Of a DNA stretch of 64,000 nucleotides, positions 1 through 64,000 are shown piece by piece. Position 1 is the first letter of the stretch. Each line of letters opens with the position of its first letter. A program made the translations under genes and the position numbers. The stretch lies in the NCBI RefSeq assembly GCF_000981445.1, contig NC_027218.1, forward strand, positions 1,116,001-1,180,000, read 5' to 3'. The notes beneath the pieces were generated by a model. The model saw nothing but the letters and a program-made list of their open reading frames with translations. It was not told the origin of the DNA and did no database searches. The DNA is from Babesia bigemina. Lineage: Eukaryota.

Positions 1-493
1 TAGCGGTCCTTTCGTTGTTTTACAATGCGTATGGGTTCATTTATGATACGGTTGCAGTATGTTTGATGGCAAATTTCGTCAACAATGCTAGAATCTGGTT
101 GTACATGTCAAATCTGAATTATGCATTCGGCGTTAAATGTTGTTCCAATCACGTGATGAATTCTCGTTGCAATACAACTCCTTTTCGGTGGATTTTGAGC
201 GAGCTTGCGCCAGAAATGGGAAAATACGTGCTTATATGTTATCTGTTTGTGTCTTAATTTATGATTCCCCTAAAAAGGATGCACTTCGTTACATTGCGCA
301 TATACATGCTTGGCGTACCAACTATTTACATGCTTCTATACGTCACAGCCGTGGGTATTACATATAAAGTAGTTTATCTTCCATGTGATAGCGAACCATT
401 AGTTTTATATTGTCATGTTTTGTAGTGATTTTGTGATCTGTCTGGACTGTGCACGATTTACCAGTTTTCCACATCGACTCACAAAATATGCAG

Positions 494-1936
494 ATTGACG
501 TATCAAACCCTGCGGCAAAGAGCCTTATCGAGCTGAGTAGGTCTCAGGACGAGGAGGTCGGCGACGGCACCACCAGCTGTGTCATCCTCAGCGGACAGAT
601 GCTCGCCAACGCGGAGCCGCTCCTCAAGCGCGACATCCATCCTACCAAAATTGTCGATGGATACATAGAGGCCCTCGAGGACGCACTCGAGGTTATAGAT
701 GAAATCGCCACGCAGATCGATCTTGACGACGAGGAGGCTGTGAAAAGCGTAGTCCAGTCCTGTCTCGAGACCAAGTTCTCCAGCAAATGGGGCAACCTTA
801 TCGCGTCGCTGGCTCTCGATGCCGTACGTAGGGTCAAGGTTACACGCCCTAATGGACGAAGCGTAATCGACATTAAGAGATACGCCAAGGTAGAGAAAAT
901 ACCAGGAGGCATGCCAGAGGATTCGGTGGTGCTTGATGGGATTCTGGTCAACAAAGATGTTGTGCACCCTAGCATGTCGCGACGTGTTGAGAACCCCCGC
1001 GTACTCATATTGGACTGCACTTTGGAGTACAAGAAGGGTGAATCCCAAACCATCGTCGACATTACCGACGAAGAGGGGTGGGCAAAGTTGCTGGAACAGG
1101 AGGAAACCGAAATATTCAACATGTGTCAAAACATTATCCAAACAGGATGCAACGTAGTGGTAACGGAGAAGGGTGTCTCCGATTTAGCGCAACATTTCTT
1201 GTCCAAGGCCGGTATCAGCTGCATAAGGAGGATCCGTAAAACCGACGCCAATAGGTTGGCACGCGTTACCGGAGCAACAATCGTAAACCGCACTGAGGAG
1301 GCGCTGCCGAACGACGTCGGTACTGAATGCGGACTTTTCGAGGTCAGGAAGATTGGAGACGAATACTTCTCATACTTCGTTAAATGCAAGGACCCCAAGG
1401 CGTGCTCAGTTATTCTCAGGGGGTCGTCGAAGGACGTGCTCAATGAGATAGAGCGCAACCTTCAAGATGCGATGAATGTGTGCCGCAACATCATGCTGGA
1501 AGGCAAGCTGTTGCCGGGAGGCGGAGCCACTGAAATCGAGGTTGCATGCCGCCTTAACGCTAAACTAGACAGCAAGGCCGGACTCAAGAGGTGGTCCTAC
1601 CGTGCAGCCGCTAAGGCGTTCGAGGTCATCCCCAAGACTTTGGCGCAAAACTGCGGCGCGAACCCAGTGCGCGTGATCACCGAACTGACATCGCTCCACT
1701 CGGCCGGTAGTGTGAACGCAGGACTGGACGGCGAGACAGGTGAAATATGCGACACCATGAAAAAGCAAATCTTCGACACATATGCAGTTAAGGCGCAGAT
1801 ATACAAGAGCGCCATAGAGGCAACGTGTATGCTGCTCCGCATCGACATGATCGTCTCCGGTATCGGAAAGCGCGACGAGCCCTCGGTCGGCGAAAAACTT
1901 GCTGTCAACGAGGAAGCGCTGGATGCCCAAGCTTAA
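494..1936 (+). CDS. CCT3: T-complex protein 1 subunit gamma (CCT3), last exon; 5' exon(s) lie upstream, probably outside the window
   Basis: IDVSNPAAKSLIELSRSQDEEVGDGTTS, KRYAKVEKIPGG, LEYKKGESQT, LLRIDMIVSG are chaperonin gamma-type motifs. Acceptor tgcag ends at 493, just before IDV. Confidence 0.93.
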   Translation: MDVSNPAAKSLIELSRSQDEEVGDGTTSCVILSGQMLANAEPLLKRDIHPTKIVDGYIEALEDALEVIDEIATQIDLDDEEAVKSVVQSCLETKFSSKWGNLIASLALDAVRRVKVTRPNGRSVIDIKRYAKVEKIPGGMPEDSVVLDGILVNKDVVHPSMSRRVENPRVLILDCTLEYKKGESQTIVDITDEEGWAKLLEQEETEIFNMCQNIIQTGCNVVVTEKGVSDLAQHFLSKAGISCIRRIRKTDANRLARVTGATIVNRTEEALPNDVGTECGLFEVRKIGDEYFSYFVKCKDPKACSVILRGSSKDVLNEIERNLQDAMNVCRNIMLEGKLLPGGGATEIEVACRLNAKLDSKAGLKRWSYRAAAKAFEVIPKTLAQNCGANPVRVITELTSLHSAGSVNAGLDGETGEICDTMKKQIFDTYAVKAQIYKSAIEATCMLLRIDMIVSGIGKRDEPSVGEKLAVNEEALDAQA

Positions 1937-2229
1937 TATATTAACTCCTATAAATAATGTATTTACAGTTATATAAGCATCGTGATCACGGTAGATCGAG
2001 AGGTTTGGTTAATGAACGGCTGTACGGCGTTATTGGGGGTCAGTAGGTTGTTTTGTTTGTTTGAAGACCATTGCGAGATTTTTGATGTGAATCGTATGGG
2101 TCGGCATAGCAGTCAGAACAGCTTGGATACTAGACATTACGAGCACAGGCGTCTTATTGAGACGATATATTCTACTACATTAAGACGCGATGTAGCAGGC
2201 TGGATGTGGGTTGATTGAAGTATGTGGAA

Positions 2230-2487
2230 CTACTTTGACGTCTGCTCTTGAAGTTTGGAGTAAGAAGTGGACGCTGGCGTATCGTCGACCAAGTAAGCAC
2301 GCAACTTCTTGAATCCGGGGATAGGGTACCAGGAGAGGAAAAACACGATGATGATGGCGGCGAGGATAATTGCAAGTACAACGGCGAATCTCTTCGGTCC
2401 GCAGCATGGGCATTTACAGGTGAAAAGATTAGCACAACCTTCGTCACACTTAGTGCAACCGCATTGCTTAGTACATCGCGACGCCAT
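2230..2487 (-). CDS. Small Cys-rich single-pass membrane protein, ves-island family, copy 1 (85 aa)
   Basis: MASRCTKQCGCTKC...CKCPCCG, then a hydrophobic helix FAVVLAIILAAIIIVFFL and WYPIPGFKKLR. aagATG start context. Similar to six other ORFs in the window. Confidence 0.7.
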   Translation of the reverse strand: MASRCTKQCGCTKCDEGCANLFTCKCPCCGPKRFAVVLAIILAAIIIVFFLSWYPIPGFKKLRAYLVDDTPASTSYSKLQEQTSK

Positions 2488-3428
2488 CTTACACCAAACT
2501 TCCTTTCCAATCAACCTGCAAAATAATGAACAACCTTCTAAGACGCTGGTAGCTATTTGAGATGCGATAGATTAACTGCCACGGCAGATGAATGTGGTAA
2601 TGTATTTGCAATGCTACTTTTTGCAGAATCCGAAACGTATGCCGGCAGCCCGCGTCGAATATCTGTGGCACAGTGGGTAGGCATGGAGCCACCACATACT
2701 CTATTTCTCCAAATATATAAGGCTTAGTAAATTCAAGAGCTAGAAACATTTTCATCAGAACGGCAAGCTGTAGCCTGATCAGGTCTACATACCTCCGTGC
2801 TGTAGCATCACGCAATATGAGAAAGTAGAATATTCATACTTGACATGGTGGACGGTATTATTATATTTGATTTTGTAAATATAAGAACATTGAGTTTTCT
2901 CGTGGAGATTCTGCGCTACCAGTAATAGATAGTTCGGGGCTTAACTATCGATCCGGAAGCTGAAAATGAGAGAACACCCCGAATATACCGATTTGCAGAT
3001 TTTTGTGAGAGTACATTGTGTAAATATGCTTGTCTGACATTCAAACTGCCTATGTTAACATCGTTGTCGTCCGTTCCTCTTAACGAGGTGGCTGAACATG
3101 TTATACGGATTTGTCATCCAAATGTGCCCTAATATCACCAACTGCTGCCATACGTTCCAATCAGCACATGTAAATCAGGAAAAAGAACTGGAAAATCATA
3201 GAACACGTGATTCAGGTTCAACGGTGTTTTCAGCTTTCGTATTCACAGCCCTAGAGTCGATCTCCCAAGTAGGGATACAACGACCATAGCTGAAGGGTCT
3301 TTACCGTTCTACTACATTAGCATGACCATCTGCGTTCTAAAAGCTCAATACTACAAATGCACCTTCATACTCAAACGCTTCATCGGTCATCATCACATCT
3401 CGTTATTATTATGTTTTCTCCCCTTGCA

Positions 3429-4538
3429 GTGTGCTATGTGGCAACGTGCCTAGGCCCGGTTTTCGGTTTTGCGGGACTGCCGCCTCACGCCGATACCGGT
3501 TGCGGGTTCCACGTCGGTCGGTTGCCGATCGTCACTGGTGCCATCCATCCAGTTTGGGCCCGAGGGTCTTCTACGGAATCGCAGTCTTCTCTGGGTTTCA
3601 TGTCCTTCATTAGATAATGCATAGCCTTAAAGCTTATCTGCTAGATGAAAGCTCTCCGCTTTATATCCTCAACCACGTCTCTGTATGTCCTCTTCTTGTA
3701 TGCCCGTTTCCACCAGGTCGTCTTCGTTGACAGTCCCGTTCTCCACGGTTGTGAAGGCATTCTTTATACCATCTAAGATGATGTCTTCTGGTAGAGTATG
3801 CCCTCAGCCCTTATGAGATTCCTGGGTTTGGCATGGCACATTCCATCATTTCTATAGTCCTCCAGTTGCCCTCACTGCTATTCACTCATACCATCGCCTT
3901 TCAGCTAGATAAATGTTGACTGTGCTTCACAGTTACATCAGTAAAATTCAACATTGAGGTCACATTCTCATCAATCACGCATCGAGGATTCCGTTCCCTG
4001 TAAGGGATGCGGAGGGGTGAAACGCCATTACCCTTTCCGCTTCTCATTAACGGCATGCTCACATTCGTGTAATCTCCGCCCAGTTGCTCGAGTCACATTT
4101 AGGAAGACCGTTTTAGTATTATGTTAAAACCCTGCAGTGGCGGTGGGGCAGAGCAGTAATTGCAGGGAAGCGGCATCGAATTTGATACGAATATTAACTC
4201 GCAGCTTGCATCACCTCTAGCTGTTTCTTAAGGAGCTTGAACATTGGGCTGTATTCGGGAGGCTTCAGGGCACCTCCTAAGTGGATCATTTTTTCGAGCT
4301 GTCTGGGTGCTGGCGGTTGTGATTAGGTGAGCGAGGCGGATGCTAGTTTTGTCGTGAATATCGAATACTACATCAACTGAAGAGATGCTTAAGTAATGTA
4401 GTTTGGAGCACTGAGAGAGGAGTTTGCCAGTCGTCCAGTGCGTATCGCAGTTTTTGCAGGGGAGTCAAGAGACTGCAACCTCTAATAGTTGGTGGGTCTA
4501 TTAAGGTTGCGCATACGTTGAACTTTAGTTTTTGAACT
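3429..4538. repeat. Conserved ves-upstream block, copy A
   Basis: Aligns by eye with 25761-26873 and 43620-44708, e.g. cattgaggtcacattctcatc, cagttgctcgagtcacatt, gattaggtgag. Confidence 0.9.
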
Positions 4539-7500
4539 ATGGCGCCTAAGAAGCTCACTGACTGTCCGGAGAATCTCCGTGAGTCCATCGACTGGCTCAT
4601 ACAGGTTAGGCATGGAGGTGATGGTAACGGTCTTGAGCATTTGGGCAAAGCTTTGAAGAAGCTTATTGACGAGGCTATTGAAAATGCTTATACAACTAAT
4701 GTCGATGCGCTTCTCAAGCTCCTCAAGTCTGCCAAGTCTTACACGTGTTGTGAGGATAAAGTGACTAAAATCGAGACACTTAAGAAATCCGAAAAAGCTG
4801 CTGAAAACAGATTTGATGAGATTAAGAATAACTGTGAAAGCATAAGAGGTTGCTCAAAAAAACACCTTGACTCTTCCCAACAAAAATCCTTTGGTGAGAT
4901 TGAGTCCAAGTTGGATCAGCTTAAAAATCTTAAAGAGAGTCTTAAAGGCATCACTGATGAAACGAATTGCAAAGAACTTCTGACAAATTTATGTGATGGT
5001 TTGGAAACCTTCCTCGGCTTCAATCCATCTTCCAAAGGTTACACTGGCCAGGGCATCGTGTACGGAGATCTTGACAGGTTATGCGACGGGGTGATGGCGT
5101 TCTTTCTGGGCGTGTTGGAGAGTGTTAAGGATGATGACGACGTTATGACATACGACTCCAATAACAGTATGACAAAGCTTATAGACACTTTAAAAGGGAA
5201 TATACGTAAAGGTAATGTCTGTTTCAATGATTCCATGATCAAGGTGTCGACGTGGTTGAGCAGCCACGGTGAGGAATTGGGGCTGAGAACTGGTAATGTG
5301 GTTACTGCATTACGTTCACTAAGCGGCGATATAGACACCAATATTAAGAGTGTTAAGAATGTTAATACATCCCCTGTTAAGTTTGACCAGACCGTTTCCG
5401 ATTGGATTAGGACAGTGTTGGGTGAATTGAAAAAACATCTTGCATTAACTAACAAGTACATTTGCGGGCTTGATGAGTCTTTGAAAATTAAGTTAAAAAC
5501 TGACTTTGATCAAATCTCCACGGAGGTTCATCGTCTGCGGACGAGTGCTGATAGAGACGTGGACCAGCTTAGGAAGTTGGGTAAGATATTGGATAGTCGG
5601 CTTGAATCGCTACGAATCAACATTGACAAAGCGGTGGCAAAACAAGTTAAAAAATTTCACCACTTAATGACGGAACACATTGACATAATTCATGGACAAA
5701 TTCACAAAATTGATAAAATTCTTAAGGAGTATGTCAGCGGGTTGGAGGTGTGGATACGAGAATCGGAGAGGATTTTGACGAACACTTTGGATAAAATTGA
5801 AACGATATTGGATTGTGTAAAGGATGGGCGTAATGGAAATAAAGGAGCAGGCAAAACAACCCTCATCACTGATAAATCCACTGAGATGAAAAAGAATGCG
5901 GATGCATTGTGTGGTGCGTATCAGAAGGTCAAGGAGGATGTTCAGGCACAAGCTCTAAAAGCAGTTGCTGAGATTGGTGGATTGGAAAACGTATATAAAA
6001 ATAAGCTCAATGAGATGAAGAGTAAAATTGATAGTGCGGTAACGGATGCTGCGGCGGGAGTAAAGGGATTGCATAAGGAAGTTGAAAAAGGGTTAGAAGT
6101 CTTGCGATCTACGACGATAGATAGACCGATTCAGGCGGTAATTCGAAAGCTTAAGGAGGGTATTGGGGGAGCTAGTCGGGCTGATATGGCCATTTCTATT
6201 GTTCAAGATTTTTATCTTGGTCTTGGAGGTTCGGATGATGCTCCAAAGCTGTATGAATGGTCTAATAATGTTATGGCTGGCGGTGACCTCAATAATGCCA
6301 TAAAGGAATTGCAGCAAAATGATATCGCATTCAAAAGTTTCAAAGCAGTATTAACGCAGCTGGGGACCTTTCGAGCTGGTGTTGGTGGTGCGTACGGCAA
6401 AACGTTCTTCGATGTTCTAGAGAGCGACCTTAAAGCACAAGTGAAAGCGGCTATAGGCCAAATTAAACACGCTACAGGGCAACTCAATCTATTCTTCTCT
6501 GCTTTCCATACGCAGATAACAGGTAATTCAGATGACACAGTTCATGGGAAAATACAGAAGATTAAGAAGCAGTTTGACAATGATTTTGATACCAATATAC
6601 CAGGTGAACCTAAAATTAAGACAGAGGGAAGCATACTGCAGGATTACGAAGACAAAAAAGGCGCTCTTCAAACTGCGATAAACAAAACATACAATGAGGC
6701 TTTCGAGGCGGCCAACACGATGGTCACCAACATCACCAAAAATACTTTCTTAGGTTTACATAGAGAAATTACTGCTGAACTCCAAAAAATTGCCAATATT
6801 GTTTCTAATGTATCGGTAGGTAACGACAAAGGCCTCAAAGAAATCTTGACCGAGCTTAAAAATACAAAAATTATTGCAGATCTTACCGGAATAAAAAAGA
6901 ATTTTGACACATTGCGAACTAAATTCCTGAAAGACTTGGATACAGCAGTTGACACTTTGGTGGTAGATACGCTTTCCAAATTATCCGAATCGACAATAGA
7001 ATCCATAAATCAGTATCTGAAAGATCAAGTAAAACATACAATCGACGATATTAAAACCGACGCCCTCAAGCGCTACGTCATTTCTAAAACCAATGAGCTT
7101 AATGAGTTAAAAGATTTTGTCGAGAAGAGGCGCATTGCCACCCAAAAAACTATAGATGACGATTTGGCGTCTGGAATAAAAGGATTATTAGATAATATAA
7201 GTACGTGGTTTTACAGAAATGATGACATGAAAAATGTCACCGTTTTAGTATCCATAGCGGAAAAATTTAAGGACCTAAACAACCTTCTTCACAAGTATGT
7301 TAAGTTCCAGTATGATGGCTTGGAAGTAGAAGACGCTAGAGAAGACGATGTTGATGATGTAGATTCGGATTCGGCATCGTCATCCATTGTTGCACCACCA
7401 GCAATTTCCGGCGGTTACAAACCACGACCGATAGTGCCAACATTACCACCAAATGATACACGTGCACCTCAACCTGCTGGACGTGCAGGGTATTCTGGTC

Positions 7501-9905
7501 CAGTTCATTCTTCGGCAACACCCACAAGCCAAGTGTCTACCTCCCTGCACGCGCATAAAGATCCAATTGCGGAATATTTTGTAGCACTTCATTACTATTG
7601 TGACGGACTTTTGTCAAAGATCTCTGCCAATAGGTTCACTACGTATTTTGTATCACAACGTAACGAATTTGAAAAGTTCCTCAGCGCTATGCGTCCTTTG
7701 AATTTCTCCGGTCTTGGGAGCCCGTTGCTCGACGCCCTCAAATCCGGCTTACAATCGCTTCTCATGGAACTTGGCATGGTTTACATTTCATCATACGATG
7801 GAGCGGCGTATGATTTCAACTGGGCCATTGACGGGAATTCCGAGAAATGCGCCAGGGTGTTACTGACCATACTCGAAATTCTGTATAACGATTTGCATAA
7901 ATTATGGAGGGACTGTAAGCCTGATGGTGAGTGGAACTATAATAAAATTAATTTAAAAACGGACCTTGGAAAATGTTTCAAGCAGTGTGGTTATGATGTA
8001 TCCGAAGAAGATGATTCACATGAAGGACAGCTGAGAAATAAAGAAGAGTTTAAGGGTAAACATATTTATGACCATCTCAACAACTATATTTCCGGAGCTT
8101 TCAGAAATGAGCATTTCAAAAGTTGCAAATCAGTTAAACAAAACAACTTGAATGTCGTGAACAGTATTAGCTGTTTGTTTAGTCATCTTAAAGAATACTA
8201 TAAGGCATCCCACGTCAAACATATTTATTCACCTAGGTCACCGTGCAGTATCTTTGACATGATGTGTTGGCTGACTGGCTTGCGATTTAATCCTATGAAA
8301 AACAAACTTACGGAGTACATCGCAAAATCGTATGAAAACGAAACCGATAGTGAGACTAAAAAGATGTGGTCTGACTTGTTTGCCGTACGCCTACCCGGAA
8401 TATATAGACCAACATACAACGTACTTACTACTATCCTTGGACACGGTCATGCAGACGGTATATACGCCTGCGACTTTGTCAACAATATCTTCAATTTGTC
8501 ATATCCATCCGATCCATCGAAGTGCTTTGACCTTCTAGTATCAATATTGTATAGAGTGTATGAGCAGCTTTATTTCCTGCATCAACAATGTAGATATGGC
8601 AGAACTCTGAGTGGTTGGCGTGATTGCTGGTATGGCAAGGGTGTCGCTGGGTCATCATGGCAATGCAACAATAAGCAATCTCTCAACCAAGAATGTGACC
8701 AAACATGCAAGGAAGATTACAACTGCGGTATTAAATCGCCCCTGCAATCCTTCCTTGAAGACGGCCTACCAGGGTTCCTCCCTCATTCCATAACCAAGGT
8801 TGGTTGTGGAATCACCTGTTCAATGCCCAAGCACTCTGGCATCCCATGTCGGACGCCTATGGGCTTTACAAACATAGCTCTCAAAGCGTCGCATACCCAA
8901 AAAGGTCAAAGTATCTACAGTGTGCTAGATGATATCTGTGGGTATTCAGATAAACCGCTTAGCAAAATTTGTAGTTATATGCTATGCATATTCCGTACGC
9001 CTCCGAAAACACTAGGTGACATGTTTGCCTTCTACTGTAATTTCCTCAATGGGTGGGCACAAAATGGTAAAAATCATAGGAGTTTTGCTTTCCAAAGTGC
9101 CGTCAATGGGGCTTACTTTGGAGAAATATATTCCGATCTAGACGTCAATTCAATATTCACCAACGATAAATCGAATAACCATATCAACGGCAACTTGGCG
9201 TGCCTCATTAGTTGTGATCTATCGTACACCCCTGGGCAACAATGCGGTTCATATCTAAGACCATTTTATCGTGACATCCGGGTTACATTCCCTACAGAAC
9301 ATAATAGGCAATACCTTTCGTGGGTCGTATACCTGACGGAGACGTTCTACAAATTGCTTAAAGAATTGTATGAAGAGTGTTGCGGAAATTGTAAAGCAAA
9401 GGGTACAATTTGCCATGAAAAAAGCTGTTATCAGAATTGTCCGATAAAAAAATCCCCAAATCCGTCATCCACATCCGAACATGACGCTTCTTGCAAGTCC
9501 ATCGTTCACTGCACGTCTACGCTTCCCACCCTATGCAAATATGGTCTCTACTTTGGAAGCGCAAAATGGATTGCTGGCAAAGAAAGCCACAGGGTGAAGC
9601 GGACGTGCAATGATTTTTGCAGCGCCTTAGCAAACGTAATTTCGGAACAATCTGTCCTGGCCAGATTAGTACATAACACAATCCCGAATTTCCTATGGGC
9701 CATCCGCGTCCCTTTCTTCCACACCACCGTCGCCCTCTGGCTCCTCTCGCTGCTGTACCTCATCTATGTCTGCGTGGGAAGATTAGACCTCCTCCACATC
9801 AAATCGCATTTGCACTCACCCTCATCACATCGCATCGCCGCGCAATCACTACTTGCCGCCGCGCGTATCAACAAGCTCAACAAAGTGCTGTACCTGCAAC
9901 CTTGA
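4539..9905 (+). CDS. ves1-like variant erythrocyte surface antigen (ves1b/'Ebh-like' type), 1788 aa, intronless
   Basis: N-term KKLTDCPENLRESIDWL; GYTGQGIVYGDLDRLCDGVM; CGIKSPLQSFLEDGLPGFLPH; C-terminal TM helix and RLDLLHIKSHLHSPSSHRIAAQSLLAAAR...YLQP. Confidence 0.9.
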   Translation: MAPKKLTDCPENLRESIDWLIQVRHGGDGNGLEHLGKALKKLIDEAIENAYTTNVDALLKLLKSAKSYTCCEDKVTKIETLKKSEKAAENRFDEIKNNCESIRGCSKKHLDSSQQKSFGEIESKLDQLKNLKESLKGITDETNCKELLTNLCDGLETFLGFNPSSKGYTGQGIVYGDLDRLCDGVMAFFLGVLESVKDDDDVMTYDSNNSMTKLIDTLKGNIRKGNVCFNDSMIKVSTWLSSHGEELGLRTGNVVTALRSLSGDIDTNIKSVKNVNTSPVKFDQTVSDWIRTVLGELKKHLALTNKYICGLDESLKIKLKTDFDQISTEVHRLRTSADRDVDQLRKLGKILDSRLESLRINIDKAVAKQVKKFHHLMTEHIDIIHGQIHKIDKILKEYVSGLEVWIRESERILTNTLDKIETILDCVKDGRNGNKGAGKTTLITDKSTEMKKNADALCGAYQKVKEDVQAQALKAVAEIGGLENVYKNKLNEMKSKIDSAVTDAAAGVKGLHKEVEKGLEVLRSTTIDRPIQAVIRKLKEGIGGASRADMAISIVQDFYLGLGGSDDAPKLYEWSNNVMAGGDLNNAIKELQQNDIAFKSFKAVLTQLGTFRAGVGGAYGKTFFDVLESDLKAQVKAAIGQIKHATGQLNLFFSAFHTQITGNSDDTVHGKIQKIKKQFDNDFDTNIPGEPKIKTEGSILQDYEDKKGALQTAINKTYNEAFEAANTMVTNITKNTFLGLHREITAELQKIANIVSNVSVGNDKGLKEILTELKNTKIIADLTGIKKNFDTLRTKFLKDLDTAVDTLVVDTLSKLSESTIESINQYLKDQVKHTIDDIKTDALKRYVISKTNELNELKDFVEKRRIATQKTIDDDLASGIKGLLDNISTWFYRNDDMKNVTVLVSIAEKFKDLNNLLHKYVKFQYDGLEVEDAREDDVDDVDSDSASSSIVAPPAISGGYKPRPIVPTLPPNDTRAPQPAGRAGYSGPVHSSATPTSQVSTSLHAHKDPIAEYFVALHYYCDGLLSKISANRFTTYFVSQRNEFEKFLSAMRPLNFSGLGSPLLDALKSGLQSLLMELGMVYISSYDGAAYDFNWAIDGNSEKCARVLLTILEILYNDLHKLWRDCKPDGEWNYNKINLKTDLGKCFKQCGYDVSEEDDSHEGQLRNKEEFKGKHIYDHLNNYISGAFRNEHFKSCKSVKQNNLNVVNSISCLFSHLKEYYKASHVKHIYSPRSPCSIFDMMCWLTGLRFNPMKNKLTEYIAKSYENETDSETKKMWSDLFAVRLPGIYRPTYNVLTTILGHGHADGIYACDFVNNIFNLSYPSDPSKCFDLLVSILYRVYEQLYFLHQQCRYGRTLSGWRDCWYGKGVAGSSWQCNNKQSLNQECDQTCKEDYNCGIKSPLQSFLEDGLPGFLPHSITKVGCGITCSMPKHSGIPCRTPMGFTNIALKASHTQKGQSIYSVLDDICGYSDKPLSKICSYMLCIFRTPPKTLGDMFAFYCNFLNGWAQNGKNHRSFAFQSAVNGAYFGEIYSDLDVNSIFTNDKSNNHINGNLACLISCDLSYTPGQQCGSYLRPFYRDIRVTFPTEHNRQYLSWVVYLTETFYKLLKELYEECCGNCKAKGTICHEKSCYQNCPIKKSPNPSSTSEHDASCKSIVHCTSTLPTLCKYGLYFGSAKWIAGKESHRVKRTCNDFCSALANVISEQSVLARLVHNTIPNFLWAIRVPFFHTTVALWLLSLLYLIYVCVGRLDLLHIKSHLHSPSSHRIAAQSLLAAARINKLNKVLYLQP

Positions 9906-10633
9906 TACATCACCTCACCACCACTCACCTAACTCACTTAACTAGCAACCCACCGCCTAACCTAATACTCACCCAACTATATTACCTAATGTATACTCAG
10001 CAATATGGCAGTTACTGTAGTTCATGCATTAATAGGTTCGTGGTTTGGGATGTCGAGTTGTGAGTTAGCTGTGAAACGTGCCAACGTCCTCCCATGGTTT
10101 CAGTGGGCAGTGATGTTGGGTGGTAGGTTACTGATGTAGGCTAATTACAAGTCTTATGACTAGTGAAAGTGCGCCGTGTTCAACGTGATTGTTTGGCATA
10201 TTAGTCTTCTGCTCTGGTAGGCAATTAATCTACCCGGGGCGCTAATGTGATAGCCAGTAGACGGCGTGGTTGACAGTGATAGTAGCAGCGTCAATGAGAA
10301 ACGTATTAACCAGGTATTATAGCTCACTTAGACCGTCATTAGTGAACAAATGTAACAGCAGTCTTAGGCACTGCCAATGTCGGATAGTCTGATGGATGGA
10401 GTTGACTCAACGACTGACAACGGTTGACCTGCATGCCACGGCCAGGATACCGTCTACATGCGTAGCTTAGAACGTTTTGATGTTGTGATAGCTGCGTAGT
10501 CATGATGTGACTTGCAGTGCGTTGGACGGCGGTCATCTGGCTGCTACCGTAACGCCGATGGGGGACTTTCAATGTCCGAGCCTGAGGTACGTCATTCGTG
10601 GTTTGTGCGTTAATTGGAAGAGACAGAAGAACG
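9906..10633. repeat. Conserved ves-downstream spacer, copy 1
   Basis: Homologous to 32013-32733, 51585-52310 and the reverse complement of 59911-60641 (C-rich tail, gatgtcgagttgtg, ggttgacctgcatgccacggc). Confidence 0.88.
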
Positions 10634-11089
10634 ATGGTGCTAGATTGTAGTTGTGTTACTAGTTGTCACTATTTGGGGGACTGTAGTTGCTGTCCCTGGT
10701 GTTGTGCCGGATGTAGTGGTAGTGACCAATGCAGTTCATGTATAGCATTAAACAGTGAGCGCAAAGAAAGCCAGGAGTGCCCTCTTTCCGTATGTGTGAA
10801 TCAATGTAGACAGTGTAGCAATCCCGGATGTAAATGCCCATGCCCATGTTGTAAAACTAAAAACCCAGATACACTCTCTGCCAACTGCAATCAACATTCC
10901 ACTCGGACACGATCTGATTCTACTTTTGCCGTTCAATCTAGTGCCTCAACTTCCCCCAGAATAACCCTTTTTACCACCACGATCGTTCCCATCACCATCA
11001 TTCTAGTAATTATCATCGTCATATGCATTATGAGCGTCTTTCGCATTCGGACATTCCACAAGGTCCGCAGTTATTTCGCCAGCCGATGA
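10634..11089 (+). CDS. Small Cys-rich single-pass membrane protein, copy 2 (151 aa)
   Basis: CSCCPWCCAGC...CKCPCPCCK, Ser/Thr linker, TM IVPITIILVIIIVICIMSV, then FRIRTFHKVR. Confidence 0.75.
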   Translation: MVLDCSCVTSCHYLGDCSCCPWCCAGCSGSDQCSSCIALNSERKESQECPLSVCVNQCRQCSNPGCKCPCPCCKTKNPDTLSANCNQHSTRTRSDSTFAVQSSASTSPRITLFTTTIVPITIILVIIIVICIMSVFRIRTFHKVRSYFASR

Positions 11090-11891
11090 ACGTTTCTATA
11101 GCATTGCATAATCAACATGTATTTCAATTATCGCACGTATCTCAGTAATGTGCATTCACATTACACTGCCGGTCTATTAACAAATTAAATCATTCATAAT
11201 TGTCCATGACGGGTGCCCAGCGAGATTTTCATGAAGTGTTGGCACAGCGCCGAAAACGCTTCGGCAAAGTGGATGGCATTAACCACGGCGGTCTGTTGTG
11301 CATTTTCCTTGGACTACTCGACGCCCTTAACATCCGATCGCAAGAGATAACGTACCTCAACGTATAACCTTCATCGATGCCCTAAAACCGCGCACCGCCT
11401 CAATATTGCGAAGAACTACGCCAATGTCTAGCTCACCCAGCGACCTAAAACAACCATTATTTAGTATAGATTAATATATTCAGTGTAAATGAAGTGTTGT
11501 AAAGTCCACTTTTTCATGTTTATGGGTCGGGACTTTGGAAACATCTAGAAACAGTATCCTATCATCCACCCGGCGTCTCCACGTTTGCAGTACCCTATTC
11601 CCTCATGACCGAAATCACCATACATAACGTCGTTAGAGCTACGGAAAAGCTGTCTTAATGCACGATCTTACTACATGTCTCAGCATACAATGCCTCATGT
11701 AGCCACTATCAAAGAGCAACCGGACATAAAACAAACATGATAAAAAGAATGTTGACAGTGAAATATATAATTAATGTTATCATTGAGTTGTTGCTGACTT
11801 GACGGTGTGACTGAACGCTTTATTGTTTAACTCAACGCAACTGGCGGAGTTGGGCAAAATCTATACACGACAATTAAGTCAACAATGCCTA

Positions 11892-14560
11892 TCAGTCAAC
11901 TTCATCACCATAAAATTCGGGTTGCTCAAATAAGGCACCCTGCTCAATAGCTTCGCGGTGGATGTCATCTTGCATCGAGTTCGGGAAGCACGGCCTATTG
12001 TCGTTGGGGTCTCTGAAGCGGTTGCGATAGGAGGGATCCTGGGCAAGTAAATCAACGTCTAAGTCTGGTGTTTTCAGCAGTTTCTCCACCACTAAGAGAC
12101 AGTGAAGATTCAGCTTGGTTTCCGCCCCAAAAGGTAGTTTGATGTTCAGACTCTTACATGCCTCTTCCACTTCCTTGACAGTTTTTCCTAGCTCAGCCGC
12201 CACATCTGTGATATTCAAGATGCTGTAGAACGCCTCAACCTCCAATGTGTCTGCAATGTTGAGGAACTCTGTAAGGTCCCAAATTGCGCTGTACGAGATT
12301 ATGCTGCGAAGAGGCATGTCCAACGGCACCGGAGGTCGGGCGCCGAGCCTGCAGCATGCATCTCCAAGGAAGTCCAGGCTTATCTCGTAACGCTGCGATA
12401 TGTCTAGCAGTGTCTCCTCGTGAATGCCGCCTTTAAACGACAAATATTCCCGCTTCATATCTTCAAGCTCCGCCTTATGGGTAGCCGCGTATTTCGGATA
12501 CGGGCGTTCCACATCATGTTGTAGGTTAAAAGTACGAGGTATGATATCGGGTAGACGGTTTACTGAATGATAATGCAGTATAACTGGCCTGCCACTTACT
12601 TGGGTCCTGCAGCGCCTTGATGAACTCGGTATCGTGCACAACTGGGGCGTTACGCAGCTCTTCAGCCTCCTCGGGCGATACTTGTAGCGAGGGATCGCAC
12701 ATGTCCAGACCAAGGTAACCCACCTGTGTTATGGTTTATGTGGCACGTACTCGTACACTAACCGGGTCATCGTAGAATTTGATTAGGTCATGCTTCGCCC
12801 TAAGTCTGGAAATCGTGGTGAGCATGTCGCCGCCCCAACCGGATTCATTGATAAACTTCACCTGAATGGGCATTACGCACGTGTATGTGTATATCTAGGT
12901 ATATAGGTGCACTCGTCGTAATTTGCAATGGGTCTACACAAATTCAACGCTGATAGCTGCATGTAAAAAAGCATTGCAATACAAAATTTGCTACACTACG
13001 CAGTCAAAGTTGTCATCTTATGTGGTACTAATGTAGGCTCATAATTAATGTTGAGCAAAAAAGTAAACAAAACAGCGTCAAAGGCACTACATAAAACATT
13101 TAATTTTGTGAATAGTAATAGACGTATAATCACAAAAGTATATACAGTTTAAGACCACATATCACACGTAGGCGAGATTACAAACTTAAGAAATCCAAAC
13201 AACCTCTCACAGCATGATTGTTGCATTAAATCTCTAAATAAACACTAACCTTTTGTTTTAGATCGGCAATGCGCTCACGTGCTCTCTGAGGCAGGTTTTC
13301 ATTAGTCTCATCCAGCGGCTGTGTCACTATTTTCCTGTAACGCCACTCGTCGGGTTCGGTGAGGGCATACTCAAGTCGCAGCCTAGCGAGCTTCTCGCCC
13401 CCTGACGTACAGTATCCACGTGCGCGCAACTCTTCCTTGACCTCCTGAAAGCTCAGCTGTCCGATGTCAGAGGGTTTTAGCTCCGCAAAACCCATATTGT
13501 TACGCGGCAATTTGCGATAAAAGGTGTGCTTCAGAGCTTCGCGATTCTTACGTGCCTCATGGGCTATCCTGCGTATATCACGCACCTCCCGCAGCTCCAG
13601 GGCTCGTCTCTCTCTTACGTACTCCGGGTTGTCGCTCAGCTTCTCACCCTCTGCGCACCGCAGCTCAGGCTCGCCACGCTTAGCACGCTCCTCGTTGACC
13701 CCCCGGAGCCAAATTTCGTCCTCATCGATGGGAGGCGCCGACTCCTCACTGTAGTCCTTGATTTTAATGGACTCCTGCAGGAACTTCTTGTCCTTGACGT
13801 TTGGCATCTGAATGATACCGCTGATGAGCTCGGATGTGCTGTTGGCATTCGCCGGCAATTTAATCGGCGCATATTCGTCAAACTGGGATTCAAGAGGTGG
13901 TACTTCGGCCCTCATTCGCTCAATCTCTTCATCAGTCAGTTGAGACATGCTGCCCTTTTGCCGTTCCAGTCTGCTCTCGAGAGGCTCCTTGGAGTCACTA
14001 CCTGCGGTTAGGATTATTGTGTCATCCTCCAACTGATTTTTGCTGCTCTCATTTACTACGCCTGCAAGGTTACGATTCGCAAGGCACTCTTTAAGAAGCA
14101 TCTCATTAGGCTCTCTGTTAGCAGCTTCATCGTCCGGCCTGCCGGGTGGATACATCGTTTGGGTCGCAACACGGGTCTTCGGCAGCTCCAATTCGGCGCT
14201 GCGGCGTACCATGCGATTGAGTCGGTCATACAGTTCCTTCTCGCGTCGTTCTTCTAGTATTTGGCGCTCAATTTCGTCCATCTCATCTGTACTCTCGTCC
14301 TCTTCAGCCATTTCGTCAATCGCAGCGTTGAACTCCGCCTCCTCAAAATCCTGATTGTAGTACGGTCCATCCGGCATTATTCCATAGCGCTTAAAGTCGC
14401 GGTGAATGCCTATTGAAGGCACGACTCTTTGCGATCTCGAGGGGAGAAGACGACATCCGAAGTGGCGCTCGACATAGGTCGACCTCCCGTAACCGTCATA
14501 GCCACTACTAGGAGGATTCGCCACGAAACACATGGCATACAGTTGCGGGATCGTGCGCAT
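11892..14560 (-). CDS. Four-exon conserved protein with a SAP-like motif and IF2-N-like helical repeats (exons 14560-13250, 12861-12763, 12723-12600, 12562-11892); possibly organellar
   Basis: GT-AG junctions join the 444-aa and 273-aa ORFs in frame. LSFQEVKEELRARGYCTSGGEKLARLRL resembles SAP; ITDVAAELGKTVKEVEEACKSLNIKLP resembles IF2_N. Start codon uncertain. Confidence 0.7.
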
Positions 14561-15201
14561 TTTGTAGACATAGTCACGTTAGACGGCACCGGTGCTACAC
14601 AGCAACTGGTCCAACGGGCCTACTAGGTACCTGAATATGCGACATTCCGGTGGAAAGTTGAGAGACAAGTTTTAATTATATTAGCCTATAACAGTCGTTG
14701 CAGTAAAAGATTGCCTATCGACGTAGATGGCAGGCAGTCTACAGCAACCCGAACCTTTATCGGGAAATGCCCAGCAACTACGAACTCGGCAGGGAGCTAA
14801 GCAGTTGTATTCTAACCATGGTAAATATAAATAAATCGGCGTATTTCCGAAGGGCTACAGTTAGGCGTTCAAAGAGGGTATAGTAGGACCTGTGACATCC
14901 GTGCCTAGGCTTCCTCGGATGTTAACGCAGCTCCCAACTAAAGGCCATAATAGACGGCTCAATGCTAAGTACGTATACAATAATGTATAAATGTTACATC
15001 TATGTGCACGGAACATGTGCTAACTTCCAGGTAGTTATCTCTTGATAAGCGTCGTGCCCTGCACATCCGCCGCATAGCAGTGGATTGGGCACCCAATTCT
15101 AGCGCAACAAGGAACACAAAAATCTCTATTATAAAAAACTTGCTAAACGAGCCGGCATTTCTTATCAGCCGTCTTGGAACTGACTATGATGATCGACCGG
15201 G

Positions 15202-15546
15202 ATGAGGCTGTCTAGAGCATTGCAAAAATCCATCCCGCTGCCGCGCTTCAGCACGAGCCGGCTGTCCCGCAGGGTAATTTGATACCTGCTAGCGTCAGAG
15301 GCTCATGTCGTGTGCAGGATAACATGGCCGAGCAGGAGCGTGCCACGTTCTACTACTCCAACATGTTCTGCGTGGCCATCACTGCGCTGCCCATCGCGTA
15401 CTTGCTGAAGGTGAGTGCACTAACGTGATTGAATTCAAGTTATTGTACAGGCGAATTACTGGAGCAGCCCAGAACAGGAAAATCTCCACTTCGTACTCAC
15501 TCACAACGAGCATCACATCAAGGCGCCCAAGCAGTTGCCTATGTAA
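15202..15546 (+). CDS. 86-aa three-exon microprotein with a mitochondrial-type presequence and one TM helix (exons 15202-15273, 15318-15410, 15451-15546)
   Basis: Phase-0 introns gtaatt..tgcag (44 nt) and gtgagt..tacag (40 nt). Product MRLSRALQKSIPLPRFSTSRLSRR|DNMAEQERATFYYSNMFCVAITALPIAYLLK|ANYWSSPEQENLHFVLTHNEHHIKAPKQLPM*. Confidence 0.75.
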
Positions 15547-15672
15547 ACCTATCGCTATAATGATGACTGGTGTATAATTCAATTTTGTCGCTGAACTGTG
15601 TATTATGCGTCGTTAATTGTTTGTTGGTGTTTATAAGCATATATTGAACGTTTGTTTGAACCATGGGGACAA

Positions 15673-15755
15673 GGCAACGTGCCCGAGTGGTTAAGGGGAT
15701 GGCCTGCTAAGTCATTAGGTCTCGGCCTGCGTAGGTTCGAATCCTGCCGTTGTCG
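15673..15755 (+). tRNA. tRNA-Ser(GCT)
   Basis: Acceptor stem GGCAACG/CGTTGTC, D-loop GAGTGGTTAAG, anticodon arm ATGGC-CTGCTAA-GTCAT, long variable arm, T-loop GGTTCGAATCC, downstream T-run terminator. Confidence 0.95.
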
Positions 15756-16729
15756 CCATTTTTGCAATTAGGATTGCGACGGATGTTTATTTATTACTTA
15801 TATTAGGCAACATTACGACTATAACAAGCTGTGTTTTGAAAAACGGAAACGATTTTTGTCGTTAATTCTGTGGCATTGACTCGTGGGATGTAGTACCATC
15901 CCGCTACTATTGGATGCTTATTTTGGAACAATGACGTTATAGCGCTTTTCTATGTATCGTGAGCAACTATAAGGTCTCTTACAGTAACTAATTCCTCGAA
16001 GAAAAGGAGAAGAACATCTACTAGGCGCCTAGCACCCACGTGATGTGCCAGCTGTGAAATTCAGCAATAGTCGTTACACTACATCCGTATCACGGGTGCG
16101 TAACATTATTACTTGTAACAGAATACAAGGAATGCCTTGGAGTTGTTATTGACACACTGCAACGCAGATGAACAGCACATATAGCCTGTAGACACGACAG
16201 AGCCACAGGCGTCAAATGGCAACTAAATATATAAAATCTGCTTGAAACGGTCGCATATGAGACCTAATTTCGGTAATATATAACTATAATACAAATCTTT
16301 TGGTAAGCAGAGCCACTACAGCAAAAAGACACACACCGCGACGCAACCGTCGGTCATATCACAAATGACCACATACAAGCAAACGCTGCACAATATTTTG
16401 TAACTGGCATTTAAATACGTCAGCAGCGCGTGGAAACTGCTTACGGCGCGCTGGTAGACAGACTCCGGTGTACCTTTTTCCTCTTCCAGCTGCCAGCGAG
16501 GAATGAAGGCGCTATTTTCCTAGTCCCCATCACACACCGAGGCCAGGACGCTCCCATTAGGCAGAACACTTGAAAATAGCCTATAAAAGTCGTTACGCCA
16601 GTTAAAGTGTGCTTTACGGCAGTTAAGGATCACTGTCCTACCCGCCGCCCGACCTGCGCTGTACAGCCGCAGAACGAGAACAGCGGCACTTGTTGAACGC
16701 CGCAACAAATTTCACGATAATTAGTCAAC

Positions 16730-18320
<1,591 letters not shown>

Positions 18321-19232
18321 TTGTTGAGTCCGTCCAGATAACCAGGCCGTAGTTTGCCTCGGCAACGATATTTTTGACACCATAAACCGTACACGCCTGA
18401 GACATGGCGCTCAATTGTTCTAAACGACTATGATCATTGGTGGGTAAATGAGTTTTGGTGTGCTATTCAAAACGGTTTGAGCGCGCTGACGCAGCCACCA
18501 TTCGTATTAGAGCGTGAGGCGAATACTCTGTCCAGATATCCACCCTTACCGCTCAATCAAACCAGACAACGGTAAGAATGGCAGTGGAGCAGTAGCTGGA
18601 GTAAACATGCTGATTCGATGGCTTTGCGTTTTAAGTTATCGCGTGCCATAACAAAACAACTAATATGTGCGCGTCGTATTTAAATCAACAACTACTGTTA
18701 TACGAGCCAACACACCTCAAGGGCTCACATACTACAACGTTCTCAATACAACCACAGTGGTAAATTGCGCTCATTTGCCACCAGTTGACCCTATTCACGT
18801 GGCCGGATCGCCAGTGGCAAGGGTAAACGGACTGTCATATGCACTGTTGTGTGGTCGGAGTGGGAAACGCGTTGCTTGCCTCTATCGGTAATCAACTCGC
18901 ACGTGTACAGCTTATGCAGTGACAAACACGCCGCTTAGACCTTAGTTGGAGGCTTAAGAACGCCGAGCAGGTCACCCGCGGCAACGTAACCCAGCAGCGA
19001 TCGTCGCATCCAGGTACGGAGTTACTCGCTGATAGTTCACGCCTTCCAAGAACCAAATACACATCATCCAATCGAAAATGTCGGGAATTTGACCGTCCGA
19101 TTGTGTAATGACCCGGTGGCGGCCGAGGCCGAACACCCGAAGGCATATGGGGATTACGTGTTACTTGGCCAACAAACGCGTGGAAATACACTGTTCGTTT
19201 CCGGAAACTTCATATCGGATATTTTGGAAGCC

Positions 19233-20140
19233 ATGGCTATCAGGAATTTCAGAGGATTGATCCACAAGCGGACCAAGAAGTTCCGCCGCTTCCAGTCGGA
19301 CCGCTTCAAGCGCGTCAAGGTGAGCCCACGACCATAACTTGCCTTCGGAGGCGATCGCAGTGTGTAGTATATCTATTTGTTCATGGGTGTACGGTTAAAT
19401 TGTCGAAGGCCGGGCGAAGTAGCCCATCCTCACGGGGGAACTTGCGGCAGTAGCTTACGACAGCGGCGGGTGGGAATTGTGGACCTCCCGAGAGGCACAC
19501 GCCCATAAAGTTGAGTGGCTATTACTGCTGATATGTGTACGCACACAGCCTGTTGACGAGTCTGGCCATACAATTGCTGCTTAACTGTCGGTCTTATGGT
19601 GGTGGTCGTGAGGGACGCCGCTGTGACCTATGGCACTGCTGAGCTGGTGTACCCGTTTGCCTATAGGTGTTATAAAGTGCTGTGAGGTACATTGCCTTGT
19701 GCTGTTTCGCTGTTAATGGTCACGTTATGGTGTTTTGGTACGTTGTGCAAATTTGCACGTGATTCCGCCCCTGGTACCGTATGCGCATACAAAAGTTGTA
19801 TTTACTAGGATTACTCATTGCTTTGCAGGAGAGCTGGAGGAAGCCCAAGGGTATTGACTGCAGGGTCAGGCGTCGCTTCAAGGGTACCGTGCTTACCCCC
19901 AAAATCGGATATGGCACTGACAAGAGGACCCGCCACAAGCTGCCCAGCGGCTACTACAAGGTTGTTGTCAACAACCCTGCGGAGGTCGATGTGCTGTTGA
20001 TGCACAACAAGACTCACATTGCCGAGATCGCCCACAGCGTCTCCGCTAAGAAGCGCAGAAGCATCATCGACCGCGCCAAGAAGCTCGGCGTCAAGGTCAC
20101 CAACGCCGGCGCCAGGCTCAGGGTAGAAGAGAGGGAATAA
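19233..20140 (+). CDS. RPL32: 60S ribosomal protein L32 (exons 19233-19319, 19829-20140)
   Basis: [37 protein letters not shown]...[11 protein letters not shown]. Confidence 0.97.
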
Positions 20141-20581
20141 CTTCGCTTAATTCATTCACTAGCTTTGTGTCATGTGTCTGGTGCGATCGGTTACGCGTGG
20201 AACTGATTGCCTCTGGGGAGGCAGGCTGATTGACTGCTTTAGACCATCATGACCTGCGGTCCATCGGGGTCCTGTAGTGGTGAGATGTAAGCGGCGTTTT
20301 ACGCCACACTTGCTATATTCAATGACATGTAGTTGACTCGATGTTGGCAGCTGAATGTGTTAGGCTAATTTGTTCCGGTACGGATAGCCTCCGCTGCGTT
20401 TTTCGTTCGGGACAACATTCCAATAAGGAGAGTAATAATCCATTATATACGTTAACAATTATAGAAACAACTAAACGTTTCAAAGGCCGTTTAGTTGGCG
20501 CAGTCACTTCAAAACACCCGCTGCGTGTGATACGCATTGCTGGTGTATGTAGAAGCACGTATATATGTTGCCACAGCGTGC

Positions 20582-21580
20582 TCACTCCTCGTCGGAGAAG
20601 ACGATTTCGTCATCACTGCCCTCTAGCTCCTTCATACGCCGTTCGCGGGCCTCCTTTTGCTCTTGCAATTCCTTCTCCACCTCAGCGCGGAGTGACGACA
20701 GCTGCTCGATGTCTACAGCAGTTTCGTCCGCCAGCTTCATTATGCCACTGTATATCGCTTCGCGCTCATTTTCGGGCGGAAGAATGGCATCGTCGAGACG
20801 GAGCAGTTGCAGGACCTTAGACACGTCGTTGCAGCCCAAAATGGTCTCGGCATGGAACAGCAGGAAAGCGAGCCCGAAGCTGAAGATGTAGCGCTCACCC
20901 TCCGAAAGCACCTTATCAATGTACTTCACAACATACTCGAACGGCAGAACGTGCACATTCATACCGATGAACCACTTGGAGCAGAATGTCTCGGGCACTA
21001 GGAGACCCTCCAGATGTTTACACAGCTCCTCGTTTCGCCCCTTCAGCAGCCTCATGAGCACCCGGGAGTCACGCACGTATGCCTCTGGGGTGCAGGAAAA
21101 GTACCCGCGAAGCTGGTTCTCATGGAGGTGGACGACCAAACGAACCACTTCGGCGGCGGGCAGGAAGAGGGACAAGAAGGCAATCACGAAGCCCTCGCCC
21201 TGGTGGTAGTCGCCGACGTGCCTGAATACCAGCGTCAAGTTGCGGCACAACACCGCACGGTTCTCCTCACTGATGAACGTGCGCTCCGCGTCCAAGCGGA
21301 ATATCCGCTCATTTTCCTCAGACACCTCGAAGCGAGGCTCTCCCGGCCACAGCGGTTCGTCGGAGCTGGGCGAGGAGCTCCACCAATTGCAGGCGCTCAT
21401 CAACTTGCAGACATAATTCATGATGGAGCTCAGAATGTCGTCTTCGCCGGCGCATTCGTTGCGGCCGACGAGAGCCTCGACCTTCCGGCGCAGCGACAGC
21501 AAGTCATCCTCAGAGTGCACGCCGCTGCGGTTAAACAGCGAAGACTTGCGTTCTTCCTCCCACAATTTTGAATTTATCAT
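20582..21580 (-). CDS. Rab-GAP TBC-domain protein
   Basis: IFRLDAERTF (R-finger), YHQGEGF (Q-finger), KWFIGM, FSFGLAFL. First ATG at 21580; an upstream exon is possible. Confidence 0.85.
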   Translation of the reverse strand: MINSKLWEEERKSSLFNRSGVHSEDDLLSLRRKVEALVGRNECAGEDDILSSIMNYVCKLMSACNWWSSSPSSDEPLWPGEPRFEVSEENERIFRLDAERTFISEENRAVLCRNLTLVFRHVGDYHQGEGFVIAFLSLFLPAAEVVRLVVHLHENQLRGYFSCTPEAYVRDSRVLMRLLKGRNEELCKHLEGLLVPETFCSKWFIGMNVHVLPFEYVVKYIDKVLSEGERYIFSFGLAFLLFHAETILGCNDVSKVLQLLRLDDAILPPENEREAIYSGIMKLADETAVDIEQLSSLRAEVEKELQEQKEARERRMKELEGSDDEIVFSDEE

Positions 21581-22852
21581 CTTCTTAGACAACTGTGTGA
21601 TACTATGTGCAGAAGCCAAAATGTGGCGGCCAGGGGCGACCGAGTCAGCCCGTTACAGACAAAGGCACAACACAGGTACACATATGCCCAAAATGAAAGG
21701 CCGAATTTGCCGAACTTCCAAAGAGGCTTTTGTTATTGACATTTGCCTCAAAAGGTATAGCTAAAGGTGATGGTGATTGTCATACGAAGCTTTTGCTAAG
21801 CTATCACGGAGTTTTTATGACGGTGGCGCATACACACCTGTATCTGAAACTTGTCTCATGCGGTTTTTGGCACTGAATTTGCATATTAAATGCCAGTATA
21901 TGTGCGAAGTGTCATATTATTAACCGTTTAATCGGTAGAATGCTGATTCACAGTGGCACGCTTCTGCCGGCTGGAGGATCGATGGAAGGTCAGCTTTACA
22001 ACGATAAAGAAAGCACCTATGCAGGTTTACGAGCTATATTTGATTGTTCTTAATGTCTATATTGAGATGTGGGTCGCTCGACGCTTATAAAAGGGTGTTT
22101 GGCCATAGGTAATTCCATTGCTGATTCGTCTTCTCAGGTGGACAAAATATAAGAACTCGCATTTATCATTTCATTGCAACATCTATGTGTCTAAATCAGC
22201 ACTTTACCAACACAATTATGATTCTACGTATTACGTGTGTTGCTAGTTGGCCAGTGCGTGATGAGTGGTTGAGCACGGTATGACTCGCTTACTGAATCAC
22301 AGGTACGCGCCAACCACCCTGTGTATCTTGACAACGGATTATACGTCCTACAGTTAACTGGCCCTTTGGTCGACAAATCAACTGCATTTTCCGCATTTTG
22401 TCCAATCGCACGTATGTTGAGTATCGCAGTTCCTGGTTCCGAAACTACGAAACTTGATTCTTTCCGTATTTCCTGACGATTGATATGGTCATGTGAATGT
22501 ACTACGCCTCGAAGTCCATGTTATAACCTTCATGCATGGTGGACACCACCCTTTGTATTCGTGTAACAAATCCACTACATTATTTAGTAAGTCGCTTGAT
22601 AGGCAGAGCTTAAATCTCCTTATATGGCTGAGGCTTGGCATAAACACTCATTATGGGCGCTCTAACATTTCAATCTTTAATTCTTGTCTTTGGGATATAT
22701 TTATCAATTAAACATTAAAATAACGAAAATCCGTACTACTGTGAAGAGCTCGGCGTATGGAAGACATTAACTTCTACACTTGCATTGTTTTAACTTTTAT
22801 TAGCCAAGCTGGATTATAACACCCGTTAGAACTAGTAGAGGCGTGTGAGTTG

Positions 22853-23191
22853 TTAGGCATAGAATCTCCGCCTACGAAATTTTCTTTTGAAGATTGGAAT
22901 CGAATTCCAGCAGACGAAATATATAAAGTTGGCTATGATTACGACGGTTGTAACTAAGCCGCCGATACAATAGGCCATACACGTCCCACATATTTCCCTT
23001 TTCTTTTCTGCCTCCAAACAGAATTTGCAACTACAACATCCGTCACAACACCAGGGACAACATTTACATGGTTTTTTGCCACCGGATTCGTTCTTCTCAG
23101 GTTTTTTGTTATCGCATCCTGGTTCCTCATTATCTCCTTTTTTACATGTACACTCATCACTTCCAGCTCTCTGAGGCGCTACCGGACTCAT
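22853..23191 (-). CDS. Small Cys-rich single-pass membrane protein, copy 3 (112 aa)
   Basis: KPCKCCPWCCDGCCSCKFC, TM IGGLVTTVVIIANFIYFVC, basic tail IPIFKRKFRRRRF. tgcag-gaagATG start context. Confidence 0.72.
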   Translation of the reverse strand: MSPVAPQRAGSDECTCKKGDNEEPGCDNKKPEKNESGGKKPCKCCPWCCDGCCSCKFCLEAEKKREICGTCMAYCIGGLVTTVVIIANFIYFVCWNSIPIFKRKFRRRRFYA

Positions 23192-25422
23192 CTTCCTGCA
23201 CAGCTAACTTAACAAGCAACCCTGGGCTGTGATGAACAACCTACCCAGAAAGTGGTAGCAATCGGGGGATGCGATAGCTTGGTTACGACATTTAAGATAT
23301 GGAGCGATCTATTTGGTGTTGGTCTTTTCAATGTCACATTTTACAGAATCTAAAATGCTCGCGAGTGACCCGTGTCGAAGATGCGCTAAACAGTGGGTAG
23401 GTGTGGATTCACGGTACACAATATTGCATTAAATGTGCATCACGGCTATTAATTTGTCAGTTCGCTTACTATTGTATACGGTGTTAGCACTATTCTGAAA
23501 TCACAACTTCCATTGGTCCCCGTGCTGTGCATCACACGCTGCTCAGAAGCAACTATTTGCGTAACGGAGGTAACAAACTGCCGTCTTATAGTAATGTGTG
23601 CAATTGTAAATATGTTATTTGCGAAGAAATTGGGCGTAACGGTAATTATAGGTAGGGCTAGAGCTCCACCCGTGAGATGAGAGTAAGATGACCCGCTGGC
23701 AGTTGGCACTATTTGACCGGAAATTGTGACGCTTCATTACCCAATAGTGAATCTGTCCGATGGCCAAATCGCTAGGTAAAGTGTTGTTGTACCGCCTTTA
23801 CTCCCAACGAGTCCGATTCAAAATTTCAACTTATTTATTATCCGCATGTAACCTCAGCAATTTTGTACGTTGCAACCGACGCTGGCCATATTAGCGATTG
23901 AGCTCAAAGAATTTTGCAAATATTTGCTATTATGGTCTTGTTCTGTTGAGACTATAAAAATTGGTCTTGTAACCACCGTAGGTAACTTCTGTGGAAGATT
24001 CCCTGTGGTCTAAGCTGTTGCATCGGTAAAACGTGTATGAACATCCTGGATCCTTGTGACAAATGGTGTGACTTGTACTATTCGTTGGAGTTAAGAGTTG
24101 GCTCATTTATGATCTCTTCCCAGGGTGTTTCAGCATAGCTATAAGAATACTTTGATTTATGTCCACTCAATGGCGCCATATGGACGTATCTTACAGTCAA
24201 GGGTTTCCAAATGATGGCTAATATAACGTTTGGTCTCTACTGCTAACATTAGCATCACGTCGAGTAACTCCACCCTGGACACTGTAGCCTACCATTGATA
24301 TACACGGTTGGTGCGCAATTTGAGCTAGTGGCAACCAATTTCCTGGCATCACACGTTTAAAAGCCATATTCTAATTGACTATGCAAGTCAATTAGCAACG
24401 TTTCCTATAATCAGACGCCAGAATTTGGCAACCAAGATAGCCACCCAGCATCGTCGATGCGATGGTAGGGGGAGTATCTAGTTGAGTAACAACAAAAAGT
24501 TAAGCTAACAGGATGTTGTAGGCGATCTCATTAAAAGCGTAAAGTGGTGTCAATATTGGCGCACAAGGCAGAAAGGCGGCATGCCCTGTAGTCCTGAGTG
24601 GTCCACGCTGTAAGTGAGATACTTGGCCTTCCGTGTATAATATTACTGAATGAGACGGGAATAATCGTGCTATGGATTGTAACATCGAATTAGGTGGCCA
24701 TGATATGAGACAACACAATTAATTCGACATATAAGAGGATATTTGAGGCGCATAACAACTGCCGAATGTCAGGCCGCCACAAAAAAGTAGCTGCCATCAC
24801 TAAACATTAATGGGAGGTATCAGATGTTGTTCAAAACGCGGCAAATGATATTTGAGTGAGTGAATAGGTCTTGTGGAAGACGGCATCAATGAGGCTGTGC
24901 CGTGGCTTCAATTGACATTCAGGTGAGAACAGGCCAACAACCAGGTATGCAGCATACCTGACGCATGTTATATACGCTATGAAGCGAGATGAGAGGCACG
25001 GTTAATATGCATACCTATGGAATATATGGACGTGCCGAACGAGTTGTAATGCCTCCTTGACAAGCATGTAAATAGCGCATCGATAATGCATATGTTCGAC
25101 ATCCAGAATTTTTTGCGAATAGATTGATCGGTTTACCTCCAGTTAACAACCTCGTTTTTAAACCAGGGGGTGATAAGATGAACGTCTGCCATAGATATTA
25201 ATTTGCCAGTAGATGCATGAGGTGACGTCGTATCATTTAATGGAGGATGAGTGTTTAAATCTTCATCAAATGCGTCAATCATTATCCACATTACCGTATC
25301 CGTCCACATGGTTCAATATATAGTTCCAGATAGGCGATGTAGTTGAGGGTACACGGGTAAACAGCATCTTCCCTTTTGACCTAATCGCTGTGCAGGGTTC
25401 ACTGTCAAGTTAGCCATGGAGG

Positions 25423-25677
25423 ATGAAGAGCGGGGATTGTAGTTGTCGAGGTTCAGGTGACGGTGGAACGGGGAAGAGGCCGTGTACCAGCTCTTGTTCG
25501 GGTTGTGGGAGTGGGTTAGATTGTATATGCAAATGTTGTAAACCTCTCCAATGCGGATTTTATGGCGGGTTAGTTACCTTACTCATTGTAACATTCACAT
25601 GCTTTATTGTCTTTCGCATATGGCCATTCCACAAAGTCCGTGGCTGGCTAGATAGCAAGCGAAAGATGTCAGCCTAA
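25423..25677 (+). CDS. Small Cys-rich single-pass membrane protein, copy 4 (84 aa)
   Basis: CICKCCK, TM GGLVTLLIVTFTCFIV, FRIWPFHKVR. Upstream 39-nt GT-AG intron-like segment at 25357-25395. Confidence 0.72.
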   Translation: MKSGDCSCRGSGDGGTGKRPCTSSCSGCGSGLDCICKCCKPLQCGFYGGLVTLLIVTFTCFIVFRIWPFHKVRGWLDSKRKMSA

Positions 25678-25760
25678 TACCCTTCTATCCTCAACATTTT
25701 TAACAATCGCACAAATCTATCATTTATTACTGTTCTAATATTATTCCCTCTTATATTATA

Positions 25761-26873
25761 GTGTGCTATGTGGCTACTTGCCTTGGGCCGGTTTTCGTTT
25801 TTGCGGGGCTAACGCCTCACGCTGAAACCGGTTGCGGGATCCACGTCGGTCCGTTGCCGATCGTCACTGATGCCATCCATGCGGGCATCCATCCAGTTTG
25901 GTCTTGGGGGTCTTCTACGGAATCGTAGTCTTCTCTCGGTTTCATGCGCCTCATTAGATAATGCATAGCCTTAAAGCTTATCTGCTAGATGAAAGCTCTC
26001 CGCTTCATATCCTCAACCACGTCCCTGCATCTCCTCTTCTTGTATGCCCCGTCTCCACCAGGTTGCCTTCGTTGACAGTCCCGTTGTTCACGATTGTGAA
26101 GGCGGTCGTTATACTATCTACGATGTTGTCTTCTGGTAGATTATGCTCTCACCCCTTGTGAGACTCCTTTTTCTGGCATGGCACTTTCCATCATTACTAG
26201 TCATTCACCTGACCCTCACTGCTATTCACTCATACAATCGGCTTCCATCTAGGTACATCTTGATTGTGCTTCACAGTTACATCAGTCATCATCCATATTG
26301 AGGTCACATTCTCATCCATCATGCGTCGAGGATTCCGTTCCATGTAAGGGATGCGGAGGAGTGAAACGCCATTGCCCTTTCCGCTTCTCGATTACGGCAT
26401 GCTCATGTTCGTGTAGTCGCCACCCAGTTGCTCGAGTCACATTTAGGAATACTGTATCGGCATTATGGTAAAACCGTGCAGTGATGGTGGGGCAGACCAG
26501 TTATTGCAAAGGAGTGGGAGAGAAACCGATACGAATATTAATGAGCACTTCGTACAGCTTTCAACTATTGCATTGAGGCTTTGAACATTGGGATGTATTT
26601 TGGAGGTCTGACGTCACCTCCTGAGTGAATTATAATTTCGAGCTGTCTGGGTGCTGGCGATTGGATTAGGTGAGCGAGGCGGCTGCTAGTTTTGTCGTGA
26701 ATACCAAATACGCCATCGATCGGCCAGATGCTTGAGTAATGTAGTTTAGAGCACTGGGAAGAGTTTGCCAACCGTCCAGTGCTTGTCGCATGTTTGCAGG
26801 AGTTGAGTGTATGCAACCTCAAATTAGTGGTGGGTTGCTTGAGGTCGCACTCACGTTAAGTTTACGCTTCTGA
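25761..26873. repeat. Conserved ves-upstream block, copy B
   Basis: Colinear with 3429-4538, including long identical runs such as cattagataatgcatagccttaaagcttatctgctagatgaaagctctccgct. Confidence 0.9.
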
Positions 26874-29800
26874 ATGATGGCGCCTAAGAAGCTCACTGAC
26901 TGCCCTGAAAATTTAAGGGAGGCTATCGACTGGTTGATACAGGTGAGGCATGGTAATGGTGGTGACGGTCAAGGTCTTAAGAATTTGGCTGAGGCTTTGA
27001 AAAGGTTGATTGAAGAGGCTATAAGTAACGCTTATGACTCTCTAAACAAGCAATACCTTCTCGCTAAACCTCCTTCGACCGTCGCCTCGGCTTCTTCTAC
27101 TACTAAGCCTACTGGGTCTGCCACTCCCGAGAAAAAAAGTTTTGCGGACATTAAAAAAGACATTGAAAAGCAAGTCGAAGAGCTTCCTACAAATATTTCT
27201 GAGCTTCAAAAAGAGTCTGCTAATGACCCTCCTAGAGGTGAAGAAGCAACGAAATTGTCTGCCAAGTTGCAGGCTTTGAAGACTGTGAAGAAGCTTGCTG
27301 AATTTGCTGAGCAACTTGACACTAAAAAACATCCTAATAATAATATTTTAACGCATTTATGTGACGGCCTCGAAAAATTCCTCGGCTTCGACCCTACTTC
27401 CAAAGGCTACACTGGCAAGGGCATTGTCTACTCTGACCTGGATAGGCTGTGTGACGGGGTGATGGCGTTTTTGCTGAGCTGCCTTGAGGGAAGTAAAGAT
27501 TTGTTAACGCATTATAATAGAAATACTACACACGTTATTGGGCATTTAAAATCTTCCATTGGCAAGGGCTCCGGCGTTTCGGGATTTGCCTCTGCCATTG
27601 AGAAGGTTAAAGAGGGGCTGCAGGGGTATGAGAGGGAGTTGAACACCAGAAGTGACAAAGTAGCAGATGATGTAACATTGATTTACAGGCTCTCAGGCAA
27701 ATATAAAGCTGATATGGAGTCGTCTGATTTTCTTAATAAGGATATAACACGGCAGATTAATGATATTAAGCAGAAGGCACAGTTCTTGTGGAATGCTGCC
27801 GCAGGTGCGGGGAATGACACTGATCTTTTAGATCATGGTCTACAACTAAAGCTAAAAATTGCCGTAGATAGAGTAAAACAAGCCGTGAACGTGTTAAAAG
27901 ATGTCTCCAACAACGATCATGTTATGGGACAGGCTGCGATTGTCGACAGGGAGTTGGTGGCGAAGAATAGAGAGATTGTTCAACTTATTGAGAGTCAAAC
28001 ACATAATGTTCGAAAGGCATTAGGTGAAGGATTTGGTAATATTGTAGTTAAAATTGACGAGCTCGGAGAGGTTAAAGGAAAGCAGATTCAATCTGTGAAG
28101 CATAAAGTGAACGACGCCAAAGATTCTGTCGGTGAGTTGCTTGGTGATTTCCAGGAAGGGTATAAGAGTGTCATTGAAAGACTATTCAGTGAGTTGAAAG
28201 ATTACATGAATAATATTAATAGAAATACACCTCACGGTAGTCAAGGCAGATCCTTTCTCAAAGAAGAATTCACTGCAGTGACATCGGCAGTTGAGGAGAT
28301 TGAGGCAGCCTACCAGGGGAAATTAATAGAAGTTAAAGCAGATGTAGAGAGGGCGGTTGGACGCGTGCTGATCCACCTTACGCAAGTGGACGGCAGTGTC
28401 AGACACGGGTTGTTGGATATAAGGAATAAGATTAAGCAAAATTTGGTGGATTTTTGTAACCAGGTAGGTAATAATATAAAGGACGCGGCGAAAAAAGCTG
28501 GTACTAATGTTTATGATACTAATTATCCCGCAGTTAAGGCTCTAGGGACTCAGCTGCAGAACACGTTACAGAGATTTGGATCAACCATCACGGAGCTTAC
28601 AAATGGCGGTTCAAATGGTATTGCCACGTGTTTACAGGCCTTATTATATTATATAGATAACCCACCTTCAGCTACCGCAATATACGCCGATCTAGTTGCT
28701 TCCATTCGCAGGTCCATCGAAGAGGCTATCGACGCCCAACTTAAGAAGGTTATCCAGGACGCAGGTAGTCTTACATTTGGGCAAAATCTCATGAACGAAT
28801 ATAACGAAGAAACAAAAGAAGAAGGAGCATTATCAAATAGGCTCAGAAAAAAAATAGAGGAGATCAAAAAGCATGTTGGGTATATGAAGCTGGGGGACGC
28901 AGAAGTGGACGTTGAAAGTTTCCTTGGTTATAAGCATACAGAAGCAAGGAAAAATGACAACAAAGGCGCGAAACCACGTTACGAAAACTATATACGCATT
29001 GTTTTGGATAAAATTGACGATCTTGAAGCTTTGCCCTCTGCTGTGGATGAAGCGAAAAATGTGGCGTTAAAGAAAACTGATGAGTTGATAATGCAGATTG
29101 AAACTCTAAAATCTGATATTGAAATGATCGAAAAAGCAGTCCAAAAGGCAGATGAGCGGATGACAATGGCCATAGAAGCTCTAAGCAACGCATATACTGA
29201 AGCCGAACGAAAATGCAGACAAACCGTAGACCAATTTAGGGAAAAACTCTTGGAAACCGTACGATCTACTTTCCGACAAATTAAAACCAGCGTCCAATCT
29301 CTCTTCGCGAAGCAGAAGCAGGCCGAGTTGGCAACGCTGGAGAATGTCATTCAGTTGCAGTTGGATGAAATTAAAAGGGTTATTCAGGAGGATAGAGAGA
29401 ACGATCTGAAGGGGTATTGGAGGAAACTTAATACAGGACTGAAAAAGCATTTAGACATTCCCTCCAACTCGCCAGACCTGATTAATAGTACGACATTGAA
29501 AATGTTGGCGCCGTCGGTTCTAGGCTTTCTAGATGATGTTTTGGATTATGTCTTTAAACAGGTCCAAAAGTCTTCGCTGCCGAGTTCATCACTATCATAT
29601 CCTACCATTGTGGACGGAATTAAGAACAATCTTAATATTTTATTGGGCACTCTCAGCTGTTTCAATAAAACCTCCAGTGACCATATAGAAGCTCTTAAAA
29701 AGCCACTTGCTAGCCTTGTCCCCGATAAGTTCGACGGGCATAATAATCACCTGCTTGACCTGATTAGAGATGGGGTGAAGGGGTTCGTCGAACAGTTGGA

Positions 29801-32012
29801 GTACGCCTATATCAGTGTGTATTCGGAGGCGACCATAAAATGGAAAAGCACCACGCTTCCCGATGCTCTGGCATCCGCAGAAGACGCATTAACAGAAAAT
29901 GCAATGAAATGCGCTAAGGTGTTCCTCACTAATATTCATACGTTGCATAGTGAATTGTCTGAACTTAAAGATAAATGTGAAAAGGATTGGACTGACAAAC
30001 AGATTAATTTAGTTGCTACTCAAAGGGTTGTAAATGGCAGAAGTCAAAATATGACAAATTCCCTTGGGGATTTCTTGAAACGATGTGGCTTTGATGTGTC
30101 AACAGGCCCTCATGTTTGTAATGCGGAGTTGGCAAATAAAAGGAACATGATTGGTAGTGATGTCTTTAATCTCCTTGTAGTACATGGTAGTGTATTTATT
30201 CGCCAAACAACAGATGATGGTACAGCCGATGAGAGTGTTATGTACAAAGTTCTTAAGCATCTTCATGATTATTATAAGACGTGCCACCTTGGCAATAACA
30301 AGTCGACTAAGCATCCGTCTACGGTTAGAGATATGTTACATTGGCTGTGCGGGCTGTTTCACAATCCGGTGCTTGGCAAAGTCGAGCTATACTTCAAGGA
30401 ATTGTTCCAGAAGCCTGACGCACTTAAAGATGTGCCGTATGATGCCATCGATGCCACGAAACTTAGGTTATCTGGCACTACGACCATACAACCTCATTAT
30501 TTGACAACTGAACTCTACAAGGTCTGCTCGCACTCCGAAAAAGTATTAATAGCGATCCTAGGGTACGGTCATGCAGGTGGGCGCTATGCGTGCGAGTACA
30601 ACACTAACCCGGATAACTTGGATTACCCCACTGACCCAAGTAAGTGTTTTGACTGGTTAGTGGAAGTATTGGTCAGACTCCATCATCAACTTTCCTTCCT
30701 GTACCATCAGTGCTGTAACGGTACAAGTAGTAGTGGCTGGCTGGATTGCTTATACGGCAAAGATGTAGGCGGTTCCAGTTGGCGCTGCAATGAGCTCAAA
30801 TGTACTGAGCCAAGCTGTGGAATCACGTGCAAAAGGCACCCCAGATGTGGTATGAAATCGCCGTTGCAGTCATTCTTAGAGGACGGGTTACCGGGGTTCC
30901 TGCCCCATAAGTTCGAAAAGCCTGATTGTAAGATAACATGTTCTCTTGTCAACCACCACGGAATCCCGTGTAAGACACCCATGGGCTTTGCTGATATTAG
31001 CACTGTTGCATCGCATACGGCAAAAGGTCAGCATCTGATGAAAGTGTTGGCTGGGTTTTGTAGCAAATCGGATAGACCCCTTACCAAACTATGCAGCTAC
31101 CTGGTATGCGTATTACAGAGACCACCTCAGACACTTGACGAAATGTACGCGTTTTACTATAATTTCATTTATGGCTGGGGTGACCTTCAAAACAGCGAAC
31201 ATAAGAGTAACGCGTTTAACAGAGCAGTAAACGAAGCATCTTTCAACCGTGGTATTACACTTGATGTAACTCAAATCGCGGACCGCACTGCCCACGGTGA
31301 ACACCATGTAAGAGGCGATTTATTTAGCCTGGTTAGTTGCAATGATAGATCATCGCCTGTCTCTCCCTGTGGCCCATACCTGCATCCACTTAGCCTTAAT
31401 GTTCGCTGTATCTATTCTAAGGAACACGCTGACAAATACCTATCCTGGATTGTGTACCTGACGGAGACATTCTACAATGCACTGTGTAGGCTGTTGTCAA
31501 AGTGTGAAGCAAAGTGCGGTGCGAACATATCAAAATGCCGTAGTGAAAGGTGCGCAAGTGACTGCCAAATGTTGAAATCAGCGACACACTCTTCATCATG
31601 CCAATCAATACTTGAATGCCCTCACACCTTTCCGGGATTGTACACAGAAGGAATCGTGTTTGGGAGCACGACAAAACTCGGCGGTAGGATTGGAAATCCT
31701 TGGAAGCGGTCGTGCGGAGATTTCATAGATCAATTGAAGAAAGTATGCCGTGGAAAAACAATCCTCGCAGAATATGTCCACATCATCATTCCCTATTACT
31801 TATATAAAATCCGCGCCCCCTTCATCTGGACCACTGTCGCCCTCTGGCTCCTCTCTTTGTTGTACCTGCTCCACATCATGGTCATCCGCCTCGACCTGCT
31901 CCACATCAAATCGCATTTGCACTCACCATCATCACATCGCATCGCCGCGCAATCACTACTCGCCGCCGCACGTGTTAAAGCACTCAACAAAGTGCTGTAC
32001 CTGCAACCTTGA
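26874..32012 (+). CDS. ves1-like variant erythrocyte surface antigen, 1712 aa, intronless
   Basis: Same conserved N-terminal, SPLQSFLEDGLPGFLPH and C-terminal TM/tail motifs as 4539-9905. Confidence 0.9.
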   Translation: MMAPKKLTDCPENLREAIDWLIQVRHGNGGDGQGLKNLAEALKRLIEEAISNAYDSLNKQYLLAKPPSTVASASSTTKPTGSATPEKKSFADIKKDIEKQVEELPTNISELQKESANDPPRGEEATKLSAKLQALKTVKKLAEFAEQLDTKKHPNNNILTHLCDGLEKFLGFDPTSKGYTGKGIVYSDLDRLCDGVMAFLLSCLEGSKDLLTHYNRNTTHVIGHLKSSIGKGSGVSGFASAIEKVKEGLQGYERELNTRSDKVADDVTLIYRLSGKYKADMESSDFLNKDITRQINDIKQKAQFLWNAAAGAGNDTDLLDHGLQLKLKIAVDRVKQAVNVLKDVSNNDHVMGQAAIVDRELVAKNREIVQLIESQTHNVRKALGEGFGNIVVKIDELGEVKGKQIQSVKHKVNDAKDSVGELLGDFQEGYKSVIERLFSELKDYMNNINRNTPHGSQGRSFLKEEFTAVTSAVEEIEAAYQGKLIEVKADVERAVGRVLIHLTQVDGSVRHGLLDIRNKIKQNLVDFCNQVGNNIKDAAKKAGTNVYDTNYPAVKALGTQLQNTLQRFGSTITELTNGGSNGIATCLQALLYYIDNPPSATAIYADLVASIRRSIEEAIDAQLKKVIQDAGSLTFGQNLMNEYNEETKEEGALSNRLRKKIEEIKKHVGYMKLGDAEVDVESFLGYKHTEARKNDNKGAKPRYENYIRIVLDKIDDLEALPSAVDEAKNVALKKTDELIMQIETLKSDIEMIEKAVQKADERMTMAIEALSNAYTEAERKCRQTVDQFREKLLETVRSTFRQIKTSVQSLFAKQKQAELATLENVIQLQLDEIKRVIQEDRENDLKGYWRKLNTGLKKHLDIPSNSPDLINSTTLKMLAPSVLGFLDDVLDYVFKQVQKSSLPSSSLSYPTIVDGIKNNLNILLGTLSCFNKTSSDHIEALKKPLASLVPDKFDGHNNHLLDLIRDGVKGFVEQLEYAYISVYSEATIKWKSTTLPDALASAEDALTENAMKCAKVFLTNIHTLHSELSELKDKCEKDWTDKQINLVATQRVVNGRSQNMTNSLGDFLKRCGFDVSTGPHVCNAELANKRNMIGSDVFNLLVVHGSVFIRQTTDDGTADESVMYKVLKHLHDYYKTCHLGNNKSTKHPSTVRDMLHWLCGLFHNPVLGKVELYFKELFQKPDALKDVPYDAIDATKLRLSGTTTIQPHYLTTELYKVCSHSEKVLIAILGYGHAGGRYACEYNTNPDNLDYPTDPSKCFDWLVEVLVRLHHQLSFLYHQCCNGTSSSGWLDCLYGKDVGGSSWRCNELKCTEPSCGITCKRHPRCGMKSPLQSFLEDGLPGFLPHKFEKPDCKITCSLVNHHGIPCKTPMGFADISTVASHTAKGQHLMKVLAGFCSKSDRPLTKLCSYLVCVLQRPPQTLDEMYAFYYNFIYGWGDLQNSEHKSNAFNRAVNEASFNRGITLDVTQIADRTAHGEHHVRGDLFSLVSCNDRSSPVSPCGPYLHPLSLNVRCIYSKEHADKYLSWIVYLTETFYNALCRLLSKCEAKCGANISKCRSERCASDCQMLKSATHSSSCQSILECPHTFPGLYTEGIVFGSTTKLGGRIGNPWKRSCGDFIDQLKKVCRGKTILAEYVHIIIPYYLYKIRAPFIWTTVALWLLSLLYLLHIMVIRLDLLHIKSHLHSPSSHRIAAQSLLAAARVKALNKVLYLQP

Positions 32013-32733
32013 TAGACCACCTCACCACCACTCACCTAACTCACCACCTAGCAACCCACCGCCTAGCCTAACACTCACCCAAATATATTACCTAAACCTA
32101 CTCAGCAATTTGGCAGTTAATGTAGTTTATGCATTGATATGTTTGTAATTTGGGATGTCGAGTTGTGCGTCACTTGTGAAACCTGCCCACGTCCTCCCAT
32201 GATTCTAGTGGGCAGCGATGTTGGGTTATAAGGGACTAATGGAGGCTTATGACATAGTTTATGACTAGTGAAAGTGCGCCGTATGCAATGTGACTGTTTG
32301 GCGGGATGGTTATTGCGTGAGCTGCTTTGTAATAAATGCAGCGGCTGCTGTTCAACGTGATGGTCAGTGGACGACGTGGTTAGGTGGCCTTGGTGGTGGT
32401 AGTGTGAATTAGAAGTATGTTTATCACGCAGTGTAGCTTATATGGATACTAGTTATGAGACAAATGTGATGACATTTAGCAGCTGATGTGCCAACGTCGG
32501 ACGGTCTTTGATGGGTGGATTGACTGCTCCACTGGCACCGGTTGACCTGCATGCCACGGCGGGGATACCGTCCACATGCTTCAACTCAATTGTACTTATG
32601 TTTTGATGTAACTGGCAGTGCATTGGATGGCGGTTGCCTGCGCCTCTCCGGAGTGCAAATGGGTGACCTCAGTGTCCGCGGCTGAGGTACATTATTAATG
32701 GTTTGTAGGTTAAGACGGAGGGAGAGGGGGAAG
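32013..32733. repeat. Conserved ves-downstream spacer, copy 2
   Basis: Homologous to 9906-10633. Confidence 0.88.
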
Positions 32734-33117
32734 ATGAGCAGTGGATGTACGTGTAAATTGCCATGTAATGGCAGGCGTTGTACGTGTTGTCCATGGTGTT
32801 GTAAAGTATGCAAGATGGTAGGGCGGTGTGGAACGTGCAATATGTACTTACAACGCTACACCACTTGTTATCCTGCTGCGTGTCCGAGATGTACCGTTGA
32901 ATATGGTATGACGTGTGACTGTCCATGCTGCAAAACTGACGTAATACTTCCCGTCACAACCTCTGTCATCATCATCATCATCATCGCCATATGCGTCATG
33001 AGCGTCTTTCGCATTCGACCGTTCCACAGGGTCCGCGATTTCTGCGCCCGCAAAATGAGCGGTTCACATCGCACTCAACTCTTGGTGTCTGACATGAACG
33101 GCACAATACTTGTCTAA
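32734..33117 (+). CDS. Small Cys-rich single-pass membrane protein, copy 5 (127 aa)
   Basis: CTCCPWCCKVC...CDCPCCK, TM VTTSVIIIIIIAICVMSV, FRIRPFHRVR. aagATG context. Confidence 0.78.
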   Translation: MSSGCTCKLPCNGRRCTCCPWCCKVCKMVGRCGTCNMYLQRYTTCYPAACPRCTVEYGMTCDCPCCKTDVILPVTTSVIIIIIIAICVMSVFRIRPFHRVRDFCARKMSGSHRTQLLVSDMNGTILV

Positions 33118-34696
33118 TGAAGTGTTATTAAATGTTTCATATCCGCGCATTGGTGGACACGCAGCGGGACCTTCACGAATTATGTCTAGACAGCGTCTAA
33201 AGCTCATTGGTAACATTAACGGGATTTATGGGGGCGGGTTATTGTAAAGCTGCCTTAGCCTCCGCGACACGCTCCTCATCCGGTCCCGCCTACGGGCGCC
33301 AGCGTCCTACAAGATCGCCGCGTAGTCACTACTCGTCGCAGCCAGTCTCGGCCAACTTGCCAAAATATCATATTTATCAGCATAACGGCGATGTTGTGTT
33401 TCAATTTACTCACCCAGATCATATAAAAGCAGCACAGAAGATAATGCAGCAGGATTGTGCTCGTAGTGGTGTTGCTAATATGTCATTCGCAATGATTGCT
33501 TCCAATGTGACGATGCGCTGTGAATCTGTGTGTACATGCATCACATCACATGGACAGAGAAATCGTATCTGTGAAGTTGAGTCCTGCCTTATGCGAGTGG
33601 CTCACAATCAATGGTGTAGATGCATAGAGGCGGCCATGGTGAGATTATGGAATATAACCTGACGTGATTACCACGTGGTGGCATGGTAGAGACAAATTTA
33701 CAGTAGACACTGTGACAATCATTGGTATTTTGATATTGCAGTGCATTCCACATAAGTATGCGGTAGTTCAATGACGTGGAACATGGGTGCAGCCGGGAGG
33801 TGGAGTATGGACTGTTATTGGATATTACGCGGTTGAGCGTTGTATAATCGCATAATAGTCAACCTAATTCGTATACGTATACGATAATAGGAGAGATTAA
33901 TGGTATGTTCGCATTACGCGATATATGCACCCACGTGCCAAGGCACGAAGTGGACGGCGCCTTTCGTGCTCGGACATAAGCTCCGTGTGACTTTGCTTTG
34001 ATGAAATATCATAAAGGTAATTGAATTATCATTACATCTGCAAGGTTGTTTAAATGAGCTGTAACAGAAGAATTTAGGCTGGGAATATGCCTCTGTAGGC
34101 ACGCTTGTATTTATCGTCTTGTCTTTACTGATGTCACCTAGTGGCTTCACCTCAGATCAACGGACGAACAGTTACTTGTATATGTCCGTGTTTCAAGGGA
34201 GATAACGTATTCTTATTGGCTACATGAATGTGGCCATTTTCCAGTTATGCTGTGGGCTTGTGCCTCACGCAATTGGCATAACTAGCGCTTATCATACTAT
34301 CTGACCACTAAGGTTATTTAGTGGCATCATATAATCTCGTTAGTGACCTAAGACATCACATACGTCACTAGTCGGGTCCTCTTGTCTTAGTAGGACGCTA
34401 TCCACTTCATCTCTCACTATGGATTCCTTCTTCCACCTATAAATGTTTCCTCGATTTGTTGTTCGTGTTTTCGCGATTGATGTCGCACAGATAATTCTAC
34501 CGATGCCAACAATATGAATAGCGTATATTCTTCGATGTATGTGTCGACCATCTTGTTTTCCTCCACCCACACGTTATCCATGCACTTCCCTTTCAATTTT
34601 GTAGCACTACAAACTTATAATCCACGTAACTATGAATCAATCAAACTCAAACTTCATGTGCAGTCTGTATTTTTAAAATGTCTGTTTAATGTGCGC

Positions 34697-37490
34697 CTAG
34701 TTGCTTGCCGTGCTAGGGTCGTCAGCCTCGTCAGAGCAGTCTAGGCCCTGAAACAGAGCACGAGCCATCTGAATTTGCTCCCTACTTACAAGACGCGGCT
34801 CAGGCTTCTTCCAGACGTACCCTTTAGGCTCGGCAGGCTTTGGTGCACGACTACCAAGGGACAGAATAGACATGTCAATCGAAGGTTCGACCACAGTTGG
34901 TCGGGTCCTGTCGGCGTCTGCTGGCGCGGCACCTGTGATCCCTGAAAGGTAGGGAGCAGCTGATGGATCAACTTTGGTATCGTCATCGTCATCCGCCTGC
35001 AGTGCCTTCTTGTCCACGTAACCGGATGGGCCCCAACTGCGAGGAACATCGGAGCAAATGATCTCCTCGTTCACCAAATCTTCTGTGGTCAGGGTCTCGC
35101 GGTACTCCGACATTTGGGATGGCTTCATGGCATAGGGTTCAAAACGAAGCTCAGGAACCGGGCTCAGGTGTGCCGGGGCGGATTCGCTTGCAACCTCGGA
35201 ACTCGGCTTCGAATAAGACCGGGCTCCACCGGCAATACGGGTCTGCACGTAATTTTCCAGGAACGTCAACTTGCTGTCATAATCGTTTCGCCGCAAGTTG
35301 AGTTGCGGTCGTAAATCACAGAGGCTACGGATCTCCTTGCACCGCTGCGTCACTTCAGTGCAGTTCGAGCATTCCAGTTGGGACAGTACTGACACCACTG
35401 CATCTGGGACCTTGTAGTCATTTGCGATAATGAGGGTGCGCATGCATCCCAGCACCCAGCACACTGTAGAATTATTCTGACGGTACCTCAGCACAAACTG
35501 AAGCAAAATGTCGATGTAATCGTCAAAGTTAGCTGCAGCCAGCTCTCCCGCTTCAGACTGACCCGAACGCCCTGTTGATAACGTGCTATCTGATGCAGTT
35601 GCGGAATTCTCGGCTGGGCTGTCCGTCGCCTCGTCAGCAGCGCCACCGTCTCCAACGCCCGTCTGGTTGGCCTCTGGCACTTCAGTCGCATGATCCGATG
35701 GCTTATGTGATTCGTCGTTGTGCGAAGTCTCATCGGTATCGACAGTTGCATCGGCCACATCGTTTTCAGCAGCATTCGACATGCCTAGTTCTACATCATT
35801 TCCGTCGACGCCACAGTTGGCACCAGGGGCCACTGTCAAATCGTCGCCATCACATTCGCCTCCACTAACATCATCGGGACACAATGCGCAATTGGCGTAT
35901 ACCCAGCTCACCACCTTTACTACAATCTCGGGCAAAACGTCCGCTCGCTTAACCAGGTCTGCCACCTGACGCAGCACAGCACGTCGAAACGCCACGTCGC
36001 CTGAGTTTTCCTTCAGTACATTCACCGTGCTGAACAACAGTTCGTCTTTTACAAGGTCAGGACAGATCATCATGAGATCCAGCACCGTCTCCATGTACCA
36101 CGTTGCACTGGGGGCGAACTTCTCACAGAGCAGCGATATCTTGCTGACCAGCTCGGAACGCCAGTACCGCTCGCACTTAGTGCGCAGGTGCCCGAGGAAG
36201 CAACCGACAATCGTGGTCACATTCTTCGAGTTGGTCATCCGATAAAGCAGGTCAAGAGTGCGTCGGCGTATGGTCTCGTCGCGGTCCTCGAGGCAGGACA
36301 CAACAACCAGCTGGTTCTCAGCGGCGTAAGACATATTCAGGCCAACCAATATCCCCAGGCCCGCGATGCCGGCATAGCGCAGATTGTTGTTCTCCGACCC
36401 GAGCATGCGCGATACAGAGATCGAGCACATCGTCGCCAGGGACTCACGCGGGGATATCATCGATACCGTCTTGACGCACTCGTAAATGATCGCGTTTGCT
36501 ATCACGGATGCGGCAGGAGGCAGTATTTCCGCGTGCTGCACGACGCTCTGCAGGCACTCGAACATCTGGCTCGACAGGCGACGATCGCCTTTTCCCATAA
36601 TGCCGAAAATCGATACGATTGCGATTTGCGTCCACGGCGCCGGCACCCGGTGGTAGTCGTACGCGTTATTCAGACGACGGTCTACTATCTGGTTCAGGAT
36701 CGACACCAGAGACGGGACCAGGTGACGATATCCCCGGGGACGTGTTGCGATCTCATCCTGCAGCAGCGACAAGGTGCAGGTCATCACCGCAGGGCTCGGG
36801 TCGCAGATACCGCGCTCGATGATCCCACACAAATTCTCCACGCAAGTGCTGTCGAACTCGTTGAAGCTGCGGACGGCCATCATGGCGTGCTTCCGAACGT
36901 GCTCGTTGTCGACCTCGAGGCAGCGCAACACGCACGGGAGGATCGTGGGTATCATGTCGCGGTTGACGAGGTCGCAGACGCACTGCAGCGCGCAGACAAT
37001 GTCTGCAAAGTTGGGACTCTGCAGGTCCTTCTGGATGGTGTTGATCAGAAGCAGCATCAGCTCCGACTGCGGTTTGAGCAGCTGGCGGCATGCCCAGTAG
37101 CCTGTGAAATGTGTAAAACGCGCAAATGTGTGGCCCACCTGCTTTCTTGCACACCAAACTGCGCTCCTGGGCCATATTGATGGCGTGGATGTGGGCGAAA
37201 GGCGCCTCGAATCCCAGCATCTCCACGTAAACGGCGCGGACCAGGTACTCCTTCCTGCGCTCCTGAGCGGACATGTTTTCCACCATGAACGGCCGCACGT
37301 ACCCGGTGCACGTCCTTGACAAGCACGAGACTCTTCAGCGCGCTGATTTCGCTGAGGACGACGCGCTCTTCCTCCTAACACAGGTCAGCCTGGTAGTCAA
37401 GACACCCACCTCCTTGGATCTGCACTCGCCCAGGGCCTTCGTGAACCGGTAGAATTCCCGGGACATATTAGAAGAAGCTAAGCCCAGCAT
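34697..37490 (-). CDS. AP4E1: AP-4 adaptor complex epsilon subunit (three short 5' introns, then a long exon)
   Basis: Spliced N-term [24 protein letters not shown]..., [59 protein letters not shown]. Confidence 0.9.
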
Positions 37491-37562
37491 CTTGACTGCG
37501 ATAAAGAAAGACTCTGGCGCTGCCGCACGGTCGGCGCGCGGCAGCGCCTACCCACACACCAA

Positions 37563-38616
37563 ATGACACATGGAATCATGGCGCCCATCCTGGCGGTGCT
37601 GGCGCTAGCGGTGCAACTGTGCCTGGCGAAGCACAAAGATAAGCCTAAGAAGGCTCACATTCCGAATATAGCGCCCTGCGGTGAAGGTACCTCTACACAC
37701 CGCCGCGATGTCGTTCACACATTGCAGGACTCAAGGGACTGCTGAACTACCAATTCGACAGAGAAGATGAGGAGGCGGTTATAACTACGGCGGCGTATCT
37801 GTCGAAAAACACTGTGAAGCTCTACACGGGAAACGTAGGACCTATTACCTAGACACCGACATACGATGTGCAGGTGAACTATCGCACAATCGACCTCAAC
37901 GATGCCATATCGCCGTTGGAGACTCTAGGCGAGAAATGCTTTGCAATCAGAAGCCGAGATGCGCTTCCCAACGTGTTATGTGCGAGGTTGGATTCTTTAT
38001 ATGAGCTCATGCACAGCTTTACAGCGGACTCCTGGAACGCAACAGATGGATCAACTCGATAGAAGCTAGCATGTTGTGCGCGGAAACTGGCATAAAGTCA
38101 ACTCTGCCGCTCATACCTGGCGAGGAGAGGTGGGTGCGTTGCATCTGCTGCTAACAGAGCACAGGCTTGAGGAACTAGACAAGGAGAAACCTGCCGGGAT
38201 CAACTTGTTCATGTAAGCGGATCTCCCTCCAAACACTAAACACCGTGCTCAGCCACGACAGTCCTGTTGGCAGACCCGAAATATACATCAACGGAAAGAC
38301 GACTAAGGAGCTCGAAGACGAACGCAATGTGAGACAGCCATTCGCACTGTTAACCTGTCGCAGAAACAGTCCATTGATGCATCTCACGTTATTAATGATA
38401 TGCAAGAATTGGGAGGTAAGCTTTGCACAGCATCTAAACGTCAATAGCACGCCAGACCTCGACCAGCTTTTCCCCACCTTCGAAACCAACGACGGTGAAC
38501 CGATGACCGTTGCGCCAATCGATGAGGAAGCACTCGCTGAGGCAAGGGCAGAGGCTGGAATGGTAGACGATACCACACCTGATCTGGGCTACTACAAGCA
38601 TGAACAATCGCTTTGA
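37563..38616 (+). CDS. Multi-exon signal-peptide protein with a PH-like domain
   Basis: Signal peptide MAPILAVLALAVQLCLA. About six short GT-AG introns join in frame. CFAIRS..VLCA|SGLLERNRWINSIEASMLC resembles a PH-domain C-terminal helix. Confidence 0.6.
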
Positions 38617-39138
38617 TGTCTGAATCTGGTGGCGCCAACACCGCCGTGGACTCAATATCGGGTGCTTCAATATCGCAAAAATCAACTACTCGCGCCCTTA
38701 ATACATTTGCAAACCTTGTAACGAATGTATACATAACGTGTAAAAATTTGCGCCGCAATGATTGATGGGCGCACCAACAGAACTTGTTGATGCTCAGCCT
38801 TCAAAGCCACCATACCCACGCAACGTTATTGCGATCGCTTTCTGCGGCAAAAATGAACAACGGCTGTCGCCAGAATACGTCCACTCATCGGATTCCTAAG
38901 CTGTTCGCCATTAGAACAAATGTATAATTTAAAAAGTTGCCAGTATGAGCACGGTTGGTTTGCTCCGTCATGAAAGACGGTTATCTGCCGGAAAACAGGG
39001 ACCGTGCAACTCCCATACAACCCGGCATGGGCGCTGTCACACAGAATACTACATATCTCTGTGTGTCAACCCTAGACGATAGGGCCTACAAGCACGACAG
39101 CACCCGATGTGCGGCAGTCAACCAAAACCGATATTGCT

Positions 39139-39692
39139 TTACAATACGTAGTCCGATGGCATCGTGAAGCGCGATTCTCCCAGTTTATGCGATGAAATGA
39201 GCCCCCCTATGGGAACAAAACTGTAGAAAAGGCGCAAGGTTACACGGGTCTTACGTAACGACCGGCCGAAGTCGACCATGTAATACTTGCTGACGATGTT
39301 GCGGCCAGGCTCATACGCCTCCGACGGGTCCTCTATAACCTTGTCATATATGATAAGCTCGTTGCGTGGGTGCCTCGCCGTCTCGTACTCCGCCGTCACG
39401 TACAAAAAAATCACGTTAGTGCTCCAGTCAAACACATTACGGAGGTCGTAGTCCAGGTGGAGCTCTAGAGCGGCGCGATCCGACTGTGCAGATGTAAAAG
39501 CTACGACAGATATTCACCAACCTGGCTGGAGATGGTCTTCAGCTCGAAGGTTTGCACGTGAGACACCGAACCATGTGCAAAGGCATGGGATCTGTGGTAG
39601 AGACCGCTCAAATAGTTGAACGCCAGTGCGATACCCGCTGCGCAGACCGCAGTGCTGAAAACTGTGTAGAGACGGAGGGCGGAACTGCTCAT
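39139..39692 (-). CDS. SPC3: Signal peptidase complex subunit 3 (SPC22/23) (exons 39692-39522, 39483-39139)
   Basis: N-terminal TM, then DLRNVFDWSTNVIFLYVTAEYET, KYYMVDFGRSLR, PIGG. Confidence 0.88.
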
Positions 39693-40124
39693 CTTAGCAA
39701 CTGAACGACGCCGTGCGACGCGTGGTCCCCATCGGAGGAAGGCGGCTGCGCTCTGCAACCTTACAGTGAACTGTGTATCGAGAATCGTTTGGTCAGACTT
39801 ATATTACACGTAATTGTTCTGTAAGACCAAAAATCAACCACGAACGTCGCTGCCAAGTGACGTCTGGCGAAGCGCGCATCAGACAGCTGGGAGATTAGCA
39901 CGTACTGACATATTACATAATTGCCAAACCGCTTGAAGGTGAGTTTTAATACATTCTGATAACTGTAGGCTCTATGTGTATGTAACTTTGTCGCGGCGCA
40001 GAGTGATTTGCCTACACATTGACAACGGTGCTACGTGCCGGCTGCGTACGCCTGCCTTCCACACGTAACTTCCAGCGCACCAGAACCTCTACGCGTGAAA
40101 TACATTTTCTGAAAAGTGTACAGG

Positions 40125-40716
40125 ATGGCGACGTCTGTGGATTACGAAATAAGCGAGGACGACCAGAGCAGGATCGTCGAGTTCAGCACGGTTTTCAACA
40201 AAAAAAATATGGCCGAGACAAGGCTGAAAGCTCTTAAAGAACAGGTGCAAAATATTGATGATGCGCAAGAGGAGCTCATGATTAACATGGATACGCCTTA
40301 CCTCAAAATAGGTGAGTTGCAGAAGCGCATAACCCAAACGAGATGCCACGAACGAGTTATTGAATGGGTGATTCTCATGTTGGTGTACTAATGTAGTGAT
40401 GTGTGATGTTGTGCCAATGTGATACCTGCCGATGCATTCGTGTCTGAGGCTGTGGATGCCCAAAGCAGCTTTCATTGGTGTGGCCTATGTGAACACCTTG
40501 CATATCCCCCATCCAATTTTAATGTTCTTCGCAGGTGACTGCTTCCTCAGACTAGAAGAATCCGAACTGGATGAGCACCTAGAAGCGGAAAAAAAAGAGG
40601 CAACCGACGAAATCAGGCAACTGGAGCAGGAGATCGATGAACACATAGCGAGGACAGCAGAGCTCAAGGCGATGTTGTATGCAAAGTTCGGAAATCGTAT
40701 CAACTTAGAAGCCTGA
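40125..40716 (+). CDS. PFDN4: Prefoldin subunit 4 (exons 40125-40311, 40535-40716)
   Basis: EDDQSRIVEFS, LKIG|DCF, ELKAMLYAKFGNRINLEA. Confidence 0.92.
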
Positions 40717-41064
40717 CCACACGAAGGCCATGTGGTTGCATCGCCAGTGAAACATCGCAACGTTATTGTGTAAATATTAACTAAATCGCTATATATGTTA
40801 TGTTAAGTTTTCGCTGGTTGAGTAATTGGTACATTTTTAGGGGTGAAACAATAACGGTTGCTGCACAGGTCTCAATTTACACCCGGGGATGTATCCCCAG
40901 ATGCCATACGACGCGGTCGATTCGCTATGGTGGCAGCTGTGGGAGGCCCGCAAGCGCCGTTATACCAGAAACATAATCCCACGTCCTAGAAGTACCACAG
41001 ATTGTACGCCTCGATGGTTTTGAGCTGCAGAAATCGAAAGGGAGTTCGCGTAAGGCAGCCACGA

Positions 41065-42196
41065 TCATTCGGGTTTCAGAGCTTGGTTAATTTCGTCCTT
41101 GACGGTGTCGTAGAATCTCAAGTTCGGCACGTATACCGGCTTTGCAGTGTACATTTCTCCTGTCTGCAGGTTCTTCATCATTCGCGGCCCGCGTAGGGAG
41201 TTGTGGAAAAGGCCAAACTTGGGGATCGAGATTTCTCTGTTTTCACCAAGATATTTACCAATCAATTTCACGAATTCGTCAATAACAGCACCGACATCCT
41301 TCTGTGTCATCTCAACTGTCTGAGCCACCTCGGCAATCAGCTGCTTCTTGGTAATGGTCTGCGAAACGTCAGTCACGGAACATTACGACCAGAACAATGC
41401 ACATCAATGGTACAAAACTGACTAGACTCAGCGTGCCATACATGACCAGACATAATCAGCACTTATATATTCAGGATTAGGCAACCAAGTGGATAAATTA
41501 TCAGTGGAGGACCGACAAATTGACAATTTTTTGGCAATCACGTAACGATGTTCAACTGAGGTGCTGGCCCGTGATGTAATTAGCACAAAACTAACACATA
41601 AGTCATCACCTTTAATGAAGGCTATAAATGGAGAACCAAAAGGTCAATAGCGCAGATCGTTACAGTGTGCAGGGCATAACCGTAACAGACAAGCCACAAT
41701 TGTGAATGTAGTTAGTCAGCAGCATTTAACGATGAATATATGGGTACAGTCCACATATGTGCAGTGAATAAAATATGGAATCTAGTGGAAGACAAGTACA
41801 GGTGGTAATATTCAACGCCGATATTCGGGTACACACACGTATATTAATCCACGACAACAGAAATATATTTTATTACGCAAATAACCAACGAAATGATACG
41901 TGAAACAACTTTACTGTGAACACATCGACAGAAGTATTTTCATTACGAAGTGCAACTGAACTAACCTCGCCGGTAGAGGATGTGCTCTTGGCGCCCACGG
42001 AAGATGATATCCGGGCGCCATTGGTCGAAAATGAAATTGATGCATGCGATGGAGATGATACGAACCCAGCTTTGGGCGCACCTAAACTAGCAAGCGCGCC
42101 GCCGATGCCTGTCGATCTATGCGCATCCACAGACAGCGCCAAAACGAGGGTGCCTAACCACCCCCAAAGGAAGTGAATTCTACCGCAATGTGACAT
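41065..42196 (-). CDS. HU: Apicoplast-targeted bacterial histone-like protein HU (exons 42196-41966, 41358-41065)
   Basis: Exon 1 encodes a signal peptide plus a Ser-rich transit-like peptide. Exon 2 TITKKQLIAEVA...ISIPKFGLF...RMMKNLQTGE is an HU/IHF fold. Phase-0 607-nt intron gttagt..tcgcag. Confidence 0.88.
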
Positions 42197-42307
42197 AATT
42201 ACGTTGCAAATTTAAGATAGGGCGGAGTCAATAAGGTGAGATTCCTACACCAGGGGAATCCTACAACTACACACTTGGACGGTGTGGGGACAACAACCGG
42301 CAGTTAA

Positions 42308-42858
42308 ATGTGTAGAAACGGTCACACCCTCCCCGAGAAGACTCGGCAGGTCATCCAGGAGGCTCTGCAGTACTGCGAAACGGCAGACCGCAACCTCAAG
42401 GTGGCGTTGATAGAGGCCGAGCAGCGCGTAAAGCAGGCAAAGGTAGGCATATTATCTATGTTCTGACGAAGTTATACGCATAGCGTGTGGTTAATGTGTC
42501 GCTCTGGCTAACTGGGTGCAGCAAGAGTTTCTGGAACTAGAACGGGAGGCGGCGAAGGTGTCCAACACCTTCGCGGCTACGAGGTTGTCTAGAATTATGC
42601 ATCTCACAAATCTCATTGTTGATAAACGCCGAGTAAACATGTCGGAACTTAAACCTACGGAAATGGAAGCTATATATGCGTGTTTCTTGCCTTATGTTAA
42701 GCAGATGAAAGTCATCGAAATGCGAGAACAAGAGTTCGACCTAGTAAAACAAAAAATTGAAGCCAATGCGGTGAGTATCAAGTCACAATCGCATGTAACA
42801 TATGCAGGAAACTTACATGCTATATAAAAATGATCTGGAAACCAAGGGCAAGTCGTAA
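42308..42858 (+). CDS. Hypothetical coiled-coil protein, ~144 aa (exons 42308-42442, 42522-42770, 42808-42858)
   Basis: In-frame phase-0 GT-AG introns; helical E/K/Q-rich sequence. Start uncertain. Confidence 0.62.
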
Positions 42859-43619
42859 AAACATCTTGTTTAATAAGTTGTACAATACGGATCATTTCAA
42901 AAAGACAAGCGATTTCACTTGGTTTTGAGCGTCTACATGGACGTATGTATACATTAACAAATCACAAAAGTTGGTAAAACGTTTTAATGTGGATAATGAA
43001 ATAATTAACTGCTGGTTTGAGCTCTCCATTGTGTTCCAATTGGGGGGCAAGTGTTCCATCGTCTTTACTACTTGGGATAGACAACTACTTTGACATTTAA
43101 TGTATCATTAGTACTGGAAGGCTATATTGAGTAGGCAAAACTATGTTGCGCTGCTCCAGCGAAGCGCAGAGGAAGACGTAAAAGGCGACGTCTCGCCAGT
43201 CCAATAATTCAGCAAATTCTAGAGGTTTTAGATCTGATGTCCGAAGAGTGAATATATATTGTCGACCATAGTTAGGCTTGCCATACCTGCACAAGCAGTT
43301 TCCCATTTCAAATCGTCACCTAATGGCTTCTTGCATTGCTCCGTACAATGGGGGCATCTTGGACGCTTGGCACAACACCAGCGACAGTTATAACGAGCTC
43401 TAGGAGTGTATCATTCGTCACTACAATACACATGTATTAATGTCTTAGAACAGTTCGCAAAAGAATTATCCCTAGGACGAGTGGCTATATTTTTGTCCTA
43501 AGGAACCATGCATACCTGCGTAAAACATCGACCGCTTTTCACAACTCATGACCTTTACTCCGTTAGTGTAGGTTGCAGGTTTCACACCTCAGTGTTATAA
43601 TACCGTATGGGTATGAGAG

Positions 43620-44708
43620 ATATTTACATGCTCATAGTCTTCTCTGGGTATCATCTCTCATTATTTTATGCGTCTCTTGGATCACTACCCGTTGTATGTG
43701 GGCTTCCACGCGATCCGATATGCCCAGGTCCCGTCTATACTTGTTGTGGTCTTTTGTCACTATTCCCTCTCACGTCATAACGTAGGGGATAACCCTGATC
43801 TTGGTCTGATGGTTAAACTGTCGCGCCTTGAGATCCTCGATAAGGTCTTCATACGTCTGCTTCTTGAACTTATCCGTCTCCACCGGATTGCCTTCGCCGA
43901 CAGTCCCGTTATCCAAGGTTGTGAATGCGTCATTTATACTATCTACTATGTTGTCTTCTGGTAGAGTATGCTCTCAGCCCTCATGAGACTCCTGAGTTTG
44001 GCATGGCAATTTCCATCATTACTATGGTCCTCCACCTAACCCTTACTGCTCTTCACTCATACAGTCGCCTTTCAGCTAGATAGATCTTGACTGTGCTACA
44101 CAGTCACATCAGTAATCTTCCATATTGAGGTCACATTCTCATCCATCATGCGTCGAGGATTCCGTTCCATGTAAGGGATGCGGAGGGGTGAAACGCCTCT
44201 GCCCTTTCCGCTTCTCGATTACAGCATGCTCATATTCGTGTAGTCGCTACCCAGTTGCTCGAGTCACATTCAGGAATGCCATATTAGTATTATGTTAAAA
44301 CCGTGCAGTATCAGTGGGGCGGACCATATATATTTGTAGAACGGGATAGAATTTGATGCGAATATTAACTCGCAGCTTGCATCACGTCTAGCTGTTTCTT
44401 AAGGAAGTTGAACATTGGACTGTAGTTGCGAGCATTCAGGGCACCTCCGAAGTGGATTGTAATTTCAAGCTGTCTGGGCGCTGGTGGTTGGGATTAGGTG
44501 AGATAGGCGGATGCTAGTTTTGTGGTGAATTTCAAATACGCCATCAATAGGGTAGATGCTTAAGTAATGTAGTTAAGAGCAGTGGGAGAGGAGTTTGCCA
44601 GCCGTCCAGTGCTTATCGCGTTTTCAGAGCGTGGTAGAGGATCTGCAACATCGAAGTGCTATTGGGTTCCTTGAAGTTGTGTATATGGTAATCCCTTGAA
44701 ATTTAAGG
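43620..44708. repeat. Conserved ves-upstream block, copy C
   Basis: Homologous to copies A and B; more divergent at its left end. Confidence 0.85.
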
Positions 44709-47700
44709 ATGGCACCGCAATTTAAGAAACTCACCGACTGTCCGGAAAATCTGCGGGAAGCCATCGATTGGCTTATCCAAGTGAGGCATGGTAATGGTGA
44801 GAATGGTGAGGGTCTTACCAAGTTGTCTCAAGCTTTGACAACCTTGATACAAGATGCAATTGATAAGGCCAGAGAAAGCATCCAACACAAACAAGATAAG
44901 CTTGATTGCTCGAAAGAACTTTCTCTTGGTTTCACTTATTGTAGACAGCTTGATGGCCAAATCAAGCAAGCTGAAGAGGAAATTAAAATGTTACACGAAG
45001 GCGATAAAGCTATGAAAGATAAATTAAATTCGAAAATAAACGGCATCAAAACCCTTAAAGAAAATTGTATTAAATCCCACTACATTGATGAACAACGTCG
45101 GTCTTCCCTCAGTCAGGAAATCGAAGACGCCACTAAAGTTGTTAGAAAGCTAGAAGAATTCACAAAGGATCTTGATAATTCTAAAAATGATAATAATATA
45201 CTTAGTAAGCTATGTTCCGGTCTCGAGACCTTCCTGGGTTATACGTCTGGTAATTATACAGGCCAAGGCATCGTGTACGGTGATTGTGATCGATTTCGGG
45301 ACGCTGTTCTAATGTTCTTCCATGGCGTGTTGGATAGCGTTAAGGAGAATGAGTCTGTTATGACGTATGATAAAGATCCAAACAACAATCTTAGCAGCGC
45401 GCTCCTTAGAATAAAGGAGCTCATACATCACGGCCATGGAGCGTTTTATCAGGCGTTTGAGGCTGTGAGTAGGGCGTTGCAGACGTGGGATGAGGACTTG
45501 GCGATGAGAACTAGAAACGTCAATAAACAATTCAGCAATTTAAAAGATGTATTAGAAAATGAAGTCAATGAATTCTCGAAGGAGCAGGGTAATTCTCTAA
45601 CAGAGCAATTTGCCCGTTGGGATGAGACCGCTGCGCACTTAGTTGACATGACAGATGCAGCCGACAAAATGATAGGAGATTTAGATTCTGGACTCCGAAA
45701 GAAACTTGAGCCTCCTGTAACGGCTATTAGAGAGGCAGTGAAAATGTTGAAAAGGTCGTCGTCGGACAACGGCATGATTAAGGTCGTTGACACTCTCCAG
45801 AAGACGTTGGACAACATACCAGGGGAAGTTGAAAAGTTTATCGAAGATAACGCTAATAAAACTGTGGAAAAACATAAGAACCAGGTTGAAGACTTCAAAA
45901 AGAATGTAAAAAGAGATATGAATGCTTTGCGTGATGCATACGTAAAGGAACATCTTGCGGTGGCCCAGACTGATTTGTCTATGGCTGTCAACACTTTCAG
46001 AAAAAATGCTAAGAATCTTGGAGGATTGAAGAACACCGTGATGCATAAAGCGATTGAAGCAATTGATAAAGTATTTGATAATGTTGATAATGTCGTCGCC
46101 GATAATGGTACATTAAATGCGTTGGCAAGTGACCCAATTAACGTGCAGACAAAATTGATTTATCAGGAACTAAATACAGAATGGAAGCCAAGTGATGGTT
46201 GGAAAAGTCTACGTTCTAATATAGGTAGACCTCAAGATATATTCACCAACACATATGAAACTGGTTTGAAGAGTCTGGTTAACAAAACCAAAAATGATTT
46301 AGATAAAGCTCTTGAGTGCGCCAGCAGCAATGCCAAAAATTTGGGCGGTTTGAATAATGAGGCAGTCAGGGCGGTTATAAGTAATATTCAAAAAAAGTTG
46401 GAGGAAGTGGATACTCAGATTACTTCTATGAAGCAGCTTATGGGTTTGGAAAGTGATTTTATGGCTGGACAGATTAGCACTATTGCTCATACAAAAAACC
46501 AGGGCGCTACATCCGTGTCAATTCATGTAGATGATTTGAATGTCACAATTGGCAAGGCTGATGCAATATTTAATACAACCCACAACAATACATTGGAGGA
46601 GTTGGCAGGAAAATCTCAAAAAACGTTGGCGCATATTTTTGCGAAGGCTCAAGAATGCATCGAGACGCACGGGGGATTAAATAATGCTGTAGTTGTAAGT
46701 GTTATGAGGGAAATTGAAACGAAGTTGGAGACTGAAGCCGACAGAGTCGTTACCATCGAAAAGCTTAAGCAGTTGAAAACTGGGTTCATGGAAGGACAAA
46801 TTATGAAAATTACCAAGGCTAAAAACAGAGAAGGTATAACGCTATCAAGTCATATAAATGATCTGAGTGAAACTATCGGTGAGCCCGAAGTAAATTTTAA
46901 AACGTATCAAGCCGCGTTAGAAAGTTTGGTTGAGCAGACAGAACAGACTTTGAAGAAAGCTATCGAAAATGCAAAAACATATCTTGAGACACCGCAAACC
47001 TCTCTTCAGAGAAAGATGCTAGATGCTTATGGCATTGTTTTGGGGACCTCGAACAAAACTAGAATGGGTGAGGCTGCAGTTTTGGCGGGGCGTGTGGGGG
47101 ATGCGATCAAACAGCTAAATGTATTCGCTAAAAAATTCACAGGCAAACATAATATAGAAGGAAAGTTCCCAAACCTAGATAGTTATGGCGAAGCATTAAA
47201 AGAAGACGTCAGAAGGAAGTTAGAAACACATGGCAATGATGATGATGAAATATCTCGATGGATTACGAGCTCCACTAGTAACTTGATTTCTAGTGTCTTT
47301 AAAGAAGCAAACGAGCAAATAAGTAAGGTTGATAACGCTTATCGGGTGGCAGTGGATCGGGAACTTAACGCTATCAAATTGAAGATAACAGAATTTAAGA
47401 ATAAAGCCGAGAAAAATGAGCTTGGAAATTTTCACAGTATAATACATTCTAATTTTCAATCAATTAACAGAGCCATCGACACTAATTCAGCTTACCAGGA
47501 AGATCACAAATCTAGAACCGATTATTTCACAAAGGTTATAGAAATTATAAATCATACCGTTGATTCCCTTCAAACTGCCTATCAAAAAGCCTATCAGAGT
47601 TCTGCAAAGTCTTATCTAAGCGGTGCGATTCGTAAAATTAAGGTGGCGGTGCAGGGGGCTGAGTCGCAATATAAGCTGGAAATGACTCAGCTGCGTTCAC

Positions 47701-50700
47701 AAATTGAAGCGGCTGTTAGCGCTATAGAAGACAGAGCAAAAAAAGATGAATTTGATCAAGTAATCTCCGACATTGACACACCATTCTCAAAACTCACTGT
47801 CGCCATCACTACTAAATCAGTGTTCCAAGACGATGTAGCCGCCCGAGAAACTTATTTTAATAACCTTAAAGACGTTATTAATAATACACTAGAAAACTTA
47901 AAAATTGCATATCACAAAGCATATCAGAGTTCAGCAAAATCGTATCTTCAAATAGCGATTGGAATGATTAAAAAAAAGGTTGGAGATGCGGAATCGGCCT
48001 ACGAGTTGGCGGTTAAGACTAACATTCTTACCATTAAGAAATTGATTAATGGGGTTGAACATTCAAAGTTGACACAAGCGGAAACTAGAAAGAAATTAAG
48101 CAAAGACTTTGATGAACCTTTCAGCACATTGATCTCTGCAGTCACCACGAATTCTGCCTTCACGAACGATGCAACATCCCGTAAAAGGTGCTTTGAACAA
48201 TTACAAACTGTAATAATCCACACCATGGAAACCCTCTCCGCCGCATATGAAAGGGCCTATCAGAGCGCCGCGAAGACGTATCTTAGACAAGAGACAAAGA
48301 AACTTAAGGAAGTTCTTAATGCGGCTGAAGACCGTTATGTGAAGGCTATAAAAGGAGATGTTGAAAAAATTATGACTGCAATTTCAAGCATCAAGGATTC
48401 CCTGTTCAAGAGTGCAGATCATCGAAAGACTTTGGAAACATTGTTCATCGAACCATTTCGAAATCTGCAAGAGACTGTTAAAAAGAATTCTGTATTCAAA
48501 ACAGATTATGAATTTCGTAATCAATGTTACAAAAAACTCGAATCAATCAGTGTTGGAGTAATTAGAACACTGGTTGAAGCTGCGAACAAGTTTGAGAATT
48601 GTGTTGAGCTTGCAGATCACTATTTGAAAGAAGCCCTCAACAATGCAAAACGTGGTATTAAAACACATGAAAACAACACACAGGTGCAAGTCAAAAAAAG
48701 TTTCGAAGACATAATTGAAGACGTCTATAAAATGTTTACCGTAGAGTGCAAAGCGCACTTAAGAGCCTTAAAGGATTTGGTTAAGGAGCAATTGAAAGAG
48801 ATAAAAACGATACTTGCTTATGATGTCGCCAGTGGAGTCAAAGGTATGCTAAAAAAACTTGGAGGTCAACTTTTGAAGAAAGTAAGAGAAATTAGTTCCT
48901 CTCAATCTACACTGAGGTGGGCGGCGAAGAATCTTCGGGATGGATTTGAAGAGTTTTTTGACGACTTTGAACAATTTGATGAAGTGCAGGAGATGATGGC
49001 CAACATTAACAAAGTGAAAGAGAAATTGAATTTACTCTTTCGACAACTTGAGGGTTCCCAGCACTTCGACCATCTCGTCACAAACAAACGCGAGGACTTT
49101 GAAAAGGTGCTAGAAGCATTCTCAGTTGATACATTCTCAGATGCCACCAAAGCTGTCGTATCACCCCTCAAGAGCGGCCTCCGCAACTTCACTGACCAAC
49201 TCGGCCACGCGTACGTGAGTAGGTATAGCGGTATTAAATTCCACGGTGACTTGTGGAAAACTAAACAGGTTGAGAACGGAGAAAATCCCAACAACTTCAA
49301 GCAATCTGTTGAAAAGTTAACCACTGAGGGCCGTAACTGCGCCAAGGTCTGCCTGACGATTCTCGACATTTTAGATCGTGACTTGGTAGAATTAATGAAT
49401 AAATGTGATGGTGGTAGTCAGTGGAATTGCTATAATATCCATTTAGGTCAAGTCAAAAAACCTCATGAAATACATAATCGACAAAACACGGGAAAAATAC
49501 AAAATCCGCTCGGGCTCTTTTTTAGGGACTGTGGATACACTGTTCCATCTGATGAATTGAAGAACGATGCCCAGTTGAATAACAAGTCGGAATTCAAAGG
49601 TAAGAATATTCATGATTTATGTGTCGAGTATATTACCGGCTTGACGGAAGGAACGAAAAAGGTTTTGAACTTGCATTACGAAGTCAAGGATAACAAAATA
49701 GAATTCTACAAACTTCTTAAGGTTTGTTACACTATGTTCGACAAGTATCGCTACGTCAGCCACCTTAAGCATATTCCCATCGCGAGATCACCTACCAATG
49801 TCAATGAAATGCTACATTGGTTTACCGGCCTTTATTGGAATCCAGTTCATAAGAAACTAAAAGATCGCCTCAATAGCTTGCTAAAAGAGCAAATCGATGA
49901 GTATCAGTTGCCAAGTACGAATATACCGGCTACCATGCCGTATGGAGACTACTGGACCAGGGGAACTGTGAACATCATGGACTTCACTAAGGTATTCGAG
50001 AATGTAATTACACGTTCACCTAGGATATTAGTGACGATCCTGGGACATGGTGACGCCGATGGACGATACGCCTGTGACTTCTTCACCAACCCAGATGATT
50101 TACTGTACCCATCCAGCCCAGATCAGTGCTTAGATATGCTCGTTGATATAGCGCTTAGATTGAATCACCAAATTCGTTTCCTGTACAAAATGTGTCACAA
50201 CGGCAAACGCAGCAGTGGTTGGCGTGATTGCCAATATGGTAAGCACATCGCTGGGTCAGCATGGAACTGCAACACGTACCAATGTAATGAGCAGGACTGC
50301 GACCAAAAGCACAAGCCAATCGCCAACCAAACGGGTGACCAAAATAGCAAGTGCGGCATCAAGTCACCCCTCCAGTCCTTCTTGGAAGATGGTTTGCCAG
50401 GCTTCCTACCACATTCCTTCAAGAAGCCTGGTTGCAAATTGGAATGTTCGGTGAGCAATCACAGAGGCATACCGTGCAAAACGCCGATGGGTTTCCGCGA
50501 CCTCAGTATAGTTGCCTCTCACAGACGAACCGGCCAGGCTCTTAGGAAAGTGCTTGATGGGTTCTGTGGTATAACTAACGAATCGTTGAGCCTACTTTGC
50601 ACCTATTTCCTATGCCTACTGCGCCGCCCACCGCAGACACTGTGTGACATGTTCGCATTCTACCACAACTTCCTGGAGCAGTGGACGGGTGCTTACGGGA

Positions 50701-51584
50701 ATCACGCCGATGTCAAGAAACATAAGAAGGAAGCATTCGAGAAAGCCGTCAAGGAAGCCAACTTCAGTATCGAGGACACCACGTTAGACGTCACATCCTT
50801 ACAAGATGGAAGAGATCACGGCAAGCACTACGATGATGGCAACAAGAAGCATACCGGCGACCTGTTTAGTCTTATATGTTGTGAACCTGGGAAGCCTGCG
50901 ACACTACCATGTGGGTCATATCTGCAGCCTCTGTCTCTCGACATCCGCTGCGTTTTCTCCTCAACGTACGCTTCACTGTACATGTCGTGGATTGTCTACA
51001 TGACTGAGACCTTTTATAGCTTACTCAAAGAATTATATGAGAAGTGCTGCAACAGCTGCAATAAGAAGGGACGGAGATGTTACGACCGCACTTGCGCTGA
51101 GAAGTGTGAAGTGAAGTATACATCAAAGACAGACTTCAAGACACTCAAGGATCAAAATCACACCAATGAATGCAGCTCAATCGTCAACTGCCGCGATACC
51201 CACGCTACTATATTCGCTGCCGGATTCACTTTCGGCAGTCCTTTTGAAATGAGTGGCGAGAAAAATGACAACACTAAACGTACTTGCCAAGATTTTTGCG
51301 AAGCGTTGAAAAAGGTATGCTCCGACAGTTCTGTGCTCGCGAAACTAGTTCACGTCACGATTCCCCAATTTTTATGGCAGATCAGGGAGAAATTCTTCTG
51401 GACTACCGTGGCTCTCTGGTCCGCCTCATTCCTCTACCTCATCTATGTAATGGTTGGCAGACTGGATCTCCTCCACATCAAATCGCATCTGCACTCACCT
51501 TCCTCCCATCGCATCGCCGCCCAATCACTACTCGCCGCCGCACGTGTCGGCAAAATTGCCAAGATCACCTACCTGCAACCTTGA
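44709..51584 (+). CDS. ves1-like variant erythrocyte surface antigen, 2291 aa, with internal ~110-aa repeats
   Basis: KKLTDCPENLREAIDWL N-terminus, conserved Cys-rich C-terminal domain, TM and YLQP tail. Confidence 0.9.
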   Translation: MAPQFKKLTDCPENLREAIDWLIQVRHGNGENGEGLTKLSQALTTLIQDAIDKARESIQHKQDKLDCSKELSLGFTYCRQLDGQIKQAEEEIKMLHEGDKAMKDKLNSKINGIKTLKENCIKSHYIDEQRRSSLSQEIEDATKVVRKLEEFTKDLDNSKNDNNILSKLCSGLETFLGYTSGNYTGQGIVYGDCDRFRDAVLMFFHGVLDSVKENESVMTYDKDPNNNLSSALLRIKELIHHGHGAFYQAFEAVSRALQTWDEDLAMRTRNVNKQFSNLKDVLENEVNEFSKEQGNSLTEQFARWDETAAHLVDMTDAADKMIGDLDSGLRKKLEPPVTAIREAVKMLKRSSSDNGMIKVVDTLQKTLDNIPGEVEKFIEDNANKTVEKHKNQVEDFKKNVKRDMNALRDAYVKEHLAVAQTDLSMAVNTFRKNAKNLGGLKNTVMHKAIEAIDKVFDNVDNVVADNGTLNALASDPINVQTKLIYQELNTEWKPSDGWKSLRSNIGRPQDIFTNTYETGLKSLVNKTKNDLDKALECASSNAKNLGGLNNEAVRAVISNIQKKLEEVDTQITSMKQLMGLESDFMAGQISTIAHTKNQGATSVSIHVDDLNVTIGKADAIFNTTHNNTLEELAGKSQKTLAHIFAKAQECIETHGGLNNAVVVSVMREIETKLETEADRVVTIEKLKQLKTGFMEGQIMKITKAKNREGITLSSHINDLSETIGEPEVNFKTYQAALESLVEQTEQTLKKAIENAKTYLETPQTSLQRKMLDAYGIVLGTSNKTRMGEAAVLAGRVGDAIKQLNVFAKKFTGKHNIEGKFPNLDSYGEALKEDVRRKLETHGNDDDEISRWITSSTSNLISSVFKEANEQISKVDNAYRVAVDRELNAIKLKITEFKNKAEKNELGNFHSIIHSNFQSINRAIDTNSAYQEDHKSRTDYFTKVIEIINHTVDSLQTAYQKAYQSSAKSYLSGAIRKIKVAVQGAESQYKLEMTQLRSQIEAAVSAIEDRAKKDEFDQVISDIDTPFSKLTVAITTKSVFQDDVAARETYFNNLKDVINNTLENLKIAYHKAYQSSAKSYLQIAIGMIKKKVGDAESAYELAVKTNILTIKKLINGVEHSKLTQAETRKKLSKDFDEPFSTLISAVTTNSAFTNDATSRKRCFEQLQTVIIHTMETLSAAYERAYQSAAKTYLRQETKKLKEVLNAAEDRYVKAIKGDVEKIMTAISSIKDSLFKSADHRKTLETLFIEPFRNLQETVKKNSVFKTDYEFRNQCYKKLESISVGVIRTLVEAANKFENCVELADHYLKEALNNAKRGIKTHENNTQVQVKKSFEDIIEDVYKMFTVECKAHLRALKDLVKEQLKEIKTILAYDVASGVKGMLKKLGGQLLKKVREISSSQSTLRWAAKNLRDGFEEFFDDFEQFDEVQEMMANINKVKEKLNLLFRQLEGSQHFDHLVTNKREDFEKVLEAFSVDTFSDATKAVVSPLKSGLRNFTDQLGHAYVSRYSGIKFHGDLWKTKQVENGENPNNFKQSVEKLTTEGRNCAKVCLTILDILDRDLVELMNKCDGGSQWNCYNIHLGQVKKPHEIHNRQNTGKIQNPLGLFFRDCGYTVPSDELKNDAQLNNKSEFKGKNIHDLCVEYITGLTEGTKKVLNLHYEVKDNKIEFYKLLKVCYTMFDKYRYVSHLKHIPIARSPTNVNEMLHWFTGLYWNPVHKKLKDRLNSLLKEQIDEYQLPSTNIPATMPYGDYWTRGTVNIMDFTKVFENVITRSPRILVTILGHGDADGRYACDFFTNPDDLLYPSSPDQCLDMLVDIALRLNHQIRFLYKMCHNGKRSSGWRDCQYGKHIAGSAWNCNTYQCNEQDCDQKHKPIANQTGDQNSKCGIKSPLQSFLEDGLPGFLPHSFKKPGCKLECSVSNHRGIPCKTPMGFRDLSIVASHRRTGQALRKVLDGFCGITNESLSLLCTYFLCLLRRPPQTLCDMFAFYHNFLEQWTGAYGNHADVKKHKKEAFEKAVKEANFSIEDTTLDVTSLQDGRDHGKHYDDGNKKHTGDLFSLICCEPGKPATLPCGSYLQPLSLDIRCVFSSTYASLYMSWIVYMTETFYSLLKELYEKCCNSCNKKGRRCYDRTCAEKCEVKYTSKTDFKTLKDQNHTNECSSIVNCRDTHATIFAAGFTFGSPFEMSGEKNDNTKRTCQDFCEALKKVCSDSSVLAKLVHVTIPQFLWQIREKFFWTTVALWSASFLYLIYVMVGRLDLLHIKSHLHSPSSHRIAAQSLLAAARVGKIAKITYLQP

Positions 51585-52310
51585 TAAATCACCTCACCGC
51601 CACTCACCTACTCACTTAACTAGCAACCCACCGCCTAACCTAACACTCACCCAAATATATCACCTAATATCTACTTAGCTATTCGGTAGTAGATGTAGTT
51701 CACCAATTGATATGTTTGTGGCTTGGGTTGTCGAGTTGTGCGTTACCTATGAAAAGTGCCCCACGTCCCCCCATGGTTTTAGTGGGTAGTTATGTTGGGT
51801 GGTAGGTTACAAATCTAGGATGCTACGGCGTGTTGTGATAAGTGAAAGCGCGTCGTATGCAACGTGATTGTATGGTGAGATGGCTAACATGTTTGTTGCT
51901 AGGCAATGAATGTAGCTGTTGTTAGCCGATGTGATGGCCAGTGGACTGCGTAGTTACGTGGCATTGGTGGTAATAGTGTAAGTGATAAGAACGTTAATCA
52001 AGTGAGGTGGCTCTGTTAGACACAAATCATGACACAAACGTGATGCAATTTAGAAGCGGCACTGGTAAGTTGAACGGAATGTGAGAGCTGAAGTTGATCG
52101 AGCAACTGGCACCGGTTGCCCTGCATGCCACGGCGGGGATATCATCCACATGCTTAACTCTGTGGTACTTCAGTTTTGACAGCGGCATACTATTGAAGTA
52201 ACTGAATGTGCACTGGGTGGCGGTAGCCCGATTGGTTGGTGCTTATATGGGAGGCTGTCAGTGTATTTGGGTGAGGTACGGGGTTTATTGCTTTGTAGGT
52301 TGATGGTAAG
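51585..52310. repeat. Conserved ves-downstream spacer, copy 3
   Basis: Homologous to the other three spacers. Confidence 0.88.
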
Positions 52311-52751
52311 ATGGGCGATACATGTGAATGTGGTAATATATGTAAGCAAGAAATTTGTATATGCTGTCTCAGGTGTTGTGATGGCTGTTTGGATGTCAGG
52401 TGCCTTAATTGCATTCTCGTAAAATCGATCAGCGAAGGCGTACTTACATGTAGGCCTGAGGACTGTCAAAAAGTGTGTAAGAAAAAACCCTGTGAATGTG
52501 AATGTTGTGTAGGCGAAGATGCACGCTTTGCTGCCGCTACCTCCTATTTCACCAGTCGACAGCATTCCATCGAAGCCGCTAGATCCCCAAATATTTCCGC
52601 TTCCACGGGTCTAAGCGCCTATATCATCGTTACAATCATAGTCATCCTCACCGCCGTATGCGTTATGAGCTTCTTTCGCATTTGGCCGTTCCACAAGGTC
52701 CGTGATTGTTTCGCCCGCAGATTGCCGTTTTGCATCGCATTTTATAATTAA
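52311..52751 (+). CDS. Small Cys-rich single-pass membrane protein, copy 6 (146 aa)
   Basis: CICCLRCCDGC...CECECC, TM YIIVTIIVILTAVCVMSF, FRIWPFHKVR, tail LPFCIAFYN. Confidence 0.78.
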   Translation: MGDTCECGNICKQEICICCLRCCDGCLDVRCLNCILVKSISEGVLTCRPEDCQKVCKKKPCECECCVGEDARFAAATSYFTSRQHSIEAARSPNISASTGLSAYIIVTIIVILTAVCVMSFFRIWPFHKVRDCFARRLPFCIAFYN

Positions 52752-53922
52752 GTCCAACACCTCGTATAATCGCACAGGGATACGGATCCACAGCAAAAAG
52801 TTTATCTAATGACGTATTATTAAAATTTTCACCATAGTGAATCGGCGGGTATCCAGCGATGCTTTCACGAACTGTATGGGTATAGCGTCCAATGAGAAGT
52901 GACATTGAATGGGACTGGTCCGGGTGACCTGTTGTACGTCGTCCTCGACGGCCTCGATACGCTCCGCATCAGCTCACACTTGAGATAATCGTCTCATAGC
53001 ATCGATTCGCAATCCTTCCTGGCAACTGCATGTGTCAACTAATTTTCCAGGCTCAGATTTAGAAGAGTGGTGATGATTCCCCTGATCCCCTGTGACGACG
53101 CTACTGTCTAACATACGCATCCACCTACCTAACAAAACAAAATGTAGATTAGAATACTTATAAGTTTACTGTCATAAGGATGTTTAATTCATTTTTGTTG
53201 TCTATTTCGTGATTTTGTGCTAGATCGTACTCCGTTCCTTCCGGATCCACAAGGTCCTGCATTCGATCATTACAGCCTCACCTTGTTCACATAGTGTGCC
53301 ATAATATTATCTCATTCTATGTGTTTTCAGTAGCGTATTTTATGGATACAATCTGCGCTAACGTATAATACCCAGTGAATGACAACTTAGGATGACGCAA
53401 TTTAGCCTCTGTGAATGAATATACCATGTAATGAGGCGTCGTGCATATCGGTAACAATGAGTATGCTTAGACTACGTATCGGCTTATCTACCACCAATAT
53501 ACACAGAATAACACACATGATTACATTCTCGTCCGCTAATGTGTTGCTCCATACCCCCGCCGTATTTCGGCGTTAAGAGGCAACTACCATTTGATGATGC
53601 TTTCAACCAAGCATAAGTTTTACGTGTAATAAAATACTACAAGTGCGTAATACAACCATTTCTGAACCGTTTACATCTTTATGTTTATACATATTATTGG
53701 CTTCCTTTCACCTTGTTTGTGGAAGATGAGCAACAGCAGCCTCTTGACTACATTGACTAGTCACGTTGAGTTAACACTTCTTGGATAATTAAAAACGTGT
53801 ATGCTTAATATGCGGCACTTTGGGGCGTTGTTTGTTATCCCCCGCAAAATTTGTATCTAACCTAGCGTGATGTGGCAAGCACGGCACTGCTGCGTCAAGA
53901 TGGGGAAGGTTATCGATAAACC

Positions 53923-54690
53923 TCACGTTTCAACCGTATACTTACACACAATGCCGTCTAAGAATTCCAACTGGGTTTTTAGAGGTTCGTAATATTTGAG
54001 GAAATCCCTACAGGTTCCTTTGGGGATAAAGTCTTTAAGGTTGAATCCCACGGATGCAAACATCTTGCCTACGGAACGTTGGCCAGTACCATTAAGTTTG
54101 CTGTCTAAATTGGAGCGCTTATTACACTCACTCTGGATAAAATTAAGGTCGTCGCACAGGGGAATGAGTAAGGAGATGAAAATATCCGCGCATTCCCAAG
54201 GGTTTTCGGCACAAGAATTATCCCAAGTTACATCTCTTCCATACGATTCAACATACGTTGAGTCATTAATAAGGTTTAGCAAAATCAATTGAATTCTAAT
54301 AGAAGCTTTTGACAGGTGACGATATAACTCATTCATCTTCACCTCTGTTTCCTTTTCATCCATTAAATTCAGCTTGATCATAACGTTATCAACCCAAGAA
54401 GTTGGTTTTGTGAGCCCCCCACGTCTAGGCAGATGAGATCCTTTTATAATCTTGTTGGCTCCATCATCGAAGTCCCAATCATCGTAATCTGCATCATCGG
54501 AGAGCACGTTGGACACGTTGCCTCCCTTCATATTTTTTACATCTGGAAGGTTTGCTGCACCACGTAATAGTACAAGATACAGAGCCTTGGCGAGAATCGG
54601 TATTCCACTGCATCTTCTAACGGCCACGATCCAGTCAAACGACTCCTTCAGGTTTGACGGAGCTTCCAAAAGACTGTCGTACACAACCAT
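53923..54690 (-). CDS. Short ves-related (ves2-like) protein lacking the C-terminal TM
   Basis: MVVYDSLLEAPSNLKESFDWI matches the ves N-terminal motif. YVESYGRDVTWDNSCAENPWECADIF resembles the ves Y.S.Y...W...CA block. Confidence 0.7.
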   Translation of the reverse strand: MVVYDSLLEAPSNLKESFDWIVAVRRCSGIPILAKALYLVLLRGAANLPDVKNMKGGNVSNVLSDDADYDDWDFDDGANKIIKGSHLPRRGGLTKPTSWVDNVMIKLNLMDEKETEVKMNELYRHLSKASIRIQLILLNLINDSTYVESYGRDVTWDNSCAENPWECADIFISLLIPLCDDLNFIQSECNKRSNLDSKLNGTGQRSVGKMFASVGFNLKDFIPKGTCRDFLKYYEPLKTQLEFLDGIVCKYTVET

Positions 54691-56773
54691 CTTCAAAACA
54701 AGATGAGAAAACAAAACATTGTTTCATGAAAATATGCCCATTTGGATGCCCTTTATAGCCGTTTTCTTGAAATAACAGCGTGCGTGGAGGGTTCTACAAA
54801 CATCAATTCATAGCGTAGAGTGGCAAAACTGACAAGATAAATTATCATAGAGGCGAAAGCCCCCGTTGATACGAACCAACCCTGCGCATCTATAAAGTTA
54901 CGAAACACCTAATACATAAACGAAATGGTTTGATGATTGAGCTGCAAGGTTGGAGTAATCCCGACGGTAGGTCTTCTACACCCGTACGCAACGGAAAAGT
55001 CCACTCAGATCGCAGATTGTAATGTATATATTCAAAATAAATATTAAAAGTTGATATTATGGCCTGATATGCAGAATTAAGACCGCGGTCAGTTGCATCT
55101 TCGGAGCGATGCACGACACCACCAATACACATATGGTTCGGTATTGTGTTTAGAACCTAATGCCTAATCCACATGACATTTTTAATTTAACATATAATGT
55201 TTTGCGCCTATTCAAACATTTTGCCTATGTATAAATGGCGGTAGCATCGTAGACATTAAGCAAGTCATCTGAGAGAGCAAGTGACTTTATACAAGCCACC
55301 TAATACACCGAATACGTCGACATTGTTTTCTATGGGTACATAAAGTTTGTCGTTAGGATTTTAGCAATCCTTCTGAGATGTGTACCGTACTGTGCGACGC
55401 GGTTACACGTATTACTCTCAAAGACTCTGCCTGCTCCGGTATTACGGACACTGTGACCCAGATTATGCCATTATGTATGTCATCGAATACGCTAAGTTTT
55501 AATGGCTGAAAAGGCTCGTGAATATAAGTCTTCTACGTCGCCGCCTACGCTATTGTAATAGCTGAATTAATCGCAAGAGGCGCTGATCTACAAACGGAAT
55601 CCCTTCTGTTTCCAAGAGACTCTGCTATATTTTGGATACATGTAACGCATCATTGCGATATGTTTCCTTTGAGTCCACGAGTGGCATAAGCCGGATACCT
55701 TTAGGCTTGGTAGTGCCACCAAATACATACAGAGTATGAAGTGCATCCAATAAAAGAAGTATTAACTGTTATTAACAATTAAAGATCATTGGAACGTATT
55801 CTCATATATGCGAAGAATCTTTAGTACACGTCATCATTACGAGCTTGGCCGACATAAATGTAGTGGACGATGACGATTGGAAAAAAGTTTGACAACAGAA
55901 ACTATAGTGCCTCTACATTCTAAACATAACATTTTACACGGCCTAGTAAATCTCCCTCCCCTGTATTAGTTACAACGACATAAACGGCACTGAATTTGAA
56001 CCATCACTTTGGGTTTTCGCATTACATGTAGAAGACATATTCACTCACGTCTAATTTAGAAAACAATTAACAACGTACCAGAAGATACTTTCACTCGGGG
56101 AGAATTGACAATGTCTATACCAATACATGAAGCGTACGACACCTAGTGGCTTGGTATTACAATCGAATACCTCGATACGCTCACATACAAGAATTTCCGT
56201 GACTGGTGCATCATTATATAATGTTTTTGCAATCATGATAACTCAGAATTCAACTATATATGATTCCAGATCAGCGTCGCAACTCCACTAACATCCTACA
56301 CGTTTCACACAACAGTTCCACAAAAATTAGGTACATTACATACCGCAAGAGATTAGAATCTTATTATATCCGCAATAGTGCCCATGAGTGTTTTCATTGA
56401 CAACGCCGTCCCGTGGTTATGTAGGAGCGTTTCACAGCGTCACGCTTCTGCTCCATCTAGCGACCCAATCACTAATGTGGAATCTTACTGTCCATCTCCT
56501 TTAGCATTGCACTAGCCACCTGCATACGTCGGTGCCCAAGCACCCAGCTTCGTATCGCACTAACACGGTGGGGCTATGCAAAGACGTGTGAAAGGTAAAG
56601 CTCAGCTCACTTTGGCAGACTGGATAATATATTAGTGGGTTATACGAGTCTAGTTATGCCTGGAAGCAGTAATGCATTTTTCTCATCGTGGTCACAGATG
56701 CTGCACTAACAGAAGTAATTACTACAGCCAAACCTATCACAATTGGAAGATGGCTCCATTAATGCGGTAATTA

Positions 56774-57535
56774 TTATGAGACGCCACGTTGACAAATAGG
56801 GTCCTCGTCAAAGTAATCGGCGTCGTAGAGTGAGAGCATTTTCCTGCTATTAGTGAGCAGCGCCTTGACGTCGATGAGGTGTGAAGCCTTAGACCTGATG
56901 GCATGAGAACAGAGGTACAGGATGTCCAGGCGGTACAGAATCGTGTATGCTAGGAGGAGTATTGCGACCGACCACAATGCGATGAGCGTGTAGAGGAAGG
57001 GCATCCTGACCCTGTAGAGGAAGTCGTCCATGCAGGTCATGAGTGATGCGATAGGCTTGCCGTTAACAATGTCCTGCAGCTTGGCGATAACCTGTTGACA
57101 TGTGAGTGTCGGCTGCGGTCCCACCTCCGGCGGCGTGATCCCGTGTAGGTAGAGGAGGGGAAGGGCGGTGGAACACAAGTAAGGGGATGAACACTTGATA
57201 CTAACGTGCTTCTTGAGATCATAATGTAGTCTTTCGAGTGCCTCCCACAGTCTGTCCGGCAGGTACACCGTCCAGCTGAGGTAGGTGTGGGCGAAGGCAT
57301 GAGAGTACAGGGAGTAGGCTCCGTACGTTATAGGCGAGCAATGTGGATGGCAGTTGGCAGGGTCACTGCCGCAGCCAACCAGTGTGGACAGGAAATTTGG
57401 ATGGTCATTGTCATTATTGGGCGTGCAGATGTTGTTGAGCAACTCTGTACCCCAGATGCCACGGACAGTGTCCAGGTCGGTGTAATCAAGATGGTCCCAG
57501 TCGGGATGTTGAGTGCGGAGGGAGTCACCCAGCGA
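56774..57535 (-). pseudogene. ves1a-type 3' fragment with a frameshift
   Basis: CHPHCSPITY..YLSWTVYLPDRLW, TM, SKASHLIDVKALL is a ves1a-type tail. The upstream SLGDSLRTQHPDWDHLD is in another frame (shift near 57450). No large 5' ORF. Confidence 0.72.
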
Positions 57536-59526
57536 TTATATTATGCATGATATTAAAACAGTAAGGGACTAATTTTGTTTTCTCAAAACGCATTAGGCAG
57601 GACGATTATCTTGTAAACATCCCACCTACCTGAGGGGCAGGAAGGCAATGAGCCCATGAATACTGTAATACCAGATATTGGCTGGCATAAGAGGCTGGAG
57701 CAAGGACGGCAGACGGAATTACCTATGAGTTGTCTGAGTAGAATGCTATACAGCCCTTCTGACCCAGCATTGTGGCGCAGCCAAGCCGTCTCCCCTAGGA
57801 GCTAGGGAGCATCTAAGGGTCCGCCACCGAAAATATCGCCAGATATCACAACAGTACGCTTTACACCACATAAACAACATGCTTAGCAGATCAAAAAGAG
57901 ACTGATCAATTCACTCCACATTCATGTCTACATTATGTTTTGGATGCTGTAGACGTAACTAAGGAGCAGTGTCTCGTATTAGATATGGTGAGATAGACAA
58001 CATGTGTCGATCTCTATGTACGCATGTATCCTTGAGTGCGTAACTGTATACCCGCCCACCACGTCCTAGTAGCCCTGTGCCATCTACCCACTGGCTTTGC
58101 AATCCGGTTGACTAATTGGATCTCTCAGTCGGCGGATCTGATTGCTAGTCCACCAAATAATACACGCTTCATCATCATGTTATTATTATACCGCCCATTC
58201 TGGCAACTACTTATGTTTCAGCCGAAACGAGGTCGGGGACATTGCAGACATGAGGCGTATCTCGGATATTTCGCTCACTCTTGAAATAGATTTCAGTTCC
58301 CACACGTCCATTGCATTTAGAATTTCTAGCATTGCCATATGAGTATTCTATTGGTTTCCCTCACCCGCAGTCAATGAAGCGGTCAGCTGTGTCGGTGAGG
58401 ACGATGACGGGTGACACCTTGGAACCAGCACTTCAACATCATCCGTGTTGCACAATAAAAGCGTTCTAAAACAGTCGATATATTGCGCTGTTAATATATC
58501 ATGATCGGTTAACGCCATCGCCATATGCATCCCAGCGGTGGTCTGGTGTAGGCAATCACTGCTACCGTTGTTGTCAAGGTTAGTGGAGCCAGTGAAGTGG
58601 AGTGAAAGTTGCCGTTAAACATCTGTAATTGTGCGTGATGGGCATTGCCTATAGTTCAAATCGTGAACAAATACGCTGATGGTTGTACCCCACCTTACTG
58701 ATTCATCTAGTGACAAAGTCAGACGGAAGTCAAGCGCAGACGTAGATTCACAAAACGCTGGTAACTACATTGCACCCACTTACCCCAGTTAATGAATAAT
58801 CGCAACACAAGAAACACACCTCTAAATCAAAAAACGGAGACAGGACGTTTTATACTTAACTTAGGACGCCAAACCCATGCGCCAAGTATCACCATGAAAA
58901 TCAAACTGCGTAATTGAGCAACAATGTTTTGTGTCTGAGCTAGACGGTACTTCGAGTAGTAGTTACAGATACATGCTGTGGATATTGCGGATGTTGAGTT
59001 ATAGGGATTCCAGAAATTATGAGACAACCATAAAAAATAGTGACAGACGCAGGATAAATAAGGACAGCCGGCATGAAAGAATGATAGATTGCACGTTGAT
59101 GACACATACAGGCGCTTGTAACTACATTAATCAGCGGTTGGTGAATGAGTGACCAGCGGTGTAAGGTGAGGTGATGACTGGTTGCTGCTAGGTTGGGTGG
59201 GCTAGGCTGTTACGGCACTAGGGTAGCGATTAGGGGTACTATTACGGTTGTGAATGTAGTCAAGTCGACGATAATGTAGGAGACTTGTGCTCTGATGTAA
59301 TAGAGGCGTCTAACAGTGACTTTTCGTTCGAGGACGACGTACTCCCGGTCGCCGTGATTATTATCGTTCCATTTGCCAATGAGCGTTTGACGATCCATAC
59401 AGACGTAACTAGTGAAGGTCACGCCGATGCACGGTTATGAGACAAATTCTAATGCATTATTAGACAAAGAGTGTGCCGTTGATAGCTGACGCCAGGAGCT
59501 AAGTGCGATAATACAAAGTATTGGAC

Positions 59527-59910
59527 TTAACTATAGAATGCGATGCAAAACGGTAATTTGCTGACGATATATTCGCGGAAGTTGTGAAACGCTCTAATGC
59601 GAAAGATGCATAAACCGAACAGGAGGATGAGGGCGATGATTACGATGATTATTATGGTAGCGATGTCAGCGGCGGCACGCCGTGCACGTTTACTTTCACA
59701 ACATGAACATACACAATTTGCTTCACATTCGGTTCTACATTTCGTATGGTTACATTCATTAATATCTCTGCTAGACACTTTATCTCGACATACTGGACAT
59801 TTATTTTCAGCAGCTTTGCACCAATCACAACACAACATACAGCATATACAATTATCTCGGCCACACTTTTTGCCGCTTTTAATACACTTACACGTCTCCT
59901 GATCACTCAT
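59527..59910 (-). CDS. Small Cys-rich single-pass membrane protein, copy 7 (127 aa)
   Basis: CICCMLCCDWC...CVCSCC, TM IATIIIIVIIALILLFGLCI, FRIRAFHNFR, tail LPFCIAFYS. Confidence 0.78.
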   Translation of the reverse strand: MSDQETCKCIKSGKKCGRDNCICCMLCCDWCKAAENKCPVCRDKVSSRDINECNHTKCRTECEANCVCSCCESKRARRAAADIATIIIIVIIALILLFGLCIFRIRAFHNFREYIVSKLPFCIAFYS

Positions 59911-60641
59911 CTTCACCTCTAGTTCTTTCCCTCAACCTACAAACCATGAAACACGTGCCTCAGCGGAGGACACCGACCGTCTCCCATTGACGCTCCAACC
60001 AATCGGGCTACCGCCACCCAGTGCACATTCAGTTACTTCAATAGTATGCCGCTGTCAAAACTGAAGTGCCACAGAGTTAACGCATGTGAGCGGTGTCCTC
60101 GCCGTGGCATGCAGGTCAACCGGTACCAGTTGAGCTGGCAACTTCATGCGTCACAGAGCACTCCACTTCGTAACTGCTATATGCGTCAATATGCTGGTAT
60201 TATAAGTACTGTATAGCAGACGTGCGGCACAAGATTGTCATGTTAGCCATTTACATTGTTGCCATCACTGCCACCTAACCACGCCGTCCACTGGCCACAT
60301 CACTGCTCCGGCTACATTCATTGCCTAGCAACAAAGATGTTAGCTATCTCACCAATAAACCACGCTCCATACTACGCCCTTTCAAATGTCACGGCACTCC
60401 TCAGCAGCCTACATCAGTAGCCTATTACCCATTATTGCTGCCCACTAAAACCAAGGGAGCACGTGGGCATGTTTCACAAGTAGCTGACAACTCAACATCC
60501 CAAACGACTAACATATCAATGCATGAATTACATCGACTGCCAGATTGCCGAGTAGGTATGAGGTAATATATTTGGGTGAGTGATAGGTTAGGCGGTGGGT
60601 TGCTAGGTAGTGGGTTAGGTGAGCGGTGGTGAGGTGGTCTA
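59911..60641. repeat. Conserved ves-downstream spacer, copy 4 (inverted)
   Basis: Reverse complement is homologous to 51585-52310. Confidence 0.88.
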
Positions 60642-63600
60642 TCAAGGTTGCAGATAGAATATTTTCCCCAGCTTGTTGACACGTGCCGCGGCGAGTAGTG
60701 ATTGAGCAGCTATGCGATGTGATGATGGTGAGTGTAGATGCGATTTGATGTGGAGCAGGTCGAGGCGGATGACCATGATGTGGATGAGGTACAACAGAGA
60801 GAGGAGCCAGAGGGCAACGTTAAGCCAGATAAAGGGGGCGCGGATGGTGAATAAATATTGCGGAATTGTGATATTGACTAATTTGGCAAGCACGGAATTT
60901 CCGTCGCATACATTTCGAAGCTGTAGGACAAACTCTTTACATGTCCTTTTCATTGTGTCTCCTTTACTGCCGCTTGCCAAAGTCGCACTTCCGAAATAAA
61001 ACCCATATTTGCACAAGGTTGGAAGCGTTGATGTGCAATCTACTATGGATTTGCACAGTGGATCGTGGGCTGAAGATGATGGATCTCGAGATATCGGACA
61101 ACTCCTAACACAGCTTTTGTCATAGCATTTGGAGCCCTTTGAACCGCATGATTTGTTGCAGTCTTCGTACAATTTCTTGAGCAGGTCATAAAACGTTTCT
61201 GTAAGGTAAACGACCCATGAAAGGTAATATCCGCTGTACTCTTTTGAATACAAGTCACGACTGAAGAGGCATAGTGGCCGCATATATGGACCACAAGGAC
61301 GGGCAGGAATATAGGTATTACTACAACTAATGAGAGAGTAAAGGTCACCTTTGAGGTGGTTGGCTGCATGATCAGTGCTCTTGAACATTGGAGTAATATC
61401 AAACCTTGTACTGGAATTTCCGAAATTGGCTTTGATAACTGCGTTGTTAAAGCCATCCTTTCGATGCGCGCCGCTGTCATTCCAATCACGTAGGAAACTA
61501 TAATAGAATGCGAACATCTCGCCTAATGTTCTGGGAGGCGTCCGCAATAGACACGTCAGATAACTACAAAGTTGGTTAAGTGGGGAATTTTTGTTGCCGC
61601 AGAAACTTCTTAGGACATCCTTAATACGCTGCCCGGTCTGTCTGTGAGATGCTACGGTACCAATGTCGGAGAAACCCATGGGCGTGATACATGGGATGCC
61701 GTTGTGGTTAGCCACACTGCATTCCAATTTGCATCCAAGTTTGGTGAAAGTGTGCGGTAGGAAGCCGGGTAGGCCGTCTTCCAAAAACGACTGCAAAGGT
61801 GACTTAATGCCGCAAGTGGGATGGGTTTTGCACCCTTTACCGCTAATACACTCCGTGCATTGAAGGTCATTGCACTGCCAATTGGATCCACCGACCCCTT
61901 TTCCATACCAGCAATCGCTCCACCCAGAAACCTTAGTTGTGTGACAACACTGCTCGTATAGAAAGGAGAGTTGGTGATTTAGTCTGAGCAATATCTCGAC
62001 GAGAAGATCAAAGCACGCACCAGGGTCACTGGGATAGGATAGATTACCTGGGTTAGTTTTGAAATTGCAGGCATAGATGCCACCAGCGTGGCCGTGGCTT
62101 AGTAAAGTGGTGAGGATGTCGTGTGATTGTACGGTCACAAGGCGGAGTGCTGATACCGTGTCTCTAGCCGACAATGGTGATGTGGCTTCTACTTTTAGGT
62201 CAACGAACGGTATCCTCGAGTATTCTGTACCTTTATGTTTCTCTGCTTTTTTGAACAAAGTCTTCATGTATTCTTTAAGTGGGTGGTAAGTAGGATTATA
62301 CTGCAAACCACTGAGCCAACAGAGCATCTGAAATGCGTTGTGAGGTGAAGTAGGGTTTTTTATATCTCTAAGGTGACAAACAGTATGGTAGTCTAGTAAG
62401 TTATTGTACAACTGCACGAGCGGGCCATCGTACAAAGCATTGTCGTCACCTGAGTGTAGTGATGCGAAAATATTGTAATTCTCGTAGAGTAAATCTATAA
62501 TTTGTTCGCCCTTCATTTTACTCCTGTTCTGTAATTCGGCATCTTGTGTGGATGCGCCGCTTGGCACTTTATAACCTCTCTGGCTGAAGAAATCGCCTAA
62601 TGGATTCAGGACTTTTCTGCTATCTTCCGAAGTCATCTCTAAATTTATTTGCTTGGCATTGGAGCCGCCTTCGCAGATTGTTTTTAGTTTGGTCAAGTCA
62701 CAATGCAGAATTTCAAAAATGGTTAAACATACCTTGGCGCACTTCTCTGAATTGCCATGAATTTCCCAGTTAAAAGTGTCTGTTGATCCAGAATACTTCG
62801 AGACATAGACGTTTTTGAGTTCTTCGACGAATGATATGAGGCCGGACTTTAGGACGTCAAGAAGGGGGTTGGACGACGTAGAGAAGAATTTCGAAGGGAA
62901 AAAGTTTTTAATAGCCTCATCTGCCTCGTGAACATTCTTAAGTATAACGTGATTAAATCTATTTAATATGCCGAGTGATTGCATCACATCGCCAACGTTC
63001 TTGTATATTGCGTATATACCAGAAACCTTTGAATCGTATAATGGAGACATGATTTGAGTAGACCGGTCTGACGAACCAACGCGTCCAGATGCTGAATTGA
63101 GATTAAGCTGGCCGATAACGTAATAGAAAATCTGTTCCAAATATGCCTTGAATTTAATAGATAAGTCTCCAACGTTATTCATATCTTTCAGCTCAGCAAT
63201 CTTATTACCAGTGCTTGAAATACTTTGACTATTTGCTGCAACTCCACTCACCGTCTTAAGCAGGCCTTTTAAGTCCGTTTTCAAGTCTTCTCCAATTAGT
63301 CTTTCAATTTTGATTTTCTGTTCTGTAATGCACCTTACCAGCGCTTGGTATTGTGCATTGTTGGATGATGCGTATTGCGATTGCACGTTCCCCTTAATCG
63401 TTTCGAAAGCCTGGGTAATGGCATCCTGACATTTATTGCCAAGTTGACGGATAAATCCCGCTGCTGATTCATGAGCCTGATTTAATACATGTTTAGTCTC
63501 GGCTATGAAGCTCTCCTTTTTTTCTTCACCGCTTTTTCGTAACTGTTCTTTGTATCCCTGAACCGATTTCGTAAATACGGCGATCAGCGCTTCGGTGCCT

Positions 63601-64000
63601 GTTTCCTCTGTTTCTCTAACTGTATTGGGTAGACCTTCAAGTAACGCAAGACTTTTGTTTAATTCAGATACAACTGTATTAAGTCTATGCCTAACCTGAT
63701 CGAATTGTCTTCCTGCTAGAATTACTGCATCTCTCAAAGCACTGAATTTATTATATAACCCCTTTCTATAATCATCTTGCAGTGTCGTATGGAGTTTGTT
63801 AGCCTTCTCCATGGTTTCTAATAGCTTACTATCCGCATCAGTCACTTCCCTAATGACGGAAGCGATGCTTGTGGTAAGTTGTTGCATCTGAGTTGGTAGG
63901 GTGTCTACAACTTGGTTCAAAATTCCATCGGCGGTAATGATACCGCGGTAAGCGCCTGCAAGCGATAATACACTGTCACTTACGGCGGTGATGGCTCCAT
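60642..64000 (-). CDS. ves1-like variant erythrocyte surface antigen, 5' end outside the window
   Basis: Frame stays open to the window edge. SPLQSFLEDGLPGFLPH, TM and RLDLLHIKSHLHSPSSHR...YLQP are present. Confidence 0.9.
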   Translation of the reverse strand, partial: GAITAVSDSVLSLAGAYRGIITADGILNQVVDTLPTQMQQLTTSIASVIREVTDADSKLLETMEKANKLHTTLQDDYRKGLYNKFSALRDAVILAGRQFDQVRHRLNTVVSELNKSLALLEGLPNTVRETEETGTEALIAVFTKSVQGYKEQLRKSGEEKKESFIAETKHVLNQAHESAAGFIRQLGNKCQDAITQAFETIKGNVQSQYASSNNAQYQALVRCITEQKIKIERLIGEDLKTDLKGLLKTVSGVAANSQSISSTGNKIAELKDMNNVGDLSIKFKAYLEQIFYYVIGQLNLNSASGRVGSSDRSTQIMSPLYDSKVSGIYAIYKNVGDVMQSLGILNRFNHVILKNVHEADEAIKNFFPSKFFSTSSNPLLDVLKSGLISFVEELKNVYVSKYSGSTDTFNWEIHGNSEKCAKVCLTIFEILHCDLTKLKTICEGGSNAKQINLEMTSEDSRKVLNPLGDFFSQRGYKVPSGASTQDAELQNRSKMKGEQIIDLLYENYNIFASLHSGDDNALYDGPLVQLYNNLLDYHTVCHLRDIKNPTSPHNAFQMLCWLSGLQYNPTYHPLKEYMKTLFKKAEKHKGTEYSRIPFVDLKVEATSPLSARDTVSALRLVTVQSHDILTTLLSHGHAGGIYACNFKTNPGNLSYPSDPGACFDLLVEILLRLNHQLSFLYEQCCHTTKVSGWSDCWYGKGVGGSNWQCNDLQCTECISGKGCKTHPTCGIKSPLQSFLEDGLPGFLPHTFTKLGCKLECSVANHNGIPCITPMGFSDIGTVASHRQTGQRIKDVLRSFCGNKNSPLNQLCSYLTCLLRTPPRTLGEMFAFYYSFLRDWNDSGAHRKDGFNNAVIKANFGNSSTRFDITPMFKSTDHAANHLKGDLYSLISCSNTYIPARPCGPYMRPLCLFSRDLYSKEYSGYYLSWVVYLTETFYDLLKKLYEDCNKSCGSKGSKCYDKSCVRSCPISRDPSSSAHDPLCKSIVDCTSTLPTLCKYGFYFGSATLASGSKGDTMKRTCKEFVLQLRNVCDGNSVLAKLVNITIPQYLFTIRAPFIWLNVALWLLSLLYLIHIMVIRLDLLHIKSHLHSPSSHRIAAQSLLAAARVNKLGKIFYLQP

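Follow-up and report, generated by a model that had tools for sequence, protein, structure and literature searches.

Small cysteine-headed membrane proteins encoded at a fixed distance behind ves1b-type genes in Babesia bigemina

Results

Seven small genes and their ves neighbors

The window (the whole stretch of DNA analyzed here, 64,000 nucleotides) contains ves-type genes and seven small open reading frames (ORFs) for Cys-rich proteins with a transmembrane (TM) segment (Table 1). The seven ORFs listed in the initial annotation are real, each reading intact from ATG to stop, and the motif tallies given there were reproduced exactly (CxCCxxCCxxC in 5/7, CxCxCC in 6/7, aagATG at the start in 5/7), as were the two tail subtypes, FRIx[PTA]FHxxR in five copies and WxxIPxFK in two. 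The single TM helix and basic juxtamembrane region were likewise recovered, as one hydrophobic 19-mer per protein (Kyte-Doolittle 2.2-3.4) followed by a net-basic stretch. The frame is open in all seven copies, and nearly all alternative frames contain stops. ORFs of this class (80-171 amino acids [aa], at least 10% Cys and a TM segment) number seven in the window versus none in 59 of 60 block shuffles and one in the remaining shuffle, and a six-frame scan of 1,972 stop-to-stop segments with a family hidden Markov model (HMM) found no eighth copy (next E = 0.029). Leave-one-out HMMs recovered six of the seven; the one missed, 22853-23191, matches 2230-2487 in its upstream DNA as well as in CCxWCC and the W-type tail.

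Table 1. Features of the window, in order of position
Position	Strand	Feature	Remarks
2230..2487	-	Family member, W-tail subtype, 85 aa	Short head with 9 Cys; oriented divergently from first ves1b-type gene
2490..2700	-	Non-coding upstream block	Common only to the two W-subtype copies (z = 26); likely promoter / 5' UTR of 2230 copy
3428..4538	+	Conserved non-coding block preceding ves1b-type genes	78-81% identity with 25760-27035 and 43827-44860
4539..9905	+	ves1b-type ORF 1	Single ORF, C-terminal TM, conserved tail
9906..10633	+	Cassette spacer 1, 728 bp	Non-coding; invariant 15-mer with TGCATG at 10428-10442
10634..11089	+	Family member, FRI subtype, 151 aa	Full head, 46-aa S/T/P stalk; 729 bp behind ves1b-type ORF 1
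22853..23191	-	Family member, W-tail subtype, 112 aa	Head with first subdomain alone; most divergent of the seven
23192..23430	-	Non-coding upstream block	In common with 2230 copy
25423..25677	+	Family member, FRI subtype, 84 aa	Short head; end 83 bp before ves1b upstream block
26874..32012	+	ves1b-type ORF 2	
32013..32733	+	Cassette spacer 2, 721 bp	15-mer at 32546-32560
32734..33117	+	Family member, FRI subtype, 127 aa	Full head, stalk almost nil; 722 bp behind ves1b-type ORF 2
44709..51584	+	ves1b-type ORF 3	
51585..52310	+	Cassette spacer 3, 726 bp	15-mer at 52120-52134
52311..52751	+	Family member, FRI subtype, 146 aa	Full head, 34-aa stalk; 727 bp behind ves1b-type ORF 3
53923..54690	-	ves2-type short ORF, 255 aa	N-terminus like ves1b-type N-termini; without C-terminal TM
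56774..57535	-	ves1-type C-terminal segment, presumably ves1a	Divergent tail; 28% identity to first ves1b-type C-terminus
59527..59910	-	Family member, FRI subtype, 127 aa	Full head; 732 bp behind ves1b-type ORF 4
59911..60641	-	Cassette spacer 4, 731 bp	15-mer at 60101-60115
60642..64000	-	ves1b-type ORF 4	5' end outside window

We infer the ves1b label of the window ORFs; ORF 1 has no Pfam VESA match. Downstream of all four ves1b-type ORFs, and on the same strand, lies a copy of the small gene. Across the four loci identity is 75% in the spacer, 69% at the ves 3' end, 74% in the small gene's TM and tail and 63% in its head, and the ves1b ectodomains barely align at the DNA level. The spacer holds no conserved ORF and carries its invariant 15-mer about 190-200 bp before the small-gene ATG. 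The fixed spacing (722-732 bp) and the conservation of this non-coding DNA indicate that a ves1b-type gene and its copy are one duplicated cassette, with one small gene per ves1b-type gene in four of four cases. An indel-phase test was uninformative because the coding control failed too (4/25 indels in multiples of three).

The three other copies are without the ves1b spacer, and their upstream DNA is of two distinct types, that of 25423-25677 being unrelated to that of the other six copies. All seven lie 0.7-3.7 kb from a ves ORF. Linkage to ves genes, with the fixed cassette at four of four loci, is stronger than had been claimed: the description 'confined to ves islands' understates the position of the four cassette copies, and it slightly overstates that of 22853-23191, whose nearest ves ORF is 3.7 kb away, compared with about 1.2 kb for a TBC-domain gene. 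Genome-wide, judged by locus-tag adjacency (a weak proxy for a cassette count), an annotated member stands within three tags of 5/20 curated ves1b tags versus 0/12 ves2 tags (permutation p = 0.038); these five include both dominant VESA1B proteome loci, BBBOND_0303890 and 0305310, and the other 15 ves1b tags have no annotated member within that distance.

The family beyond the window

Database searches returned 62 homologues, comprising 59 B. bigemina 'hypothetical proteins', one B. ovata protein and two without a name; no B. bovis-named protein is among them. With the seven window copies we estimate the family at about 70 members. The exact proteins of the window copies are absent from the protein collection (0/7), in which that of the ves2-type ORF is found, and 41/62 database models are without the full head motif; RNA and proteomic analyses on current models would consequently miss much of the family. 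The suggestion that the family had been overlooked holds in that its members are annotated only as hypothetical proteins, often without a full head, and needs correction in that some 60 paralogues do stand annotated. Neither the seven window proteins nor the 15 homologues scanned match any Pfam family above its cut-off (the best sub-threshold match for the homologue P0015 is a probable treble clef, E = 0.0004), and our literature search found no description of the family. None of six family tags occurs in the supplement of PMC9531838, where we saw no B. bigemina table of genome-wide scope, and the cluster table of PMC5660447 returned no BBBOND tags. A tree of 30 members is mostly unresolved (5/27 branches starred); at that weak resolution, the B. 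ovata protein, an intact counterpart of the divergent member BBBOND_0309710, branches outside the main subtypes, as do divergent members.

Protein architecture and coding constraint

The proteins consist of an 18-Cys, Lys-rich head, a Ser/Thr/Pro stalk, a TM helix and a basic tail. In the largest subtype, all 12 full-head members have exactly 18 head Cys, and identity is 27% at non-Cys head positions, 40% in the stalk and 96% in TM and tail, a highly variable head beside a near-constant anchor. The Cys are arranged 11 + 7, their spacing fixed across loci and the loops between them variable; Trp makes up 2.4% and Tyr 4.9% of the head, and one short window copy has an odd number of head Cys (Table 1). 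Comparison of nonsynonymous and synonymous differences reveals codon-level constraint in both parts of the protein: pN is below pS in the head (0.46 versus 0.73) and in TM and tail (0.26 versus 0.35, second codon positions being the least changed), and 65 of 240 shared Cys pairs differ synonymously. No dN/dS above 1 was found, the synonymous sites of the head being near saturation.

A structure model reached pLDDT 67.5 and pTM 0.29 (head alone pLDDT 53, too poor for a fold search). Foldseek found no PDB match for this low-confidence model, a wider structural search gave at best Z 4.2, on long helices only, a PDB sequence search gave weak TM-level matches only (E >= 0.047), and for homologue P0042 the Atlas yielded leads below 0.9 only; none of these searches shows a new fold.

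The absence of a signal peptide is judged from hydropathy, with no N-terminal hydrophobic stretch comparable to the TM in any of the seven proteins, and from the lack of an in-frame upstream exon. Six of the seven copies have an acceptor-like YAG|G 12-30 nucleotides before the ATG. We considered and rejected an upstream coding exon at this site, adding a signal peptide or splicing to ves1b: the phase of YAG|G varies between copies, and three copies have an in-frame stop after it. The site more likely marks a 5'-UTR intron. Net charge is higher on the C-side than on the N-side of the TM in 61 of 69 members, and this bias, together with the layout of variable head, stalk and constant tail, favors an N-out topology. 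In the window copies 16-39 residues follow the TM, and tails of this length would also fit a tail-anchored protein with a cytosolic head; 18 Cys in CxC, CC and CxxC motifs would fit metal clusters as well as disulfides.

Expression

The filtered blood/tick RNA table contains one of the 24 annotated members looked up, BBBOND_0309710, with 39, 25 and 34 reads in the blood stage versus 0, 1 and 0 in kinetes (PMC9806345 DataSheet_1); these reads come from a divergent member rather than from a copy known to stand behind ves1b. None of seven annotated members looked up is present in the 366-protein proteome table. Expression of the family is barely documented.

Relation to known families

SmORF of B. 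bovis has a signal peptide and no TM (PMC4066756, PMC9477259), the reverse of the window family, which also has an 18-Cys head and a fixed place behind ves1b. As the initial annotation held, this ves-linked multigene family is distinct from SmORF, a separation made by described features rather than by direct sequence comparison; smORF homologues were absent from B. bigemina in the analysis of Jackson et al. The ves2 genes (B. bigemina, B. ovata, B. divergens) derive from the 5' end of ves1b and encode no TM (PMC4066756, PMC9477259). SmORF, ves2 and the window family are alike as small, multicopy, variable genes among ves1 loci; the window family differs from ves2 in its TM, and its HMM scores neither ves2-type nor ves1b-type ORFs (no score for six window ves ORFs).

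VESA1 lacks a signal peptide and has a single C-terminal TM followed by a conserved tail, which is cytoplasmic (PMC6630957, PMC9477259). The small proteins are likewise signal-less, with one C-terminal TM, a short conserved tail and a variable N-terminal part, and are encoded at the same loci, at about a tenth of VESA1 size or less. We considered and rejected an origin from the ves1 3' end (a 'mini-VESA'), because the R-x-x-x-x-H likeness of the tails is superficial and hhalign of the seven members against five ves C-termini, both shallow profiles, gave a probability of 0.2% (E = 0.27). The composition of the head (25.5% Cys, 11.8% Lys) is reminiscent of the B. bovis CKRD.

In small variant surface families of Plasmodium, too, a conserved TM and basic tail carry a variable domain stapled by Cys. 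RIFIN, STEVOR, PIR and PNEPs resemble the window family in how they may work only, belonging to another genus and being much larger; the RIFIN Pfam model matched 1/15 members over stalk and TM, at 17.5 bits against a cut-off of 32 (E = 0.004). In PNEPs a TM often takes over the role of a signal (PMC9477259). Very high Cys and Lys and the CxC, CC and CxxC motifs recall metallothioneins, from which the family differs in its membrane anchor, aromatic head residues and hypervariable loops; no metallothionein Pfam match was found in the seven window proteins (E <= 0.05) or 15 homologues (E <= 0.1).

Discussion

Babesia bigemina causes redwater fever in cattle, and to our knowledge its antigen-variation system is known from genomics only. 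New here is the fixed ves1b cassette, and the small family itself is apparently undescribed. Because one copy lies at a fixed distance behind each of four ves1b-type genes, it likely represents a second variant surface protein moving with them, and the small proteins may work together with ves1b products. Our preferred reading, drawn from sequence and with chances for and against it about equal, is that the family consists of N-out, signal-less small variant surface proteins that accompany VESA1b and are probably exported with it. The spacer would contain the 3' UTR of ves1b together with a promoter and a 5'-UTR intron belonging to the small gene, and activity of a ves1b locus would thereby turn on its copy. 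As has been proposed for VESA1, the TM would serve as a signal-anchor that is not cleaved, and the tail would stay in the cytoplasm; the Cys would staple the head, by disulfides outside the cell or by a metal cluster, and the loops would thereby be free to vary under antibody pressure; and the constant TM and tail would contact an invariant partner, for which VESA1b or its export machinery is the simplest candidate.

Two further suggestions of the initial annotation, a 'Cys/Lys module in trans' and a 'VESA partner', fit known gaps, since VESA of B. bovis carry CKRD and those of B. bigemina lack it (PMC4066756, PMC6630957) and VESA1A was undetected in the sole published B. bigemina proteome (PMC4066756). 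With VESA1A undetected, the published catalogue of B. bigemina ves genes (ves1a, ves1b, ves1ba, ves2) leaves the VESA1B partner open; at least about 70 small proteins, one form of them fixed behind ves1b, add a candidate. Tentatively, and we consider it rather unlikely, the VESA complex could be split, each ves1b having a dedicated mini-subunit gene whose 18-Cys product replaces VESA1A as the VESA1B partner and provides, in trans, the variable Cys/Lys-rich module built into VESA1 in B. bovis. If so, the cassette would be a two-gene mobile unit of antigen variation and the family a fourth ves-linked one, of some 70-100 genes. The variable head could bear on strain-specific immunity, and the near-invariant TM and tail point to a conserved interaction.

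It is unlikely, in our estimate, that the genes form a variant family of their own, encoding membrane proteins of merozoites, tick stages or secretory organelles, one that shares ves islands, hitch-hikes with ves1b under its own regulation and has no functional link to VESA. Such independence agrees with the differing upstream DNA of the three non-cassette copies, the weakly resolved placement of divergent members and the B. ovata counterpart, the hhalign result and the precedent of SmORF and ves2, likewise ves-adjacent with no physical link shown (PMC4066756, PMC9477259). It sits poorly with a spacing kept within 10 bp, and with a spacer 75% identical at loci whose ves1b ectodomains barely align; moreover, the sole expressed member seen is blood-stage biased.

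We regard as doubtful a tail-anchored protein whose head, in the cytosol of parasite or red cell, binds Zn or Cu like metallothionein or is palmitoylated, the protein serving in trafficking or as a host-side effector rather than being an exposed antigen. The short distance from TM to C-terminus suits this model, as do the lack of a signal peptide, by which the head would be made in reducing cytosol, and the sub-threshold treble clef match of P0015; the 11 + 7 split of Cys in CxC, CC and CxxC motifs resembles metallothionein cluster counts. A metal buffer, however, explains neither 27% loop identity beside a 96% identical tail nor the S/T/P stalk, the positive-inside bias puts the tail rather than the head in the cytosol, and the Trp and Tyr of the head are unlike metallothioneins.

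That the ORFs are non-functional or untranslated by-products, lying in ves 3' flanks or being degenerate ves fragments homogenized by gene conversion, is very improbable: the gaps in the protein collection and in the RNA and proteome tables would agree with it, but no VESA homology was detected, all seven frames are open where nearly all alternatives have stops, Cys spacing is fixed across loci despite the divergent loops, pN is below pS, and an intact counterpart exists in B. ovata.

Seven intact ORFs and a ves1b cassette

The seven small ORFs proposed in the initial annotation are members of a genuine multigene family that appears to be undescribed and that has a fixed ves1b cassette. All seven are intact from ATG to stop (84-151 aa), and the motif counts claimed for them are exact (CxCCxxCCxxC in five, CxCxCC in six, FRIx[PTA]FHxxR in five, WxxIPxFK in two [the W-tail copies, 2230-2487 and 22853-23191] and aagATG in five). 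The window has seven ORFs in the 80-171 aa range that combine a Cys content of at least 10% with a TM-like 19-mer, compared with none in 59 of 60 block-wise triplet shuffles of it and one in the remaining shuffle. An HMM built from the seven proteins yielded no eighth copy among 1,972 six-frame segments of the window (next E = 0.029). Leave-one-out HMMs recovered six of the seven at E <= 1.7e-8; copy 22853-23191, which was not recovered, was retained on three grounds: a CCxWCC motif, a W-type tail and upstream DNA in common with 2230-2487 (z = 26).

Conserved genes in the window alternate with four long single ORFs (1,118+ to 2,294 codons), which have a common TM-plus-tail C-terminus and, in the three complete ones, a common N-terminus. 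No VESA match was found in them by the Pfam scan of the window; we label them ves1b-type from their architecture, the likeness of their N-terminus to a short ves2-type ORF, and a tail motif that we take to be ves1b-like. In PMC4066756, ves2 is described as a match to the ves1b 5' end.

Features of the window, with strands and remarks
Feature	Coordinates	Strand	Remarks
Family, W-tail copy	2230-2487	-	
Family, cassette copy	10634-11089	+	729 bp, ves stop to ATG
Family, W-tail copy	22853-23191	-	
Family, FRI subtype outside cassettes	25423-25677	+	
Family, cassette copy	32734-33117	+	722 bp, ves stop to ATG
Family, cassette copy	52311-52751	+	727 bp, ves stop to ATG
Family, cassette copy	59527-59910	-	732 bp, ves stop to ATG
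ves1b-type ORF 1	4539-9905	+	
ves1b-type ORF 2	26874-32012	+	
ves1b-type ORF 3	44709-51584	+	
ves1b-type ORF 4	60642-64000	-	5' end beyond window
Conserved ves1b upstream block	3428-4538		donor-like and acceptor-like motifs near ATG
Conserved ves1b upstream block	25760-26873		donor-like and acceptor-like motifs near ATG
Conserved ves1b upstream block	43827-44708		donor-like and acceptor-like motifs near ATG
ves2-type ORF	53923-54690	-	
ves1-type C-terminal segment	56774-57535	-	divergent tail; between ves2-type ORF and fourth cassette; could be a spliced gene or only a fragment
Direct repeat within ves1b-type ORF 3	47522-47947		~96 bp, 73% identity, 330-bp period; may explain part of this ORF's extra length
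ORF segment among conserved genes	41065-41382	-	presumably resembles an HU-type DNA-binding protein (predicted)
CCT chaperonin, tubulin, TBC GAP, adaptin			conserved genes, by Pfam

A same-strand family member follows every one of the four ves1b-type ORFs. The proposed linkage to ves islands is, at these four loci, a fixed-distance arrangement. The spacer is absent upstream of the other three copies: the two W-tail copies have a block of their own, common to both, and 25423-25677 has upstream DNA of a third kind that is neither. In BLAST comparisons between cassettes, homology is unbroken across the ves 3' end and the spacer as far as the small ATG, is interrupted over the Cys-rich head, and resumes over TM and tail. 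The four agree at a mean pairwise identity of 69% over the final 400 bp of ves, 75% over the spacer, 63% over the head, 74% over TM plus tail and 63% over the following 250 bp (values from lenient global alignments, which push low identities up). No conserved ORF was found in the spacer of the four cassettes. The spacer has an invariant 15-mer, placed 186-204 bp ahead of the ATG, that includes TGCATG, an ApiAP2-type motif; being homologous, its four occurrences count as one. An acceptor-like YAG|G lies 12-30 nt ahead of the ATG in six of the seven copies; because its phase varies and an in-frame stop follows it in three, we read it as fitting a putative 5'-UTR intron and rejected a coding exon upstream of the small ATG. 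Each complete ves1b-type ORF is preceded by approximately 1 kb of non-coding sequence that shows 78-81% identity from locus to locus (BLAST); this is a candidate promoter for ves1b, with a putative 5'-UTR intron. The spacer homology and this conserved block together define a duplicated unit made up of upstream block, ves1b, spacer and small gene, in keeping with PMC4066756, which describes ves1b insertions that are lineage-specific and lie among conserved genes.

Protein organization and coding constraint

The full head has 18 Cys at fixed spacing in the 12 members examined: 11 in a first subdomain (C-x1/2-C-x3-C-x5-C-x-CC-x2-CC-x2-C-x4-7-C-x2-C) and, after a 12-17-residue linker, seven in a second (C-x4-C-x3-6-C-x4-6-C-x-C-x-CC); short members keep a single subdomain. 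All 12 full heads of the largest subtype, with an FRFPV tail, have exactly 18 Cys, and identity within it is 27% over non-Cys head positions, 40% over the stalk and 96% over TM plus tail. Across 19 heads, Cys accounts for 25.5% of residues and Lys for 11.8%; long stalks mostly have a Ser/Thr/Pro content of 30-50%. In 61 of 69 proteins the segment after the TM carries a higher net charge than the one before it (means +3.1 versus -0.6).

Codon-level constraint was borne out: pN is smaller than pS among the four cassette copies in the head (0.46 versus 0.73, near saturation) and in TM plus tail (0.26 versus 0.35), and of the 240 Cys pairs shared by the seven window copies, 65 differ synonymously, indicating that the sequences are constrained as coding DNA. 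The head diverges faster than the flanking non-coding DNA, and neither region has the pN above pS that would point to positive selection. The seven ORFs are very probably functional genes.

Family size and relation to known families

Scanning 1.84 billion representatives with HMMER yielded 35 matches at E <= 0.001, and word-based database searches gave 1, 3 and 47; of the 62 proteins in the union, 61 score E < 1e-3 (P0063, 0.0026) against a 25-sequence profile that itself includes 18 of them. Going by their names, 59 are hypothetical proteins of B. bigemina, spread over four chromosome-scale records and several small contigs, two are unnamed (P0019, P0037) and one is from B. ovata (P0038, whose automatic LRR/Ig name is backed by no Pfam match); a single gene may in some cases be represented by more than one model (for example, P0048 and P0051). 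None of the seven exact window proteins is in the protein collection. The full head motif is missing from 41 of the 62 models, and 27 (23 of them without a full head) start with peptides resembling the spacer or start region translated off-frame; judging from these openings, many models are probably mis-spliced and their loci would share the spacer, although some models could yet be right. Four models (P0007, P0030, P0039 and P0059) carry a tandem pair of TM-plus-tail units, which points to fusion of neighboring copies by gene prediction or to a tandem 3' duplication.

No Pfam family scored above cut-off in 22 family proteins, and no paper describing the family was found in the open-access texts and supplements searched; six member tags are absent from every main text searched. 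By the features compared, the family is distinct from SmORF, as initially claimed, and from ves2, VESA1 and metallothionein; in architecture it is like small variant surface antigens, a function predicted from sequence. The families catalogued in PMC4066756, PMC9806345, PMC9531838, PMC5660447 and PMC10463595, and of PMC10471129, PMC9477259, PMC6630957 and PMC10975891, are ves1a, ves1b, ves1ba, ves2, mfs, 6-Cys and ebh. The clustering thresholds given there (in PMC5660447, 60% identity across 150 aa; in PMC10463595 and PMC10471129, a bit score above 200) would likely exclude proteins so short and variable, and the unnamed 'other multi-copy genes' near ves loci mentioned in PMC4066756 may include this family.

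Expression and proposed role

At about an even chance, we favor over its rivals a variant surface protein, head-out and without a signal peptide, as a companion of VESA1b; this prediction is based on the observed ORFs, cassette, Cys scaffold, stalk, constant anchor and charge bias. The spacer would contain the small gene's own promoter, and the gene would be co-activated with the neighboring ves1b; the TM would act as a signal-anchor in an exported protein, with cysteines stapling the head and the tail engaging a fixed partner. As a precedent, VESA1 is exported although it has no signal peptide (PMC6630957, PMC9477259), and there is room for a VESA partner because, as PMC4066756 reports, B. 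bigemina VESA is without CKRD and VESA1A was undetected.

A tag search of the filtered blood-versus-kinete table (PMC9806345 DataSheet_1) found one of 24 family tags, and the other 23 were absent; raw counts for BBBOND_0309710 are 39/25/34 in blood and 0/1/0 in kinetes. None of seven family tags is in the 366-protein proteome tabulated with PMC4066756. These absences count against a companion of VESA1b, but are weakened by faulty models, a two-peptide threshold on small proteins and the expected silence of most switched copies, and probably also by strain divergence of the head. No homology of the family to the VESA C-terminus was detected. An independent family hitch-hiking with ves1b is an unlikely alternative. 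A tail-anchored, cytosol-facing protein that binds metal or is palmitoylated is similarly unlikely. Non-functional ORFs are highly improbable.

Linkage beyond the window

We compared 20 ves1b and 12 ves2 curated tags (supplementary proteome table and text of PMC4066756) with 47 family tags. An annotated member lies within three tags of 5 of the 20 ves1b and 0 of the 12 ves2 tags (expected 1.9, p = 0.038), and within two tags of 4 of the 20 ves1b tags (p = 0.037), in a test that is blind to strand and distance and relies on annotation that appears to miss copies; 15 of the 20 curated ves1b tags have no annotated member within three. Both dominant VESA1B loci have a member two tags off (BBBOND_0303890 and 0303910; 0305310 and 0305330). 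There are ten pairs of family tags no more than four tags apart, a pattern compatible with copies that flank large genes or alternate with them. In PMC9806345 DataSheet_1, BBBOND_0313380 (5,076 bp, named 'Ribosome-binding protein 1') is likely a ves1b; BBBOND_0313390, a 936-bp hypothetical gene not among the named family matches, follows it by 739 bp on the same strand, with blood-specific reads (159/103/72 versus 0/0/0). The second slot of the cassette may hold other passengers too.

What the first reader, a model, noticed from the sequence alone, without database searches (positions are those of the whole stretch)
3429..11089. Stereotyped duplicated cassette: upstream block - ves1-like gene - ~0.72 kb spacer - Cys-rich gene
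The unit recurs at 3429-11089, 25761-33117 and 43620-52751, and inverted (3' half visible) at 59527-64000. All four ves1-like genes are followed co-directionally by a Cys-rich gene. The stop-to-ATG spacer is nearly constant (728, 721, 726, 731 nt), although the central ves coding regions are barely alignable. Inference: the pair is copied and kept as a two-gene module, perhaps co-regulated during antigenic switching.
Basis: partly seen in the sequence, partly recalled or inferred. Interest (0 to 1): 0.8.

Follow-up and report, generated by a model that had tools for sequence, protein, structure and literature searches.

The report
Retrotransposon-edged ves1b cassette with Cys-rich partner
In a Babesia blood parasite, each of four large surface-antigen genes is followed by a small cysteine-rich membrane-protein gene, and the three whose start is visible sit behind the broken end of a retrotransposon, which likely served as the handle that copied these gene pairs to new places in the genome.

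Summary
The cassette is real: four ves1b-type genes are each followed, 721-731 nt after the stop, by a small Cys-rich single-membrane-helix gene, through homologous spacers (68-76% identical). Its outer part is the broken 3' end of a Babesia bigemina non-LTR retrotransposon, facing away from ves1b. It is an old fossil patched with young element DNA at two different junctions. In a public annotation, 5 of 10 element genes directly neighbour a ves1b/ves1ba gene (background 2%). Block and spacer differ far less between copies (about 20-30%) than silent sites of the ves gene between them (64-76%), so the flanks act as a conserved shell with exchangeable contents. The Cys-rich gene belongs to an unnamed family (35 further clusters; 10 of 10 looked up are B. 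bigemina hypothetical proteins). It is not tied to ves1b: 3 of 7 window copies and several named ones lie elsewhere. Best reading: recombination with retroelement copies spread the locus, and the small gene has its own promoter. Co-switching with ves1b is untested. New variant of the known ves-plus-small-gene arrangement.

The parts
3428..3484 (-). 3' UTR of the retrotransposon remnant; left edge of block 1 (weaker likeness runs ~30 nt further left)
   Evidence: follows the element's stop; 86% identical to block 2; matched by RNA-type contigs
3485..3845 (-). Broken C-terminal part of a non-LTR retrotransposon ORF: old part (aa 1184-1262) joined to young part (aa 1303-1347); frameshift, stop and 40-codon gap
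   Evidence: tblastn with P0002, E 7e-18; 33/41 identical in the young part, 13/29 and 10/30 in the old
3846..4538 (.). Inner upstream block, no protein homology found; likely ves1b promoter and 5' UTR
   Evidence: 3705-4538 differs by 19-21% among three copies; no hit with an RT-family profile
4539..9905 (+). ves1b-type gene, copy 1, 1788 aa, one ORF
   Evidence: family label inferred from architecture
9906..10633 (+). Spacer 1 (728 nt): ves 3' UTR plus likely promoter and 5' UTR of the Cys-rich gene
10420..10442 (+). Conserved spacer motif containing TGCATGC (also 32538-32560, 52112-52134, and 60101-60123 on -)
10634..11089 (+). Cys-rich single-TM gene, copy 1, 151 aa
25760..26876 (.). Upstream block 2; retrotransposon remnant at 26166-25817 (-) with the same stop and 40-codon gap as block 1
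   Evidence: young part 39/45 identical to P0002
26877..32012 (+). ves1b-type gene, copy 2, 1711 aa
32013..32733 (+). Spacer 2 (721 nt), with a predicted 22-nt GT-AG intron at 32687-32708
32734..33117 (+). Cys-rich single-TM gene, copy 2, 127 aa
33314..33366 (+). Remnant of another ves 3' coding end, downstream of copy 2
   Evidence: 79% to 51513-51565, E 1e-6
43633..44708 (.). Upstream block 3; retrotransposon remnant at 43973-43653 (-): old part passes in register into a young part (aa 1228-1305); the element's last codons and 3' UTR are absent
   Evidence: tblastn E 9e-37; 68/77 identical in the young part, 6/29 in the old
44709..51584 (+). ves1b-type gene, copy 3, 2291 aa
51585..52310 (+). 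Spacer 3 (726 nt)
52311..52751 (+). Cys-rich single-TM gene, copy 3, 146 aa
59527..59910 (-). Cys-rich single-TM gene, copy 4, 127 aa
59911..60641 (-). Spacer 4 (731 nt)
60642..64000 (-). ves1b-type gene, copy 4, 3' half (runs off the window)
25423..25677 (+). Fifth Cys-rich gene with the same FRIxPFH tail, 84 aa, ending 83 nt before block 2; no spacer in front of it
2230..2487 (-). Cys-rich TM gene of a second subtype, 85 aa, not downstream of a ves gene
   Evidence: family profile hit E 2e-4
22853..23191 (-). Cys-rich TM gene of the second subtype, 112 aa; shares a weakly similar upstream stretch with 2487-2230
   Evidence: 2602-2687 vs 23322-23407, 69%, E 0.004; not hit by the profile

Best explanation
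The unit is a repeated ves1b-type locus made of a broken retrotransposon 3' end, a conserved upstream region, the large antigen gene, a conserved spacer and a small Cys-rich membrane-protein gene, and it was likely copied to new chromosomal sites by recombination between its old retrotransposon fossil and young copies of the same element. Shown: the anatomy, the retrotransposon origin of the block's outer part, old-to-young junctions at two different places, and flanks far more alike than silent sites of the ves gene. Inferred: the young element DNA marks landing sites; the inner block works as the ves1b promoter; gene conversion later swaps coding sequence inside the shell; the spacer holds the ves 3' UTR and a separate promoter for the small gene; its product has the same predicted topology as VESA1 (no signal peptide, Cys-rich part outside, basic tail inside) and would be a second variable surface protein switched on with its neighbour by shared chromatin.
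For: Block remnants match a 1347-aa B. bigemina RT protein (RVT_1 E 5e-30; nearest solved structures LINE-1 and R2). Young parts: 68/77, 33/41, 39/45 identical; old parts 6-13 of about 30. The old part shows pN about equal to pS among blocks (33 codons). Left edges of blocks 1 and 2 both end at the element's 3' UTR. In a published cluster table, 5 of 10 chromosomal element genes are within one accession of a ves1b/ves1ba gene (background 2.1%) and 8 of 10 within four (6.7%). A 948-aa element gene stands directly before a forward-strand ves1b. RT and ves sequence are fused in one B. caballi and one B. ovata gene model. Four-fold sites in the ves C-terminal domain differ at 64-76%, the block at 19-21%, the spacer at 24-32%. 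Cys ORFs stay open with 17-19 of 19-21 cysteines kept per pair. An RNA-type contig begins 139 nt before the spacer motif. PMC4066756 reports 28 interstitial ves1b loci as unexplained lineage-specific insertions.
Against: No empty pre-insertion site could be examined, and only three blocks were seen. Block 3 does not end at the element's 3' end. Retroelements and ves genes may simply collect in the same tolerant regions. 0 of 4 short annotated element tails lie within four accessions of a ves1b, and my prediction that the gene between tail CDR94624 and Cys gene CDR94626 is a ves1b failed: it is not in the table. The adjacency count takes accession order as gene order, and one of the ten entries is itself labelled ves1ba. 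One RNA-type contig bridges a ves 3' end to the spacer motif, which fits read-through or overlap as well as a separate promoter; another runs 3.57 kb past the motif, much longer than a Cys-rich gene. The mosaic test on spacer sites is only modest (p 0.02). No homology was identified that would resolve the right-hand end, apart from one ves-tail remnant.
Confidence: 0.5

Rival explanations
1. Ordinary segmental duplication: an ancestral ves1b locus that happened to carry a dead element and a downstream Cys-rich gene was duplicated as a block. Young elements later inserted into or converted the fossil, without any role in moving the locus.
For: Blocks 1 and 2 share the same stop and 40-codon gap, so they descend from one event. 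Block 3 has a different edge. The Cys family exists away from ves genes. A ves-tail remnant after copy 2 suggests an ancestral tandem array.
Against: All three visible left edges end in young element DNA, from two independent junctions. Flanks are much closer than silent sites, which needs constraint or conversion on top of duplication.
Confidence: 0.33
2. Retrotransposition: an RNA running antisense through the pair and ending in the element's 3' UTR is reverse-transcribed by the active element, so the cassette is a non-autonomous retroposon carrying ves1b as cargo.
For: Blocks 1 and 2 end at the element's 3' end and keep its last ~45 codons and UTR in young form, as LINE-tailed elements do (recalled). 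The ves ORFs are uninterrupted. Element sequence is present in RNA-type contigs.
Against: No target-site duplication or clean A-tail was found. Block 3 lacks the tail. All four right ends keep the Cys gene and about 100 nt more, whereas 5' truncation would be expected to vary.
Confidence: 0.12
3. The spacer is only a long ves 3' UTR and the Cys-rich ORF is a passenger on, or second cistron of, the ves transcript.
For: One contig of run X1 bridges a ves1a-type 3' end, spacer-like DNA and the motif.
Against: In run X3 the motif-bearing contig starts inside the spacer and the ves 3' end lies on a separate contig. Family members also stand alone among housekeeping genes. Contigs cannot show single transcripts.
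Confidence: 0.2

Closest known systems
B. bigemina ves1b dispersed loci (PMC4066756; abstract, sections 20, 22, 23, passages, supplement table seen)
   Same: Large ves1 genes inserted between housekeeping genes; fast-changing coding sequence; exchange between loci by gene conversion.
   Different: The parts I read describe no conserved upstream block, no retroelement link and no downstream companion gene, and state that no smORF homologue was found.
B. bovis ves1 clusters with smORF genes and the head-to-head LAT (PMC6630957, passages seen)
   Same: A small multigene family sits beside ves genes; co-regulation was suggested and is unresolved.
   Different: SmORF has a signal peptide, an RxxL motif and repeats and is secreted. 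This protein has no N-terminal hydrophobic stretch, 20-22 Cys in the four cassette copies and one TM helix. The head-to-head neighbour here is a dead retroelement, not a second ves gene.
LINE-like elements of B. bigemina, B. ovata and B. caballi (PMC9141347 sections 7-9; PMC10463595 passages; PMC5660447 passages and Table S2 rows)
   Same: The element family itself is reported.
   Different: The parts I read do not link it to ves loci or describe fossils upstream of ves1b.
Trypanosome ingi/RIME and L1Tc elements beside VSG, RHS and trans-sialidase genes (recalled; only a search listing of PMC5814959 seen)
   Same: Non-LTR retroelements associated with surface-antigen multigene families.
   Different: Different parasite lineage and element type; no test was made here.

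Membership tests
ves1 (ves1b branch) | Conserved C-terminal domain with one TM helix and short tail; no signal peptide | tested here: met
   193 invariant columns over 530 among four copies, TM and tail seen
ves1 (ves1b branch) | Degenerate P(K/R)TIREILYWLSALPYS motif (PMC6630957) | tested here: met
   read by eye in the translations, e.g. PSTVRDMLHWLCGLFHN in copy 2; motif
ves1 (ves1b branch) | Pfam VESA1_N match or clustering with labelled ves1b genes | tested here: inconclusive
   no VESA1_N hit on the four proteins; no call labelled them; ves1b is my assignment from size, single ORF and recalled end motifs
smORF | Cleaved signal peptide, RxxL motif, A/B repeats, no TM | tested here: not met
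   7 of 7 window ORFs have a TM helix and no hydrophobic N-terminus; RxxL before the TM in 1 of 7 (hydropathy only)
CKRD domain of B. bovis VESA1 | Sequence homology to the cysteine- and lysine-rich domain | tested here: inconclusive
   no VESA1_N hit on 7 window and 16 database members; no B. bovis sequence was compared directly
Non-LTR retrotransposon with restriction-like endonuclease (source of the block) | Non-LTR-type RT domain in a single long ORF | tested here: met
   P0002: RVT_1 E 5e-30; all 10 structure hits are LINE-1, R2 or RT-labelled proteins
Non-LTR retrotransposon with restriction-like endonuclease (source of the block) | C-terminal Cys-His knuckle and PD..D/E endonuclease | tested here: inconclusive
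   motifs visible in P0002; the B. ovata relative aligns in order to the R2 C-terminal region but not significantly on its own
Non-LTR retrotransposon with restriction-like endonuclease (source of the block) | 5'-truncated copies sharing the 3' end | tested here: met
   cluster of nine models of 60-1072 aa; 4 of 5 short ones read end at the same C-terminus
Non-autonomous retroposon (whole cassette) | Target-site duplication, 3' tail, fixed 3' end | tested here: not met
   no target-site duplication; fixed end in 2 of 3 blocks
Co-regulated expression locus | Joint transcription in clones | not testable with these tools
   only unstranded contigs of one study were available

The most novel reading that the evidence does not exclude
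B. bigemina spread its variant-antigen loci with the help of an active non-LTR retrotransposon, having turned a dead copy into the ves1b upstream region, and each dispersed locus carries an unrecognised second variant family of small Cys-rich surface proteins that supplies, as a separate subunit, the Cys-rich domain and partner chain that VESA1b lacks in this species (where VESA1a was not detected).
Probability: 0.15. Interest if true: 0.85.

Novelty: new variant of a known kind. Interest (0 to 1): 0.62.

Why it matters
Most apicomplexans have few or no mobile elements, and how ves1b genes reached scattered interstitial sites was left as an anomaly in the genome paper. A retroelement fossil at the edge of each visible locus, patched with young element DNA, gives a mechanism that existing strain genomes can test. 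The Cys-rich genes form a sizeable, fast-evolving, partly unannotated family with the predicted topology of VESA1. They are candidates for a second variable surface antigen, relevant to how B. bigemina persists and to diagnostics or vaccines.

Tried and rejected
No whole genome is held, so genome-wide counts rest on public tables. Word-index search with the 7-sequence Cys alignment: 0 of 3192 candidates passed; the full HMMER scan later found 35, so the first blank was a sensitivity limit. Pfam: no family at its cut-off for 13 window proteins or 16 Cys-family members. ESM Atlas: no usable hit. AlphaFold model of copy 4: pLDDT 70, pTM 0.42, only the helix confident; Foldseek found nothing at E<=0.001. 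Complex prediction of the ves C-terminal 500 aa with its Cys-rich neighbour: no answer, score 0.00, alignments not used; no evidence either way. Rfam: one tRNA only. Conserved RNA structure in spacer or block: no window low in all copies. Target-site duplications: only chance 9-11-mers. No RNA holder was listed for the stretch; no listed RNA-type piece lay on the Cys ORFs of copies 1, 3 or 4 at 80% likeness, which shows nothing about silence. 0 of 8 named Cys genes appear in the 366-protein proteome table of PMC4066756; small Cys-rich TM proteins are easily missed. An upstream ATG in the spacers is out of frame with the Cys ORF after the predicted intron in copies 3 and 4 and stopped in copy 2, so it was rejected as the start (by eye). 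A multi-exon gene in the block was considered and dropped once the RT homology appeared. Paper searches found no description of the cassette or the Cys family; subscription journals and unread supplements (file 1 and figures of PMC4066756, Table S1 and GFF of PMC5660447, all of PMC9141347 and PMC10463595) may hold one. Earlier scan findings: nothing relevant.
Full report
Observation. The repeat is as described. Self-BLAST links 3428-4691 with 25760-27035 (81%) and 3659-4634 with 43827-44816 (80%), and links the ves 3' end and spacer of all four copies at 72-75%, the last inverted. Stop-to-ATG distances are 728, 721, 726 and 731 nt. The spacers are homologous along their length, 68-76% identical, so their constant length is a result of common descent. 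A 23-nt motif containing TGCATGC occurs once in each, with none expected by chance. The units sit among housekeeping genes such as a chaperonin subunit, alpha-tubulin and an adaptin-like gene (translations; names recalled). Homologues place the window in Babesia bigemina or a very close relative. Named records used below may come from the same genome as the window, so they extend the count but are not an independent isolate.

The large genes. They are single ORFs of 1711-2291 aa with a conserved C-terminal domain, one TM helix and a short tail and a degenerate form of the ves1 signature motif given in PMC6630957. Pfam VESA1_N does not match them. No call labelled them; ves1b is my assignment.

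The upstream block. A 67-codon open stretch on the minus strand of block 3 found two B. bigemina reverse-transcriptase proteins. The long one, P0002 (1347 aa), has RVT_1 at E 5e-30, is closest to LINE-1 and R2 among solved structures, and ends in a Cys-His knuckle and a PD..D-type region. It has ten near-identical cluster members, and a second cluster holds short 3' fragments. tblastn places its C-terminal region on the minus strand of all three blocks: 3845-3488, 26166-25820 and 43973-43653. All are broken. Each remnant is a composite. Residues 1198-1262 match the intact element at only 6-13 of about 30, and the first 33 codons show pN about equal to pS among blocks. Young parts match at 68/77 (block 3, from residue 1228, in register) and 33/41 and 39/45 (blocks 1 and 2, from residue 1303, after a shared 40-codon gap). 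Blocks 1 and 2 end on the left at the element's 3' UTR; block 3 ends about 200 nt earlier. The inner 700 nt show no RT homology even with a five-sequence profile.

Association beyond the window. Table S2 of PMC5660447 labels 81 B. bigemina genes ves1b or ves1ba and lists an RT cluster. I dropped one myb-labelled entry and the 14 entries on unplaced contigs. Taking accession order as gene order, 5 of 10 chromosomal RT genes are next to a ves1b/ba gene (background 2.1%) and 8 of 10 within four (6.7%); one of them is itself labelled ves1ba. A 948-aa RT gene stands directly before a forward-strand 257-kDa ves1b. Against this, 0 of 4 short annotated tails lie near a ves1b, one being next to a ves1a. 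One B. caballi model fuses RT with VESA1_N, and one B. ovata ebh-labelled model ends in a piece of the element. The element family is already reported (PMC9141347 sections 7-9; PMC10463595 passages); the link to ves loci was not in the parts I read.

The small gene. The four cassette ORFs (127-151 aa, 20-22 Cys) have no hydrophobic N-terminus, one TM helix and a basic tail, which predicts the topology of VESA1. They keep 17-19 of 19-21 cysteines per pair while pN is 0.33-0.46 and pS 0.54-0.69 (alignment uncertain). A profile search of 1.84 billion proteins gave 35 clusters at E<=0.001; 10 of 10 looked up are B. bigemina hypothetical proteins; 25 were not looked up. Five window ORFs tried by exact look-up were not in the collection. 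No Pfam family or fold was assigned. A GT..AG micro-intron of 22-23 nt is predicted just before the ATG in copies 2 and 3 (GC..AG in 4, no acceptor in 1); 14 of 35 database models carry a leader that reads like the spliced form. The family is not bound to ves1b: three window copies lie elsewhere, and of 8 named chromosomal members 3 are within two accessions of a ves1b, 1 is next to a ves1a, 1 is three from a ves1a, 2 sit among housekeeping genes and 1 has no labelled ves near it. Arrayed ves1b genes only 1.2 and 1.4 kb apart cannot hold the whole unit (labels mapped by accession offset). The share of ves1b genes with a companion could not be measured.

Shell and contents. Four-fold sites of the ves C-terminal domain differ at 64-76% between copies, while 3705-4538 differs at 19-21% and the spacers at 24-32%. 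Either the flanks are constrained, or the loci are young and their coding parts were replaced from an older repertoire. PMC4066756 infers such gene conversion. Informative sites along the ves tail and spacer are mildly clustered (31 changes against 38.7 expected, p 0.02).

Reads. Runs X1-X3 (one study, RNA by guess) come from a relative with 44 differences in 1441 nt of the chaperonin gene; their contig leaves the window at an AG at 491-492 and continues in what reads as coding sequence, which suggests spliced RNA (inference). They hold the element's 3' end. An X1 contig bridges a ves1a-type 3' end, spacer-like DNA and the motif. An X3 contig starts 139 nt before the motif and runs 3572 nt beyond it, which I cannot explain. 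Another X3 contig of 1141 nt starts near spacer position 130 and has the length of spacer plus Cys gene, but only 46 nt of it were laid. Contigs cannot show single transcripts, strand or level. DNA run X4 holds several distinct contigs on the block (11 at 44429), the distal spacer (8 at 60136) and the Cys gene's end (6 at 59531), so more variants exist in another sample.

Mechanism. I put 0.5 on spread by recombination between the fossil and young element copies, because all three visible edges end in young element DNA from two separate junctions and the element is enriched beside ves1b. Passive duplication with later element traffic gets 0.33 and retrotransposition of the whole unit 0.12; no target-site duplication was found. 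For expression, a separate promoter in the spacer is more likely than read-through. TGCATGCA is a known ApiAP2 site but is over-represented in most apicomplexan genomes (PMC2841118, passage), so the motif alone is weak evidence. Co-switching is untested.

Comparison and verdict. It works like the B. bovis ves-plus-smORF neighbourhood but the small gene fails the smORF test. Ten paper searches found no account of the cassette, the fossil or the Cys family in the open library. Real, a new variant of a known kind, interest 0.62.

Noticed in passing
window 53923-54690 (-): A ves2-like ORF (label recalled), about 255 aa, covered by close RNA-type contigs in runs X1 and X3.
   Followed up: partly
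window 56774-57535 (-): 3' fragment of a ves1a-type gene (label recalled) with no spacer or Cys gene downstream of it in the window, although a related RNA-type contig joins such an end to spacer-like DNA.
   Followed up: partly
window about 59100-59250 (-): Stretch that looks by eye like a decayed ves 3' UTR, downstream of Cys gene 4; not found by BLASTN.
   Followed up: no
run X3, record 21: A 3763-nt contig carries the spacer motif 139 nt from its start and continues 3572 nt; the long downstream part is unexplained and may be a long gene using the same promoter.
   Followed up: no
window 47522-47617 and 47852-47947: Internal repeat of about 110 codons' period inside ves copy 3.
   Followed up: no
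window 15673-15755 (+): A tRNA gene.
   Followed up: no
P0028 (B. caballi) and P0029 (B. ovata): Gene models that join retroelement and ves-like sequence; likely insertions in or beside ves genes in two other species.
   Followed up: partly
P0034 and P0057: Database models with two Cys-family tails in series, suggesting tandem pairs of the small gene.
   Followed up: no
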